Virus record (IMG/VR): IMGVR_UViG_3300045988_170321 | Span: 1-38,205 of that record | Source: a virus | Strand: one strand, 5' to 3' | DNA length: 38,205 bases | Part shown: positions 1-38,205 of the stretch, one piece after another | Position numbering within the stretch: position 1 is the stretch's first letter | Layout of the letters: every line of letters starts with the position of its first letter | Made by a program: the position numbers and the translations under genes | The notes under the pieces: generated by a model | Databases searched by the model: none | Told to the model about the DNA's origin: nothing | Seen by the model: the letters and a program-made list of their open reading frames with translations, nothing else

Positions 1-55
1 TTTTATTGGTCGAGGTGACGGGACTCGAACCCACGGCCTCTTCGTCCCGAACGAA
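1..55 (-). repeat. att core copy (attL-type): duplicated 3' fragment of tRNA-Pro plus 6 nt downstream. It is not a complete tRNA.
   Basis: Positions 1-55 are identical to 38151-38205. The reverse complement of 7-55 reads as anticodon loop, T-arm, acceptor 3' strand and CCA. Sequence after position 55 cannot form the 5' half (no CGAGGTG acceptor strand). Confidence 0.85.
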
Positions 56-96
56 TTTGCATATAGCTTATTTTTTCCCTTAATAGCGTGAATAGT

Positions 97-137
97 TGAC
101 ACATCAATTACACTTTTGACACCCATCTGACACCCAT
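97..137 (+). promoter_or_regulatory. Candidate integrase arm-type binding sites: TGACACCCAT twice (117-126, 128-137) plus a degenerate copy (97-105)
   Basis: The same 10-mer occurs twice more, in the same orientation, at 38021-38030 and 38033-38042 near the other att copy. Confidence 0.5.
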
Positions 138-1318
138 AGCCTATTATAATAATCATTCAGCTTGTCCATCTGCTCTTCTTTATGCTCGGCGTTCAAATGA
201 GTATATATTTCCATTGTTGTTGTAATATCTGCGTGTCCTGCCTGTTCCTTGGCAGTCATAACATCAACGCCTGCAAGGTACATATTTGTAATAAATGTAT
301 GTCTCAGCCAATGTGCTGTTATCTGCGGAATGACCATCGGAATTTTTTCAGGCGCATTCAGGCTTTGGGGTTTCTTAAATTCCTTAAGACTGCCCTTGCT
401 GTCAGTTATCAATATGCCGTCAAAGTCTCCAAATCTGAAATTCAATTCTTTAAGATAACTGTTCCACAGTTTACGCCAGGAGCTGCCAGACATAAGACTG
501 CCTTTTGTGTTCGGACAGACAAGCATTGTCTTTGCTTTGCTCCGCTGATCCCTAAGGTATTCTGCAAGTATAGGCGGAATATTCACAGTGCGCATACCTG
601 ACTTAGTTTTTGTGCACGGCTTTATTCTGGGAATATCCTTTTCCATTGCCACTGCTTTGTTTACGGTGATCGTGCGCTTGGGGATATTGATATCGGTCCA
701 GTTCAGAGCAAGAAGCTCACCACGTCGGAGACCTGCAAACAGCATTATCATTGCAGCCGTATGTGCCCGATGATTTGTCGGGGCAATTATCCACTTTTGT
801 TCTTCCTCAGTCAATGCTCTTCGTGGTTCCTTATCCTCATCGTGAATATATTCAGGGGGCAGTTCGATGCCCTGAACAGGGTTAAAGTCCATTACACGAT
901 TTACAATAGCATATTGGCAAATCTGAGACATTACCGACTTATATTCTTTTAATGTCTTATGCGCTGCTCCATCGGCGGTATATTTATCAATGATATCCTG
1001 ACAGTCAGATACAGACAGTTCCGAAATTGGAATATTGCTGATATCGTCCATCTTTTTTACCCTAATTGCATATGTCTGATATCTTCCCTCGGAAATCTTT
1101 CCTTTTTTCTTGCGTAACCAGCGTTCAGCCCATTCGCCAAAGGTGTCCCGTTCTGCCGAAACATCAATGCCCTTGCCGATTTTCAGCTTGACCTCCTGTA
1201 CCTTGCGGTCAAGCTCACGCTGTGTGTCAGCATATACGTATTTATATTTGCCGTCTCCGAGATAGACTTTTGACTGCAATCGTCCGTCGGAGCGCTTAGT
1301 GTTCTTGGCTCGTGCCAT
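104..1318 (-). CDS. int: Tyrosine recombinase / phage integrase
   Basis: The C-terminus carries AHWLRHTF...GHADITTTMEIYTH (R..H-x-x-R..H..Y catalytic pattern), with an N-terminal SAM-like/arm-binding region. The start is placed at MARAKN, behind AAAAGGAGGG. The gene is adjacent to att. Confidence 0.9.
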   Translation of the reverse strand: MARAKNTKRSDGRLQSKVYLGDGKYKYVYADTQRELDRKVQEVKLKIGKGIDVSAERDTFGEWAERWLRKKKGKISEGRYQTYAIRVKKMDDISNIPISELSVSDCQDIIDKYTADGAAHKTLKEYKSVMSQICQYAIVNRVMDFNPVQGIELPPEYIHDEDKEPRRALTEEEQKWIIAPTNHRAHTAAMIMLFAGLRRGELLALNWTDINIPKRTITVNKAVAMEKDIPRIKPCTKTKSGMRTVNIPPILAEYLRDQRSKAKTMLVCPNTKGSLMSGSSWRKLWNSYLKELNFRFGDFDGILITDSKGSLKEFKKPQSLNAPEKIPMVIPQITAHWLRHTFITNMYLAGVDVMTAKEQAGHADITTTMEIYTHLNAEHKEEQMDKLNDYYNRLWVSDGCQKCN

Positions 1319-1450
1319 TTTTAACCCTCCTTTTGCAGTTGACTGCAATGCCGTCACCCACCGAAAAATACAGAGGGAGCGGCTCGGTTTCTTATCGGGT
1401 GTTTTCCCGAAAAAAACTTTGATTTTTCAAAACTTTTTTCCGAAAAGCAC

Positions 1451-1479
1451 TTGACAAATACGTGCATACGTGTTATAAT
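1451..1479 (+). promoter_or_regulatory. Sigma-70/SigA-type promoter of hicAB-1 (TTGACA, 17-nt spacer, TATAAT) with a TACGTG direct repeat in the spacer
   Basis: Consensus hexamers at 1451-1456 and 1474-1479. The sequence is nearly identical to the hicAB-2 promoter at 18965-18993. Confidence 0.7.
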
Positions 1480-1503
1480 ATATAATGTAAGGAGGACATA
1501 ATA

Positions 1504-1680
1504 ATGAAAGATAAAGACCTTCTGAAACTGCTGATGCAGAACGGTTGGAAGCTTGACAGAGTAAAAGGAAGTCATCACGTTCTTAAAAAGGACGGCATGA
1601 CAGAGGTTATACCAATTCATGGTCAGGACGTTCCGACAGGACTGTTAAACGCAATACTAAAGAGGACGGGGCTGAAATAA
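1504..1680 (+). CDS. hicA: HicA-family mRNA interferase toxin (58 aa; too short for the ORF track)
   Basis: Translation is MKDKDLLKLLMQNGWKLDRVKGSHHVLKKDGMTEVIPIHGQDVPTGLLNAILKRTGLK. This is the typical HicA/YcfA motif (GW....GSHH...). An AAGGAGG RBS lies upstream. Confidence 0.85.
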   Translation: MKDKDLLKLLMQNGWKLDRVKGSHHVLKKDGMTEVIPIHGQDVPTGLLNAILKRTGLK

Positions 1681-1718
1681 GCCCCTCACTCCTCAAATAT
1701 ATACAAGGAGCTGTTTAT

Positions 1719-2102
1719 ATGAAAATGATTTATCCCGCAGTGTTCCATTTTGAAGATAACGCATACTGGGTTGAGTTTCCAGATCTTCCAGGTTGCCAGT
1801 CATTTGGTTCTTCTCTCACAGAAACACTTGACAACGCAAGGGAAGCATTGGAGGCATATGCAATATCCTTGATTGAAAACAAGGAAGAAATGCCAGCACC
1901 AAGCGAAATATCAAAGCTTTCTATCGAAAATGGTTGCTTTGCTTCGCTTGTTGATATTGACCTCTCAGCATATTTTAAGAGGGCAAAGGCTGTTAAAAAG
2001 ACCTTGACAATTCCTGAATGGCTAAACGATGCAGCCATTGAAAAAGGCATCAACTTCTCGCAGACCCTGCAGGATGCTCTTATGGTTAAAATCTCTCAGT
2101 AA
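1719..2102 (+). CDS. hicB: HicB-family antitoxin (N-terminal HicB fold plus C-terminal RHH-like DNA-binding tail)
   Basis: The N-terminus reads YPAVFHFEDNAYWVEFPDLPGCQSFG..., and the gene lies directly downstream of hicA. Confidence 0.85.
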   Translation: MKMIYPAVFHFEDNAYWVEFPDLPGCQSFGSSLTETLDNAREALEAYAISLIENKEEMPAPSEISKLSIENGCFASLVDIDLSAYFKRAKAVKKTLTIPEWLNDAAIEKGINFSQTLQDALMVKISQ

Positions 2103-2111
2103 ATATGATTT

Positions 2112-2144
2112 TCCCCCGTTCCGTATGGTTCGGGGGATTTTTTT
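2112..2144 (+). terminator. Rho-independent terminator after hicAB-1
   Basis: TCCCCCG (2112-2118) pairs with CGGGGGA (2131-2137), followed by a T7 run. Confidence 0.7.
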
Positions 2145-2844
2145 ATCCATTATTCTTGTTCTTCCCGTAAAAAATCCTGCCAGCCTCAAGGTTCTTGCGA
2201 TACTGGCAGCAGCGGGCGTAAAAGTTGTTTGAGTGCAGACATTTCAGCGCATCGGAGCAAGCAATATATTTGCTGCAGCAGCCGAATTTGTCGGAAGGTT
2301 GATAATTCTTTAATGTAAAGTCAATTAACTCTGTAAGATATGGAATAAGCGTAGTGCTGTTTATATCAAATTTATGGCATAAAAGCTTTCTGGTAAACTT
2401 TTCACCCGTTTTCTTATCTTTTGTTGATACATTGTATATTCTTTCAACTGCATCTTCAGGTTTTTTTATGCAGTCCTTGCGCTGATAAAGGTATTCAACT
2501 TCTATTCGGCTTGATTTAGAATTGTTTATGCGAGTAAGCTTGAAACATCTGTCGCTTTTAACTTCTTTGAATTCAGCTTCAAGCATCAAGGGCTCCAATA
2601 TCCAAACGCTGTAGCTTTTATTTTGCGAAGAGTCATTCTCTAATTCATTTTTTACAGTTTCATCACTGTTGTTATCTTGTACTTGCTTTTTTGACTTTTT
2701 ATGTTCGTTCAAGCCGTAAATTTTTATGTATTTTTTGTCGATATCTTGTTTTTTACACACTTCTTCAATAATATGGTCAAGTGTGTCAATTATATTTTCT
2801 GACAATGTTTCGCCGTCATTCATATCAAAAGTGAGCTGATCCAT
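2143..2844 (-). CDS. Hypothetical 233-aa protein with an acidic/Lys-rich N-terminal half and a Cys-rich C-terminal motif (CCSKYIACSDALKCLH...CCQYRKNLEAGRIFYG)
   Basis: The start is placed at MDQLTF, behind AAGGAG with a 7-nt spacer. It is translationally coupled to the upstream exonuclease gene (5-nt gap). The region is AT-rich. Confidence 0.6.
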   Translation of the reverse strand: MDQLTFDMNDGETLSENIIDTLDHIIEEVCKKQDIDKKYIKIYGLNEHKKSKKQVQDNNSDETVKNELENDSSQNKSYSVWILEPLMLEAEFKEVKSDRCFKLTRINNSKSSRIEVEYLYQRKDCIKKPEDAVERIYNVSTKDKKTGEKFTRKLLCHKFDINSTTLIPYLTELIDFTLKNYQPSDKFGCCSKYIACSDALKCLHSNNFYARCCQYRKNLEAGRIFYGKNKNNG

Positions 2845-2848
2845 GATA

Positions 2849-4060
2849 TTACTCCTTTTCAGTGATGAAGTTACTCTCTTCAATTATTGCTATTTTACCG
2901 CCGTTGTTATTGTATTCTTCTGCCTTTATTCGTTTAGCGCCTTTTTCATCTTTCCAGTCATCACTTCCATGCGCGCCGATTATAAGATAATCCAACTTTT
3001 TTATAACATTTGCCTTGATTATGGCACCATTTGCAATGAGGGTGTTTTCAAGAGCCGCACGCTCTCCGCATTTAAAATTTCCTGTAAGGCAAACGGTTTT
3101 ACCCGATACATCATACGAGAAAGACACATTTAAGCTGTTTGAATTCATTGAAATAAGTGCTTCGGAGTAAGTGATGAAATCACTTTCGGACAGAACACGC
3201 ACATTGGTTCGGATTGCAATGCTGTCTATCAAATCATCAGCTATGCGATTTGCATATTTTTTGTGCATATCTGTTCCAAGTATCAGATAGTCGGCAGAAT
3301 AGCAAAAATAGTCAATATACTCTGCGCCCAAAGCGTTAAGAAAGCTCTTGATTTTATCTGTATCTATTTTTTTGAAAGCTCCATACACTATACAGCTTTT
3401 CCCGTAAAACGGATTTTGCGCTAATGGGGTACTTTTTACTTCTGCATATTGGTTCTGAGATTTATCAGACTTTATTAAAACGGTACGTGAGCTATTCAGG
3501 TCAATCAATGGCTTCAAAGCCTGATATAAGCAGTTGGTAGTGTAGCAGTCATTTTCAGCTCTGTGAGCTTCAACAACGTTTATCCCCAAATAATCTGCCA
3601 TAGTTTCAAGACGATGGTTCTCCAGTTCAGGGAGACATCTTTTGGAAAGATGAAAAGTATCAATATATGTATTGGTAAAAGGAGTGCCTTTTAATTCCAT
3701 ATGAAGATCGTAGATGATATTATAATCGAATGAATCTATATTGTGTCCGATTAAAATATCGTTTCCGATAAAGTCGAGAAATTTATCAAACTCTTCTTTG
3801 ATGGTTGGTGCGTTTTTTACCATTTCATCTGTTATATGATTAGTCTTTGTAGCTTCACTCGGAATGTGCATTTCAGGATTTATCAAAGTTGAATACACAT
3901 CTGTTACAGTGTTGTTTCTTACTTTTAAAGCTGATATTTCAATGATTTTACAACGTGCAGGATTGAATCCTGTTGTTTCAAGGTCGAATACAGTATAATT
4001 GTCTTCGGCAGTAAATATTTTTGCGCCTTTGGAGCGATTTGAGTAGCTGTTTCTTGACAT
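2849..4060 (-). CDS. DEDDh 3'-5' exonuclease (DnaQ/PolIII-epsilon-like) fused to two C-terminal BRCT-like domains
   Basis: ExoI is FDLETTG, ExoII is GHNIDSFDYNII and ExoIII is HRAENDC. BRCT-like segments are GKSCIVYGAF... and GKTVCLTGNFKCGERAALENTLIANGAII...DYLIIG. The start is placed at MSRNS, behind GAGGTGA. Confidence 0.75.
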   Translation of the reverse strand: MSRNSYSNRSKGAKIFTAEDNYTVFDLETTGFNPARCKIIEISALKVRNNTVTDVYSTLINPEMHIPSEATKTNHITDEMVKNAPTIKEEFDKFLDFIGNDILIGHNIDSFDYNIIYDLHMELKGTPFTNTYIDTFHLSKRCLPELENHRLETMADYLGINVVEAHRAENDCYTTNCLYQALKPLIDLNSSRTVLIKSDKSQNQYAEVKSTPLAQNPFYGKSCIVYGAFKKIDTDKIKSFLNALGAEYIDYFCYSADYLILGTDMHKKYANRIADDLIDSIAIRTNVRVLSESDFITYSEALISMNSNSLNVSFSYDVSGKTVCLTGNFKCGERAALENTLIANGAIIKANVIKKLDYLIIGAHGSDDWKDEKGAKRIKAEEYNNNGGKIAIIEESNFITEKE

Positions 4061-4080
4061 CAGTATCACCTCATTGTTCA

Positions 4081-4491
4081 TTATATAATTTGTTTATCAA
4101 AATACACCCACATAGCAAACTTAACCATATCCTCGGTAATGCCGAAATACTCAGCAAGCTGCCATATCTCTGTATTTCCGTTTTTCATTGCTGTAACCAT
4201 CTCGTCCTTCGGGGCGAGTTTTTTTATTGCCCATTTATTGGCCCGATATTCCATACGTTCCCGAAGCTCAAGGCTGTGTTCGGTATAAAACGACATGGTC
4301 TCGCAGTGCCCCAGTTCGTGGGCAAGCACAGTCAGTAAATCTGCAACACCTGCAATCTGATCGTGATCTATTATTACTGTGCAGTCTCCGCAGTCATTGA
4401 TAGCCATTGAAGGGCATTTTTGAAGAGGAGCGTCGATCATAAGAATATCATCGGCTTCTGCAAGCTCACAGAGCTCAACATAACTTGTCAT
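4081..4491 (-). CDS. ImmA/IrrE-family zinc metallopeptidase (anti-repressor protease)
   Basis: It has an HELGH (HExxH) motif and lies immediately downstream of the XRE repressor, as in ImmR/ImmA pairs. Confidence 0.8.
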   Translation of the reverse strand: MTSYVELCELAEADDILMIDAPLQKCPSMAINDCGDCTVIIDHDQIAGVADLLTVLAHELGHCETMSFYTEHSLELRERMEYRANKWAIKKLAPKDEMVTAMKNGNTEIWQLAEYFGITEDMVKFAMWVYFDKQII

Positions 4492-4494
4492 TTA

Positions 4495-4839
4495 TCAATC
4501 TTCTTTCTTCTTGTCTTCTTCCCTCATTCTGCGGGCTATCTGGGCGTATTTGCGGACATCGTTCAGAACCTCTTCATCTACATCGGCGGTGCCAAACAGA
4601 GCAAAGGAAAGCTTCTCGTTGTCACTTTGCTCTTCTTTTTGGTTTTCATTTCCTACAAGATAATCAACAGATACGCCAAGGAAATCGGCTATCTTAGGAA
4701 GATGTTTCATATATGAATTGTTATTACCGTTTTTCCAGTTGGTAAACGCATTTTTGCTTAGCCCAAGAAAGTCAGTAAGGTCTTTTTGTTTTAGACCTTT
4801 ATTGTCCAATAATTCAATTATTTTGTGCAAAGTACACAT
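4495..4839 (-). CDS. XRE/CI-like HTH repressor
   Basis: The HTH segment reads LKQKDLTDFLGLSKNAFTNWKNG. The start is placed at MCTLHK, behind GGAGGT. It is divergent from the Cro-like gene. Confidence 0.8.
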   Translation of the reverse strand: MCTLHKIIELLDNKGLKQKDLTDFLGLSKNAFTNWKNGNNNSYMKHLPKIADFLGVSVDYLVGNENQKEEQSDNEKLSFALFGTADVDEEVLNDVRKYAQIARRMREEDKKKED

Positions 4840-4866
4840 TTTCGTTACCTCCAAATTGTACAGCAA

Positions 4867-5079
4867 TACAAAAGTGTATAAACTCGTGACTTTTGTATTG
4901 ACAGTAACGATTTTCTGTGCTATTATGTGTTTGTGAGGAAAACATAACACATAAGCAATAAGAAGTACAGGTAAATTTAATTGCAGTTAAGTTTACCAAG
5001 CACACACTATATTTGTTTCGCTAACAATATAGTAACGCTTTTATTTACTTTTGTCAAGCTTTCCGAACAAAAATAATTT
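4867..5079. promoter_or_regulatory. Lysis-lysogeny switch region with candidate promoters and a repeated operator half-site, ACTTTTGT/ACAAAAGT
   Basis: A plus-strand promoter reads TTGACA (4898-4903), 17-nt spacer, TATTAT (4921-4926). A minus-strand -35 TTGACA lies at 5057-5052 with -10 TACTAT at 5034-5029. A 9-bp inverted repeat spans 4867-4875 and 4889-4897, and a third half-site lies at 5047-5054. Confidence 0.5.
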
Positions 5080-5102
5080 AATATTTACATTTTTGCAAAG
5101 AG

Positions 5103-5291
5103 GTGATAATTATTTACAAGCTTTTTATCGCCGAGGTCAAGAAGCAGCTATCTATACGTGGCTGGAAGTACGCTGACCTCTCAAAAGCCACGGGCTACAC
5201 TGTAGGAACAATAGAGGCGTTTATGTGCGGCGCACGTGAAAGTGAGCGCATGGCAAACTGCATCGCCCAGGTGCTGGGAATAGAGAGATGA
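5103..5291 (+). CDS. Cro-like small HTH regulator (start codon uncertain)
   Basis: The HTH segment reads WKYADLSKATGYTVGTIEAFMCG. The AGAGGTGA RBS overlaps the annotated GTG start, so the true start may be a few codons downstream. Confidence 0.55.
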   Translation: MIIIYKLFIAEVKKQLSIRGWKYADLSKATGYTVGTIEAFMCGARESERMANCIAQVLGIER

Positions 5292-5364
5292 TGTCTATTT
5301 TCAGTATAGCACCGCATTTGGGTGAAAATTAGGACAGATAAATATGAGAAGGAGGGGAGCGGAA

Positions 5365-5583
5365 ATGAAGAGACTCTTAAGGCTGTACAGAGCTATTGAA
5401 AGAATAGAGGAACTCGGCGGAAAAGCTTGCTGGATATTCGGCGAGTTATGTGAAATCGGCAAAAGGCTTCGCAATGTCGAACATGATATCGAAAGAATTA
5501 TGGCGGCATTAGAAAAAGCCGACATTAAAGTCGGCTCTGGTAAAGGCTCTTATTGGGAACACTGGGATAAAACACAGCGATGA
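5365..5583 (+). CDS. Hypothetical early protein
   Basis: ORF with an AGGAGG RBS; the start is placed at MKRLL. Confidence 0.5.
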   Translation: MKRLLRLYRAIERIEELGGKACWIFGELCEIGKRLRNVEHDIERIMAALEKADIKVGSGKGSYWEHWDKTQR

Positions 5584-5789
5584 AAATAAAGGAGATGAAA
5601 TCAATGGCAATAGCAAATCTTAAAGTAAAGATAGACAGTGAAGGAATGCTTGCAAAGGTGCAGGAGATCAATGAGAAGGCGCAGGAGCTTGACAGGCTTA
5701 TAAAAGAGCTGAGGAGCATGAGCGGCGAATTTGTTTCCTGCGACAGCGACGACCTTATCAAGGTATCGGAAGAGGAAACAGAAAAGTAA
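5580..5789 (+). CDS. Hypothetical coiled-coil early protein
   Basis: The start overlaps the previous stop as ATGA. An alternative start lies at 5604, behind AAGGAG. Confidence 0.5.
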   Translation: MKIKEMKSMAIANLKVKIDSEGMLAKVQEINEKAQELDRLIKELRSMSGEFVSCDSDDLIKVSEEETEK

Positions 5790-5831
5790 AGCCCCCGCAG
5801 GGCACACCACGGGAGCGGAAGCTAAGACAAA

Positions 5832-6035
5832 CTATTTGTTGTAGAAATAGTTGTCAAGGGCAGTGCCTATATCAAGCAGAGCTAAGCTGATGCTGTGCAT
5901 AGCATTATACAGTTCGCCGTGAGTTACAGGGTCGTCTGAATCACGCCTTGCAATTTGATCAGTGCTTTCGGCAAATGTATTATGAATAGCTTCGAGTGCT
6001 TTGAGAAGCTCCTGTTCGTTGGTAGGCTTGGTCAT
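5832..6035 (-). CDS. Hypothetical 67-aa protein (unit 1 of the antisense small-gene array)
   Basis: The start is placed at MTKPTNEQ, behind AAAGGGGGTG with a 5-nt spacer. It has its own consensus promoter in repeat A and a GC hairpin downstream. Confidence 0.6.
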   Translation of the reverse strand: MTKPTNEQELLKALEAIHNTFAESTDQIARRDSDDPVTHGELYNAMHSISLALLDIGTALDNYFYNK

Positions 6036-6040
6036 GTTAT

Positions 6041-6184
6041 CACCCCCTTTCCATAAGAGGGTCTGAGCCTGCGGCAATGTGCCTTGAACGCAAGCTCATT
6101 GAAAACATCATACCGCAGTAAGCGGCAGATGTCAAGGCAAAAGCAAAGCCCCCGCAGGGCACACCACGGGAGCGGATAACCGTT
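6041..6184 (-). repeat. Repeat A of a 144-bp cassette: GC hairpin with T-tract, then a TTGACA/17-nt/TATGAT promoter (6135-6107), then a ~65-nt leader with SD AAAGGGGGTG
   Basis: It differs from 6391-6534 at only 3 positions (6053, 6143, 6180). A partial copy of the hairpin part lies at 5787-5820. Confidence 0.85.
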
Positions 6185-6393
6185 TAATCGGCAAAGCCAT
6201 AAGCAGTGTTTTTAGAGGGGACACTGCCACAGGCAGCAGAGCGGTAAATATCTTTTCTTATAGCATCGTTAGTTGGCATTCGGAAGCGTGATAGGTCCTC
6301 GTGCATATTCTCGATGCGTTCAGAGATACGCCAATCAGATTCACAGCGATCAACGGTATCAAAGTCAAAAAAGAAAAAGAAGAAAGCAAACAC
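6184..6393 (-). CDS. Possible small protein (69 aa, unit 2) with a poly-Phe N-terminus (FAFFFFFFDFD). The start is uncertain; the GTG lies inside the SD.
   Basis: The frame shows protein-level similarity to unit 3 (RIENMHED versus RIETLHEE) outside the repeated DNA. Confidence 0.35.
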   Translation of the reverse strand: MFAFFFFFFDFDTVDRCESDWRISERIENMHEDLSRFRMPTNDAIRKDIYRSAACGSVPSKNTAYGFAD

Positions 6394-6534
6394 CCCCTTT
6401 CCGTAAGAGGGTCTGAGCCTGCGGCAATGTGCCTTGAACGCAAGCTCATTGAAAACATCATACCGCAGTAAGCGGCAGATGTCAAGGCAAAAACAAAGCC
6501 CCCGCAGGGCACACCACGGGAGCGGATAAGCGTT
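6391..6534 (-). repeat. Repeat B of the 144-bp terminator/promoter/leader cassette (promoter -35 at 6485-6480, -10 at 6462-6457)
   Basis: Direct repeat of 6041-6184 at an offset of 350 bp. Confidence 0.85.
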
Positions 6535-6670
6535 AAATGTCCGGTGTTGCCGCATTCAGCACAGCTTTTTGGATTTGTAGATGTGTTGAACGAGGAATAG
6601 ACATTCTTTCTTCATGCAGGGTTTCAATTCGCATGAGAATATCGCTATCAAAAAAGAAGAAAGCAAACAC
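6533..6670 (-). CDS. Possible small protein (45 aa, unit 3), a paralogue of unit 2 with N-terminus FAFFFFDSD
   Basis: It has the same leader/SD (6648-6693 matches 6365-6416) and a conserved RIE-x-(M/L)-HE-(D/E) segment. The start is uncertain. Confidence 0.3.
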   Translation of the reverse strand: MFAFFFFDSDILMRIETLHEERMSIPRSTHLQIQKAVLNAATPDI

Positions 6671-6732
6671 CCCCTTTCCGTAAGAGGGTCTGAACTACAG
6701 AAAATGTGCCTTTTCGGTAATTCATTAGTCAA

Positions 6733-6762
6733 ATTATACATCTTGGGCAACTGAGATGTCAA
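6733..6762 (-). promoter_or_regulatory. Consensus promoter of array unit 3 (TTGACA, 18-nt spacer, TATAAT)
   Basis: The -35 hexamer is at 6762-6757 and the -10 at 6738-6733 on the minus strand. Confidence 0.65.
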
Positions 6763-6780
6763 CAGCAAGGAGGAAATCAA

Positions 6781-6978
6781 ATGAGCAGACGCAAGCATAC
6801 ATCGGGGACCCAGAATAAGCGCACCTGCCTTTCTGCCGTCGAGCAGATGCAGCAGGAGCGCAAAGCCTTAAAAGCGGCCAGAAAGAAGTTTCCCAATGAC
6901 CCACAGAAGGCAAGGGTCGAGGCGCAGCTGATAATGCTGGGAGCAATGGGCCGCAGCGGACACACATTCGGGAGGTAA
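6781..6978 (+). CDS. Hypothetical basic 65-aa protein
   Basis: AAGGAGG RBS with a 7-nt spacer before the ATG. Confidence 0.55.
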   Translation: MSRRKHTSGTQNKRTCLSAVEQMQQERKALKAARKKFPNDPQKARVEAQLIMLGAMGRSGHTFGR

Positions 6979-6982
6979 GACA

Positions 6983-7159
6983 ATGTATAAGGTAATTGAT
7001 ACATACGACGGATTTGACGATGTCGTAGGAGTATTTGACACCGAGGAAGAAGCGAGAGAAGCTGCGGAGGAGCACGCTGAGGACACTGACGGCGAGTGCC
7101 AGGTAATCATTTACAGGTTTGTTTCGCCTGTTAAGGGCTTCGAGGTCGTAACGCACTAA
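6983..7159 (+). CDS. Hypothetical acidic 58-aa protein (not in the ORF track)
   Basis: Translation is MYKVIDTYDGFDDVVGVFDTEEEAREAAEEHAEDTDGECQVIIYRFVSPVKGFEVVTH. A GGGAGG RBS lies upstream. Confidence 0.55.
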   Translation: MYKVIDTYDGFDDVVGVFDTEEEAREAAEEHAEDTDGECQVIIYRFVSPVKGFEVVTH

Positions 7160-7178
7160 TACGTAAGGAGGGCTAAGC

Positions 7179-7406
7179 ATGAACATGAATATGAACAAGA
7201 AAAAGGCAAGGCCGTATATCTACAGCTGGGACGAGGTTCCGCTGTTTGTGGATATCCCGTTTTGCAGTAAGCTGTTAGGCATATGCTGTGAGACTATCCG
7301 CCAGAAGTGCGCAAATGGCAAGATACGTGCGTTAAAAACGGACGCAGGCTGGAGAATATCCAAGGAGACCCTTATGGAATTTTACGAGAAGGGCGGGGTA
7401 ATATGA
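7179..7406 (+). CDS. Excisionase-family / MerR-like HTH DNA-binding protein
   Basis: Small protein with FCSKLLGICCETIRQKCANGKIRALK..GWRI, the HTH_17-like pattern. An AGGAGG RBS lies upstream. Confidence 0.55.
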   Translation: MNMNMNKKKARPYIYSWDEVPLFVDIPFCSKLLGICCETIRQKCANGKIRALKTDAGWRISKETLMEFYEKGGVI

Positions 7407-7876
7407 AGGCCAACAGCGAAAAGGCATTTAGGGAAAAGAACTGGCGGACTATTTTCGAGACAATGGAAGATAACCTGCTGACCGTTCTGGACGTTCTTCA
7501 CGAGGAATACGGCTTCGGCGAGAAGCGGCTTATGCAGTTCCTGCTTTCGGTACAGAATAAGGCGGCAAAGTATAACGAAATGCTGGACGATGGCGTTATT
7601 GACGATAAAACAGGCGGTCAGCGAGAGAAATATGCTGCACAGCTGCATGAGATAATCAAGACCCGTGCCAAATATCAGCTTCCGCCGTCAGTGGTGGATA
7701 TATTTAATCAGTCTGCGCCTACAGCGGCGGAGCTCGACCGCTCGGAGCGTCAGAAGCGCAAAAACAAACAGGTGTCAGTGACCAAGGCGGCAGAGCTGCA
7801 GAACAGCTTGCAGACGGCCAGGGCATGGGCAATGAGTAAGGACGGTGCAGGACATGGGCAGGAAAGCAAAATATGA
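7403..7876 (+). CDS. Hypothetical early protein
   Basis: ATGA overlap with the upstream gene. Confidence 0.5.
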   Translation: MKANSEKAFREKNWRTIFETMEDNLLTVLDVLHEEYGFGEKRLMQFLLSVQNKAAKYNEMLDDGVIDDKTGGQREKYAAQLHEIIKTRAKYQLPPSVVDIFNQSAPTAAELDRSERQKRKNKQVSVTKAAELQNSLQTARAWAMSKDGAGHGQESKI

Positions 7877-8063
7877 ACCGATGGCCGCATCAAAGAAGAA
7901 AAAGCCGCCCAAGGCCCCAAGCATCGAGGCGGTAAGCCGCCGTGCAGATGAGCTGGGCATGACGTATGGGCTGTACGTCCAATCACCCCAGTACATTATT
8001 GATACGGCGGACGACGGGTGTTTCAACAGGAAAAGAGGTAAGAAAAATGCTGACAAAGCGTGA
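7845..8063 (+). CDS. Hypothetical Lys-rich protein (start may be 7854)
   Basis: ORF in the operon context only. Confidence 0.4.
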   Translation: MQDMGRKAKYEPMAASKKKKPPKAPSIEAVSRRADELGMTYGLYVQSPQYIIDTADDGCFNRKRGKKNADKA

Positions 8064-8406
8064 GCTGGCGGTGCTCCTGCTCCTTACACAATGCCGAAAG
8101 GTGCTTATCATCATGCCGACGGATAAACAGGCAAAGAATATGCAGGAATTTCTCAGGGCACAGATAAGGGCTGAGTATCCTACATTTTGCAACAGCTACA
8201 CAGTGACCGGTATGGTAGTACATATCCGTGGTCACGAAAACGTGACAGTTGCGACCCCGGAGGACTGGCGGACATATAACAAATGCGTATTCAACGGCAT
8301 TGTGCTTGTCGATGATGATATGTCTCCCGATAACTATGCACCGCTTCCATATATCACTGAAAGTCCTGAGAAGCTTCACAAGTATCTGGGGGAGCGGATT
8401 ATATGA
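8047..8406 (+). CDS. Hypothetical protein
   Basis: GAGGTAAG RBS before the ATG at 8047. Confidence 0.5.
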   Translation: MLTKRELAVLLLLTQCRKVLIIMPTDKQAKNMQEFLRAQIRAEYPTFCNSYTVTGMVVHIRGHENVTVATPEDWRTYNKCVFNGIVLVDDDMSPDNYAPLPYITESPEKLHKYLGERII

Positions 8407-8633
8407 TAAATCCACAGAAATTCGGGGATATCCTTTTCATCAACCCTGCAAACGATATCTTTATGGTCACACGTGACGGAGAGATCTTATTGCAGACGGA
8501 TAATCCCCGAGCGGCAGTAGTATTTTTGGCAGGTCTGTTCGAGACAAAGATAATAAATCATTTCAAGCCCTTACTGGAAGCAGAAGGGTACGATGAAAAA
8601 GGGGAGAGGGTTAATGACAACGGACGAGTATAA
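8403..8633 (+). CDS. Hypothetical protein
   Basis: ATGA overlap with the upstream gene. Confidence 0.45.
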   Translation: MINPQKFGDILFINPANDIFMVTRDGEILLQTDNPRAAVVFLAGLFETKIINHFKPLLEAEGYDEKGERVNDNGRV

Positions 8634-9273
8634 AAAGATAGTCTCCGCATCGGTAAGTGAGGAAGCGGAGCAGGCACATATGATGGCATGGTGTGCATGG
8701 GCTCAGAACACATATCCTCAGCTTGACCTTGCCGTACACGTTCCCAACGAGGGAAAGCGCTCGGCGGCGGCAGGATATAAGTTAAAGCAGGCGGGTATGC
8801 GTGCAGGATTTCCCGATTTCTTTCTGCCCGTGCCGATAATCGACACAGACGGCAGACTGATATACAGCGGGCTGGCGATAGAACTCAAAAAGACAGGCGG
8901 ACGGCCCACGGACAAGCAGATAGAATGGTTGGAAAAGCTGGAAGGCACAAGACACGCCGTAGCGATATGCTGGGGAGCGGAAGCGGCAATAGAACTTATC
9001 GGTGCATACTGCCGCAAGGATATTGACAACATCAGACGCAGCACCCATTCGGCGGAGCAGTTAGAGGCAATACGCCCTAAAAAGCGTGCGCCCAAGGTCA
9101 GCAAGATAAACTTTAAGCGGCTATCGTATTTTGCAGTCGGCTGCACACAGACAGCCATTACAGCACTGGATATCCTGATAAACGGTACAGTTACAGGACG
9201 CTCACTGGTTATCGTTCTTGCACTATCGGTAGCGGCGCTGTTTACGATGGTTCGGGAGGTCGGACGTGGATAA
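8614..9273 (+). CDS. VRR-NUC domain nuclease (PD-(D/E)xK) with a hydrophobic C-terminal tail
   Basis: Motifs are GFPDFFL...LAIELK...PTDKQIEWL. The start is placed at MTTDEY, behind GGGGAGAGGG. Confidence 0.7.
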   Translation: MTTDEYKKIVSASVSEEAEQAHMMAWCAWAQNTYPQLDLAVHVPNEGKRSAAAGYKLKQAGMRAGFPDFFLPVPIIDTDGRLIYSGLAIELKKTGGRPTDKQIEWLEKLEGTRHAVAICWGAEAAIELIGAYCRKDIDNIRRSTHSAEQLEAIRPKKRAPKVSKINFKRLSYFAVGCTQTAITALDILINGTVTGRSLVIVLALSVAALFTMVREVGRG

Positions 9274-9643
9274 TCTTCAGATATTCAGCGGGCCTAAATC
9301 AGCAAAATACGGATATCAGCTTAACCCATATAACACCATGATAGGCGCACTGTACGAGTATCATATAGCTGTCAAAAAAATAAAACGCCCGATGTCAGAC
9401 ACCGAGCGCAGGGAATGGGAAGCTATGGTATGGAAGTATTTTGATAAATGTATGTTCAGCTGTTCACGCTGTCATCTTCCGGAATACCCGAAGTTCCCCA
9501 GAGATAAAAGCAGGCTGGATAAAATGGTCACAGGCAGGCTGTACGAACAGCTGTTCGATATCATTAACTACAGAATGCGGCTGTCAAGAGCTATTGCCGA
9601 GATATACGATAAAAAAACTCCCACAGGCGGCCAAAACACCTGA
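9266..9643 (+). CDS. Hypothetical protein (GTG start)
   Basis: GGAGG RBS upstream; overlaps the end of the upstream gene. Confidence 0.45.
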   Translation: MDNLQIFSGPKSAKYGYQLNPYNTMIGALYEYHIAVKKIKRPMSDTERREWEAMVWKYFDKCMFSCSRCHLPEYPKFPRDKSRLDKMVTGRLYEQLFDIINYRMRLSRAIAEIYDKKTPTGGQNT

Positions 9644-9711
9644 GGGAGCGGAAAAATAAAATGTTTATGGTCTGAGTATAGCACATATTCAGAAGAAAGT
9701 CAAGGTGTAAT

Positions 9712-10110
9712 ATGAGTTACGAAATTTTCAGCGGTAAGGCGTTGGAAAAGCTTGGTGAAAAAATCAAATCATCGAGCAGCAAAATAAACATCATGAAGGA
9801 CCCGGTATGCGAGGCACTTAAGTCGTTTTGCAGGCAGTCTGAGGAATTTGCACAGGCTGTAGTACAGGGCGGAAGCTTCGAGGAGTGCATGAAGGCGGTC
9901 GAAAAGGGAGCAGGCTCGGCACTGTCTGATCTTGATGCCTACAAAAAGGCTGTAAAATTCTATTTTCCTACAGCAACGATATCCTTTTCCATGACTATAA
10001 ACACTGAAGGCAATAATGATCTTTCGGAAGCTTCCTCGGGAACCTCCGCAGAAAAATCGGAAGAAAAGTCAAGTGTGAATATGTCACTTGATGACCTTCT
10101 CGGGCTGTGA
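9712..10110 (+). CDS. PcfK-like protein (the family that includes AcrIIA9-type Cas9 inhibitors)
   Basis: The call rests on size, the FAQAVVQGGSFEECMKAV...AYKKAVKFYFPTATISFSMTI pattern and the position directly upstream of a PcfJ-like gene. It was recognised by memory only. Confidence 0.45.
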   Translation: MSYEIFSGKALEKLGEKIKSSSSKINIMKDPVCEALKSFCRQSEEFAQAVVQGGSFEECMKAVEKGAGSALSDLDAYKKAVKFYFPTATISFSMTINTEGNNDLSEASSGTSAEKSEEKSSVNMSLDDLLGL

Positions 10111-10119
10111 GGTGAGAAT

Positions 10120-11802
10120 ATGAAAAAGGATAATGCCAAATTGGCGGAGCTCTGGCGGCAATTTCCCTGTCTGCTAAGCAGGGAAGCCGAGGACCAGATC
10201 GTATATGATGCGCTGCCGCAATTCCTGTTCTACCAAAAGAAGCGTGGCAAAGCATGGTGCTATTGCACTGCCTGCCGCCGCAGCGATGTGTTCCAAAAAG
10301 ATGTGTATGCTGACGGAATACGGATAGGCGGCAGTGATGTTCCGGAACGCCTTAAACACAATGATGTCGGCACCTGCCCGATGTGCGGTCATAAAGTTAC
10401 ATACAAATGCGAGGGCAGAGGACATAAGTGCCTTAGGGCGTGGGGAAATTATGCTGTATTCACTGCAAAAGACAATGTACTGTATATAAATGCCGTAAAA
10501 GTCATAGTATCATGGTCGCACATTGAAGAACCGTATATCGACTATGAGTACCACAGGCGATATATATTTTCCGAATACGGTTCGGAGGAAATGCGCTGGA
10601 CATGGCAGAGTGGGGGCTTCACGGCGATGAAAGCAATAAACGAGCCTGTATTCGGAATGTACAATATGGGCATAGACAGCATGGAATATACCCATTCATA
10701 CACCTGCATCAACGATGATGCAATAGGTGACACATTCCTCAGATACGTGCCATATTACGATTATTGTCAATCGGCGGACGATATTCACCCGGTAAAATTT
10801 ATTGAACTATGTGCGAAAAATCCCGCACTATGCGAGCAGCTGTGGAAATGTGGATTTTCAAAGGTAGTAACAGATATGGCAGTCGGTAAATCCGTCTTTT
10901 CCAAAATGATAAATTGGAAATGCACAGAGATAAAAAAGGCGCTGGGCTTTGATGCCAAGGAAATGAAAGAATTTCATGACAATGGCTGTTACTATTCCCT
11001 TCGGCAGATATACGGATATATGCTGCTGAAAAAAATAAAAGGCATAAACAGCTTCGATGAGTGCATGAACATTCTCAAAGCCGACGGAATAAGTCTTATT
11101 GAAGAAGAGATCAAGCTTTCCCGTCAAATGAGGGCGTCGTTTGTAAAGGTCAGAAACTATATCTATAAGCACTGTAAATCTGACAGATACGGAGGGGCGC
11201 TGGAATGGAGCGACTGCAACAGAATGATGGATACGCTCGGATATCCCAAGGAAAGCGTTCTGAGATTTCCCAAAAGTCTTAGAAAGCTGCATGACCGTCT
11301 CGTAAACGAGACCAATGCGGCGGAAGAACGTATAAGAAAGGCTCAGGACGTCCCCAATGACCTTAAAATCAAGGCACAGGAGGAAGAGCTGTCAAAGCTC
11401 ATCTACAGCAATCTGCTGTATGAAATAGTATTGCCTAAGGATATGCAGGATATCAGAGATGAGGGCAAAGTCCTTGACCATTGTGTGGCATCATACGCCG
11501 AGCGCCATGCCAGAGGTGCTACACACATATTTTTTATTCGTAAGCGCTGGAACCCTGAGGAACGGTGGTACACCATCGAGGTATCGGCGGAAGGATATAT
11601 ACGGCAGTGTTACGGATACAAGGATAACAGAACGGTCAAGAAGCCAGACAGCATCAAGCAGTTTGAAAAAGAGTATCGGCTGTTCCTGGATCATGTATTC
11701 AATAGGCTGAGCGACAAGGAATATGAAAAAGAGGCAATGAAGCTTGCCGATAACGGAGGTAACGAAAATGGAAGAAACAACAATAATCAGCTCACAGCAT
11801 AA
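10120..11802 (+). CDS. PcfJ-like protein
   Basis: The C-terminus carries EGKVLDHCVASYAERHARGATHIFFIRK. An N-terminal Cys cluster reads CYCTAC...CPMCGH. Confidence 0.6.
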   Translation: MKKDNAKLAELWRQFPCLLSREAEDQIVYDALPQFLFYQKKRGKAWCYCTACRRSDVFQKDVYADGIRIGGSDVPERLKHNDVGTCPMCGHKVTYKCEGRGHKCLRAWGNYAVFTAKDNVLYINAVKVIVSWSHIEEPYIDYEYHRRYIFSEYGSEEMRWTWQSGGFTAMKAINEPVFGMYNMGIDSMEYTHSYTCINDDAIGDTFLRYVPYYDYCQSADDIHPVKFIELCAKNPALCEQLWKCGFSKVVTDMAVGKSVFSKMINWKCTEIKKALGFDAKEMKEFHDNGCYYSLRQIYGYMLLKKIKGINSFDECMNILKADGISLIEEEIKLSRQMRASFVKVRNYIYKHCKSDRYGGALEWSDCNRMMDTLGYPKESVLRFPKSLRKLHDRLVNETNAAEERIRKAQDVPNDLKIKAQEEELSKLIYSNLLYEIVLPKDMQDIRDEGKVLDHCVASYAERHARGATHIFFIRKRWNPEERWYTIEVSAEGYIRQCYGYKDNRTVKKPDSIKQFEKEYRLFLDHVFNRLSDKEYEKEAMKLADNGGNENGRNNNNQLTA

Positions 11803-12796
11803 TGAGTGCCTGGACTGGAGTCTTGAGCAGATAGACCAGTCCATTGTAGCACATTCATATGATATGGCACGCTCTATACTGGAGATCGGCAAGGCTCTCA
11901 AGGCCATTGAAGACGGGAAAAAGTACACCGAAAAAGGATATTCCAGCTTTAAAGAATATATGGAAGACGCATCGGCGCATACATTTGAGTTTAAATATAC
12001 TCAGGCACGGAAGCATATCAGGGTGTACGAACGATTTGGCGGTCGTCTTGACAAGCTTAATTGTGCCAAAATTGAGGTACTCGACGTTCTCAGAGATATC
12101 CCGGAAGAGGATTTTGAAAAGCTCAACGACAGTGGAGAACTTAATGCTATGAGCAAAAGGGAGGCCGAGGAGCTGAAAGCCAAGCTTGAAGCAGCCAATG
12201 AGCAGATATGTCTATTGACTGCCGAAAATGATAAGATAGCTGTCGAAAAAGAAAAAATTACAGCCGACTGCAATAGCTTCAAGGCTGAACGTGATGAATA
12301 CTACGAGCAAATGAAGGGACTTGAAAGCCGACCTGTGGAAACAGTCATTGCAGAGCCTTCCGAGGAACTTCTGAGGTCAATCCGAGAAGAGGCTGCCAAG
12401 GAAGCCGAAAAGAACATGGTATCTGCAAAGTCTGAATATGAGAAAGCAATTAAGGAGCTTAAGAAAGAAAAGAAAGCGGCTGAAAGCAGGGTCAAGGAGA
12501 TAGAAGAAGCTCATAAAAAGGAGCTTGATGATATGTCCGCATCGTTGGGAGCGGACAAGGCAGCCACTGATGAACGAATAAAAGAGCTTGAACGCAAATT
12601 GCAGTCAGCCGAAAAGCCTGCCGATTCGGAGCTTATCGAGTTCAAATTCTATTTTGCCGAGACACAGGACAACCTCAAAAAGTTCCTTAATGCACTCGAC
12701 AAAGTATCGGATCCCGAGAAGAAAGAAAAATTCAAGGGAGCGGCTATTAAGTTTGTAGAAGCCATTCTCGGTGATCTGAAGAAGGAAAGCTTATAA
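11768..12796 (+). CDS. Coiled-coil protein, DUF3102-like N-terminus
   Basis: GGAGGT RBS upstream. The N-terminal ~110 aa are globular and the rest is Glu/Lys-rich coiled coil. Confidence 0.45.
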   Translation: MEETTIISSQHNECLDWSLEQIDQSIVAHSYDMARSILEIGKALKAIEDGKKYTEKGYSSFKEYMEDASAHTFEFKYTQARKHIRVYERFGGRLDKLNCAKIEVLDVLRDIPEEDFEKLNDSGELNAMSKREAEELKAKLEAANEQICLLTAENDKIAVEKEKITADCNSFKAERDEYYEQMKGLESRPVETVIAEPSEELLRSIREEAAKEAEKNMVSAKSEYEKAIKELKKEKKAAESRVKEIEEAHKKELDDMSASLGADKAATDERIKELERKLQSAEKPADSELIEFKFYFAETQDNLKKFLNALDKVSDPEKKEKFKGAAIKFVEAILGDLKKESL

Positions 12797-12809
12797 AGGA
12801 GCCATTCAT

Positions 12810-13412
12810 ATGAACTACACAAAAATTTATGCCGCAGTGGCAAAGAAGAAAACGATATATGTCTGGCAGCCGAACGAAAGTGACCAGTGGCTTATAGTTG
12901 ATGGAGCCATATACAGTGTAAGCGGACTGCCTGACCTTAACTGTGAAAATGTCCTGCCTCTCATAGGTGTTGACAGTGAAACCAGTGCATCATACAACGT
13001 AAGCTATTTCAATGGGAAGAACAAGGATATCTTGCGGAAATACATATACTGCAATGCCTGTGAAGGCGATGGGCTTATGGTCCCCACGAAGCTTGCATTC
13101 AGTGATGTGGTCGTGCTCAGAGGTGAGAGCAGCAATGCTCCTCTTTGCGAGTTTGTAAAAGCGGAAAGCATCAGGCCATTTTCGGGGCAGGGTGTTGAGT
13201 TTATTTACAGACCTACTCCCGATCTTTCGCCGGGGGCCATGATAATCATCAAGGAGGGGCTTATCACAGTGGGAGCGGCCATTCCGTACAGTTTCAAGGG
13301 CAGTTTTAGAAATACAAACACTCTGCGGCATGACCTTCTTGCTGCAGCCCGTGAAATTGAAGAGCAGACCAAAGAAGATGCGGACGAGGAATTTGAGCAG
13401 ACCGAACTCTGA
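12810..13412 (+). CDS. Hypothetical protein
   Basis: ORF with an AAGGAG RBS. Confidence 0.5.
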   Translation: MNYTKIYAAVAKKKTIYVWQPNESDQWLIVDGAIYSVSGLPDLNCENVLPLIGVDSETSASYNVSYFNGKNKDILRKYIYCNACEGDGLMVPTKLAFSDVVVLRGESSNAPLCEFVKAESIRPFSGQGVEFIYRPTPDLSPGAMIIIKEGLITVGAAIPYSFKGSFRNTNTLRHDLLAAAREIEEQTKEDADEEFEQTEL

Positions 13413-13441
13413 GCATTCTCTTCTGCACTATATCAACAACG

Positions 13442-13476
13442 TATCCTATACTATTACATTTATATAGTATAGGATA
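13442..13476. repeat. Perfect 12-bp inverted repeat (TATCCTATACTA, 11-nt spacer, TAGTATAGGATA)
   Basis: Read directly in the 163-bp gap upstream of the Rep-like gene. Confidence 0.8.
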
Positions 13477-13575
13477 TCCTCGCATTTTCGCAAAAATAAA
13501 AATGGCCTAAAAAGGCTTTTAAAAACTCGTTTATAGTATTATCTTTTGAGATTATGAACGGAAGGAAGTGATAAC

Positions 13576-14337
13576 GTGGTACGTGGGTATCTGATGGCTG
13601 TAACAGACATTAACGACGAGCGGCACATCGTTAAGACCTACTCATCGGGCATGATAAACAATCACGGACTGAAAGGCAGAGCAAAGAAGTCCGCTGAGAC
13701 TGCCGACAAGGTGAAGAAGCATAACCAAAAGGTCAGCATTCAGAATTTATGCTGGCTCATGCAGCTGAACTTTGAAGAGGGCGATTATAACCTGTCGCTG
13801 CATTACTGCGCAAACGGTGACAGACCCCTCGATGAGTGGCAGGCGCAGAAAAATGTTGCTGCATTCTGCAAGGACCTGAAAAAATGGTGCAAACAGAATA
13901 TGCCTGACGGATATTCTCTCGATTATCTGTATTGCACACACACTACGACAGCCAGAGGCGCTATCCACCACCACATGATATTACGCAAGGATATCCCGCT
14001 GCACGTCATACAGCAGCTGTGGGCAAAATGGGGCAGTGTTTCCGTCGGGCGCAGCCTTTATAGGGGCTATGATTATTATACGCTGGCGTGGTACTGGATA
14101 GCCGACCCGAAGCATGAGCCGCACCCAAAGGGTATGCGGTCATACATACCGTCACATGGGTTGAAACGTCCTGTAACAGTCCGTGAGATAGTTCCTGCGA
14201 AAACATGGCGCATAAACCCCAAAGCCCCAAAAGGCTGGCGCATCAAAGAGGACACGCTTTACAACGGCGTTGATGTTTACGGATATCCGTACCAGAGCTA
14301 CACGATGATAAAAATATCGGACGTGAAGAGGATTTAA
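13576..14337 (+). CDS. Putative HUH-superfamily rolling-circle Rep-like protein
   Basis: It has an AIHHHMIL (HUH-like) motif and Tyr-rich LYRGYDYYTLAWYW downstream. The GTG start lies behind GAAGTGATAAC. Confidence 0.4.
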   Translation: MVRGYLMAVTDINDERHIVKTYSSGMINNHGLKGRAKKSAETADKVKKHNQKVSIQNLCWLMQLNFEEGDYNLSLHYCANGDRPLDEWQAQKNVAAFCKDLKKWCKQNMPDGYSLDYLYCTHTTTARGAIHHHMILRKDIPLHVIQQLWAKWGSVSVGRSLYRGYDYYTLAWYWIADPKHEPHPKGMRSYIPSHGLKRPVTVREIVPAKTWRINPKAPKGWRIKEDTLYNGVDVYGYPYQSYTMIKISDVKRI

Positions 14338-14370
14338 GTGAGACAAGGATATGCGATAAGGAGGTAAGGA

Positions 14371-14565
14371 ATGACGATAGAACAGCAGAAGCAGCATTTT
14401 TGCCTTAGCAAGGAAGAGATAGAAAAGGCTTGGGAAGATCAGCACAATGGTGACACGTTGGTCAAGGTGTCGTTAAAATATCACTGCGGCATATCTACCC
14501 TTTACCGAGGGTATCGCATATATGGTCTTGGCACTCCTGTGCGGAAGCAAGGTAATAGAAAGTGA
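14371..14565 (+). CDS. Small HTH-like protein
   Basis: Contains GISTLYRGYRIYG. AAGGAGG RBS upstream. Confidence 0.4.
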   Translation: MTIEQQKQHFCLSKEEIEKAWEDQHNGDTLVKVSLKYHCGISTLYRGYRIYGLGTPVRKQGNRK

Positions 14566-14912
14566 CATCTGAATTCTTAAGATGGCTTGTAGGTCTTATA
14601 CGGTCAGGCGATGTACACCCGTTTTATATCTCTACCGAGTGGCGGAGGTCCAGAGCAAAGGCAATGAAGTACTATCACGGGGAATGTCAGCGATGCAAGC
14701 ATGAGAAAACTCCAAGTGTTCTTACGCCTGCAACGATGGTACATCATGTAAAACCTGTAAAAAAATACCCTCAATATGCCCTGTCTTTGTTTGTTTTTAA
14801 TGCACAAACAGGGAAAAAAGAGGCTCAACTTATCCCTTTGTGCAATGACTGTCACGCAGCTGTCGAAAGCAAGACAATGAAGGCGACAGAAGGATATCCG
14901 GAGCGATGGTAG
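14562..14912 (+). CDS. HNH endonuclease (packaging-associated)
   Basis: Motifs are CQRC...HH..P......CNDCH. It lies immediately upstream of the terminase genes. Confidence 0.8.
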   Translation: MTSEFLRWLVGLIRSGDVHPFYISTEWRRSRAKAMKYYHGECQRCKHEKTPSVLTPATMVHHVKPVKKYPQYALSLFVFNAQTGKKEAQLIPLCNDCHAAVESKTMKATEGYPERW

Positions 14913-15076
14913 GGCGTTTTTTTGGGGTATCCCCCCTTTCAAAAAAAGGCGGAATTTTGAGCCTTTTCATATCGGGCATAGGGACAGGACAATGTCGGGA
15001 GGAGCGGAAATTTTTGTTCTACGCACATATGCGCACATGCGCACGCGCGCGTAAATAGTATAGGAGGCAACAGTAT
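14913..15076. other. Candidate cos/packaging-site region
   Basis: Non-coding gap between the HNH and small terminase genes. It contains ACGCACATATGCGCACATGCGCACGCGCGCGT (about 15020-15053). Confidence 0.3.
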
Positions 15077-15394
15077 ATGGGAGCGGCCAAAAGGCAGAAA
15101 ATCACGGACATAAGAGAGTCACTGCTTGAACAGCTCAGAAGCTCGGGCAGGGACACTCCGTATTACATTGACATGGTGGACGCTTATCTTGACCTGTGGA
15201 GGGGAAGAGAGGCATTCAGAAAAGACATTTCAAAGAGAGGGTATTTTGTCTGCGAGACGGACAAGTATGGAAACACATGGAACAAAGTCAATCCCTCGGT
15301 GGCGGCGAGGCAGGGCACTACTGTGAAAAGGGCGGCTCAGCTTATAAAGCTTGGACTCAATAATCCCTGCGCTGACGATGATGAGGAGATGTGA
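15077..15394 (+). CDS. Terminase small subunit, P27 family
   Basis: The call rests on size, sequence pattern (...YYIDMVDAYLDLW...NPSV...) and position. Confidence 0.65.
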   Translation: MGAAKRQKITDIRESLLEQLRSSGRDTPYYIDMVDAYLDLWRGREAFRKDISKRGYFVCETDKYGNTWNKVNPSVAARQGTTVKRAAQLIKLGLNNPCADDDEEM

Positions 15395-15423
15395 CAGGCG
15401 TGTCCGTTGAAAGAGGTGATAAC

Positions 15424-15639
15424 ATGGCAGTCGGTAACAAAGGGAGCGGCGCGTGCTGCTGCTTCGGGTGCGGCAGGCGGTCTCAGTCCTGTCACGCTCA
15501 GTGTGAAGAATACAGAGAATATCTGAAAAGCAATGCGGAGAAGCGCAATGCGCATCTGAAAGAGAGGCTTGCACTTCAAGGCTACTCCGAGCACGTGGCA
15601 AGGTGCATCGAGAGAAGAAACAGGAAGAAAAGGCAATAA
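15424..15639 (+). CDS. Small Cys-rich basic protein
   Basis: Cys cluster CCCFGCGRRSQSCHAQC. AGAGGTGATAAC RBS upstream. Confidence 0.45.
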   Translation: MAVGNKGSGACCCFGCGRRSQSCHAQCEEYREYLKSNAEKRNAHLKERLALQGYSEHVARCIERRNRKKRQ

Positions 15640-15657
15640 TGCTATTGGGAGGTACAT

Positions 15658-15930
15658 ATGGAAAATACACATACGGCGATAATCAGGTTCCGTGACGGCG
15701 ACAGTGCGGAGGTCAAGGGCTGTGCTATGATGGGCGTTGACGCTTCTGGGAATGTGATTGTCATGGAGATGGGCACAGGCGACAAGCTGCTTATCAATTT
15801 TGACTGTGTGAGATATGCAGGCTTTGAGGATACGGTGGGAGCGGTCTCTGTCAATGACAATGAGCCTGAGACATTCCGCAGTTCCCGCAGCAGGACGGGC
15901 AGAGGCAGGCAGGGGGGCAATGGCGTATGA
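15658..15930 (+). CDS. Hypothetical protein
   Basis: GGGAGGT RBS upstream. Confidence 0.45.
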   Translation: MENTHTAIIRFRDGDSAEVKGCAMMGVDASGNVIVMEMGTGDKLLINFDCVRYAGFEDTVGAVSVNDNEPETFRSSRSRTGRGRQGGNGV

Positions 15931-16043
15931 TGATGTTTGTGGCGGGCTTCCTTATCGGGTGTTCTATGGCAGCGGTACTGATCGGAGTTGCTGCCTGCGT
16001 TATAGCTTCGGGCGATGCGGAAAGGAAGAATAAAAAGAAATGA
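15927..16043 (+). CDS. 38-aa single-pass membrane peptide (not in the ORF track)
   Basis: Translation is MMMFVAGFLIGCSMAAVLIGVAACVIASGDAERKNKKK. It has ATGA overlaps with both neighbouring genes. Confidence 0.45.
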   Translation: MMMFVAGFLIGCSMAAVLIGVAACVIASGDAERKNKKK

Positions 16044-16606
16044 ACAGAATAGAGGATTTCGTTGAATTTGTCGGAGGTCATATATGGGACGCTGATGTAA
16101 TAGCGGGACGTCTCGAGGAGCTGGGATATTTTTCTGCGCCTGCATCAATCAGATATCACGGAAACGTTACGGGCGGTTTGTATGAACATTCCAAGGCGGT
16201 AACGCTGGAGTTGCTGAACCTTACGGAAAAGCTCGGTCTGAGGTGGGGGAGACGTGACAGCATTTACATTGTCGGAATGTTTCATGACATATGCAAGACT
16301 GACGACTACAGTCGTGAAATTGTTCGGGAAAAGGCGGCTGACGGAAGCGTGGTGTGTGAAACCGAGGGCAAGTGGGTGTACAACACTGATATGCTTTTAC
16401 CAGGACATGGAGAAAAGTCCGTAATTATCGCACAGCATATTTTAGGCACACTGACGCAGGAAGAAATCATGTGCATCAGATGGCATATGGGAGCCTTTGA
16501 CGACAGAGAGAACTGGAAGTATTACAGTGCGGCTGTAAAGAAATATCCCAATGTGCTATATACGCACGTGGCGGATATGACTGCGTCGAATATTTTGGGG
16601 ATTTAG
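16040..16606 (+). CDS. HD-domain metal-dependent phosphohydrolase
   Basis: Motifs are YEHSKAV...GMFHDICK...GHGEKS. Confidence 0.7.
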   Translation: MNRIEDFVEFVGGHIWDADVIAGRLEELGYFSAPASIRYHGNVTGGLYEHSKAVTLELLNLTEKLGLRWGRRDSIYIVGMFHDICKTDDYSREIVREKAADGSVVCETEGKWVYNTDMLLPGHGEKSVIIAQHILGTLTQEEIMCIRWHMGAFDDRENWKYYSAAVKKYPNVLYTHVADMTASNILGI

Positions 16607-16621
16607 CGGAGGGCGAGAGGA

Positions 16622-17863
16622 ATGAACAGAATAAATGCAAACGAAATAAACGAATTATTCGGCGTTACCGAAAGCTTCATGCTGCCCGATAAGTTAATGG
16701 GGCTACTGTTCTCTGAAGAGATATACAGTATATTTGAAAAATATTGTGACATGCAGGGTGATTTGTCCTATGACGGATTTACCGATTATTTTCAGGAAGA
16801 GCACAGCAGCCGCAAGGCTATGATGCAGGATTTCACGCCAAAGGAACTGACGGGGCTTGTGGCGCGAATTGTGGGGGAAGATGTAAAAAGCTGCCTTGAC
16901 GTTTGTGCAGGAACCGGAGGATTGACCATAGCTATGCACGGTGTTGCACCCGAATGCAAATTTTACTGCGAAGAGCTTTCAAAAAGGGCATTGCCGCTTT
17001 TACTGTTTAATCTTTCGGTGCGAAACATATCAGGATATGTAATAAACAAAGATGTCTTGTCAGGTCAGGTTTACGGAGCGTGGCAGATAGTTCAGGGAGA
17101 GCACTTTGGGAAAATTGTTAAGATTGACAGTGTTCCCGATGTGCCTGTGGACGTATGTATAACAAATCCGCCATATTCGTTGAAATATGATTTTACAGAA
17201 AAGCCAGAGGACGGCAGATTTGCGGAATACGGGTATCCACCAAATCAGTTTTCGGACATGGGATTTGTTATTCATGGAATATCACGGCTGAAGGAAACAG
17301 GGCAGGTAATTGCAATTTTACCGCACGGCGTATTATTCAGGGGAAACAGAGAACTGAATATCAGGCGAAAAATGATTAAGAAGGGCAATGTACACGCCGT
17401 TATTGGTCTGCCCGAAAAGCTGTTTTTAAACACACAGATACCTGTTGCAATTATCATATTCGGGAAAAATTCTGTCGAAAAAGTTATCTTTATTGACGGA
17501 TCAAAGGAATTTGAAAAAATCGGCAAGCAGAACCGTCTGCGACGGGGAGATGCCGACAAGATACTGCGCACGCTGAAAAATGCCCTTGAAGTCGAAAGGT
17601 ATTCGCATATAGCTGACATATCGGAAATACAGGACAATGACTATAATCTGAATATTCCAAGGTATGTTGATACTTACGACCCGCCACAGCCTATAGACAT
17701 TGTGGCAGTCACAAAGGAGCTGTATGAAAACGAGCAGAAAATAAAACATTGCGAAGCCAAAATATATGCAAGCCTTGCAGAGCTTACGGCGAGAGACGAA
17801 AAAACAAGGGCTGAGCTTGAAGAAGTTCGGCGGATATTCAGGGAGATGATTGAACACAGATGA
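16622..17863 (+). CDS. N6-adenine DNA methyltransferase (HsdM-like, N6_Mtase family)
   Basis: Motif I is DVCAGTGGL and motif IV is NPPYS. Confidence 0.85.
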   Translation: MNRINANEINELFGVTESFMLPDKLMGLLFSEEIYSIFEKYCDMQGDLSYDGFTDYFQEEHSSRKAMMQDFTPKELTGLVARIVGEDVKSCLDVCAGTGGLTIAMHGVAPECKFYCEELSKRALPLLLFNLSVRNISGYVINKDVLSGQVYGAWQIVQGEHFGKIVKIDSVPDVPVDVCITNPPYSLKYDFTEKPEDGRFAEYGYPPNQFSDMGFVIHGISRLKETGQVIAILPHGVLFRGNRELNIRRKMIKKGNVHAVIGLPEKLFLNTQIPVAIIIFGKNSVEKVIFIDGSKEFEKIGKQNRLRRGDADKILRTLKNALEVERYSHIADISEIQDNDYNLNIPRYVDTYDPPQPIDIVAVTKELYENEQKIKHCEAKIYASLAELTARDEKTRAELEEVRRIFREMIEHR

Positions 17864-18399
17864 ATTGCGGATATGTGAAGCTTTACGGCATTGCAGACAT
17901 TGAGCGGTGCGGGAGTGGTATTGTTTATCCTATGGGGACTGTTTACATACAAGTTTCTGCTTGTGCCAAAAATTCCGCTGAAAAGTGGCACATCACAGAG
18001 ACGGAGTGTGAGCTTGAGGGAAAATATGCAGCAGTACGTCCGAAAGTACCTGTTATCCCATTATTCCTTCGGGAGGCTCTGGAATACACAGCGGAAGAGT
18101 TTTTTTGCAGGTATATAGGGAGCAATATAAACATTCAGACCGATTTATTCAGATACTATGAACTGTCGTTTTATTTTGATATCAAGGATCAGCAGACTGT
18201 TCTTGATGCTCTGAGACCAATGCAGGAAGGCATTGAGGCGGAACGGCGTATAATCGAAAATGTAAAAAAATCCCCGCAGACACATAAAGCATCTGCGGGG
18301 AAAAGCGCATCAGGCAAGGTGCAATTTTTCTTTGAGGGCTTCCTGCAAAACGGCGGAGAAGTTTATATTTGCCTGTTCGGCTTTTTCGTTCAGCCATGA
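17860..18399 (+). CDS. Half-size HsdS-like specificity subunit. The C-terminal tail reads through the hicAB-2 terminator and overlaps hicB, so the gene may be 3'-disrupted.
   Basis: ATGA overlap with the methylase gene. A single TRD-like region is followed by the helical DIKDQQTVLDALRPMQEGIEAERRIIENVKK. After that the ORF runs antisense to hicB. Confidence 0.45.
   Translation: MNCGYVKLYGIADIERCGSGIVYPMGTVYIQVSACAKNSAEKWHITETECELEGKYAAVRPKVPVIPLFLREALEYTAEEFFCRYIGSNINIQTDLFRYYELSFYFDIKDQQTVLDALRPMQEGIEAERRIIENVKKSPQTHKASAGKSASGKVQFFFEGFLQNGGEVYICLFGFFVQP
18264..18300 (-). terminator. Rho-independent terminator of hicAB-2
   Basis: A 9-bp stem pairs CCCCGCAGA (18272-18280) with TCTGCGGGG (18292-18300). 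A T7 run follows on the minus strand. Confidence 0.75.
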
Positions 18400-18705
18400 C
18401 GGAATAGTGCAGTTTTTCTTGACACTGCGGTTATCGAGCATACGGCGGTAAGCGTCGGGGTCTGCATCGACAAGGGTCTTGATCTCATTTGCGGCACAGT
18501 TAAGTGCGGTGATATCCGAGGGAGCGGGAAGCTCACGCTTGTCATCTTCATAGGTCACGCAAAGAAGGCTTATGGCATCTCTTGCCATTTCAATGGCTTC
18601 GGGAACGGTCTCGCCGAAAGTGTTATTATCGAAGTCGGGGATAGTTACAAGGTAGCCGCTTCCGTCATCGCATTTGGTGAGTATTACAGGATAACAGGTT
18701 TTCAT
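18310..18705 (-). CDS. hicB: HicB-family antitoxin (second copy)
   Basis: The N-terminus reads YPVILTKCDDGSGYLVTIPDF, and the C-terminus has an RHH-like NFSAVLQEALKEKL. Confidence 0.85.
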   Translation of the reverse strand: MKTCYPVILTKCDDGSGYLVTIPDFDNNTFGETVPEAIEMARDAISLLCVTYEDDKRELPAPSDITALNCAANEIKTLVDADPDAYRRMLDNRSVKKNCTIPSWLNEKAEQANINFSAVLQEALKEKLHLA

Positions 18706-18768
18706 ATGGTCAGCACTCCTTTTGGTATATTTGAAAACAGCTTTTGGGGGAGCTTTGCTCCCCGTTCG

Positions 18769-18942
18769 CTATTTTAGGTTTCTGCGTTTGATTATTGCTT
18801 TTGCGAGGTTCTCGTTGATCTCGGCGTGTCTCGGTATTGCCTCAGCTTCCTTGCCTTTGGTGTAAACATCGTGATTTCCGCCGCATCTTCTGAACTCCCA
18901 GCCGTTCTTTTCAAGAAGCTTTATCAATTCCCGCCTTTTCAT
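18769..18942 (-). CDS. hicA: HicA-family toxin (second copy, 57 aa)
   Basis: Translation begins MKRRELIKLLEKNGWEFRRCGGNHDVY... A GAAGGAGGGAG RBS lies upstream. Confidence 0.85.
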   Translation of the reverse strand: MKRRELIKLLEKNGWEFRRCGGNHDVYTKGKEAEAIPRHAEINENLAKAIIKRRNLK

Positions 18943-18964
18943 TTTCTCCCTCCTTCTATTATAT

Positions 18965-18993
18965 ATTATACGCCTTTTATGCGTATTTGTCAA
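18965..18993 (-). promoter_or_regulatory. Consensus promoter of hicAB-2 (TTGACA, 17-nt spacer, TATAAT) with an ATACGC/GCGTAT inverted repeat in the spacer
   Basis: The -35 hexamer is at 18993-18988 and the -10 at 18970-18965. A second inverted repeat, ATGCGTA-5-TACGCAT, lies at about 19026-19044. Confidence 0.7.
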
Positions 18994-19097
18994 TAGATGG
19001 GAAAGAAAATGATGTATAATATTATATGCGTATTTTGTACGCATTGTGCAAAATGAAAGGAGTACACAAAAGAAATGATACGAGGTGATGAAATGGC

Positions 19098-20786
19098 ATG
19101 AAATACGTAAAACGGTACTGTGACAAGATACTTGGCGAGGAGATACGCAGCTGCGAGGAGCAGAAGCAGCTATGCAGGCTGGTTCTGCGTGCCTTTGAAG
19201 AAGAGGACATACACATTGACGAGCTGAGTGTTGATAAATATTTTGGCTTGCAGAAATATTTCAGATATGAGCTTTTTGACTGGGAGAAATTCTGCTTTGT
19301 GCTCCATTGCTGCACGTACCGTGCGGACGGAATGCCGAGGTGGCCCGATATGCTGGGATACATGGGGCGTGGGTCGGGAAAGAACGGATATGTGAGCTTT
19401 GAGGATTTTGCGCTTCTTTCCCCCGCAAACGGCATAAGGAATTACAACATACAGTCCTTTGCGGCGGCTGAGGACAACGCCAAGACCAGTTTTGAGGAGG
19501 TACGCAATGATGTTCTGGAAGAGCACAAGCCCAAGCTTTCCCGCTTTTATTCCTGGAACATGGAGAAGATAACCTGCACAAAGACAAAGAGCGTATGGAC
19601 ATACCACACGTCCGCCCCAAAGACCAAGGACGGCGGACGGCCGGGAAAGGTGAATTTTGACGAGATACACGTTTTTGAAAATTCCGACCTGATAGACGTT
19701 GCGGAGGGCGGCCTCGGCAAGGTGCGTGACCCCCGAAAGCTGTACACAAGCACAGACGGAGAGGTGAGGGACGGTGTACTTGACGCAAAAAAGGAAGTGG
19801 CGAGGGCTATACTCAGAGGAGACCGCCCCGACAACGGATTTTTGCCCTTTATGTGCCACATGGAGCTTTCGGAGATAGATGACCCCGACAACTGGATAAT
19901 GGCGGTGCCCAGCCTTGACGAGTTTCCTGTGCTGAGGGAGCAGATGATGCGTGACTACATAGAGTACAAGGAAGACCCTATACGCAAGAGGGCATTTGCG
20001 GTAAAGCGCTGCAACTGCCCTGACGGTGTACGTGAGGGAGCGGTGACGGGCTGGGAGAACATACAAGCCTGCTGCCGTGGGGCTATGCCCTCGGAGATAC
20101 CTGAGGTATTGAAGCGCCCATGTATCATTGCGGTGGACTACAGCCTTGTAGATGACTTTATGTCGGCGGTGATCGTAAATCTTATTGACGGGATATATTA
20201 CGTAAGGCAGAAAACATGGATATGCGAGCAGAGCCGTGACCTGCCCAGGATAAACTTTCCGTACATGGAGGCTGTTGCCCGTGGGGAAGCTGAGATGGTC
20301 AAGGGTTCGGAGATAGGCTCGGAGCTTCCGTTTCTGTGGATAAAGGAAGAGACAAAAAATCAGAGAGTGCTTGCGGGAGCGGCGGACAGCTACAGATTTC
20401 CCCACATGAAGAGGAACGCTGAACAGATACTGGGCATAACGGGAGAGGCGAGAAAGGCGGCAAACCATTACGGAGAAGACACGGGGCATATATATTTTAC
20501 CCGTCCCTCTGACCTTGCAAAGGCTGCACCCGACATCACCCTCGACCTCAACAGGCGTATGTTTTACTGCGGTGACAGCATGATAATGCGCTGGTACCTA
20601 AACAACGTAAAGCGTGTGGTGGATAGCAAGGGCAACACGACCTTTGAGAAGATAGAGGGCAAGAGCCGAAAGACTGATGGTGCTATGGCACTGTTTGCGG
20701 CTATGACCGTTGCGCCCATGCTTGAAAAATACGATAAGAAAAAAAGTTCGGGCATAGTACTCCCGAAACTGAAAATATACAGATAG
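19098..20786 (+). CDS. Terminase large subunit
   Basis: 562 aa with a Walker-A-like GRGSGKNG and a Terminase_1-like layout. Confidence 0.85.
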   Translation: MKYVKRYCDKILGEEIRSCEEQKQLCRLVLRAFEEEDIHIDELSVDKYFGLQKYFRYELFDWEKFCFVLHCCTYRADGMPRWPDMLGYMGRGSGKNGYVSFEDFALLSPANGIRNYNIQSFAAAEDNAKTSFEEVRNDVLEEHKPKLSRFYSWNMEKITCTKTKSVWTYHTSAPKTKDGGRPGKVNFDEIHVFENSDLIDVAEGGLGKVRDPRKLYTSTDGEVRDGVLDAKKEVARAILRGDRPDNGFLPFMCHMELSEIDDPDNWIMAVPSLDEFPVLREQMMRDYIEYKEDPIRKRAFAVKRCNCPDGVREGAVTGWENIQACCRGAMPSEIPEVLKRPCIIAVDYSLVDDFMSAVIVNLIDGIYYVRQKTWICEQSRDLPRINFPYMEAVARGEAEMVKGSEIGSELPFLWIKEETKNQRVLAGAADSYRFPHMKRNAEQILGITGEARKAANHYGEDTGHIYFTRPSDLAKAAPDITLDLNRRMFYCGDSMIMRWYLNNVKRVVDSKGNTTFEKIEGKSRKTDGAMALFAAMTVAPMLEKYDKKKSSGIVLPKLKIYR

Positions 20787-20797
20787 GAGGCTGTAAG

Positions 20798-21364
20798 GTG
20801 AGCAAAAAGTTGACAGGTGCGGCGGCGTACTTTTCGCAGCTTGATATTACCGCAGTATCTTTGTGTGGTAAAATCAGAATAAAGATATGCACCAAGAATG
20901 AGCTGGATATGCTGATGAACGGCGAATTGCAGTCAACTGCAATATTCGGAGAGATGCTGAAAAAATATTCGGGTAATGCCCCTGACAATATGCCCGAAGC
21001 GGAGCTGAGCAGGCTCATGGGGGTATATATCGACGGCATTACGAAGATAATTGAGGACTGGGGGGAATATCTCAAAGTTCCCGAAAGCTCATTCCCTCTT
21101 GAAAATTCTCTTCCGGAATGCTCATTTCCTGCTTCAACTCTTCCGGAAAAGCTTGTTGCGGAATACACGGGGCTGAGTATCCTCCGGGTCGGCGATCTTG
21201 ATTATCTGCTGTACAGGCTGTATCTTGCCGATGCGGTGAAATACAATCTCGGCAGGACGGAAAAGGGCATTGATTATCTTAATGCGGCGCATCTGGAGAT
21301 GTTTTCGGAATATGACCGCAGTGCGTTTCTTTCGGGCGGTGCGAAAATAACGGTGAAAAGGTGA
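20798..21364 (+). CDS. Hypothetical protein (GTG start)
   Basis: AGGAGG RBS upstream. Confidence 0.45.
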   Translation: MSKKLTGAAAYFSQLDITAVSLCGKIRIKICTKNELDMLMNGELQSTAIFGEMLKKYSGNAPDNMPEAELSRLMGVYIDGITKIIEDWGEYLKVPESSFPLENSLPECSFPASTLPEKLVAEYTGLSILRVGDLDYLLYRLYLADAVKYNLGRTEKGIDYLNAAHLEMFSEYDRSAFLSGGAKITVKR

Positions 21365-21368
21365 TGTT

Positions 21369-21848
21369 ATGGCGAACTGGGGAAGGACGGGGCTTACCAA
21401 AGCCGATGACGGAAATGTTGAGATAGACCTTGTGGGCGCTTACACGACATTTACGGCAGAGATACAGAATGAGATAGAGACGATAATCAGGCGGCTGGGC
21501 CGCGAGATGCAGGCAGAGCTTGAGGAAAAATCGCCTGACGGTGAATTCTTAGAGAAGAAATACAAGGGCAAAAGATACCGATACAGCCGCAGAAAGTACG
21601 GTGCAAGCCCCGGAAGCTACAAGCACGGCTGGAAGGTAAAGTTTAGCGACAGGAAAAAGGGCATGGGAGGAAGGATAGCAGCCACGGCATACCAGAAGGG
21701 AGAGGACTACAGGCTTGTTCATCTTCTGGAGTTCGGGCACAGAATGCCCAATGGCGGAACGTTTGGGGGAAATCCCATAGTTTCGCAGATACAGGAAAAA
21801 TACAGGCAGAAGGTCTATGAAGAGATACGGCGGCTGTTATCCAAGTGA
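21369..21848 (+). CDS. HK97 gp10-like tail-completion / head-tail joining protein
   Basis: Contains an LVHLLEFGH motif. Confidence 0.5.
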   Translation: MANWGRTGLTKADDGNVEIDLVGAYTTFTAEIQNEIETIIRRLGREMQAELEEKSPDGEFLEKKYKGKRYRYSRRKYGASPGSYKHGWKVKFSDRKKGMGGRIAATAYQKGEDYRLVHLLEFGHRMPNGGTFGGNPIVSQIQEKYRQKVYEEIRRLLSK

Positions 21849-21863
21849 AAGGGAGGCGGTAAA

Positions 21864-22211
21864 ATGAACGAAGAGAGTATTTCAAAGCTTACTGACAGCT
21901 TTTTTGCAAGAATGAGGCTGCCCGATGAAATGCGAAGCGACCCCGAGGAAAGGGAGCTTATGAAGGGTTATATCCTTGAAGGCAGGAAGAAGCTTGACCT
22001 TATCGCCTGCGGGAAAAGCGTTGATTACGAAAAGGACGAATATGCGGGAGGACTTTTGTACAACTACTGCTTTTACGCACGGAATGACTGCTGCGAGAAA
22101 TTCTCCTCGGCATACAGGAGTGACCTTATCGCCCTGAGGAACATGGCAGTTGCAGGCAAGCTTGAACTTGAAGCTGAGAAAGGGAGTGAGGACGCTGCGC
22201 AGGATCAATAA
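21864..22211 (+). CDS. Putative gp6-like head-tail connector protein
   Basis: Called from size and context only. Confidence 0.4.
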   Translation: MNEESISKLTDSFFARMRLPDEMRSDPEERELMKGYILEGRKKLDLIACGKSVDYEKDEYAGGLLYNYCFYARNDCCEKFSSAYRSDLIALRNMAVAGKLELEAEKGSEDAAQDQ

Positions 22212-22542
22212 CACCCTCGCCTCCGAGCATTTTTCCGACGGGATAGCGTATCTCTATCAGCTGCGCAGTGACGGAGAGCCTGACGAAGGCTCACGGATAA
22301 GGCGATTTTTCGGGGAGCGGAACATCACCTACAAGCGCATTGCGGAGGCAAGGCAGATCATGACGGAATACAGCCGCATAATCGGCATTCCGCTGACCGC
22401 ACAGGGAGCGTATGCGAACATACGCTGCGCCCGCATCGGCGACAGGCTGTACAGGGTGGAGACGGTTCAGGAGATATTCACTGCTGTGCCTCCCGTGGCT
22501 GTGATGGCACTGTCTGACTGGGATATTGATACGAGAAGGTAA
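22150..22542 (+). CDS. Putative head closure / head-tail adaptor protein (start uncertain)
   Basis: Called from size and context only. Confidence 0.35.
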   Translation: MQASLNLKLRKGVRTLRRINNTLASEHFSDGIAYLYQLRSDGEPDEGSRIRRFFGERNITYKRIAEARQIMTEYSRIIGIPLTAQGAYANIRCARIGDRLYRVETVQEIFTAVPPVAVMALSDWDIDTRR

Positions 22543-22556
22543 AGGAGGCGGTCGGA

Positions 22557-23753
22557 ATGGGACTTAAAGAGCTGCTGGGTTCGGTATTCGGCACAAAGAC
22601 TGCCGACCCCGTAAGGACGGAAGTAACCGTAGCGGGCGGCGGCACGTATGTGCCTGCGGACATGAACGCTCAGCTTAAGAGACTGGCGTGGAACATATGT
22701 GTTGACTACATTGCTTCGGCTGTGGCAAAATGCGAGTTCCGCACGTTCCTTGAAGGCAAGGAAGTGAGAGGCGAGGAATATTACCTGTGGAATGTAGCGC
22801 CCAATGCCAACCAGACCTCAACAGAGTTCTGGCGGGAGGTGATATTCAGGCTCTACAGAGACAAGGAGGCGCTTATCGTTCCTGTGGGCGGTTCGCTTAT
22901 AATCGCCGAACATTTCTCCAAGGAAGAGCTGGCTATTGCTCCGACAATATTCACGAACATCGGCAGAGGAACGCTGAGCCTTTGGCAGACATTCACAAGC
23001 GAGACGGCTATATATTTATCCCTGCCGGGAGATGTTGCTCCGGGGCCGCTTGTGTCGGGAGTGACTGACATTCTGGAAGGCACGCTTTCCGAGGCGGTGG
23101 ATAAGTATAATCACGAGGGCGGAGAAAAAGGAACATTTGAATATGACGCTGACCGCATGGGTGACGATGATTACAACAATGCTGTAAATCAGGCACTCAA
23201 TGAGGATTTCAAAAACTATTTTGCCGCAAAATCCGCAGTGATGCCGTTATATGCGGGCACAAAATATAACCAGTACACCAACAGCTCGGGTCAGAAAACT
23301 TCCATTGTGGGGGATATAAATTCCATCATACGGCAGTCGATAGAGGTAACGGCGCAGAGCATGAAGATACCGCCTGCGCTTGTGCTGGGAGAGGTGGCGG
23401 ACACAAAGACGGCAGTGGATAATATGCTGACATTCTGTGCTGACCCTTTGCTTGACATGATAACGGAAAGCATTAACTTTGTGCGATACGGCAAGGAAGT
23501 GCTCAACGGTTCATACATACAGGCGGACACCAGCTGCATAAAGCATCTTGATGCGCTGAGCATCGCAGGAGACCTGGACAAGCTGAAATCCGCAGGGCTG
23601 TTCAGCACCAATGAGATAAGGCGCAAGGTGGGAGAGCCACGCATCAACAAGCCATGGGCTGACGAATACAGCCTGACCAAAAACTATGAGAACATACCCG
23701 GGTCGGGCGCATCGTCCGATGACGGCAACAGCGGAAAGGAAGAGGAAAAATGA
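22557..23753 (+). CDS. Portal protein, HK97 family
   Basis: 398 aa, positioned directly before the prohead protease. Confidence 0.8.
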   Translation: MGLKELLGSVFGTKTADPVRTEVTVAGGGTYVPADMNAQLKRLAWNICVDYIASAVAKCEFRTFLEGKEVRGEEYYLWNVAPNANQTSTEFWREVIFRLYRDKEALIVPVGGSLIIAEHFSKEELAIAPTIFTNIGRGTLSLWQTFTSETAIYLSLPGDVAPGPLVSGVTDILEGTLSEAVDKYNHEGGEKGTFEYDADRMGDDDYNNAVNQALNEDFKNYFAAKSAVMPLYAGTKYNQYTNSSGQKTSIVGDINSIIRQSIEVTAQSMKIPPALVLGEVADTKTAVDNMLTFCADPLLDMITESINFVRYGKEVLNGSYIQADTSCIKHLDALSIAGDLDKLKSAGLFSTNEIRRKVGEPRINKPWADEYSLTKNYENIPGSGASSDDGNSGKEEEK

Positions 23754-24586
23754 GGATAGACGGCAGAATAATGCAGGCGGCGGAAAGCAAAAAGGGTGTT
23801 ATTTACATTTACGACGAAATAAAGAACGACAGCTACGACTGGTGGAACGGTGCTGTCATTGTCTCGGAGACCTCGGAGAAGTTTATCAGAGACCGTCTGG
23901 CAGAGTTTGAGGGAGTTTCACAGCTTGATATCCACATTTCCTCCTGCGGCGGCTCGGTGAAGGTGGCTATGGGGCTGTACTCCCAGATAAAGGCTTTTGC
24001 CTGCCCCAAGAAAACGGCATACATCGACGGAATGGCGGCAAGTGCTGCCACTGTTGTAGCGATGGCTGCCGATGAGGTAATAATGCCTATGGCGGGGCTG
24101 ATGATGATACACGACGCCTGGATAAGCGGCACATCGGGCAATGCAGAGGAGCTGAGAAAGACTGCGGATGACCTGGACGTGATAACCTCGGCAAGCAGGA
24201 CGGCGTATTTACAGCATTCGGGCGGCAAGATATCCGAGGAAGAGCTTACTACCCTTATGAGGGCGGAAGCATGGCTCACGGCAGAGCAGTGCAGAAAGTA
24301 CGGGCTTTGCGACAGGATATCCGATGAAAAGGCAAATGATGACGGAGAAGCCAAGCAGGCATTACGTTCCGCATTCCCTGCTTTCATGAACACGGGGGCG
24401 TGGATATCGAGGATAGAAGCAAGGCTGTGCGCCATTGAAAATGCGGTATGCGGAAAGGCTCATGATGAAGCTGAGGGCGATGCACCCGCAAACGGTAAGG
24501 GAGCGGAGCAGGAAGAAAAGCCCGGGGCTGTTATGAGCAGAGAGGATATGCTTGCAAGCATAATCGGGATATTTGGCAGAGAATAG
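23750..24586 (+). CDS. ClpP-like (S14) prohead maturation protease
   Basis: Contains IHISSCGGSV...IDGMAASAATVVAMA...MMIHDAW. Confidence 0.85.
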   Translation: MRIDGRIMQAAESKKGVIYIYDEIKNDSYDWWNGAVIVSETSEKFIRDRLAEFEGVSQLDIHISSCGGSVKVAMGLYSQIKAFACPKKTAYIDGMAASAATVVAMAADEVIMPMAGLMMIHDAWISGTSGNAEELRKTADDLDVITSASRTAYLQHSGGKISEEELTTLMRAEAWLTAEQCRKYGLCDRISDEKANDDGEAKQALRSAFPAFMNTGAWISRIEARLCAIENAVCGKAHDEAEGDAPANGKGAEQEEKPGAVMSREDMLASIIGIFGRE

Positions 24587-24681
24587 TCCCTAAAAGTTGG
24601 TATTAAGGGTGCGTGGGTTTATGTTATTCTTGAAATAAAGAGGCGCACGCACCGTAGCGCATAATGAAGGAGGAGATCAGA

Positions 24682-25923
24682 ATGGGTGCAGAGAAATCAA
24701 GAGACCTTATTAAGCTTGACAAGGAAAAAATGAGCGAGAAGCTTTCCGTTGCCATGAAGTCGGAGAACACCGAAGAGGCTGCAAAGGCCATGACCGAATT
24801 TGCTGACATGATACAGCAGAGCATTATCAGCGAGGCACGTGCCCTTAATGCAGAGAGTGCGGCGGACAAGAGCATTCTTGCGGCAAGAGGCGTAAGACAG
24901 CTTACAAGCACCGAGCAGAAGTATTTTGAGCAGGCCATTGAGGCTATGAAGGGCGATAATGTAAAGCAGGCACTGACCAACATTGAGGTGGCAATGCCCA
25001 TTACCTACATTGACAGCGTTTTTGACGAGCTTGTGCAGGAGCACCCTCTCCTGGCGGCTATCACATTTGTGAACACCAGCGGCTCTGTAAAGATGATCGT
25101 AAACAAGGGCGGTATCCAGCTGGCGGTATGGGGCAAGCTCACCGACTCCTACAAGACCGAGCTTTCAGGCTCCATTGAGGAGATAGATGCGGGACTTTAC
25201 AAGTTACAGGCATTTATCCCTGTTGCAAAGGCTATGCTTGACCTGGGCCCTGCATGGCTCGACAAATACATTCGCACTATCCTCTCGGAAGCACTTTTCT
25301 TTGGCATTGAGAAGGCGATCATTTCCGGAACGGGCAAGGACGAGCCTATAGGCATCAACCGTGTTGTAGGCAGCACTTCCAGCGTTTCCGCAGGAGTTTA
25401 CTCCGAAAAGGAAGCTATCAAGGTAACAAGCTTTGAGCCTGCATCTTACGGTGCTCTTTGCTCACGCCTGGCGACAAACTCCGAAAGCGGACTTTCAAGA
25501 ACGGTAACAGGGCTTATTCTTATTGTAAATCCTGTGGATTACCTCAAGGTCATCATGCCTGCCACAACTATGCTCACACCCTCGGGCGTATATGTACGTG
25601 ATATTTTCCCTGTGCCCACACAGGTTATCCAGTCACAGGAGTGCGCACAGGGCAAGGCATATCTCGGAATGGCAAAGCGCTACTTCATGGCTCTGGGGTC
25701 TGCAAAAAACGGCAAGATCGAGTATGATGACAGCGTGCAGTTTATGGAGGACAACCGTGTATATGCCATCAAGATGTACGGCAACGGTATGCCCCTTGAC
25801 AACAACGGCTTCATCACCCTTGACATTTCGGAACTCAAGCCTCTCAGATACAATGTTACCACGCTTACCGAGACCCTTGACAAGTTGACAGAGAGCACTA
25901 CCACCGAAGATGGCAAAAAGTAA
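24682..25923 (+). CDS. Major capsid protein, HK97 family
   Basis: Called from size and position after the protease. The start is placed at the second ATG, behind GAAGGAGGA. Confidence 0.8.
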   Translation: MGAEKSRDLIKLDKEKMSEKLSVAMKSENTEEAAKAMTEFADMIQQSIISEARALNAESAADKSILAARGVRQLTSTEQKYFEQAIEAMKGDNVKQALTNIEVAMPITYIDSVFDELVQEHPLLAAITFVNTSGSVKMIVNKGGIQLAVWGKLTDSYKTELSGSIEEIDAGLYKLQAFIPVAKAMLDLGPAWLDKYIRTILSEALFFGIEKAIISGTGKDEPIGINRVVGSTSSVSAGVYSEKEAIKVTSFEPASYGALCSRLATNSESGLSRTVTGLILIVNPVDYLKVIMPATTMLTPSGVYVRDIFPVPTQVIQSQECAQGKAYLGMAKRYFMALGSAKNGKIEYDDSVQFMEDNRVYAIKMYGNGMPLDNNGFITLDISELKPLRYNVTTLTETLDKLTESTTTEDGKK

Positions 25924-25938
25924 AGGGAGAGGTAAGGC

Positions 25939-26289
25939 ATGGCAGGCTATGTGATGGACAATGTCTCCGCCGAGGAGATAGCAAAGCTTATCGGCGATGT
26001 GCTCGGGATCCCTGCGGCTGAGGAATTTTACACAAAGACCGAGGCACCTTATGCGGCAGTGCTTACGCCCGCCGCAAGGGTCTCGGCTCCCGATATGGGA
26101 AGATATTACGCAAGGACCCAGAGATACAGGATAGAGCTGTACACCAAGACAAAGGCGGACACTCTCAGAGAGAGGTTCAAGGACCTTATTTACAGCACTA
26201 TCCCTGCAGGGGAGTTTGATGAAGAGGAAGTAAGCTACTCCTCCGACCGTCTCTATCTGACGGCAATAGAGTTTGAGATCATGGAATAG
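25939..26289 (+). CDS. Hypothetical head-tail joining / tail terminator-like protein
   Basis: Called from context only. Confidence 0.3.
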   Translation: MAGYVMDNVSAEEIAKLIGDVLGIPAAEEFYTKTEAPYAAVLTPAARVSAPDMGRYYARTQRYRIELYTKTKADTLRERFKDLIYSTIPAGEFDEEEVSYSSDRLYLTAIEFEIME

Positions 26290-26299
26290 GAGTGATAAC

Positions 26300-26941
26300 A
26301 TGAGCGAACAGGTTACTACACGAGTTTTCAAAGGATCGGGATACATATTTGCAAGAAAGCACAGCGCATCTGTATCGTTTCCCAAGGTGGCAGATATGGC
26401 CTCGATGACGAAGGTAGAGGCGGAAGCTATTGACGCATATATCCGTGCTCTTGCGGTGGCGGACAACGAGCTGGGATATCTTAAAAACGGCATTACTATT
26501 ACCGAGACCCTTACGCCCCTGGAAGATCAGGATGACATGGGCCGCCTTAAGGTGGCAGATATCCAGGATGAAAAGGGCAATGCGGCATTTGCACTCTTTA
26601 ATGCCAATGCAAAGACCATCTCGAAGATCCACCCTCTGGCAAAGGCGGCAGAAAACACAGAAGCGGGCATAAAGCTCACGAACCTGGGCGGTATTGCCAA
26701 CAAGGACGATTCGGCTTACGATATCCTTTTTGTACACCCCGATACCGATCTGGGCGATATCTGTGTTTATACCCTGGGCAAGAATATTTCGGGACTTACG
26801 CTGCAGTTCCAGCCCAACCAGGTAACGCCTCTGAACTGCACCTATGCGGCTCAGGCTATTGACACAACAGGCGTTCTGTACAAGGTGAGCGAGCACATGG
26901 CGGGCAAGCCCATATATGAGCCGGGCAAAGATCAGGGCTGA
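26300..26941 (+). CDS. Putative major tail (tube) protein
   Basis: Called from its position before the tape measure gene. GGAGTGATAAC RBS upstream. Confidence 0.55.
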   Translation: MSEQVTTRVFKGSGYIFARKHSASVSFPKVADMASMTKVEAEAIDAYIRALAVADNELGYLKNGITITETLTPLEDQDDMGRLKVADIQDEKGNAAFALFNANAKTISKIHPLAKAAENTEAGIKLTNLGGIANKDDSAYDILFVHPDTDLGDICVYTLGKNISGLTLQFQPNQVTPLNCTYAAQAIDTTGVLYKVSEHMAGKPIYEPGKDQG

Positions 26942-26968
26942 TAAGGAAATAAATTTATGTAAAGCGGG

Positions 26969-27004
26969 AGGGACAGGCACATTCATTGCGGCTGTCCCTT
27001 TTTT
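26969..27004 (+). terminator. Rho-independent terminator or attenuator after the tail tube gene
   Basis: An 8-bp stem pairs AGGGACAG with CTGTCCCT, followed by a T-run. Confidence 0.6.
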
Positions 27005-27021
27005 GACACAGGGAGGCACGT

Positions 27022-30000
27022 ATGGGAAAATTCGGCTTTACTGCGGTGATAGGTGCCGACTATTCGGCGCTCAACAACGCCATGAAGGAGATAGTCAGCA
27101 GCTCCAAGAAGCTCAACTCGGAGCTTAAGCAGATAAACAGCGCTCTTAAGCTTGACCCCGAAAATGCTGTGCTTGCGGCGCAGAAGCTTGAAGTCATGGG
27201 CGATGCCGCAAAGGAAGCGCAGAAAAAAATCGAAAAGCTGGAATCCCAGCAGGAAGCTATGAACAAGGCTCTGCAGAACGGGGATATAAGCGCTGAGTAT
27301 TACAGGGAGTATCAGAGGGAGATTGAAAGGGCCGAAAGGACTGTAAGAGAGTTTACAAAGGCACAGAATGAGGCTCAAAAGGCGGCAGAGGACTCGGCGC
27401 AGGCACTGGCGGAAGCTCAAAAGGCAGCGGAAAATCCGGCTCACACACTGAGGGAGGCTTTAAAAGAAATCGACAGCAGCTCCAAAGAACTCAAAATTGA
27501 GATGGAGCAGATAAACAGCGCACTTAAGCTTGACCCGGAAAATATCATGCTTGCAGCACAGAAAATGGAGGTACTGAAGCAGTCCGCAGAGCAGGCGGAA
27601 AAGAAGCTGGCAGAGCTGACGAAGCAGCAGGAAGCAATGAATGCGGCTCTTAATGCAGGTGAGATATCCGACAGTGATTACCGAGAATATCAGCGTGAAA
27701 TAGAAAAATGCAGCAGGACCATAAAAGAGTACAGGCAGGCAAATGAGCAGGCGGCAAACGCTGCCCAAAAGCAGAGTAATGCGTTTGAAGAGCTGAAAAG
27801 TTCAAGTGCCGACCTCGATAAGACTTACACAAACGCCTTAAACGAACTTAAAGAAGTCCGCTCGGCTATGAACTCCACTGGAGAATCCTCGGTGCTGTTC
27901 AGGCAGAAAATGCAGCTTTTACAAACTGCATCAGATGCACTCAAAGCCAAGCTTGAAATGCTTAAAAATGCGCAGGAACAAATGAAAAGCGCATTTGAGA
28001 ATGGCAATATTTCAGGGGAAGAATACAGGGAGTTCCAGCGTGAGATTGAAAACACAACTGCTGAGTTAAAATTGCTTGGCAATGAGGCTCCGAACGCTTC
28101 CCAGTCTGTAGGCGGATTTGGGGACACGGTCAAGGCCATAATCACTTCCAAGGCTATTATCGGACTGGCAGAGGGCGCAAAAGCGGCGGCAGAGGCGCTT
28201 ATCGACCTGGGAAAATCATCTGTTGAAAGCTATGGAGAGCTGGAACAGAACCTGGGCGGTGCCGACGCTGTTTTCGGGCAGTATTCGGAAAGCATCAAAA
28301 AGACCGCCGAGGACGCATATAAGACCATGGGAACGTCCCAGTCGGAATATCTGGCAACGGCAAACAAGATGGGTGCGCTCTTCCAGGGTTCGGGCGTGGA
28401 ACAGCAGAAGTCGCTGGAGCTTACCGAAAAGGCTATGCAGCGTGCCACGGATATGGCATCTGTTATGGGTATTGAAACCTCTGCGGCATTGGAGGCAGTG
28501 ACGGGAGCGGCAAAAGGCAACTACACCATGATGGATAATCTGGGTGTTGCCATGAATGCAACGACCCTGAAAGCATACACGCTTTCCAAGGGGCTTGACG
28601 TTGCCTGGGACAGCGCCTCGAACGCCCAGAAGGCTGAAATAGCCATGCAGTATTTTTTTGAGAATACAGAGCAGTATGCGGGCAACTTTGAGCGTGAAGC
28701 GAGAGAGACTGTAAGCGGATCTATCGGTTTGCTTACCGCCTCGATAGAAAGCCTTATGGCAGGGCTGGGAAATTCCGAGGCTGATATCGTCAATCTGACG
28801 CAGAATGTTATTGATGCGTTCGGCAGTGTAAAGGATAACGTAATGCCTGTATTGCAGGCAGTGTCTGATGCTCTTCCGCAGGTGGCGCAGGAGCTGGTTG
28901 AGGCTATTCCCGAGGTTATTCCCGAGGTTGCGGGAATGGCGGAGGAGATAATCGCCGCACTGGGAGAGGGGCTGGAAGCACAGCTGCCGAACATTACAGA
29001 CATGGCGGTAGAGCTGCTTACGGCATTTGCGCAGAAGCTTACAGAGGCACTGCCTGCTATTGCCGACGGTGCTGTGCTTATAGTTACGACCCTGGCTGAC
29101 GGCATAGGCGAGGCGCTGCCCGACCTGGTCCCTGCGGCTGTGGAGGCTGTTGTTAAAATAGCAGAATCGCTGCTCGACAACATAGACGTTATTCTCGATG
29201 CCGCCCTAAAGATCATCGAGGGGCTGACCGAGGGGCTTTTCAGGGCGTTGCCCGGGCTTTTACAGGAAGCGCCCACGATCATTGCCAAGCTTGGTACGGC
29301 GCTGATAGATGCAGCGTATGAAATTATCATCGGTGTGCCCGAGGCTATTGTTAACGGCATTGTTGATGGTCTTGGCGGATATGACTGGACGGGCGGTGCA
29401 GACAAGGCTATAGGAAACCTCAAAGCAGCGCTTGATAAAGCGGCAGAGAAGTGGAATATATCGGAAATATGGGCAGACAAGATAGTTGCCGATGATGGCT
29501 ATGAGGTACTGGGGTCTCAGGACGAGGCGGAAGCACGGCTTGATGCTGCTCTGAAAGAGCTTGAAGAAAAGCGTGGTCAGATACCCGAGGAGTACAGGCA
29601 GATACAGGAAGAGCTTAAAAAGGGAGCGGAAGAGACTGCTGACAAGCTGGCGGACACAAGCACCGAGATAGCTGAGGCGGCAGGGACTGCGGCTGATGTT
29701 GGTGTTTCGGAGACAAAGAGCGAAAATGGCGGCGATGAAAGCGGTGTAAATCAGAAGTCTGATATGCTCGACAAGGAGCTTGAAGAGCTTGAACACAAGT
29801 ACAAGACCCACAAGGTAACGGAAGAGCAATACTGGGCTGAGAGAAAAAGCACTCTTGAAAAATACCGTGATGATAACAGTGAGGAATGGAATGCTCTATA
29901 CGACAAAGTAACTGAGCATTATACCAAGCTTGCGGAGGCTGAGAAAAAGGCAAAGGAAGCGGCTTTGAAAGAAGATACCGCCGAGGCCAAGAAGCGATTT

Positions 30001-30951
30001 GATGCGCTGTACTCTCAGCTCAGCGATGAAAAGATCACACGGGAGCAGTTCAATGATGAATATGCCGCTCTTACGGAAGAGCTTGCTCAGAAACAGATAG
30101 ACATCTCGGAATATGCTTCCGATAAAATAGCATCATATGACGAGAAAGTCCGCAAGGAGGAAATGACTGCCTGGGAGAAAGCTTCAAAGGAAATAACGGA
30201 CAAAATAACCAAGACCTATGAAAATGTCACACAGGCATATGAAAAGGCGAAAAGTCAGCTCATTTCCTCGGCAAAGCTCATTGACCAAAAGGTCACGGAC
30301 ACATCGGGAGCAGACAGATATATCCTTACGGACTTTGAGAAAAAGCGCAAGGAGCTTGCAAAATACCGCAAGGACCTTGAAAAGCTCAAAGAGACGGGCA
30401 TTTCCGACGACCTTATGGAGCAGGTGATGAGCCTGAGCTATGACAGTGGAGAACGCCAGGGATATATTTCCGAATTACTTAAAATGAGTGACAGCCAGAG
30501 GAAAAAATATTACAAGGACGTTGATGCGTTCTATGCCGAGGCTGACAAGACTGCCGCATTCGAGGTACAGGACGATCTCACTGAGGCGGACAGGATAGCC
30601 AAAGAGGGCATTGAAAGCATATATGGCAGTATGCCTGCCGACGCATATCAGAAGGGCGTTGAAACGGCACAGTCGTACATTGATGGCATTAACAAGACCA
30701 TGGCGGACGCTGATGCGCTCAGGTCCATGGGCTCGGATTTCGGGGAGCGGAGCCAGAACAGCAAAATGCAGTCGGCTGCATCGGGAAGCTCGGGCAGCAC
30801 CTATTCGCCGTCGGGCACGGCACAGGGCGGCAAGAGCAGCTTCTACAGCGGAGATACGAAGATCGTTATCAATGTTGCGGGCAAGAATGTGATAGTAAGC
30901 ACCATTGAGGAGCTTATCCGCAAGGGCAGACTGGCTGACAGCAGGAGGTGA
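27022..30951 (+). CDS. Tail tape measure protein (1309 aa) with three N-terminal tandem repeats of about 107-126 aa
   Basis: The call rests on length, coiled-coil composition and an Ala/Gly-rich central hydrophobic region. Repeated motifs are INSALKLDPEN and Y/F-R-E-Y/F-QREIE. Confidence 0.85.
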   Translation: MGKFGFTAVIGADYSALNNAMKEIVSSSKKLNSELKQINSALKLDPENAVLAAQKLEVMGDAAKEAQKKIEKLESQQEAMNKALQNGDISAEYYREYQREIERAERTVREFTKAQNEAQKAAEDSAQALAEAQKAAENPAHTLREALKEIDSSSKELKIEMEQINSALKLDPENIMLAAQKMEVLKQSAEQAEKKLAELTKQQEAMNAALNAGEISDSDYREYQREIEKCSRTIKEYRQANEQAANAAQKQSNAFEELKSSSADLDKTYTNALNELKEVRSAMNSTGESSVLFRQKMQLLQTASDALKAKLEMLKNAQEQMKSAFENGNISGEEYREFQREIENTTAELKLLGNEAPNASQSVGGFGDTVKAIITSKAIIGLAEGAKAAAEALIDLGKSSVESYGELEQNLGGADAVFGQYSESIKKTAEDAYKTMGTSQSEYLATANKMGALFQGSGVEQQKSLELTEKAMQRATDMASVMGIETSAALEAVTGAAKGNYTMMDNLGVAMNATTLKAYTLSKGLDVAWDSASNAQKAEIAMQYFFENTEQYAGNFEREARETVSGSIGLLTASIESLMAGLGNSEADIVNLTQNVIDAFGSVKDNVMPVLQAVSDALPQVAQELVEAIPEVIPEVAGMAEEIIAALGEGLEAQLPNITDMAVELLTAFAQKLTEALPAIADGAVLIVTTLADGIGEALPDLVPAAVEAVVKIAESLLDNIDVILDAALKIIEGLTEGLFRALPGLLQEAPTIIAKLGTALIDAAYEIIIGVPEAIVNGIVDGLGGYDWTGGADKAIGNLKAALDKAAEKWNISEIWADKIVADDGYEVLGSQDEAEARLDAALKELEEKRGQIPEEYRQIQEELKKGAEETADKLADTSTEIAEAAGTAADVGVSETKSENGGDESGVNQKSDMLDKELEELEHKYKTHKVTEEQYWAERKSTLEKYRDDNSEEWNALYDKVTEHYTKLAEAEKKAKEAALKEDTAEAKKRFDALYSQLSDEKITREQFNDEYAALTEELAQKQIDISEYASDKIASYDEKVRKEEMTAWEKASKEITDKITKTYENVTQAYEKAKSQLISSAKLIDQKVTDTSGADRYILTDFEKKRKELAKYRKDLEKLKETGISDDLMEQVMSLSYDSGERQGYISELLKMSDSQRKKYYKDVDAFYAEADKTAAFEVQDDLTEADRIAKEGIESIYGSMPADAYQKGVETAQSYIDGINKTMADADALRSMGSDFGERSQNSKMQSAASGSSGSTYSPSGTAQGGKSSFYSGDTKIVINVAGKNVIVSTIEELIRKGRLADSRR

Positions 30952-31337
30952 AAAGTGTGTCAAAGGAATTTAATGGCGGATACACTATCAAGATAAACGG
31001 TACGGAGTGGGAGCTGCTGAACGGATACTCTCCGTCCTGGGCGGAGGAAGAGGCCGAGAACTTTGAAAACTATGACTTTTCGGATTTTACTCAGTTAAAG
31101 GGTGTTCGCTTCTCGGCGGCGTTCAAGGTGGGAAATCTTTCGGAAGAGGATAAAAGCGCTCTGCTTGATCTTCTGGCTTCACGCCTGGTGAGCATAGAGT
31201 GTCCCGATTACAAGGGAAATGTAAAAATAAGCGGCGTATCGGCTGAGCTTATCGCCGCAAAAAGTCTCGGAAAATGGTATTCGGTATCTTTCAATGCCGC
31301 CGCAGTTGCGCTCACGCCTCTCGGCGGCGGGCTTTAG
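30948..31337 (+). CDS. Hypothetical tail protein (GTG start)
   Basis: Overlaps the tape measure stop codon. Confidence 0.45.
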   Translation: MKSVSKEFNGGYTIKINGTEWELLNGYSPSWAEEEAENFENYDFSDFTQLKGVRFSAAFKVGNLSEEDKSALLDLLASRLVSIECPDYKGNVKISGVSAELIAAKSLGKWYSVSFNAAAVALTPLGGGL

Positions 31338-31341
31338 CCTG

Positions 31342-32355
31342 GTGCTTACTGCGGGAGGCACTGAGGTCACCAGGTTCGGCAATATCACTGTGACAAAGGC
31401 TGTTGACGGGCTGGGAACGTCGGGAATATGCACTTCTCAGCTTTCGTTCGAGACCCCTGCTCCGTTTAATGCTTACAGGGCAGCTCCTGTTGTTCTTACG
31501 GGAGTTTCGGGCGTAGGAAAATACTATATTGACAGCAGGTCGCAAAGCGGCGGCGTGGTGACGGTGACGTGCCTCGACCGCATGGCTTTTTCCGATGAGG
31601 ATTTCCCATATGCTTCCATAGACAGCTCGGTGCCTAAGAATGTTCCCATAAACACCGTAATGGATCTTATCATACGGACTGTAGGAGAGCTTACCGGGTG
31701 GGGCGGCATTCCCTCATGGCTTACGTCTATTTCCAGGACTGAGCTTCAAGGGACCTGTTCCGATATCCTTACAAAGATATCGGAGGCGTGCTGCGGCGTA
31801 TTCTACATAACAGATGAGCAGAACCTGCAGTTCCTTCCTTACGGCAATACCTCCGGGCAGGTGAATGCAGACGTACATACGGCGCTTGATGTTGGCTGTG
31901 AATTTACGGCGGCGGGCATCAAATGCACTGACGGTGACGGAAATGTTATCACAAGAGGCGACGCTTCGAGGAAGTACGACAGCATTTGCATAGCCTCAGA
32001 GCTTATCACTGACAGCGGCTGCGAGGAGATATGGGGACGTGCCGAAAACTATACCCACGCTGCATATTCCTGCCAAAGGTGCAGACTTGACGGTATCCCG
32101 CCTACGGGTGGAACGGTAAATTTTGCGGGGAGCGGCATCATGCGTGCAGGATCTGTTACGGCAAGCATCAGCAAGGCGGGAATATTTGCGGAGGTGAGCA
32201 ATCCTGAGCCGTCGGATTCCGAGATAGGCATGAGAGGACGCAATCTGCGTGAGAGCGACAGCAAGGTAAGGTATGGACGCAGCGGTGCCATGATGTTTAC
32301 CAAATATCAGGGCGTTGTGATGGTGGACGGAGAGGAGAAGGTTAACAGTGGCTGA
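31342..32355 (+). CDS. Putative tail tip / baseplate protein (start uncertain)
   Basis: Called from context only. Confidence 0.45.
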   Translation: MLTAGGTEVTRFGNITVTKAVDGLGTSGICTSQLSFETPAPFNAYRAAPVVLTGVSGVGKYYIDSRSQSGGVVTVTCLDRMAFSDEDFPYASIDSSVPKNVPINTVMDLIIRTVGELTGWGGIPSWLTSISRTELQGTCSDILTKISEACCGVFYITDEQNLQFLPYGNTSGQVNADVHTALDVGCEFTAAGIKCTDGDGNVITRGDASRKYDSICIASELITDSGCEEIWGRAENYTHAAYSCQRCRLDGIPPTGGTVNFAGSGIMRAGSVTASISKAGIFAEVSNPEPSDSEIGMRGRNLRESDSKVRYGRSGAMMFTKYQGVVMVDGEEKVNSG

Positions 32356-32581
32356 TAACGACGGATATCCTTTCGTGTCCTATGGCGAGGGGCTGTTTTT
32401 TGACGGCGGGGACATACACTGTCGATATCCTTGTCTGTCATTTGAACGCATTGATGGCGAGACTTCGGGCAAAGCAATATACGAATATGGACCGTACATT
32501 ATTACAGTGACGTATGATATTGACGGCGGGAAACGGAAGAATGCCCACTGGACACGGGTTTACAAGGAGGCGGGAACATGA
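32348..32581 (+). CDS. Hypothetical tail-module protein
   Basis: Overlapping, coupled ORF. Confidence 0.4.
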   Translation: MADNDGYPFVSYGEGLFFDGGDIHCRYPCLSFERIDGETSGKAIYEYGPYIITVTYDIDGGKRKNAHWTRVYKEAGT

Positions 32582-33369
32582 TATTAGACGGTGGGCTTAT
32601 TTTACAAGCGTTGGCGGGCGGGGGAAGCTCGGGAGGTGGCAAGGTCAAGCCCATAACTATAACGGAAAACGGCACATACAATGTTTCCGACGCTGAAAAG
32701 GCTGAGGGGTATGTTGGATTTGCGCCTGTGACGGTTGATGTGCCGCAGAGCTGTTTGAATATGTGTGATTTGTTTGAGCAGCAGACACCAATCGCAGTTA
32801 TACCGCTGTTTGGAGACTACACCGCCAAACTGGTACAGCTGCCTGAGGGGGTATGGCAAAGTCGGATTAGACAATACCAAACCTACATTTATGAAAATAA
32901 TTATGAAACCTATTGTAGCGATGATAGAAAAATCATTACTTGCATTCTAGGTGTTTATCGTGGCGATACACTGCTTTATCTTGGCTATCCCACAACTAGT
33001 GATAGTTCGCAGGACGGTTACAGTGCAGAGAATGTTTATGACGATGACGGCAACATTATAGCGGTAAATGTGTGGAAATCGCACAATGTGATGTGGACGT
33101 ACCGATTTTCTGAGATGACTGTTTCAGAAAATGTAAATATCACATCATTTTATAAATACATACAGGTGCCAACGGCAGGGATTACAACCTATTACGCATC
33201 GGATGGTACAGTGACAGAAAACACATTTAAAAACACGTGGAATTTAACCATTAGTGTGGGTGGTTCTGATTGGTGGTTCACCCGATTTACGGGCGATGAA
33301 CTGATAGCCCAAATGGATATCTGTGCGCAAGATGTATATGCTGAGTATCGGAAAAGACAATCAACCTAA
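32578..33369 (+). CDS. Putative tail fibre / receptor-binding protein
   Basis: The N-terminus carries ITITENGTYNV...GYVGFAPVTVDVP, a motif common in tail fibre proteins. The C-terminal part is more AT-rich. Confidence 0.45.
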   Translation: MILDGGLILQALAGGGSSGGGKVKPITITENGTYNVSDAEKAEGYVGFAPVTVDVPQSCLNMCDLFEQQTPIAVIPLFGDYTAKLVQLPEGVWQSRIRQYQTYIYENNYETYCSDDRKIITCILGVYRGDTLLYLGYPTTSDSSQDGYSAENVYDDDGNIIAVNVWKSHNVMWTYRFSEMTVSENVNITSFYKYIQVPTAGITTYYASDGTVTENTFKNTWNLTISVGGSDWWFTRFTGDELIAQMDICAQDVYAEYRKRQST

Positions 33370-33385
33370 GGAGGATATTTTATTT

Positions 33386-33784
33386 ATGGTAAAAGAAGTA
33401 AAAGGCTGCAACAGGGTCATCGAGATCACCCTTGACGGCACTGAATGTGCTGTGAAATTTGATGCCAAATACAACGGTTTCGATATCCGCAACAAGTCAG
33501 GCAAGGATATCACAGTATCCCTGAAATCAGGTGCTGCCAAGGGTGATGATGGCGTTATCACCATTGGAGACGGCGAGACGTTCAACTATATGCACATGAT
33601 GGGGCTGGACACTGTATATATCACAGGTTCGGGTGCTGTGGCGGTAGCTGCCAAGAATGAGGCTGCGGCAAATTTTAAGGTTGTTCGGAGAGGGGGTGGA
33701 AGCGGGTATATGACAGGCAATTTAACATTTGGCGGCATTGTGTCAGATATTTATGATATTGGCAGCCCTGCTGTCATCGGATAA
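33386..33784 (+). CDS. Hypothetical tail-module protein
   Basis: AAGGAGG RBS upstream. Confidence 0.45.
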   Translation: MVKEVKGCNRVIEITLDGTECAVKFDAKYNGFDIRNKSGKDITVSLKSGAAKGDDGVITIGDGETFNYMHMMGLDTVYITGSGAVAVAAKNEAAANFKVVRRGGGSGYMTGNLTFGGIVSDIYDIGSPAVIG

Positions 33785-33804
33785 TTTTTTAGGAGGTAAA
33801 ATTT

Positions 33805-34470
33805 ATGGCAGATATCAAAACCTATCAGCCGTCTATTGATCTCCCTGCGGCTAATCATAACCGTGCGGGATATTATGCGGCGGTCAAAAGCATTATATCA
33901 TCGTTGGCAGATGATATTTCCGAATATTGCACCGTAGTTTATGATGACACCAATTACAGGATCACATTTACGCCAACAGCTGAAAACATCAATGACCATC
34001 ATATAGCGTGGGAGGTTACATCAGCTGACTGGTTGCAGGTTGGTGACTACATAGGATCGGGCAGTATCGGAAATCTGTCATCACAGCAGTTTAACTCCGA
34101 CCCTAAAATGTATTTTTATTTCGGTAATAACGTATTCTTTATGGGCATGGGCGCTACTGTTTTTGCGTGTGGTATAATCACAACGACATCATACGACGGC
34201 GTAATTACACCTATGTATTTTGACCGCAATATGCACTTCTACGTATCTAATTCAGACGCTAAGCTGAGTTTTACAAGTGCACAACACCGTGATAATAACA
34301 CATCAACAAAATTCTGCATTAAGCCGTTTACATTTGGTTCGCTGGGTTTAATCGGCAATGATGTATTTTATTACGATGGCGGTGCGGGTACTATTCCAAC
34401 ACAGACTGTTTTTAGCATAAATGCCGATAGCTATATTTGCATTTTGTATAATATTCTGTTCAGACTTTAA
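33805..34470 (+). CDS. Hypothetical tail-module protein
   Basis: AGGAGGT RBS upstream. Confidence 0.45.
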   Translation: MADIKTYQPSIDLPAANHNRAGYYAAVKSIISSLADDISEYCTVVYDDTNYRITFTPTAENINDHHIAWEVTSADWLQVGDYIGSGSIGNLSSQQFNSDPKMYFYFGNNVFFMGMGATVFACGIITTTSYDGVITPMYFDRNMHFYVSNSDAKLSFTSAQHRDNNTSTKFCIKPFTFGSLGLIGNDVFYYDGGAGTIPTQTVFSINADSYICILYNILFRL

Positions 34471-34496
34471 CTTTAATCGTGATTGGAGGAATGGAA

Positions 34497-34922
34497 ATGG
34501 ACAAGTTCACAGAAATTATCAAGATCATACTGGGCGGCATTGTCACGGCGGTGTCGGGATTTTTCGGCGGTATGGACGGTATCATGTTTGCGCTGATAGC
34601 GTTTATATCCATCGACTACGTAACAGGCGTGGCGGTTGCCGTGAAGCAGAAAAAATTATCCTCAGAAGTCGGATTCTGGGGTCTGGTGCGCAAGGTCTGC
34701 ATCGTGGCGCTGGTAGGCGTATCACATTTTGTTGATGTGTATGTCATGCACACGGGTGATATTTTCAGGACGGCTATTGCGCTGTACTACATAGGCAATG
34801 AGGGCATATCGCTGTTAGAAAACATCGGCAATCTGGGGGTTAAACTGCCCAAGAAGCTGATCGATATACTGGAGCAGATACGTGACGATAATTCGGGGGA
34901 GGGCAAAAATGATGAGCATTAA
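34497..34922 (+). CDS. Holin (phage_holin_4 / toxin-secretion holin family)
   Basis: Three hydrophobic segments and the motif NEGISLLENIGNLGVKLP. Confidence 0.8.
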   Translation: MDKFTEIIKIILGGIVTAVSGFFGGMDGIMFALIAFISIDYVTGVAVAVKQKKLSSEVGFWGLVRKVCIVALVGVSHFVDVYVMHTGDIFRTAIALYYIGNEGISLLENIGNLGVKLPKKLIDILEQIRDDNSGEGKNDEH

Positions 34923-35610
34923 CATCAAAATGGATACAGGCACTGCCAACACCACTGTTGCCAAAGGGCGATCCATTGAATGGATAGTGATCCACTACAC
35001 GGCAGGCACATCATCGGCTGCGGGCAGCGCACACAATCTTGCGGCATGGTTCAGGGCGGGAGCAAATCCCGCCAATCCTGCCAGCGCTGATTTTATTGTG
35101 GACGACGAAAATGTTGTCTGCTATAATCCTGACATTGCAAACCGTTATTCATGGGGCGCAGGCGGGGTAAAATACACCAAGATGTCCACGTCAGAGGGCG
35201 GCAGATATTACGGCAAGTGCAGGAACAGCAACTGCATCAACATTGAGATTTGCAGCAACAAGAAAAACAGGAAGTCTCTGAGCGCAGATGACACGGACTG
35301 GTATTTCACCGATGCAGAGCTGGCATTGGCTGCTGAGCTGGTCAAGCATCTGATGAAAACATACGGCATTTCAGCTGACCATGTTATAATGCACCACCAG
35401 GTGACCGGCAAGTTGTGCCCTGCGATGTGGACACATTCGGAGGCAGAGCTTGAGGGCTGGAAGAAGTTCCGGCAGATGTTTATGCCTGCTGCCGAAAGCA
35501 ATCAGATGTTTTATGTGCAGGTCGGGGCTTTTAAGTCTCGGGAGAATGCTGAGGCATACCTTAAAACAGTGAAAAAAGATTATCCGGGTGCATTTATTAA
35601 ATCAATGTAA
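34909..35610 (+). CDS. N-acetylmuramoyl-L-alanine amidase endolysin with a C-terminal SPOR domain
   Basis: Amidase_2 pattern (IVIHYTAG...NIEIC...HHQVTGKLCP). The SPOR-like tail reads FYVQVGAFKSRENAEAYL. Confidence 0.85.
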   Translation: MMSINIKMDTGTANTTVAKGRSIEWIVIHYTAGTSSAAGSAHNLAAWFRAGANPANPASADFIVDDENVVCYNPDIANRYSWGAGGVKYTKMSTSEGGRYYGKCRNSNCINIEICSNKKNRKSLSADDTDWYFTDAELALAAELVKHLMKTYGISADHVIMHHQVTGKLCPAMWTHSEAELEGWKKFRQMFMPAAESNQMFYVQVGAFKSRENAEAYLKTVKKDYPGAFIKSM

Positions 35611-35613
35611 GAC

Positions 35614-35663
35614 AAAAAAATCGCCGTCGGTAAGAGTGGACTAAGCTCTTACCGACGGCGTTT
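35614..35663. terminator. Bidirectional terminator with a perfect 15-bp stem
   Basis: CGCCGTCGGTAAGAG (35622-35636) pairs with CTCTTACCGACGGCG (35646-35660). It is flanked by A7 on one side and TTT on the other. Confidence 0.8.
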
Positions 35664-35665
35664 GA

Positions 35666-36364
35666 TTATTCAAATTCTTCTTTTAAAATGCCATCATTAA
35701 AATACATATCATGTTTCTTATCAACAAATTTACGTATATCATATTTATAAGTATGACCATTTATAGTAATTTTTCCTTCGAGAAATCCAGATAATTTTTT
35801 TGCAAGTATAGCATTGGTTGTATTATCCGCTAAATGCTTACTCTTCATAAATGTTGGAAGTTTAGCGGGTATATCATCAATCTTTAGAATAGGTTCTAAA
35901 TCAAGTTTACGCTGATCTTTGTCATCTTTTTCGGTAATTACGCCGATTTTTATACATGTTAATTCATATTCGTCTAATTTACCTACACAATATACTACAT
36001 CTTCTATACTACTTTTCCATTGCCCTACTAGTTTAAGTATTACATCTATTCCAGAAAATGTTTTTTTCATATCATATAAGTAGGCATGGGCTTTTTTATC
36101 TTTGGAGAAAAATATATACATAAAGTCAACTTTTTTTGCATTCTCCAAAAAGTTTAATTGAAATTCATTTCCGATAAACGCATATTCATCGCCAGAAAAA
36201 GCAGAATGAATGTATAATGATTCGTTTTCTTCTTCTTCTTTTAATAAAATAACATGACTATTGCATGATTTGTCGATAAGCTTTGGTGTGTTTTTCTTAA
36301 GGGTTAAACAGCTTGTTTGTAATAGTTCGGCTTTTTTAAATAATTTTGCACGTAAATGATTCAT
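35666..36364 (-). CDS. Hypothetical 232-aa protein with a possible PD-(D/E)xK nuclease motif (VDFMYIFF...AYLYDMKK)
   Basis: It starts 5 nt downstream of the ATPase stop. It is very AT-rich. The motif was read by eye only. Confidence 0.6.
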   Translation of the reverse strand: MNHLRAKLFKKAELLQTSCLTLKKNTPKLIDKSCNSHVILLKEEEENESLYIHSAFSGDEYAFIGNEFQLNFLENAKKVDFMYIFFSKDKKAHAYLYDMKKTFSGIDVILKLVGQWKSSIEDVVYCVGKLDEYELTCIKIGVITEKDDKDQRKLDLEPILKIDDIPAKLPTFMKSKHLADNTTNAILAKKLSGFLEGKITINGHTYKYDIRKFVDKKHDMYFNDGILKEEFE

Positions 36365-36369
36365 AATTG

Positions 36370-37749
36370 TTAATCTTCCTCAGCTAATTTTATAGCGTCC
36401 TGATATATTTTGTCATTAGTACTGTTAAACAAAGAAAAATCAAAGCCGATTCCAAGTAAAATATTGTTTGGTATTTCTTCTACTATGGTTTTGCCTTGTT
36501 TTATGATAAATTGATAAGCGTGAACATTTGTATTATTAAGAATGTCATCATTGTCATATCCTAATTTTAATGCTAAGTCGTATTTGTTATTTTTGGCAGA
36601 CATTGTGATAAGATTATTGATTGCTGCAACCATGGTATCGCTATGGGTACTTACGATCATTTTATAACCAGCATTTACCATTCTTATTAAAAGACGCGCT
36701 AACTGTAATTGCTTTGTTGGATGTTGACAAGTGTCAATTTCATCATATAATATCATATTTGGACGTATACTACTGGTTAGAACTTGACATATTGGGGCTA
36801 GTTCTGATACTAGTGATGAGGATAGATAAATAGGAAGGGTATCCTCAGAACCATTAGGTGTATATACCATAGAATTACCGACTTTGGTGAGATTTCCGTT
36901 AATTATGTTATTAGTGATAAAAGATAATATTTTTTTATTTCCTTTTGAAGCCAATTCACTAGCTTTATGCTTTAATAAAAACATAAGAAAATTATATACG
37001 GGTTCAGTAAGCCCATATTCGTTTTCTACTTCATCCTTTTCATCTTCTGCAAATACTACGTCGCTGGTAGTTTCATTATTTCTTAAATCATTTGCTAAAT
37101 AATTAGCATATAACAACATAATACCTGATCTGGATGCTGGCAAATAAATAATTGAATTATTTTCGGCTTTTCGATTGCTATTTATCTGTACTCCAATATT
37201 ATCTGATAAAATAAAAGATAAAAGTTCTTGCTTGATAGTTCCCTCAATGAGTGACTTGGGATAACTTTCAAAAAATCTTATTGTCAGTGTTTTGCTATCA
37301 CTTCTTGTGATTTTGTACGTTTCAAAATGTTGACTGTTATCTTTTTCAACTACTGGAGATAAGCCTTCATAGCTTAATGTATAATTAAATATTAAATCAT
37401 TTAATTCTATACTCAATTCTTCAATCTTCAATTTTTTGGTATGGAATATCTCTTTAATAATTCTATCCTTATTGTTGTAAAGAAACATATTGATACAATC
37501 TTGCAGGCTGAGCAGAAATCCTTTATCAGAGGAATCTATACTTATAGGATTTTCTGAAATATTAATTTCTTCAAAATCTTGTAATGCTTCAGTAAATTTC
37601 TTGTCATTTGAAAATGAAAAAATCACGCCATAAATTAGTTGCATTAAATAAGATTTACCAGAATTATTTTCTCCTACAAATATCGAAAAGTTACTCACAT
37701 CTATATTAGCAGATGAGATTTTTCCAAAATTGCGTACTTTAATATTCAT
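36370..37749 (-). CDS. ABC/AAA_15-AAA_21-like ATPase (459 aa from MNIKVRNFG)
   Basis: Walker A is GENNSGKS and Walker B is MILYDEID. It also has an STHS H-loop-like motif and a YLPASRSG Q-loop-like motif. Confidence 0.75.
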   Translation of the reverse strand: MNIKVRNFGKISSANIDVSNFSIFVGENNSGKSYLMQLIYGVIFSFSNDKKFTEALQDFEEINISENPISIDSSDKGFLLSLQDCINMFLYNNKDRIIKEIFHTKKLKIEELSIELNDLIFNYTLSYEGLSPVVEKDNSQHFETYKITRSDSKTLTIRFFESYPKSLIEGTIKQELLSFILSDNIGVQINSNRKAENNSIIYLPASRSGIMLLYANYLANDLRNNETTSDVVFAEDEKDEVENEYGLTEPVYNFLMFLLKHKASELASKGNKKILSFITNNIINGNLTKVGNSMVYTPNGSEDTLPIYLSSSLVSELAPICQVLTSSIRPNMILYDEIDTCQHPTKQLQLARLLIRMVNAGYKMIVSTHSDTMVAAINNLITMSAKNNKYDLALKLGYDNDDILNNTNVHAYQFIIKQGKTIVEEIPNNILLGIGFDFSLFNSTNDKIYQDAIKLAEED

Positions 37750-37797
37750 ATTTTTCACCACATAAAAAAATATTGCCATAAATCAATCATTTTTTTT

Positions 37798-37825
37798 ATT
37801 ATATCATAAAAACAATAATTGTCAA
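37798..37825 (-). promoter_or_regulatory. Consensus promoter of the ATPase cassette (TTGACA, 16-nt spacer, TATAAT)
   Basis: The -35 hexamer is at 37825-37820 and the -10 at 37803-37798 on the minus strand. Confidence 0.65.
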
Positions 37826-38020
37826 GGGGAATAATACTATTAGCTGATTGCTCTTATTATATAACATTTATAATGTATTATACATCACATTGCATAAGCG
37901 TGATAGAGCATCATTTGTATATGCAAGTAAGTACAATCGCATTGATAATTCTTCTAATAAGATATGCGTAATGGTGTAAAATAGTACAACAATAAAAAAT
38001 AGACACACCTGCATATATTT

Positions 38021-38042
38021 TGACACCCATTTTGACACCCAT
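38021..38042 (+). promoter_or_regulatory. Candidate integrase arm-type sites: TGACACCCAT twice (38021-38030, 38033-38042)
   Basis: The same 10-mer, in the same orientation, occurs at 117-126 and 128-137. Confidence 0.5.
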
Positions 38043-38109
38043 CTTTGCAAAAAAGTGAGCAAAAAAGCACTGTTTTGAGCAAAGCATACAAGCAAATATT
38101 AAAAATAAA

Positions 38110-38155
38110 CAGCCCCTTAAACCACGCATTATAGCGGTTTAAGGGGCTGTTTTTA
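38110..38155. terminator. Strong hairpin terminator (14-bp stem) abutting the tRNA 3' end
   Basis: CAGCCCCTTAAACC (38110-38123) pairs with GGTTTAAGGGGCTG (38136-38149). T-runs flank it on both strands. On the minus strand it lies just downstream of tRNA-Pro. Confidence 0.75.
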
Positions 38156-38205
38156 TTGGTCGAGGTGACGGGACTCGAACCCACGGCCTCTTCGTCCCGA
38201 ACGAA
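38151..38205 (-). repeat. att core copy (attR-type), identical to 1-55
   Basis: Perfect 55-bp identity. The window ends inside the tRNA. Confidence 0.9.
38157..38205 (-). tRNA. tRNA-Pro (anticodon CGG), 3' portion from about nt 28 to CCA. The 5' portion lies beyond the window.
   Basis: The reverse complement reads TTCG-TTCGGGA-CGAAG (loop U33-CGG-G37), AGGCC, GTGGG-TTCGAGT-CCCGT, CACCTCG-A-CCA. C1:G72 and A73 are typical of bacterial tRNA-Pro. Confidence 0.75.

Follow-up and report, generated by a model that had tools for sequence, protein, structure and literature searches.

Temperate phages that are rich in Chi and lack a Rec module have been described previously; they include coliphage LLS and ~70 other lambdoids, P1, and Pseudomonas phage MD8 (Zheng et al. 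2025, PMC12315714; Bobay et al. 2013, PMC3784561). LLS, which has no Rec module, carries 23 Chi sites (1 per 1.86 kb), 20 of them actively oriented, and Chi is its most frequent octamer; P1 carries Chi at 1 per 1.9 kb (PMC12315714, PMC3784561). In Firmicutes, Chi is AGCGG in B. subtilis, GAAGCGG in S. aureus, and GCGCGTG in L. lactis (bioRxiv 10.1101/2021.07.08.451572). Here, we analyzed a 38-kb stretch of DNA (38,205 nt; the window), the prophage of a human-gut Ruminococcus-like bacterium, in which all 23 copies of the octamer GGGAGCGG are on the + strand and none is on the − strand. We conclude that GGGAGCGG is probably the Chi-like word that an AddAB/RexAB-type helicase-nuclease of the host recognizes, and that it has built up in a phage lacking a Rec or anti-nuclease module.

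The prophage and its gene content

The window is bounded by 55-bp direct repeats and therefore represents the whole element. The left repeat (attL, 1–55) is the 3' part of tRNA-Pro, and the right one (attR, 38151–38205) completes tRNA-Pro(CGG), read on the − strand. The prophage is thus an entire HK97-like element inserted in tRNA-Pro, and it is probably of the cos type. A rolling-circle-type replication initiator (13576–14337, + strand; REP_ORF2-G2P, phrog_3584) suggests a sigma-form tail whose double-strand end is free. An HNH endonuclease and a P27-type small terminase at 14562–15394 (+ strand) point to a probable cos end, with packaging likely running rightward. The large terminase (TerL; 19098–20786, + strand) served as the orientation reference for all related phages.

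The early region (5103–13412, + strand) encodes HTH proteins, a VRR-NUC nuclease, a PcfJ-like protein, and otherwise only unknowns. The preliminary description had noted that phages lacking a recombinase or inhibitor of their own are known to accumulate host Chi sites, and profile searches of the window against Pfam, PHROGs, and NCBIfam gave no match to a recombinase, an SSB, a Gam/Abc2-type protein, or another RecBCD/AddAB inhibitor. Several early ORFs have no recognizable function and may hide a novel recombinase or inhibitor.

Copies of the octamer in the window

An exact search of the whole window returned the same 23 + strand coordinates as the preliminary description, and likewise none on the − strand. 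GGGAGCGG is the top octamer of the window. Dinucleotide-preserving shuffles gave a mean of 1.05 copies and a maximum of 4, and Markov models of orders 0–4 predict 0.65, 0.83, 1.06, 1.55, and 2.68 copies on the + strand. The enrichment claimed earlier thus holds in an exact count (23 copies vs 0.65–2.7 expected; Poisson p = 2e-19 against the order-3 model). The shorter words GGGAGCG and GGAGCGG each occur 24 times on the + strand and never on the − strand, and each one-mismatch variant of the octamer has at most six copies, i.e., background. This sharpness fits an exact word read by a protein. The + strand of the window is G-rich, and only ~0.2 copies are expected on the − strand, so the zero there is little informative by itself. 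The real signal is a 15-fold + strand excess; of the strand-specific over-representation first described, this part stands, whereas the − strand zero does not count as evidence of its own. GAAGCGG, which had been called frequent as well, is not enriched (7/2 observed vs 3.7–7.6 expected), and neither is the AGCGG pentamer (73 copies vs 47–78 expected). The AT-rich blocks are free of copies as described, but at 30–37% GC few would be expected there anyway. Overall, the phage carries one copy per 1.66 kb. The early region is densest, at 1.0 per kb, and the same value holds for the ~10 kb forming the would-be right end of the packaged genome, although this right-end clustering is only 2-fold relative to the structural genes.

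Seventeen copies lie on the sense strand of genes. The word is found there in all three frames, as reported, but unevenly: 12 copies read nG-GGA-GCG-Gnn (Gly-Ala), three GG-GAG-CGG, and two GGG-AGC-GG. The Gly-Ala frame is used in the VRR-NUC gene (8973–8980), twice in a 350-aa early ORF (12547–12554 and 12736–12743), in a 200-aa ORF (13271–13278), and at 15837–15844. Copies at 8390–8397, with the next ORF's ATG (8403) 5 nt downstream, and at 22313–22320 are in frame GG-GAG-CGG, and those at 15442–15449 and in a tail gene (32128–32135) are in frame GGG-AGC-GG. A further copy lies at the 5' end of a small early ORF, beside its SD/ATG (5355–5362), and another covers codons 1–4 of the small terminase gene terS (15079–15086; ATG GGA GCG GCC), overlapping the start codon. 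The remaining sense copies are in the genes for TerL (20036–20043 and 20375–20382), the head protease (24499–24506), and the tape measure protein (28503–28510, 29622–29629, and 30743–30750).

We then shuffled synonymous codons in the + strand genes, keeping proteins and codon usage. The shuffled genes held 1.48 ± 1.15 copies (2000 shuffles, maximum 8), compared with 17 observed. Gly-Ala dipeptides before a G-starting codon are written nnG GGA GCG G in 12 of 27 cases, and the word is encoded largely in silent codon positions. The synonymous shuffle rules out a coding or compositional artefact and bears out the earlier proposal of selection on the DNA itself.

Orientation is also held against or without local transcription. 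The copy at 18520–18527 is antisense to the minus-strand gene hicB (18310–18705), just as had been noted, and those at 1375–1382 (in the int-hicA gap) and 9644–9651 are intergenic. Three more copies, at 5811–5818, 6168–6175, and 6518–6525, all fall within one family of 38–148-nt repeats (D3), where each is complementary to the 5' arm of a minus-strand terminator hairpin (5816–5791, 6173–6148, and 6523–6498, respectively). The intergenic placement given in the preliminary description is correct for 1375, 5811, 6168, and 9644, but the three repeat copies share one family and are not independent evidence. Three of the 23 phage copies therefore have a structural explanation as terminator arms, which counts against reading them as Chi. 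With the repeat taken out, 20–21 independent copies remain.

Related phages, host flanks, and competing explanations

The comparison with related phages suggested in the preliminary description shows that both density and single orientation are kept. Relatives L139 and L140, whose TerL is 76% and 65% identical to that of the window, carry 14/0 and 16/0 copies of GGGAGCGG in 21.7 kb, the same density as in the window, at positions that are partly or wholly different. Within the TerL gene, the two sites of the window are kept in L139. The first is missing at the aligned position of L140, and at the second the shared Leu-Ala-Gly-Ala is encoded in L140 with GCG GGT GCC, which does not contain the word. 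L140 has three TerL sites elsewhere, one of them in the invariant Walker-A peptide RGSGK, written CGA GGG AGC GGA AAG in L140 and CGT GGG TCG GGA AAG in the window. These data support maintenance of GGGAGCGG by positional turnover in diverged relatives, and the phages that hold its density in this way include IMG/VR viral contigs.

Relatives with a TerL 42–46% identical to that of the window have other one-strand words, all on the TerL-sense strand: CAAAGCGG (14/0), CCCGGCGG (19–21/0), GCAGCGG/CAGCGGC (CAGCGG 13–34 vs 0–4 in ~35 loci), GTGGCGG (16–19/0), and GGCAGCAG (10–16/0). The words tested, GTGGCGG not among them, are above the synonymous-shuffle expectation in most loci tested. Across the lineage, the number of distinct words is at least five to seven, and many of them end in (A/G)GCGG.

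The word is also enriched in the host. In ~34 kb of host flanks (union over strains), eight sites are prophage-oriented and two opposite (~1 per 3.5 kb, skew ~80%), and a synonymous shuffle predicts 0.70 copies where seven are observed (~10-fold). In 1.32 Mb drawn from 80 related species, both strands together carry 52 copies, which is chance level and ~12-fold below the flanks. A link of GGGAGCGG to this host is thus supported. It is not the top octamer of the flanks, where the top ones have 9–12 copies, and the AGCGG pentamer is neither enriched nor skewed there. Most flank copies are antisense to the genes containing them, and the word lies on the opposite strand to tRNA-Pro and ~3/4 of the neighboring genes. 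If these genes are co-oriented with replication, GGGAGCGG is on the lagging strand, which to our knowledge is the reverse of every known Chi. GC-skew decomposition at the locus points the opposite way to the genes, although this signal is weak and confounded by codon usage.

DNA-level selection, turnover, the host link, and the lack of a detectable Rec module all speak for the Chi-like reading first proposed, with GGGAGCGG as a candidate Chi. We propose that the lack of a recombination or anti-nuclease module in the phage is what led it to accumulate the word, and it would then depend on host recombination. Double-strand ends would be exposed at injection, on the Rep-started rolling-circle tail, and at a cos cut unprotected by terminase. 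The host presumably encodes AddAB, which would load at such an end and unwind and degrade from right to left in window coordinates. As the + strand would end 3' at the entry point, AddAB would meet 5'-GGGAGCGG-3' from its 3' side, would presumably recognize it, and would turn from degradation to making a RecA-loading 3' tail. The concatemer would thereby be protected and recombination-dependent replication for packaging driven.

We consider it unlikely that GGGAGCGG is instead a host chromosome-architecture signal for an FtsK/SpoIIIE-type translocase. KOPS (GGGNAGGG; FtsK) and SRS (GAGAAGGG; SpoIIIE) are likewise G-rich, non-palindromic, polar octamers. A prophage in the locally correct orientation would avoid disturbing segregation or forespore pumping, and the host does sporulate (gerA genes are in the right flank). 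GGGAGCGG is specific to the host clade, and all host copies within ~15 kb to the left and 9.5 kb to the right are prophage-oriented. However, the phage is 2–3x denser than the flanks, and a passenger would have no reason to exceed the chromosome or to hold this density by turnover in diverged phages. The local skew is nearer that of Chi than that of KOPS, the lineage words end in the AddAB Chi core (A/G)GCGG and have no KOPS-like core, and searches around the local orientation change in the host flanks gave no dif-like site.

A phage-encoded protein, such as a packaging, replication, or late-transcription factor, could also read GGGAGCGG; the orientation of the word would then reflect the directionality of the phage itself, and the host-flank copies would be incidental. 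We regard this as similarly doubtful. The dominant word is on the TerL-sense strand in every related phage and differs from one sub-lineage to the next, as expected if protein and site co-evolve, and several early proteins have no recognized function. The enrichment of the host flanks over both the synonymous shuffle and the related species argues against it, as does the exact word in L140, despite proteins mostly just 35–65% identical to those of the window. The words are similar to Chi cores known from hosts, and we know of no phage system with ~20 dispersed exact octamers.

Still less probable is a host "self" mark for an end-processing or defense nuclease other than AddAB/RecBCD, mimicked by the phage. 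The host link and phage excess would fit it equally well, and a reader with non-Chi rules could be reconciled with the strand on which the word lies relative to host genes. The (A/G)GCGG core, however, favors AddAB, and defense motifs (R-M, BREX) are normally avoided, not accumulated, by phages. We know of no such nuclease system that uses an over-represented polar octamer.

We think it very unlikely that the word acts in RNA, as an SD-like GGGAG element or a late-transcript binding site. GGGAG resembles a Shine-Dalgarno sequence, the 17 genic copies are on the sense strand, and those at 5355 (with its in-frame ATG), 8390, and 15079 adjoin starts; yet untranscribed or antisense copies exist (18520 and the minus-strand units at 5811–6518), host copies are mostly antisense, the 3' CGG varies no more than GGGAG does, and the relatives' words CAAAGCGG and CCCGGCGG are not SD-like. 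A compositional, codon-usage, or repeat artefact, suggested by the G-rich + strand, the single Gly-Ala frame of 12 of the 17 genic copies, and the three copies in one repeat, is effectively refuted by shuffles and Markov models that all expect at most three copies, by the one-mismatch counts, and by the 20–21 copies outside the repeat.

Comparison with known systems

As in the Chi-rich phages LLS, P1, and MD8, the word in our prophage is the genome's most frequent octamer, at a density of ~1 per 1.7–1.9 kb or ~2–2.5x that of the host, with (nearly) all copies on the strand co-oriented with late genes and packaging. The absence of a recombinase/inhibitor module is also shared, as is an excess not explained by codon usage, and sites are gained and lost with modules (the alternative tail module in L014 has none). 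In contrast to those phages, ours resides in a Gram-positive gut anaerobe that presumably has AddAB rather than RecBCD, and it is not lambdoid but HK97-like and encodes a rolling-circle-type Rep. GGGAGCGG is a new word and a putative Chi, right-end clustering is weaker, and the lineage uses several words.

Like the Chi of Firmicute AddAB/RexAB, GGGAGCGG is short, G-rich, and non-palindromic. It contains the B. subtilis AGCGG, as had been pointed out, and has it at the 3' end, as in the S. aureus site. Several sister-phage words share the (A/G)GCGG ending with these two, and GCGCGGCG of relative L147 recalls the L. lactis site. The candidate differs in its 8-nt length with a GGG 5' extension, and bare AGCGG is neither enriched nor skewed, in the phage beyond composition or in the host flanks. 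With KOPS and SRS, it shares an orientation common to prophage and adjacent host, but its density in the phage far exceeds that in the host, its local host skew is only ~80%, no convergence on dif was seen, and its core differs from known gamma-domain motifs. DUS/USS are likewise exact short words that are over-represented and specific to a host clade; they, however, occur on both strands and often as inverted pairs in terminators, whereas GGGAGCGG is 23/0 with no inverted pairs. Overall, the prophage looks like a Firmicute counterpart of the phages that stock up on the Chi signal of their host.

An octamer confined to the plus strand

We searched both strands of the window exactly for the octamer GGGAGCGG, which the preliminary description had flagged as Chi-like. 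The search recovered the reported 23 plus-strand copies and zero minus-strand copies, in agreement at every coordinate. GGGAGCGG is the commonest octamer of the window, and the next non-overlapping octamers have 10 copies. Markov models of orders 0 to 4 fitted to the plus strand predict 0.65–2.68 copies, with a Poisson p of 2e-19 for 23 copies under the order-3 model. Dinucleotide-preserving shuffles of the window gave a mean of 1.05 copies and a maximum of 4. The word is also sharply bounded: GGGAGCG and GGAGCGG each occur 24 times in the window, the former followed by G in 23 cases and the latter preceded by G in 23, and its one-mismatch variants reach at most 6 copies each. As the plus strand is G-rich and only ~0.2 copies are expected on the minus strand, the zero there is not in itself evidence of avoidance.

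GGGAGCGG is short, G-rich and non-palindromic, with a Firmicute-type AGCGG core. The preliminary description correctly saw the Bacillus subtilis Chi, AGCGG, within it; bare AGCGG (73 plus-strand and 16 minus-strand copies) is not above its Markov expectation. GAAGCGG, which had been called frequent as well, turned out to have 7 and 2 copies, with no excess over the Markov expectation. The second most significant unrelated octamer is GGATATCC, a palindrome that includes an EcoRV site and could be a binding or methylation site. It occurs 10 times against ~1.2 expected (p ~5e-7), at 7250, 8426, 9168, 11239, 13472, 13989, 14281, 14892, 24315 and 32363, with 8 of the 10 copies in the early/replication region.

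Seventeen copies of GGGAGCGG lie in sense within plus-strand genes, in all three reading frames as had been claimed (nG-GGA-GCG-Gnn 12, GG-GAG-CGG 3 and GGG-AGC-GG 2). We then swapped synonymous codons among all plus-strand genes, keeping proteins and codon usage, and obtained 1.48 ± 1.15 copies, never more than 8 in 2000 shuffles, against the 17 observed, which bears out the earlier view that the motif is not a coding artefact. Gly-Ala followed by a codon starting with G is spelled exactly as GGGAGCGG in 12 of 27 cases in these genes. The other copies are intergenic (1375 and 9644), antisense to hicB (18520, as first described) or within minus-strand repeat units, and the orientation of the word thus does not follow local transcription. 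Five copies had been counted as intergenic. This holds for 1375 and 9644, whereas those at 5811, 6168 and 6518 belong to one direct-repeat family, where each is complementary to the 5' arm of one of three intrinsic terminators on the minus strand, and therefore count as a single event.

These terminators (10-bp stems; 6523–6498, 6173–6148 and 5816–5791, minus strand) are part of three tandem minus-strand mini-cassettes at 5782–6762, in the rightward early region. Near-consensus sigma-70 promoters lie on the minus strand at 6762–6733 (TTGACA-18-TATAAT), 6485–6457 (TTGACA-17-TATGAT) and 6135–6107 (TTGACA-17-TATGAT). In two of the three mini-cassettes the promoter is followed by a leader hairpin holding the SD (ACCCTCTTACGGAAAGGGGGT), and each has a small ORF and then the terminator, with no match in Rfam. 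The three resemble morons or immunity-type genes with expression of their own.

The prophage and its relatives

The first and last 55 bases of the window form a perfect direct repeat equal to the 3' part of tRNA-Pro(CGG), which marks the window as a complete integrated prophage. From the left end, the annotation lists an integrase and HicAB, and then, on the minus strand, an AT-rich cargo (exonuclease-BRCT protein), ImmA and CI. The rightward early genes encode HTH proteins, a VRR-NUC nuclease, a PcfJ-like protein and a rolling-circle-type Rep, followed by an HNH endonuclease, a P27-type small terminase, a methyltransferase and a second HicAB pair. The late genes comprise the large terminase (TerL), portal, ClpP-like protease, major capsid, tape measure and tail genes, holin and amidase, and the right end carries an AT-rich cargo block with an AAA_15 ATPase. 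Searches of the scanned ORFs with Pfam, PHROGs and NCBIfam, in which several early ORFs, at 7403–7876, 7966–8406, 9266–10110 and 11744–13412, had no assignable function, found no recombinase, annealase, SSB or Gam/Abc2-type inhibitor. Megablast of 25 kb of the window against 50,697 GenBank phages found no similar phage, Rfam gave no RNA family across the whole window, and a literature search on the octamer returned unrelated matches only. An identical integrase occurs in 411 blocks of a public-assembly collection; the contigs among those listed are mostly human-gut metagenome assemblies, and 9 of the 10 places listed are at the same tRNA site.

The two HicA/HicB toxin-antitoxin pairs are separate, one adjoining the integrase (1504–2102, plus strand) and the other inserted between the small and large terminase genes (18310–18942, minus strand). 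The AT-rich (27–40% GC) minus-strand cargo blocks are probably both defense-type morons. The block at 2143–4081 encodes the DEDDh exonuclease-BRCT protein and a 246-aa protein without assigned function, and the one at 35666–37779 an AAA_15/AbiEii-like ATPase and a 232-aa protein without assigned function. The left-site cargo differs in other copies of the prophage, for example HSDR_N in locus L001.

Next, we collected 80 IMG/VR loci by TerL alignment, oriented them by TerL, covered up to 10 kb upstream of it, and scanned each de novo for its most over-represented octamer. The nearest relatives keep the word, its density and its orientation: L139 (TerL 76% identical) has 14 copies and L140 (65% identical) has 16, each in 21.7 kb and with none on the opposite strand. 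L140 is syntenic with the window, and most of its proteins are just 35–65% identical. Synonymous sites are likely saturated at this divergence, and the density of GGGAGCGG is nonetheless unchanged. Within TerL, two sites are common to the window and L139, and L140 has three, located elsewhere. For example, the Walker-A motif RGSGK is written CGA GGG AGC GGA AAG in L140, which makes a site, and CGT GGG TCG GGA AAG in the window; conversely, GCG GGA GCG GCG in the window corresponds to GCG GGT GCC TGC in L140. This gain and loss is turnover under selection for the presence of the word, not its position.

Nearly every relative has some polar word. In the distant relatives (TerL 42–46% identical) other words dominate, in every case on the TerL-sense strand: CAAAGCGG in L142 (14 copies against 0 on the opposite strand), CCCGGCGG in L158 and L159 (19–21 against 0), GTGGCGG in L177, L183 and L195 (16–19 against 0), GGCAGCAG in L168, L169, L178 and L211 (10–16 against 0), GCAGCAGT in L157 and L176 (9–13 against 0) and GCGCGGCG in L147 (9 against 0). 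GCAGCGG/CAGCGGC characterizes a large 37–42% GC cluster of ~35 loci, where CAGCGG has 13–34 TerL-sense copies versus 0–4. Many of these words end in (A/G)GCGG. The words tested, a set that does not include GTGGCGG, exceed their synonymous-shuffle expectation in the majority of loci examined and are spread over several frames. We dropped the minus-strand ORFs of L158 and L159 as proof of independence from transcription, since greedy ORF calling at 57% GC produces shadow ORFs.

Locus L106 (TerL 41% identical) has CGAAAAA 22 times and CCGAAAAA 10 times in 14.7 kb, neither on the opposite strand, a pattern that could reflect either an A-rich coding bias or a further polar word. L010 (11500–21215) carries tandem lysogens at tRNA-Pro: immediately after the same integrase comes the lysis/tail end of another, distinct prophage, which has 3 co-oriented copies of GGGAGCGG. 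An alternative tail module in L014 (12000–21410; tape measure 997 aa) has 0 copies in 9.4 kb, and the density of the word is thus module-specific.

Host chromosome flanks

The flank genes, which include ackA, a gerA operon, transglutaminase-like genes and an amylase, and the nearest named relatives place the host as a human-gut Ruminococcus/Huintestinicola-like member of the Oscillospiraceae. Our sample of its chromosome is ~34 kb of flanks, assembled from loci around the prophage with sites pooled over strains. It holds 8 copies of GGGAGCGG in the prophage orientation and 2 in the opposite one against ~1 expected, or ~1 per 3.5 kb with ~80% skew to the plus strand of the window. Every copy within 15 kb to the left and 9.5 kb to the right has the orientation of the prophage. 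Shuffling synonymous codons in 20 host genes gave 0.70 copies of the complement of GGGAGCGG in sense versus 7 observed. As a control, 80 related species (AckA 79–89% identical) have 52 copies in 1.32 Mb with both strands counted, which is the chance level and ~12-fold sparser per codon than the flanks. The enrichment in the sampled flanks, set against this control, points to a host-clade-specific word present in the chromosome at Chi-like density. It is not the top octamer of the flanks.

Most host copies are antisense to their genes. A rule that they always are held for the first 7–8 copies and was broken by sense copies in prmC and in an AI-2E transporter gene. In the flanks (L126 1100–20624 and L016 1–9500), Ala-Pro is written GCT-CCC in 17 of 26 cases against ~4 expected from codon usage, and GGGAGC is distributed 23 versus 6 between strands. 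The preference for GCT-CCC accounts for part of the flank signal; it is either a strong codon-pair or hexamer bias or a shadow of selection on the octamer.

We also considered how the word relates to host replication. The tRNA-Pro gene and about three quarters of the nearby host genes lie on the minus strand of the window, and prmC and a dNK/Tmk-like kinase gene lie on the plus strand. If tRNA-Pro and its neighbors are co-oriented with replication, GGGAGCGG would lie on the lagging strand, unlike any known Chi. When GC skew was split into a coding and a strand component, the plus strand was weakly favored as leading, with codon usage as a confounder; third-position skew mainly reflected codon usage (C-ending codons), whichever way the genes pointed. 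An origin or terminus at the local change of orientation ~17 kb left of the prophage was rejected, with no dif-like site and no dnaA-type genes there. The flanks showed no dif-like site or origin genes where the two opposite host copies lie, and with the addition of locus L217 the pattern resembles imperfect skew, not a strand switch.

A candidate Chi and its known counterparts

GGGAGCGG is a real, strongly selected, host-linked polar octamer. We favor, with somewhat better than even confidence, the reading that it is a Chi-like site, built up in the genome of a temperate phage that lacks a recombinase and whose host belongs to the gut Clostridia. Clostridia are expected to carry AddAB. The HNH-TerS-TerL gene order suggests a cos phage packaging rightward from ~15 kb, and the RCR-type Rep would lead to sigma-form replication. 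In phage lambda, RecBCD uses the right end, which terminase leaves free, as its entry point and reads top-strand Chi from its 3' side. All 23 copies lie on the TerL/late-gene sense strand, which would correspond to the Chi-active strand of lambda under the predicted cos position and packaging direction. Host AddAB entering a free end or a rolling-circle tail would then meet a word in active orientation every ~1–2 kb, where degradation would stop and RecA would be loaded. This would protect concatemers and supply recombination that the phage itself cannot provide. The density of GGGAGCGG is 1.0 per kb at 5.1–19.1 kb versus 0.5 per kb in the structural genes, and the dense ~14 kb would sit at or near the genome ends. 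Upstream of TerL lie 12 of the 14 copies in L142 and 13 of the 19 in L158; L139 and L140 have no such concentration.

Other explanations fit in part. A chromosome-architecture word of the KOPS/SRS kind would account for the orientation common to prophage and flanks but leaves unexplained why the phage is denser than the chromosome and why diverged phages maintain such a density. Recognition by a phage-encoded protein would account for the constant TerL-sense orientation, but not for the enrichment in the host or for the same word in L140 despite divergent proteins. We judge it unlikely that GGGAGCGG and its sister words (CAAAGCGG, CCCGGCGG, GCAGCGG, GTGGCGG and GGCAGCAG) are not classical Chi but an undescribed class of host-species-specific polar "self" words. 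Such words would be read by another end-processing, translocating or defense machine of gut Clostridia and copied by this phage lineage to pass as self; their place on the host chromosome might be the lagging strand. That estimate includes a weaker version, in which the words are Chi and AddAB specificity shifts between close gut species far faster than is known for enterics; phage genomes could in that case reveal the Chi of hosts not yet in culture. A role at the RNA level is contradicted by the antisense and intergenic phage copies and by the host copies. An artefact of coding, composition or repeats is excluded by the shuffles, the Markov expectations and the background level of one-mismatch variants.

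To our knowledge, Chi has been established experimentally in only a handful of bacteria, and dominant gut Clostridia lineages are not among them. Should GGGAGCGG be the Chi of its Ruminococcus/Huintestinicola-like host, the phage in effect spells out the recombination hotspot of that host, and the TerL lineage offers Chi candidates for several more uncultured hosts. This would open practical, testable routes to AddAB specificity, to the co-evolution of AddB recognition with the word, to phage-host assignment, and to linear or rolling-circle DNA designed to survive in hard-to-engineer anaerobes. The analysis adds a Chi candidate from a host not studied before, and a whole phage lineage whose members differ in their words of this kind, many with an (A/G)GCGG core.

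On its testable features, the window fits the class of Chi-rich phages without a Rec module, with GGGAGCGG as the candidate Chi. Phage LLS, which lacks a Rec module, has Chi as its commonest octamer, with 23 copies of which 20 are in active orientation; its density of 1 per 1.86 kb is 2.5 times that of E. coli, and P1 has 1 Chi per 1.9 kb (PMC12315714). The same trade-off was shown statistically by Bobay et al. 2013 (PMC3784561). Like the LLS/MD8/P1 class (Zheng et al. 2025), the prophage has the word as its top octamer, above flank density (1 per 1.66 kb versus ~1 per 3.5 kb), and no detectable Rec module or inhibitor. Firmicute Chi words, defined by protection of rolling-circle plasmid DNA, include AGCGG in B. 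subtilis, GAAGCGG in S. aureus (89.7% co-oriented with replication) and GCGCGTG in L. lactis (bioRxiv 10.1101/2021.07.08.451572), and GGGAGCGG has the AGCGG core at its 3' end. KOPS and SRS have skews above 85–90%, switch at the origin and converge on dif; the local host skew in the sampled flanks is 8:2. Their density is set by the chromosome, and mobile elements do not exceed it, whereas GGGAGCGG is 2–3 times denser in the phage than in the flanks, a density that diverged relatives keep.

Follow-up and report, generated by a model that had tools for sequence, protein, structure and literature searches.

The lysogeny region of IMG/VR virus record IMGVR_UViG_3300045988_170321 raises the question of why genes for an exonuclease and a cysteine-rich protein directly follow those of a phage repressor and its protease, and what the two products do there. 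The window, meaning the whole stretch of DNA analysed, covers positions 1 to 38,205 of that record, and the prophage type is very common in gut Clostridia. Four tightly packed minus-strand open reading frames (2143..4839) encode, in order of transcription, an XRE repressor, an ImmA protease, the exonuclease and the cysteine-rich protein (here called the partner). The gaps between them are 3, 20 and 4 nt, and GGAGG, GAGGTG and AAGGAG stand upstream of three of the start codons, so that the four genes with tight gaps and ribosome-site starts described in the first-pass annotation are all present. The block is also AT-richer than the phage core, as had been noted, with 37.4% GC against 48.4%; the lowest GC of any core window of the same size is at least 43.8%. 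These data support a tight co-oriented block downstream of a sigma-70-like promoter at 5057-5029. Co-transcription of the exonuclease and partner genes with the repressor is suggested by one feature only, the gaps of 3-20 nt.

The first gene (4495..4839, minus strand) codes for an XRE/CI-type repressor of 114 aa (HTH_26 1.8e-06, HTH_3 1.3e-05, Phage_CI_repr 6.5e-05; PHROG phrog_8, transcriptional regulator, 2.3e-19), with GGAGG 8 nt upstream of its ATG. Beginning 3 nt past its stop codon, the second gene (4081..4491, minus strand) encodes an ImmA/IrrE-type M78 metalloprotease of 136 aa with an HELGH motif (Peptidase_M78 25.9 bits, cut-off 22; phrog_87, metallo-protease, 4.7e-21). Upstream of the repressor gene lies a promoter-like site, TTGACA-17-TACTAT (5029..5057, minus strand), a consensus match only, with 10 of 12 positions matching, and it is faced by a rightward site, TTGACA-17-TATTAT with an extended TG (4898..4926, plus strand; 11/12); the consensus scan returned 14 such matches where shuffled sequence gives 10.9 ± 3.6, and thus no excess. 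Three copies of an element of ~18-22 nt with the core GTAACG-N-TTTT occur at 4831-4848 (inverted), 4903-4924 and 5031-5052 (all repeats here from families D1, I1, I3 and I4), together with an inverted repeat whose 12-nt arms, 4864-4875/4889-4900, match perfectly, and the repeated elements within 4831..5052 are candidate operators. An XRE helix-turn-helix protein, an M78 protease with HELGH, face-to-face promoter-like sites and operator-like repeats make this an ImmR/ImmA-type immunity module. It shares its first two genes, the divergent promoter region and the operator-like repeats with the ImmR/ImmA modules of Firmicutes phages and ICEs and with the CapH/CapP pair that regulates defence systems, and the PADLOC models for capH and capP recognise the repressor (8e-08) and ImmA (0.0054) respectively. 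It differs from both in that the exonuclease-partner cassette is not tied to the regulator pair, occurring also behind unrelated repressors without ImmA, and no known CapH/CapP-controlled effector is present.

The third gene (2849..4060, minus strand) encodes the predicted catalytic subunit, a protein of 403 aa composed of a DEDDh (DnaQ/PolC-type) 3'-5' exonuclease domain and two BRCT domains (RNase_T 1.9e-34; BRCT 1.7e-10 in two stretches). The exonuclease domain (residues 24-175; 3536..3991) carries the complete DEDDh set reported earlier, FDLETTG, HNIDSFD and HRAENDC, and with 120 bits for RNase_T against a cut-off of 24 it belongs to the DEDDh/DnaQ-like superfamily. The two BRCT-like modules recognised by eye from the sequence are likewise recovered by profiles, with 41.4 bits against 21.3 for BRCT over two stretches and 25 against 22 for PTCB-BRCT. 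BRCT 1 (residues 215-291; 3188..3418) is degenerate, with YG where TG is usual, and BRCT 2 (residues ~319-399; 2864..3106) is LigA-like, with CLTGNF...KKLDYLIIG, a PTCB-BRCT match over residues 323-370, and matches to phrog_2561 (DNA ligase, 1.6e-12 over residues 319-399) and phrog_3869 (NAD-dependent ligase, 4.1e-06). The nearest solved structure is the PolC exonuclease 2p1j (5e-24), followed by DinG, DnaQ and Cas2-DEDDh. All of these (PDB 2p1j, 8zef, 8h18 and 8fy9) share the catalytic fold and the DEDDh motifs, but they lack tandem BRCT domains and a subunit with the cysteine domain described below, and they act in other contexts, namely replication, helicase fusion and CRISPR adaptation. 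Membership of a PADLOC-DB v2 defence system was not found: the partner has no matches, and the exonuclease matches only the DEDDh portions of the PDC-S48 and Cas-associated DEDDh models. PDC-S48, a single-gene defence candidate, has a DEDDh domain that matches at 7.7e-29, but the alignment is limited to model positions 4-166 of 411 and leaves the BRCT region and the partner unmatched, so the exonuclease is not a PDC-S48 member.

The fourth gene (2143..2844, minus strand) starts 4 nt past the exonuclease stop codon, with AAGGAG ahead of its ATG, and its product of 233 aa, the putative accessory subunit, combines a variable alpha/beta domain with a conserved cysteine domain, behind a flexible N-terminal tail. 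No family match was obtained in Pfam, NCBIfam, PHROG or PADLOC, and the AF2 model (pLDDT 85.6, pTM 0.80) has no Foldseek match in PDB or BFVD. The N-terminal half is acidic (pI 4.6-5.0), as previously described, and the C-terminal half is basic (pI 9.2). The cysteine domain itself (residues ~186-230; 2155..2289) reads FGCC-x5-CSD-x3-C-x10-C-x-YRKNLEAGRIFYGKN, has a pI of 9.2, and finds nothing in Pfam, NCBIfam, PHROG, PADLOC or PDB. The C-terminal cysteine cluster of the first-pass annotation is thus real, but its spacing is CC-x5-C-x5-C rather than x5 and x6, and the histidine after the third cysteine is not conserved in the family. Across 38 diverse sequences the spacing is C-x5-C-x5-C-x10-C, with the five cysteines and S, Y, N, L, G, F, Y, G and N invariant. 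We define this C-terminal segment of ~50 aa, found in 1,327 representative clusters at 50% identity, as a new domain family, 'Cys5-YRKNLEAGRIFYGKN', on the basis of a match to a 52-position profile combined with fusion or adjacency to a DEDDh exonuclease; the window partner scores 1.7e-28 against this local profile. Mean column identity is 66% in the cysteine domain and 17% over the whole partner alignment, and the N-terminal domain is hypervariable. Within the full-length model the cysteine domain forms three short helices (pLDDT 83-89), and modelled alone it is poor (pLDDT 55.7); it probably binds zinc or an Fe-S cluster.

At the extreme N-terminus of the partner, MDQLTFDM, a low-confidence tail (pLDDT 54 for residues 1-10) includes a short linear motif, QLTFDM (residues 3-8; 2821..2838, minus strand), which resembles a beta-clamp-binding motif, although it matches that consensus only partially. 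The pattern Q[LIVMT][STDANC][LFMI][FL] occurs within the first 16 residues of 38/195 stand-alone partners and of 2/1,270 control N-termini, an enrichment of ~120-fold. No clamp-binding motif of the form QL[SD]LF or QLxLxL is present on the exonuclease chain.

The cysteine domain is seldom found away from an exonuclease, as the co-occurrence check proposed in the first-pass annotation showed. The cysteine domain is fused to or adjoins a DnaQ/PolC-type exonuclease in 70 of 78 species-level genomes (21 fused, 31 directly after the exonuclease gene and 18 directly before it) and in 62 of 74 viral contigs. Among scanned proteins longer than 300 aa that contain the cysteine domain, 17 of 18 are RNase_T fusions, in either domain order, and the sole architectural exception, P0292, which joins Nlig-Ia and partner domains, is encoded directly after an exonuclease gene. 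P0144 and P0016 are single-chain fusions of relatives of both window genes; in P0144 the partner half is ~52% identical to the window partner (matching P0006) and the exonuclease half 42%. The two window genes would thus correspond to what many other genomes encode as one chain. Because of these natural fusions and the near-obligate adjacency, the exonuclease and the cysteine-rich protein are functionally linked, and we infer that they form a physical complex as two parts of one enzyme.

This architecture bears on the nucleic acid that the enzyme would act upon. It had been proposed earlier that the nuclease might degrade nucleic-acid signals, and an anti-defence role against cyclic oligonucleotides, retron msDNA or other immune signals finds some encouragement in the fact that oligoribonucleases belong to the DEDDh enzymes and in a faint resemblance to a DRT-associated model of PADLOC (4.2e-05). 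However, the best relatives by structure and by sequence all belong to the PolC/DnaQ/DinG clade of DNA exonucleases, which argues against cyclic oligonucleotide degradation, the BRCT and basic cysteine domains point to DNA, and the module has no linked immune-signalling genes; we regard this proposal as highly improbable.

In the window the pair occupies a cargo hotspot between the repressor and ImmA genes and the integrase, with a HicA/HicB toxin-antitoxin pair (1504..2102, plus strand; HicA_toxin 3.4e-17, HicB_lk_antitox 4.2e-17), convergent with the operon, as neighbouring cargo. A tyrosine integrase (104..1357, minus strand; Phage_integrase 5.4e-21, with Phage_int_M and Phage_int_SAM_3) on the operon strand closes the lysogeny module. 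In 51 of 74 IMG/VR contigs a repressor, the module and an integrase likewise follow one another on a single strand, as do a same-strand XRE, module and recombinase in ~17 of 78 genomes. The arrangement is stereotyped in Clostridia phages, and the earlier description of these genes as unusual cargo for an immunity operon does not hold, the more so as published streptococcal prophages likewise contain repressor-linked exonuclease-BRCT genes. S. pneumoniae IPP44 and its relatives and S. suis Javan549 have XRE, M78 ImmA, DEDDh plus BRCT and integrase genes in this order on one strand, but their exonucleases have a single BRCT domain, are 268-307 aa long, are 26-28% identical to that of the window and lack the cysteine-domain partner; a full-text literature search found no functional study of these streptococcal genes. 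The view that the module does not serve phage replication proofreading is strengthened, because it sits in the lysogeny operon and outside the replication module.

A nuclease acting on the ends of the phage's own genome or on intermediates of integration while lysogeny is being established would explain the co-orientation with the integrase seen in the 51 contigs, and the LigA-like BRCT domain suggests action at nicks or ends. Against this, near relatives that share the ImmA or the integrase either have no module or carry unrelated cargo in its place, and the module is found in non-phage contexts, so that we consider such a function very unlikely. At the same spot, phages in which ImmA is at least 93% identical or the integrase 99% identical have other cargo or none; examples of such cargo are Abi_alpha, FRG-domain and DUF4041/GIY-YIG proteins and other exonucleases.

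The module is also separable from the regulators. At locus L093 the partner is 99% and the exonuclease 97% identical to those of the window, with an unrelated repressor, no ImmA and an integrase of 61% identity, and at L094-L098 a partner of 87% identity is paired with an exonuclease of only 30% identity, the repressor and the module being separated by ~390 nt with an opposite-strand open reading frame. The exonuclease-partner pair is a mobile cassette that moves between unrelated repressors and integrases and lies outside the genetic switch. This weighs on the idea that the pair tunes induction, destroying or creating single-stranded DNA and 3' ends and thereby setting the DNA-damage threshold for ImmA activation and prophage induction. 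ICEBs1 is described in one report (PMC11841131) as an example of a mobile element that modulates the host DNA-damage response. The tight coupling to XRE, the coupling of XRE and ImmA to the exonuclease module in the window, L001, L082, L085 and L086 and likewise in pneumococcal IPP44, and the resemblance to the capH and capP models would all fit an induction tuner. The idea nevertheless appears unlikely given that the cassette of L093 occurs behind an unrelated repressor without ImmA, that most viral loci have no ImmA, an ImmA profile detecting 11 ImmA open reading frames in 75 viral contigs, and that many copies have neither XRE nor recombinase genes nearby.

The claim of defence or superinfection exclusion made in the first-pass annotation is overstated, as it draws on position alone, including a hotspot shared with Abi_alpha, HicAB, FRG and GIY-YIG genes, and about a third of the genome copies (29/78) are surrounded by ordinary chromosomal genes that give no defence-island signal. 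A role in repair or fidelity is almost as probable as one in defence. According to this alternative, which is possible though doubtful, the two-part enzyme would be a clamp-associated, trans-acting exonuclease for proofreading or 3'-end cleaning, and a host-fitness gene carried on prophages and conjugative elements, much as Y-family polymerase genes ride on other mobile elements. The kinship of the exonuclease with PolC, DnaQ and DinG is consistent with it, as is the score for the generic NCBIfam dnaq subfamily domain (104.7 against 71.5), although no NCBIfam epsilon equivalog cut-off is reached (PRK06195 74.9/373, PRK06309 102.8/245, dnaQ_proteo 72.2/222.7). The chromosomal copies amid housekeeping genes, twice beside ligA, one partner with a LigA Ia domain, and conjugative-element copies near RadC point the same way.

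A close parallel is mycobacterial DnaQ, a demonstrated trans-acting proofreader with exonuclease, BRCT and clamp-binding motif, in which BRCT is required for function (PMC11348249). Both systems have an N-terminal DEDDh exonuclease followed by BRCT, and the clamp-binding motif of DnaQ has a candidate counterpart in the QL[SD]LF-like motif enriched at partner N-termini. They differ in that the window exonuclease has two BRCT domains and itself carries no such motif, the motif-like peptide being at the N-terminus of a separate subunit with unmatched alpha/beta and five-cysteine domains, and in that the window genes are patchy and lie in a prophage lysogeny operon, where the mycobacterial gene is conserved and chromosomal. 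QLTFDM, moreover, is only a partial consensus match, and P0155-type fusions lack the motif. Confirmed loci number at least 83 in 185,579 species genomes, a lower bound since one strict peptide pattern was used, and amount to well under 1%, unlike a core proofreader; near-universal presence at a conserved position in a host lineage was not found, the contexts being heterogeneous. Phage copies of the module lie, in addition, in a lysogeny operon or cargo hotspot, where they are swappable with Abi_alpha, FRG and GIY-YIG cargo.

We therefore favor superinfection exclusion while granting it somewhat less than an even chance as a whole: the two proteins would be halves of one DNA exonuclease that trims incoming DNA in the lysogen, with activity, substrate, lysogen expression and biological payoff all predicted from sequence. 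Homology and architecture suggest that the catalytic half is a DnaQ/PolC-type DNA 3'-5' exonuclease with a LigA-like BRCT, and the accessory half would contribute a variable alpha/beta domain and the invariant basic five-cysteine domain, probably with zinc or Fe-S. The BRCT and cysteine domains may place the nuclease on DNA 3' ends beside a 5'-phosphate, as at nicks and recessed or cohesive ends, and attachment of the accessory half to the sliding clamp may be provided by its N-terminal QLxF-type peptide. Because the pair sits in the hotspot between repressor/ImmA and integrase, it is probably co-expressed with the repressor in the lysogen. There, ahead of sealing by host ligase, it could trim foreign DNA that arrives in linear form or has only just annealed, at its ends or nicks; the integrated prophage, having no free ends, would be spared. 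More tentative still is the broader proposal that exonuclease-BRCT and Cys5 proteins constitute an unrecognised, widespread anti-phage or anti-plasmid system carried by prophages and ICEs of gut Clostridia, in which an accessory subunit with a metal cluster (possibly Fe-S), a hypervariable sensor domain and a clamp-binding peptide would direct the DnaQ-like exonuclease to the 3' ends or unsealed nicks of incoming DNA. If so, incoming cohesive ends would be destroyed and their ligation blocked, with the integrated prophage unharmed.

At the distal end of the block no convincing minus-strand terminator was found 3' of the partner gene, and the T-run that follows a hairpin at 2119-2135 belongs to the plus strand. 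The exonuclease gene has an alternative start at 4081, which overlaps the ImmA stop codon and would yield a protein of 410 aa.

Between positions 2143 and 4839 there are four minus-strand open reading frames, as the first-pass annotation had described. They code for an XRE repressor (4495-4839, 114 aa; Pfam HTH_26, HTH_3 and Phage_CI_repr), an ImmA protease (4081-4491, 136 aa; Peptidase_M78 with a HELGH motif), a 403 aa exonuclease (2849-4060; RNase_T, 1.9e-34; BRCT, 1.7e-10, in two stretches; and PTCB-BRCT) and a 233 aa Cys-rich partner (2143-2844) with no family evidence. The genes are separated by gaps of 3, 20 and 4 nt; three of the starts have a Shine-Dalgarno-like sequence ahead of them. 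The exonuclease carries the DEDDh motifs FDLETTG, HNIDSFD and HRAENDC, and could alternatively start at 4081 (410 aa), overlapping the ImmA stop codon. The block is AT-rich, as first noted, with a GC content of 37.4% versus 48.4% in the phage core, where all windows of equal size have at least 43.8%. Judging from their position, the exonuclease and partner genes are probably transcribed with the repressor.

The window, a prophage, includes a TerL gene (19098-20786) and a PcfJ-like gene (10120-11802). The integrase (104-1357) is on the minus strand, as is the block, and a convergent HicA/HicB toxin-antitoxin pair (1504-2102, plus strand) separates the integrase from the exonuclease cassette. 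A hairpin at 2119-2135 resembles a terminator serving hicB, not the exonuclease operon. The region upstream of the XRE gene looks like a genetic switch, with a sigma-70-like promoter-like site on the minus strand (5057-5029) face-to-face with another on the plus strand (4898-4926). Within 4831-5057 are three copies of a ~18-22 nt GTAACG-N-TTTT-type element that overlap the promoter-like sites, and a perfect 12 nt inverted repeat (CAATACAAAAGT / ACTTTTGTATTG); these repeats are candidate operators.

Using the partner as a query recovers three kinds of proteins. Some are close relatives over the full length; many others, of 140-200 aa, have just the final ~50 residues in common with it; and in a third kind, of 355-396 aa, a DEDDh exonuclease ends in those ~50 residues, which we refer to as the Cys domain. 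With the exonuclease as query, many ~580-630 aa proteins with the Cys domain at the end are found. Among the Cys-domain proteins above 300 aa, 18 were scanned, and 17 of these have RNase_T, usually with BRCT; in the fusions the Cys domain can lie either before or after the exonuclease. Adjacency was scored for 78 Cys-domain ORFs in a set containing one genome per species and for 74 in IMG/VR. In the species genomes 21 are fused to the exonuclease, 31 directly follow an exonuclease gene and 18 directly precede one; the remaining eight have no exonuclease nearby, and several of these are at contig ends. The Cys domain is fused or adjacent to an exonuclease in 62 of the 74 viral cases. The linkage on which the first-pass annotation had staked its proposal is thus borne out, by the fusions and by 70 of the 78 genomes as well as the viral set. 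This near-obligate coupling of the Cys domain with DnaQ-like exonucleases argues for a clearly defined nuclease of two components, probably with a metal cofactor, of which the exonuclease and the Cys-rich protein would be the two halves. A split, two-subunit DNA exonuclease of the DnaQ/PolC type, with BRCT and a new five-Cys accessory domain, is firmly supported at the level of sequence.

The lone scanned protein without RNase_T, P0292 (L167, 968-3101), has a LigA Ia (NAD-binding) domain in place of Exo-BRCT, ahead of the alpha/beta and Cys domains, and its gene directly follows that of a 388 aa exonuclease. Solo Nlig-Ia domains have been proposed to act as phage NAD+ sensors (PMC9503650), and this arrangement hints that the variable part of the partner may be a sensor.

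The Cys domain has the consensus FGCCxxYxxCSDAxKCLHxxxxYxxGCxYRKNLEAGRIFYGKNKNI, with residues C9, C10, C16, S17, C22, C33, Y35, N38, L39, G42, F45, Y46, G47 and N49 invariant. The spacing of the cluster is CC-x5-C-x5-C, which amends that reported initially, and the His included in that earlier cluster is not conserved across the family. An exhaustive profile search shows that the family comprises at least 1,327 representative clusters (50% identity) at E ≤ 1e-3, and 1,037 at E ≤ 1e-10. There are no matches to the whole partner in Pfam, NCBIfam, PHROG or PADLOC, to 38 isolated Cys domains in Pfam, or to the Cys-domain profile among PDB sequences at E ≤ 10. The N-terminal half of the partner is acidic (pI about 4.6-5.0), as initially described, and the C-terminal half is basic (pI 9.2). 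An AF2 model of the partner is confident (pLDDT 85.6, pTM 0.80) and shows, behind a flexible N-terminal tail, an alpha/beta domain followed by a small Cys domain of three helices; Foldseek comparisons of the full-length model revealed nothing significant in the PDB (best E 0.055, TM 0.15) or in BFVD (best E 0.038). The isolated 53 aa Cys domain models poorly (pLDDT 55.7), which weakly suggests that a metal, or the remainder of the partner, may be needed by it. The C-x5-C-x5-C spacing resembles the cluster ligands of Rrf2 regulators, and either Zn or Fe-S is possible as the cofactor.

Among PDB sequences the exonuclease domain is nearest to the PolC-type exonuclease 2p1j (5e-24), followed by DinG, DnaQ and Cas2-DEDDh, and BRCT2 has matches to the BRCT of phage ligases and NAD-dependent ligases. 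A regular expression for DEDDh matched 71 of 144 exonuclease ORFs, a figure that reflects an overly strict pattern and gives no measure of conservation. Degradation of signals or anti-defence, the former having been raised in the first-pass annotation, would draw on the occurrence of oligoribonucleases among DEDDh enzymes; the close relatives of this exonuclease, PolC-type, DinG, DnaQ and Cas2-DEDDh, all act on DNA, and we regard such a role as very improbable. In a large group of ~225 aa relatives of the exonuclease (P0206-P0240) the same exonuclease domain is joined to a C4 zinc finger of the topoisomerase type (PF01396); different Cys/Zn DNA-binding modules have therefore repeatedly been attached to this exonuclease clade.

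Partner N-termini are enriched for the motif M[ED]Q[LIM][ST][LFM][FD], the strict form of which is present in 38 of 195 stand-alone partners and in 2 of 1,270 control N-termini; the version in the window is QLTFDM. The motif resembles the consensus for beta-clamp binding, QL[SD]LF / QLxLxL. The idea that the N-terminal QLxF peptide docks on the exonuclease BRCT, prompted by its apparent loss in fusions, was not upheld: the window-type fusions P0144 and P0016 retain the motif at the junction, while other fusion types lack it, and two motif-bearing partners (L015 and L054) adjoin exonucleases with no detectable BRCT. The latter make BRCT a less likely receptor for the peptide than the clamp. An architecture of exonuclease, BRCT and clamp motif is seen in the mycobacterial DnaQ, a trans-acting proofreader in which the BRCT is essential (PMC11348249). 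A repair or fidelity factor would account for this DnaQ-like grammar, the clamp-like motif and the occurrence of the pair in chromosomal contexts, but fits poorly with its patchy distribution and position in a lysogeny hotspot, and we consider it possible though doubtful.

That the exonuclease pair is carried as mobile cargo is firmly supported. In one locus (L093) the partner and exonuclease are 99% and 97% identical to those in the window and the integrase 61%, with an unrelated repressor and no ImmA; in others (L094-L098) a partner with 87% identity is coupled with an exonuclease of only 30% identity, composed of Exo, a helical insert and one BRCT. Conversely, phages with ImmA at least 93% identical, or integrase 99% identical, have different cargo at the place of the module. 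The pair is therefore independent of the genetic switch. Coupling to XRE and ImmA would favor a role in tuning ImmA-dependent induction, but the mosaicism of the cassette weakens this and it seems unlikely. A more specific version, in which the partner is an anti-repressor or damage sensor for a particular repressor, is ruled out by the near-identical L093 cassette.

The site of the pair is a cargo hotspot, where toxin-antitoxin, Abi-like and nuclease genes are found too. In the phages with shared ImmA or integrase (among them L171-L177, L180, L182, L184, L187-L189 and L192-L200) the site contains a 524 aa exonuclease with a 317 aa protein without a name, an exonuclease alone, a 473 aa FRG-domain protein or a 505 aa DUF4041/GIY-YIG protein (both named from plasmid annotations), an extra Abi_alpha gene, or nothing. 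PDB searches with the 317 aa and 505 aa proteins gave nothing useful. Judging by motifs, a 364 aa hotspot protein looks HsdR-N-like, and two others are presumably a DUF4236-like membrane protein and a lipoprotein. Three near-identical relatives of the window prophage (L212, 8395-9177; L168; L169) have, unlike the window, an additional gene for a 260 aa Abi_alpha protein (PF14337), lying between those for the partner and HicB. Assistance in establishing lysogeny might be read from the co-orientation with the integrase, but is weakened by relatives without the module and has a slim chance of being correct.

Nearly every host belongs to the Clostridia (Oscillospiraceae, Lachnospiraceae, Ruminococcus and Christensenellales), and a few are isolates. 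XRE helix-turn-helix proteins dominate the two genes upstream of the module (26 of 134 neighbors), and five serine and five tyrosine recombinases are found in the two genes downstream. The order divergent cro-like gene, XRE, (ImmA), module, recombinase is seen in about 17 of 78 genomes and 51 of 74 viral contigs, and one series of modules is in conjugative elements with TrbL, TraG, TraC and RadC. At 29 of the 78 genome loci neither an XRE nor a recombinase gene lies within five genes, and the neighbors are mixed and ordinary (ligA twice); the idea that chromosomal copies reside in defence islands was discarded, there being no such signal among these neighbors.

We lean towards exclusion or defence, at somewhat below an even chance, in which the pair would trim incoming DNA at its ends or nicks before these are ligated. 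Its position, the company it keeps in the hotspot, AT-rich composition, patchy distribution and hypervariable partner domain all point this way; the lack of a match in defence databases, the ordinary chromosomal contexts and the DnaQ-like grammar point away from it.

Cultured phages lack the partner: tblastn against 50,697 phage records did not find it. The Streptococcus pneumoniae phage IPP44 (L165, 1335-3032) codes for XRE (121 aa), M78 ImmA (127 aa), Exo+BRCT (307 aa) and an integrase, and S. suis phage Javan549 (L166, 1346-3699) for CI, Exo+BRCT, a PemK/MazF-like protein and an integrase, each in that order. Both have the repressor-(ImmA)-Exo+BRCT-integrase layout of the window but lack the Cys partner. 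Exo-BRCT genes linked to a repressor thus recur among Firmicutes prophages, and the Cys-domain subunit is an addition specific to Clostridia. The window prophage is itself very common in the gut: 1,325 blocks of a public assembly collection, including contigs of 1.8-2.9 Mb, contain its exact ImmA, and nine of the ten places shown (L204-L213) keep the gene order followed by one common chromosomal flank, with the prophage integrated beside a GGDEF/periplasmic-binding-protein gene. A variant, L207, has a different integrase, then an AAA_21 and RloB pair.

DEDDh-BRCT exonucleases are already known, with one characterised, in mycobacteria. Literature searches combining DEDDh, BRCT and prophage found no paper, and those combining DEDDh or DnaQ with BRCT found only papers on mycobacterial DnaQ; the near-obligate Cys5 subunit, the size of its family and its stereotyped placement in lysogeny operons are absent from the libraries and literature searched. 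The lysogeny operon of a common prophage thus carries an enzyme whose second subunit is from a large family unmatched in the searched libraries, the PDB and predicted viral structures, and the two proteins are a clean biochemical target. If they exclude foreign DNA, this would be a new mechanism in the prophage-encoded immunity of the human gut and would explain the unstudied 'exonuclease' genes in streptococcal prophage lysogeny modules; if they act in fidelity or repair, temperate phages would be shown to be able to alter host mutation rates. Under either reading, split and fused gene pairs together with cargo hotspots offer a route to gene function in uncultured phages.

Two other features of the window lie outside the block. 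The early region contains, amid short overlapping ORFs (6024-6712), a 148 nt direct repeat with 97% identity (6041-6188 and 6391-6538) and a partial third copy (6651-6712), which may represent an origin, a regulatory RNA or a set of repeated terminators. At the right end, a segment with 30% GC (35666-37779, minus strand) codes for a 469 aa AAA_15 ATPase with a full-length match to PADLOC PD-T4-4_A (4.8e-39), followed by a 232 aa protein with no family match; the two genes probably form a defence pair, located at the end of the prophage or immediately beyond it.

Follow-up and report, generated by a model that had tools for sequence, protein, structure and literature searches.

The window, which is the whole stretch of 38,205 nucleotides analyzed here (IMG/VR virus record IMGVR_UViG_3300045988_170321), carries an AT-rich, separately transcribed module of two genes that adjoins attR at the distal end of a prophage from a gut bacterium. 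We consider it likely that this cassette is a prophage-carried, lysogen-expressed anti-phage module which combines an OLD-type ABC ATPase with a separate PD-(D/E)xK nuclease, like PD-T4-4 and WonAB. This architecture as such is already known; the family of the second protein is new to the databases searched.

PD-T4-4 from E. coli ECOR58 protects E. coli and was described as an 'ATPase, nuclease' pair (Vassallo et al. 2022). WonAB (Adams et al. 2025, PMC12137116) is prophage-borne, and its activity depends on both genes, on intact ATPase motifs and on the lysine of the nuclease; it works through abortive infection and does not simply degrade DNA. An operon of an 'OLD-ABC ATPase + novel REase' goes back to Krishnan et al. 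2020, as cited in PMC12137116.

Layout and transcription signals of the cassette

The cassette consists of two minus-strand ORFs at positions 36370 to 37779 (gene A) and 35666 to 36364 (gene B), which are separated by 5 nt and located between the endolysin gene on one side and attR on the other. A previous sequence-only reading of this DNA had described a sharp change in base composition behind the lysin terminator, two coupled genes, a separate promoter and hairpins on both sides, and all four features were recovered at these positions. The GC content amounts to 0.45 to 0.54 over positions 30000 to 33000 and to 0.40 to 0.51 across the last late genes up to position 35600, and drops to 0.25 to 0.31 over the cassette stretch from 35600 to 38000. 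The cassette is therewith roughly 10 to 25 points below the remainder of the phage. Direct reading of the minus strand at 36384 to 36365 (...GCTGAGGAAGATTAACAATTATG), which covers the end of gene A and the intergenic gap, revealed the ribosome-binding site GAGGAAG. The placement of this site within the last part of gene A, together with the gap of only 5 nt, implies translational coupling of gene B to gene A.

Upstream of gene A a sigma-70-type promoter of the form TTGACA-16 nt-TG-TATAAT, including a TG extension, is located on the minus strand at 37825 to 37798 and matches the consensus at 12 of 12 positions. The AT-rich stretch as a whole shows no enrichment of promoter-like sites (18 seen, 16 +/- 3.7 expected). 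The promoter call is based on the perfect match, on its position and on the presence of the same perfect element (TTGACA-N16-TATAAT) roughly 70 nt upstream of the cassette of loci L001 to L003, which has diverged to 53 to 57% identity. A further perfect site, on the plus strand within gene A (36724 to 36751), was considered as an antisense regulator and rejected; it is absent from the diverged cassette of L001 to L003 and overlaps the Walker B codons, and is therefore probably a chance occurrence.

The hairpin between the lysin gene and the cassette (35622 to 35660) has a stem of 16 pairs with 10 GC pairs. Since it is preceded by an A7 run and followed by a T-rich sequence, it should be able to terminate transcription of the lysin gene on the plus strand and of the cassette on the minus strand alike. 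At the other end attR (38151 to 38205) is a perfect 55-nt direct repeat of positions 1 to 55 (attL; repeat family D4, 100% identity), and in reverse complement it corresponds to a tRNA 3' end with T-arm, acceptor stem and CCA. ARAGORN detected no complete tRNA in the window, because the tRNA gene is cut by the window end, and a comparison with Rfam revealed no RNA families in the window. Placed relative to the att repeat, a second hairpin with a 19-pair stem (38152 to 38107, minus strand) is situated directly 3' of this tRNA end. This hairpin probably terminates transcription of the reconstituted tRNA gene, and it protects the cassette promoter against read-in. The interval from the cassette promoter to attR contains no third gene.

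The ATPase and its relatives

Gene A encodes an AAA_15/ABC ATPase of the kind known from PARIS, Septu, Gabija and OLD. Pfam, PADLOC and Foldseek agree on this point, and they bear out the earlier assignment to the AAA_15/AAA_21 type. The mechanical ORF extends to position 37779, but the start is most likely M11 at 37749, which results in a protein of 459 aa (36370 to 37749, minus strand). This choice is based on a 100% identical database protein of 459 aa, MFR0736192.1 from an Oscillospiraceae MAG, and on homologues that begin at the same residue. With a start at 37779 the -10 box would leave a leader of only about 12 nt.

The motifs named in the sequence-only reading could be read directly from the minus strand, and they fall on invariant columns of an alignment with 46 homologues. 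Walker A, GENNSGKS (37651 to 37674), contains the invariant residues G26, N28, N29, S30, G31 and K32, and the LPASRSG motif (37123 to 37143) contains P204, R207 and G209. Walker B together with the D-loop, ILYDEID (36733 to 36753), includes the invariant D336, flanked by Y335 and E337 with at least 90% conservation, and in the H-loop STHS (36640 to 36651) S367, H369 and S370 are invariant. In an hhalign comparison with a WonA homologue LPASRSG aligns with the FIPASRS motif of WonA, in which the exchange R182A abolished defence (PMC12137116).

The Pfam comparison assigned the ATPase to AAA_15 (6.4e-22). The best match in PADLOC was the PD-T4-4_A model PDLC04033 (4.8e-39, 132.8 bits; residues 11 to 454 against profile positions 1 to 443 of 460), and a second PD-T4-4_A model, PDLC04032, was matched at 3.8e-25; PDC-M47A and AriA followed. 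The AF2 model (pLDDT 84.7) confirmed the ABC fold, with PtuA, the heads of SMC and Rad50, and AriA as Foldseek neighbors at E values of 1e-10 to 1e-8, and the best sequence match in the PDB was OLD. The modelled protein ends right after the C-terminal extension and is free of a coiled-coil insertion of the Rad50/SbcC type.

In PARIS, Septu, Gabija and P2 OLD an ATPase of the same superfamily serves as sensor or regulator of a nuclease, but the corresponding AriA, PtuA, GajA and Old models matched the window protein less well than PD-T4-4_A. The match to AriA is secondary (2.4e-24), and gene B shows no match to AriB, DUF4435 or TOPRIM. The matches to PtuA are weak (1.8e-8), and gene B matches neither HNH nor PtuB; the earlier remark that the second gene contains neither TOPRIM nor HNH thus held. 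In contrast to Gabija and the class 1 and 2 OLD proteins, the window ATPase has no fused TOPRIM domain and no GajB/UvrD helicase as partner (gene B matches no GajB model), and the matches to GajA and Old cover the N- and C-terminal ATPase motifs only.

At the level of profiles, the ATPase family was compared with a PD-T4-4_A protein from the verified PD-T4-4 loci, which are plasmid loci found by tblastn and confirmed with PADLOC. Hhalign gave a probability of 99.3 and an E value of 3e-20, and the alignment included the C-terminal extension. The A5 profile aligned with the WonA homologue from Maridesulfovibrio over 337 columns, again including the C-terminal extension and also the IPASRS motif (probability 97.5, E 5.5e-12). 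Pairwise comparisons yielded less: phmmer matches to WonA were weak and confined to the motifs, and the BLASTP alignment with PD-T4-4_A was restricted to the N- and C-terminal ATPase motifs. The window ATPase is weakly similar to PD-T4-4_A outside the conserved motifs. It is closer to PD-T4-4_A than to WonA.

Gene B and the putative nuclease motif

Gene B (35666 to 36364, minus strand, ORF call) encodes a 232-aa predicted PD-(D/E)xK-like effector of an unmodelled family. In Pfam, NCBIfam and PHROGs no match of this protein was better than E 0.05, and those obtained were noise under the threshold, for example DOG1, lectin and MinC; neither the window protein nor five of its relatives matched a PADLOC model at E <= 10. 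When all 73 family members were compared with the HMM libraries, scattered single matches were obtained, including one to Herpes_UL24 at 0.0039. A sequence search of the PDB with the family profile returned tyrocidine synthase as sole result, which we rejected as spurious. The family is small and comprises 87 clusters among 1.84 billion representative proteins, and 56 close homologues of the effector were found. A scan of the genome contig collection identified a single Ruminococcus MAG, and the family had no match in GenBank phages, PLSDB or IMG/VR.

An alignment of the 73 members, which extends down to 15 to 25% identity, revealed a conserved set of residues. D80 (codon at 36125 to 36127, minus strand), the aspartate of the predicted 'PD' element, and K100 are present in 73 of 73 sequences. 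Position 98 is occupied by D in 65 and by E in the remaining 8, position 99 is always hydrophobic, and E67 and Q115 are conserved in 72 and 71 members, respectively. The D-x17-D-x-K arrangement pointed out in the earlier reading is thus real and conserved, with D98-M99-K100 (36065 to 36073, minus strand) as (D/E)xK motif. Judged from the alignment, E67, D80, (D/E)98-x-K100 and Q115 make up a PD-(D/E)xK signature.

The AF2 model of the effector is confident (pLDDT 92.1, pTM 0.88). The conserved residues are located on a predicted strand (81 to 86, with D80 at its start), a second strand (91 to 102, containing the DMK motif) and a helix (106 to 129), followed by a further strand (134 to 146). 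In the model the first three would represent the beta2-beta3-alpha2 elements of the restriction-endonuclease core. The model does not show the canonical N-terminal helix on which the first acidic residue is carried; E67 is instead preceded by a strand, and additional beta-rich parts are present at the N- and C-terminus. Foldseek revealed no match at E <= 1e-3 in the PDB or BFVD. The weak top matches (E 0.01 to 1, TM 0.2 to 0.28) are enriched in PD-(D/E)xK nucleases and include R2 RLE, Avs3, Cap4, the bunyavirus and arenavirus endonucleases, Nt.BspD6I and UL24/UL76.

Profile comparisons were made with the nuclease partners of the related ATPases. The effector profile A4 matched WonB-type REases with an hhalign probability of 57 (E 1.1e-4) when 9 sequences were used and of 15 (E 1.8e-3) with 15 sequences, in alignments that cover only 44 to 57 columns; against three verified PD-T4-4_B sequences the probability was 7.7% at an E value of 0.0045. 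The scores are marginal, but the motifs align in register with both families: D with D, DxK with ExK, and Q with Q. In each of the three comparisons 0 of 70 column shuffles matched the observed score, although this null is lenient, because shuffling of columns destroys the periodicity of strands and helices. An unrelated family used as control gave an E value of 0.51 with hhalign, and PD-T4-4_B compared with WonB, as calibration, a probability of 36 at 3.7e-4. The marginal signals were obtained with the broadened A4 profile only; the narrower A1 profile produced nothing useful against WonB and PD-T4-4_B (E about 0.1). Taken together, the motif, the order of the secondary-structure elements and the marginal profile similarity (hhalign probabilities 8 to 57%) lead us to predict a nuclease.

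The similarity to PD-T4-4 raises the question of whether the cassette is PD-T4-4 proper, a distant clade whose 232-aa protein is a PD-T4-4_B orthologue that has drifted beyond the reach of the HMMs. Both systems consist of two adjacent genes on the same strand with the ATPase first and a gap of 1 to 5 nt, and both encode an AAA_15/ABC ATPase of approximately 460 to 480 aa, for which PD-T4-4_A is the best PADLOC match of the window protein. In both, the second protein is small, is classed as PD-(D/E)xK and contains D-x16/17-D-x-K followed by a conserved Q, which align in register above the shuffle null, and both are carried on mobile elements. We nevertheless regard this explanation as unlikely. 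Not one of the 73 effector family members matched PDC-M47B or any of the four PD-T4-4_B models at a cutoff as loose as E 0.01, BLASTP of the effector against PD-T4-4_B found nothing, and the low hhalign probability for this pair is accompanied by a match to WonB-type REases that is at least as good. The ATPase, too, scores 133 bits, whereas genuine PD-T4-4_A members reach 304 to 856 bits. Furthermore, PD-T4-4 belongs to Enterobacteria, whereas the hosts of the window pair are gut and rumen anaerobes. The claim that the pair could not be assigned to a named system was correct for the effector, which matches no PD-T4-4_B, PDC-M47B or other model, but overstated for the ATPase, whose best match is PD-T4-4_A, from a system that the earlier reading had named as a possible refutation. 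The architecture of the pair is that of PD-T4-4 and WonAB.

With WonAB the cassette shares the combination of a prophage-borne OLD-type ABC ATPase with a small divergent protein of restriction-endonuclease fold, which is a prediction in the case of the window effector. Homology of the effectors is, however, undetectable beyond about 45 to 57 core columns (probability 15 to 57%). The 232-aa protein is 20 to 40 aa longer than PD-T4-4_B and 40 to 90 aa longer than WonB, the latter having about 140 to 195 aa, and it mostly contains DxK where WonB has ELKG (CD...VELKG...Q). In the searched part of the WonAB homologue tables (PMC12137116) Huintestinicola, Fibrobacter, Ruminococc* and two ATPase accessions of the family described here were absent.

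A more far-reaching proposal is that the 232-aa protein founds an undescribed effector family, with an REase-like core between unique beta-rich N- and C-terminal domains, which was recruited independently by the PD-T4-4/WonA ATPase clade. The pair would then be a separate defence system of anaerobes from gut and rumen that escapes present detection, with a trigger of its own and possibly a target other than DNA. In our judgment this proposal could equally well turn out right or wrong.

A protein that is not a nuclease at all, but a sensor or adaptor subunit or a member of another enzyme class whose acidic and lysine residues bind a ligand, would give the system a different output. This would be in line with the result that neither fold nor HMM comparisons produced a significant nuclease match, with the extra terminal domains and with the behavior of PD-T4-4, which did not cleave DNA in vitro and was inactive on every DNA substrate tried. 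We consider it improbable, as the exact E...D...(D/E)-hydrophobic-K...Q pattern is retained at the places where the secondary structure would lead one to expect it, its motifs line up in register with those of two nuclease families found as partners of the same ATPase clade, and WonB provides no defence without the equivalent lysine (PMC12137116). The in vitro result for PD-T4-4 and the finding that WonAB does not simply degrade DNA imply that the target here could differ from bulk DNA.

Occurrence of the pair and proposed mode of action

The sequence-only reading had asked for co-occurrence of the two genes outside this phage, and they were adjacent in all loci examined. The ATPase gene is located immediately upstream of the effector gene in 8 of 8 sequence-diverged loci (L001-3, L004, L005, L007, L009, L013, L014, L015), and in the seven that differ from the window locus the genes overlap or are separated by at most 2 nt, compared with 5 nt in the window. 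For at least 22 of the 56 effector clusters the longest contig is equal in size to that of an ATPase cluster, which suggests that the ATPase is encoded on the same contig. The contexts range from prophages over conjugative and mobilisable elements to chromosomes, and the hosts from Oscillospiraceae to Fibrobacter. In two different prophages the pair is situated at the prophage end, adjoining the lysis genes. Other copies were found on a mobilisable element, on a conjugative element and at a site adjoining an XhoI R-M system and a HerA-like ATPase; in L014 and L009 the pair is an isolated chromosomal insertion among housekeeping genes.

This distribution also bears on the possibility that the cassette is an addiction or stabilisation module, comparable to toxin-antitoxin systems, which retains the prophage or mobile element and is not dedicated to anti-phage defence. 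The presence on mobile elements would fit, as would the fixation of the cassette in all distinct neighborhoods with an identical lysin, and the Pfam description mentions toxin-antitoxin-like systems, too, among those in which AAA_21-type ATPases are annotated. But the pair also occurs as the isolated chromosomal insertion mentioned above, the cassette lacks a DNA-binding regulator and any gene that resembles a small labile antitoxin, and the nearest characterized relatives came from phage selection or phage challenge, which makes such a module very improbable. Hardly any weight can be given to a role in the phage's own life cycle (recombination, degradation of host DNA or exclusion of close relatives), suggested by the position inside a prophage beside the lysis genes and by the Rad50 and SMC heads among the structural neighbors, since the cassette has a promoter of its own, runs counter to the late operon, is flanked by terminators, has a much lower GC content, lacks the coiled-coil insertion in its ATPase and is found outside any phage as well.

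For the preferred reading, an anti-phage module, we propose a mode of action in which complex formation, nuclease activity, trigger, target and defence phenotype are inferred from the analogy to PD-T4-4 and WonAB. The sigma-70-type promoter would drive the cassette independently of the late operon, and translation of gene B would be coupled to that of gene A. The ATPase may form a head-to-head dimer via its ABC motifs, with the C-terminal extension keeping the 232-aa effector inactive. A cue from the infection by another phage could alter the cycle of ATP binding or hydrolysis, and this change would release or activate the putative metal-dependent nuclease site composed of E67, D80, D98, K100 and Q115. 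Cleavage of nucleic acid would then end the infection and probably also kill the infected cell. We know of no trigger or target for either PD-T4-4 or WonAB, and the pair provides a point of comparison for these questions.

At loci of this type the output of PADLOC 2.0 would be limited to an orphan PD-T4-4_A-like ATPase, which means that prophage-borne immunity in the abundant gut Oscillospiraceae is under-counted; the alignment of 73 effector sequences could seed a profile for detection. Besides PD-T4-4_B and WonB the effector would be the third family associated with the same ATPase clade, which supports the idea of ABC ATPases as interchangeable sensors that swap nuclease modules. The interval between the lysis genes and att had also been suggested as a hot spot for variable cargo. 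This idea was not supported at the resolution of our data: the assembly collection has index entries for the identical endolysin in 159 blocks, and 8 of 8 distinct neighborhoods with this lysin carry the same cassette. In view of this frequency, any immunity conferred by the cassette could shape the dynamics of phages and hosts in the human gut.

Organization of the cassette at the prophage end

The window begins and ends with a perfect direct repeat of 55 nt (attL, 1-55; attR, 38151-38205). Read in reverse complement, this repeat supplies the T-arm, acceptor stem and CCA that make up the 3' end of a tRNA gene. Since the att repeats lie at both ends, the window comprises exactly one integrated prophage. 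A probable integrase ORF is located near attL (104-1357, minus strand). On the opposite side the last late genes of the plus strand are a holin-like ORF and an Amidase_2 endolysin, the latter ending at 35610. Downstream of the endolysin two minus-strand ORFs were called, one for an ATPase (36370..37779) and, after a gap of 5 nt, one for a 232-aa candidate nuclease, the effector (35666..36364). The most likely start of the ATPase is position 37749, because an identical 459-aa protein exists in the database and the homologues begin at the same point. The GC content, at 0.45-0.54 in 30000-33000 and 0.40-0.51 in the last late genes, drops to 0.25-0.31 in the cassette. A perfect consensus promoter (TTGACA-16-TG-TATAAT, 37825-37798, minus strand) precedes the pair, and strong hairpins are located downstream of the endolysin gene (35622-35660) and immediately after the tRNA end (38152-38107). 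The sequence-only reading had reported the AT-rich drop, the closely spaced minus-strand genes, the promoter and both hairpins, and every one of these was found in place. The left hairpin is bidirectional and the right one is probably the terminator of the tRNA gene.

Promoter-like matches as a class showed no enrichment in the AT-rich DNA of the cassette. A perfect TTGACA-N16-TATAAT is also present upstream of a 53-57%-identical cassette in a related prophage (L001-L003). A second perfect 12/12 sigma-70 consensus (36724-36751, plus strand) lies antisense within the ATPase gene across the Walker B codons; it is probably a chance occurrence, because only cassettes identical to this one contain it and the diverged one does not.

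Further repeats were observed in the prophage. A single copy of the 15-nt motif TTTTGACACCCATCT lies close to attL on the prophage side (114-128), and two tandem copies lie likewise close to attR (38018-38032 and 38030-38044); these copies may be arm-type binding sites of the integrase or an excisionase. In the early region (5782-6712) a repeat with the GC-rich hairpin-like element AAAGCCCCCGCAGGGCACACCACGGGAGCGGA is present in three copies at intervals of about 350 nt (families D1-D3, identity 77-100%), for which no match was found in Rfam.

The candidate nuclease and its relation to known partner proteins

The effector showed no significant match in Pfam, PADLOC, NCBIfam or PHROGs. Its 56 close homologues (45-62% identity, each 190-250 aa) are all unnamed, and HMMER, run exhaustively over 1.84 billion representatives, yielded a family of only 87 clusters. 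Among 73 aligned sequences, with identities as low as 15-25%, D80 and K100 never vary; position 98 is occupied by D (65 sequences) or E (8), position 99 is always hydrophobic, and E67, E43 and Q115 are each kept in at least 71 of the 73. In the confident AF2 model (pLDDT 92.1, pTM 0.88), strand 81-86 has D80 at its beginning, strand 91-102 contains D98-x-K100, and helix 106-129, ahead of strand 134-146, contains Q115. This predicted strand-strand-helix-strand order is the one expected for a restriction-endonuclease core. Foldseek searches of PDB and BFVD with the model yielded no significant hit, and the best of the weak matches were mostly PD-(D/E)xK nucleases.

Two known defence systems pair an ATPase with such a protein: PD-T4-4 is described as containing a PD-(D/E)xK nuclease, and the WonAB paper (PMC12137116) describes an OLD-type ABC ATPase with a novel protein of restriction-enzyme fold, a pair akin to an operon that a 2020 survey of ABC ATPases had pointed out. 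For profile-profile comparison we used WonB-type sequences from the tables of that paper and PADLOC-verified PD-T4-4_B proteins. The broadened effector-family profile A4 matched the WonB-type with a probability of 57% (E 1.1e-4, 9 sequences) or 15% (E 1.8e-3, 15 sequences) and PD-T4-4_B with 7.7% (E 4.5e-3), and an unrelated ATPase family used as negative control gave 0.1% (E 0.51). For calibration, PD-T4-4_B was compared with the WonB-type (36%, E 3.7e-4) and scored no better than A4 did with 9 sequences. D, (D/E)xK and Q were in register in each A4 comparison with a known effector. None of 70 column shuffles matched the observed score in any of these three comparisons; as a null the shuffles are lenient, since they remove the periodicity of strands and helices. 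As the motifs are in register and the known families are no closer to each other, we conclude from these alignments that the effector probably has its catalytic core in common with WonB-type and PD-T4-4_B proteins, yet forms a separate family and is not recognisable as a member of either.

The exhaustive search also revealed the otherwise unrelated protein P0253 (872 aa; Pfam DUF5004 and DUF7290 only), in which seven repeats, a GKVTIxGxTYxYDIR-like beta hairpin, resemble the final ~30 positions of the effector profile. The C-terminal part of the effector may therefore derive from such repeats and act as a binding module.

The ATPase and a proposed mode of action

The ATPase matches AAA_15 in Pfam (6.4e-22) and, over its full length, PD-T4-4_A as best PADLOC model (4.8e-39), followed by PDC-M47A, AriA, NsnB, Old, GajA and PtuA. 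By sequence, its best match in PDB is an OLD-family nuclease, and the AF2 model (pLDDT 84.7) resembles the ABC ATPase heads of retron and Septu PtuA, SMC, Rad50 and AriA (E 1e-10 to 1e-8). All of 46 homologues, the most distant at 37% identity, keep Walker A GxNNSGK, LPASRSG, the SS signature, Walker B and the STHS H-loop unchanged, and the ATPase therefore looks active. Reference PD-T4-4 loci were taken from enterobacterial plasmids, with both genes verified by PADLOC. The ATPase family profile matched one verified PD-T4-4_A in the C-terminal half (probability 99.3, E 3e-20) and a WonA homologue over 337 columns (97.5, E 5.5e-12), an alignment that takes in the C-terminal extension as well as the IPASRS motif. 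Pairwise identity to PD-T4-4_A and WonA is low, and BLASTP aligns the motif regions only. A protein identical to the window ATPase is annotated for Huintestinicola butyrica; the window host is an Oscillospiraceae bacterium.

By analogy with WonAB, an ATPase dimer would keep the candidate nuclease inactive and license it after sensing an infection cue. According to PMC12137116, WonAB defence depends on the presence of both genes, on the ATPase motifs and on the lysine of the nuclease; WonB is lost in ATPase mutants, a complex via the C-terminal extensions is predicted, and the outcome is abortive infection once phage DNA replication has begun. The action of WonAB is described there as not being simple DNA degradation. 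PD-T4-4 cleaved none of the DNA substrates tested, and complex formation was universal in a nuclease-NTPase survey.

The two-gene architecture and the ATPase are already known. Neither a model nor a name exists for the effector family, and therefore PADLOC 2.0 would miss the system, which adds to the defence catalogues a third effector type for the PD-T4-4_A/WonA sensor clade and will not surprise specialists.

Conservation of the gene pair

The anatomy of the window cassette and its conservation were established directly. At every sequence-diverged locus examined, an AAA_15 ATPase of 425-467 aa is encoded directly upstream of the effector gene; the partners in Fibrobacter sp. UWB12 (L007) and another genome (L009) matched the family profile with probabilities of 97.8 and 98.7. 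The loci include a related prophage (L001-L003), a chromosomal site (L004), a mobilisable element (L013), a conjugative element (L015) and an isolated chromosomal insertion (L014). For at least 22 effector clusters the longest contig equals that of an ATPase cluster in size, suggesting that both are on the same contig. The cassette was kept in all eight distinct neighbourhoods with a lysin identical to that of the window.

In L001-L003 (about 6500-16700) the host locus, with PfkB and a GerA operon, is the same, but the prophage is a different, related one: it has an NLPC_P60 lysin, and its tail genes differ. Position and convergent orientation of their cassette are unchanged, which suggests a long association of the module with the prophage end. 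At a chromosomal site (L004, 1071-4130) the pair has as neighbours, ~2.5-5.5 kb away, an XhoI-type restriction enzyme, an N6/N4 methyltransferase and a DUF87/HerA-like ATPase, surroundings that look like a defence island. Complete PADLOC-verified PD-T4-4 was found on the small ColE1-type plasmid pKPN6 of K. pneumoniae (4.3 kb) and related Klebsiella plasmids of 4-8 kb, where it is nearly the sole cargo.
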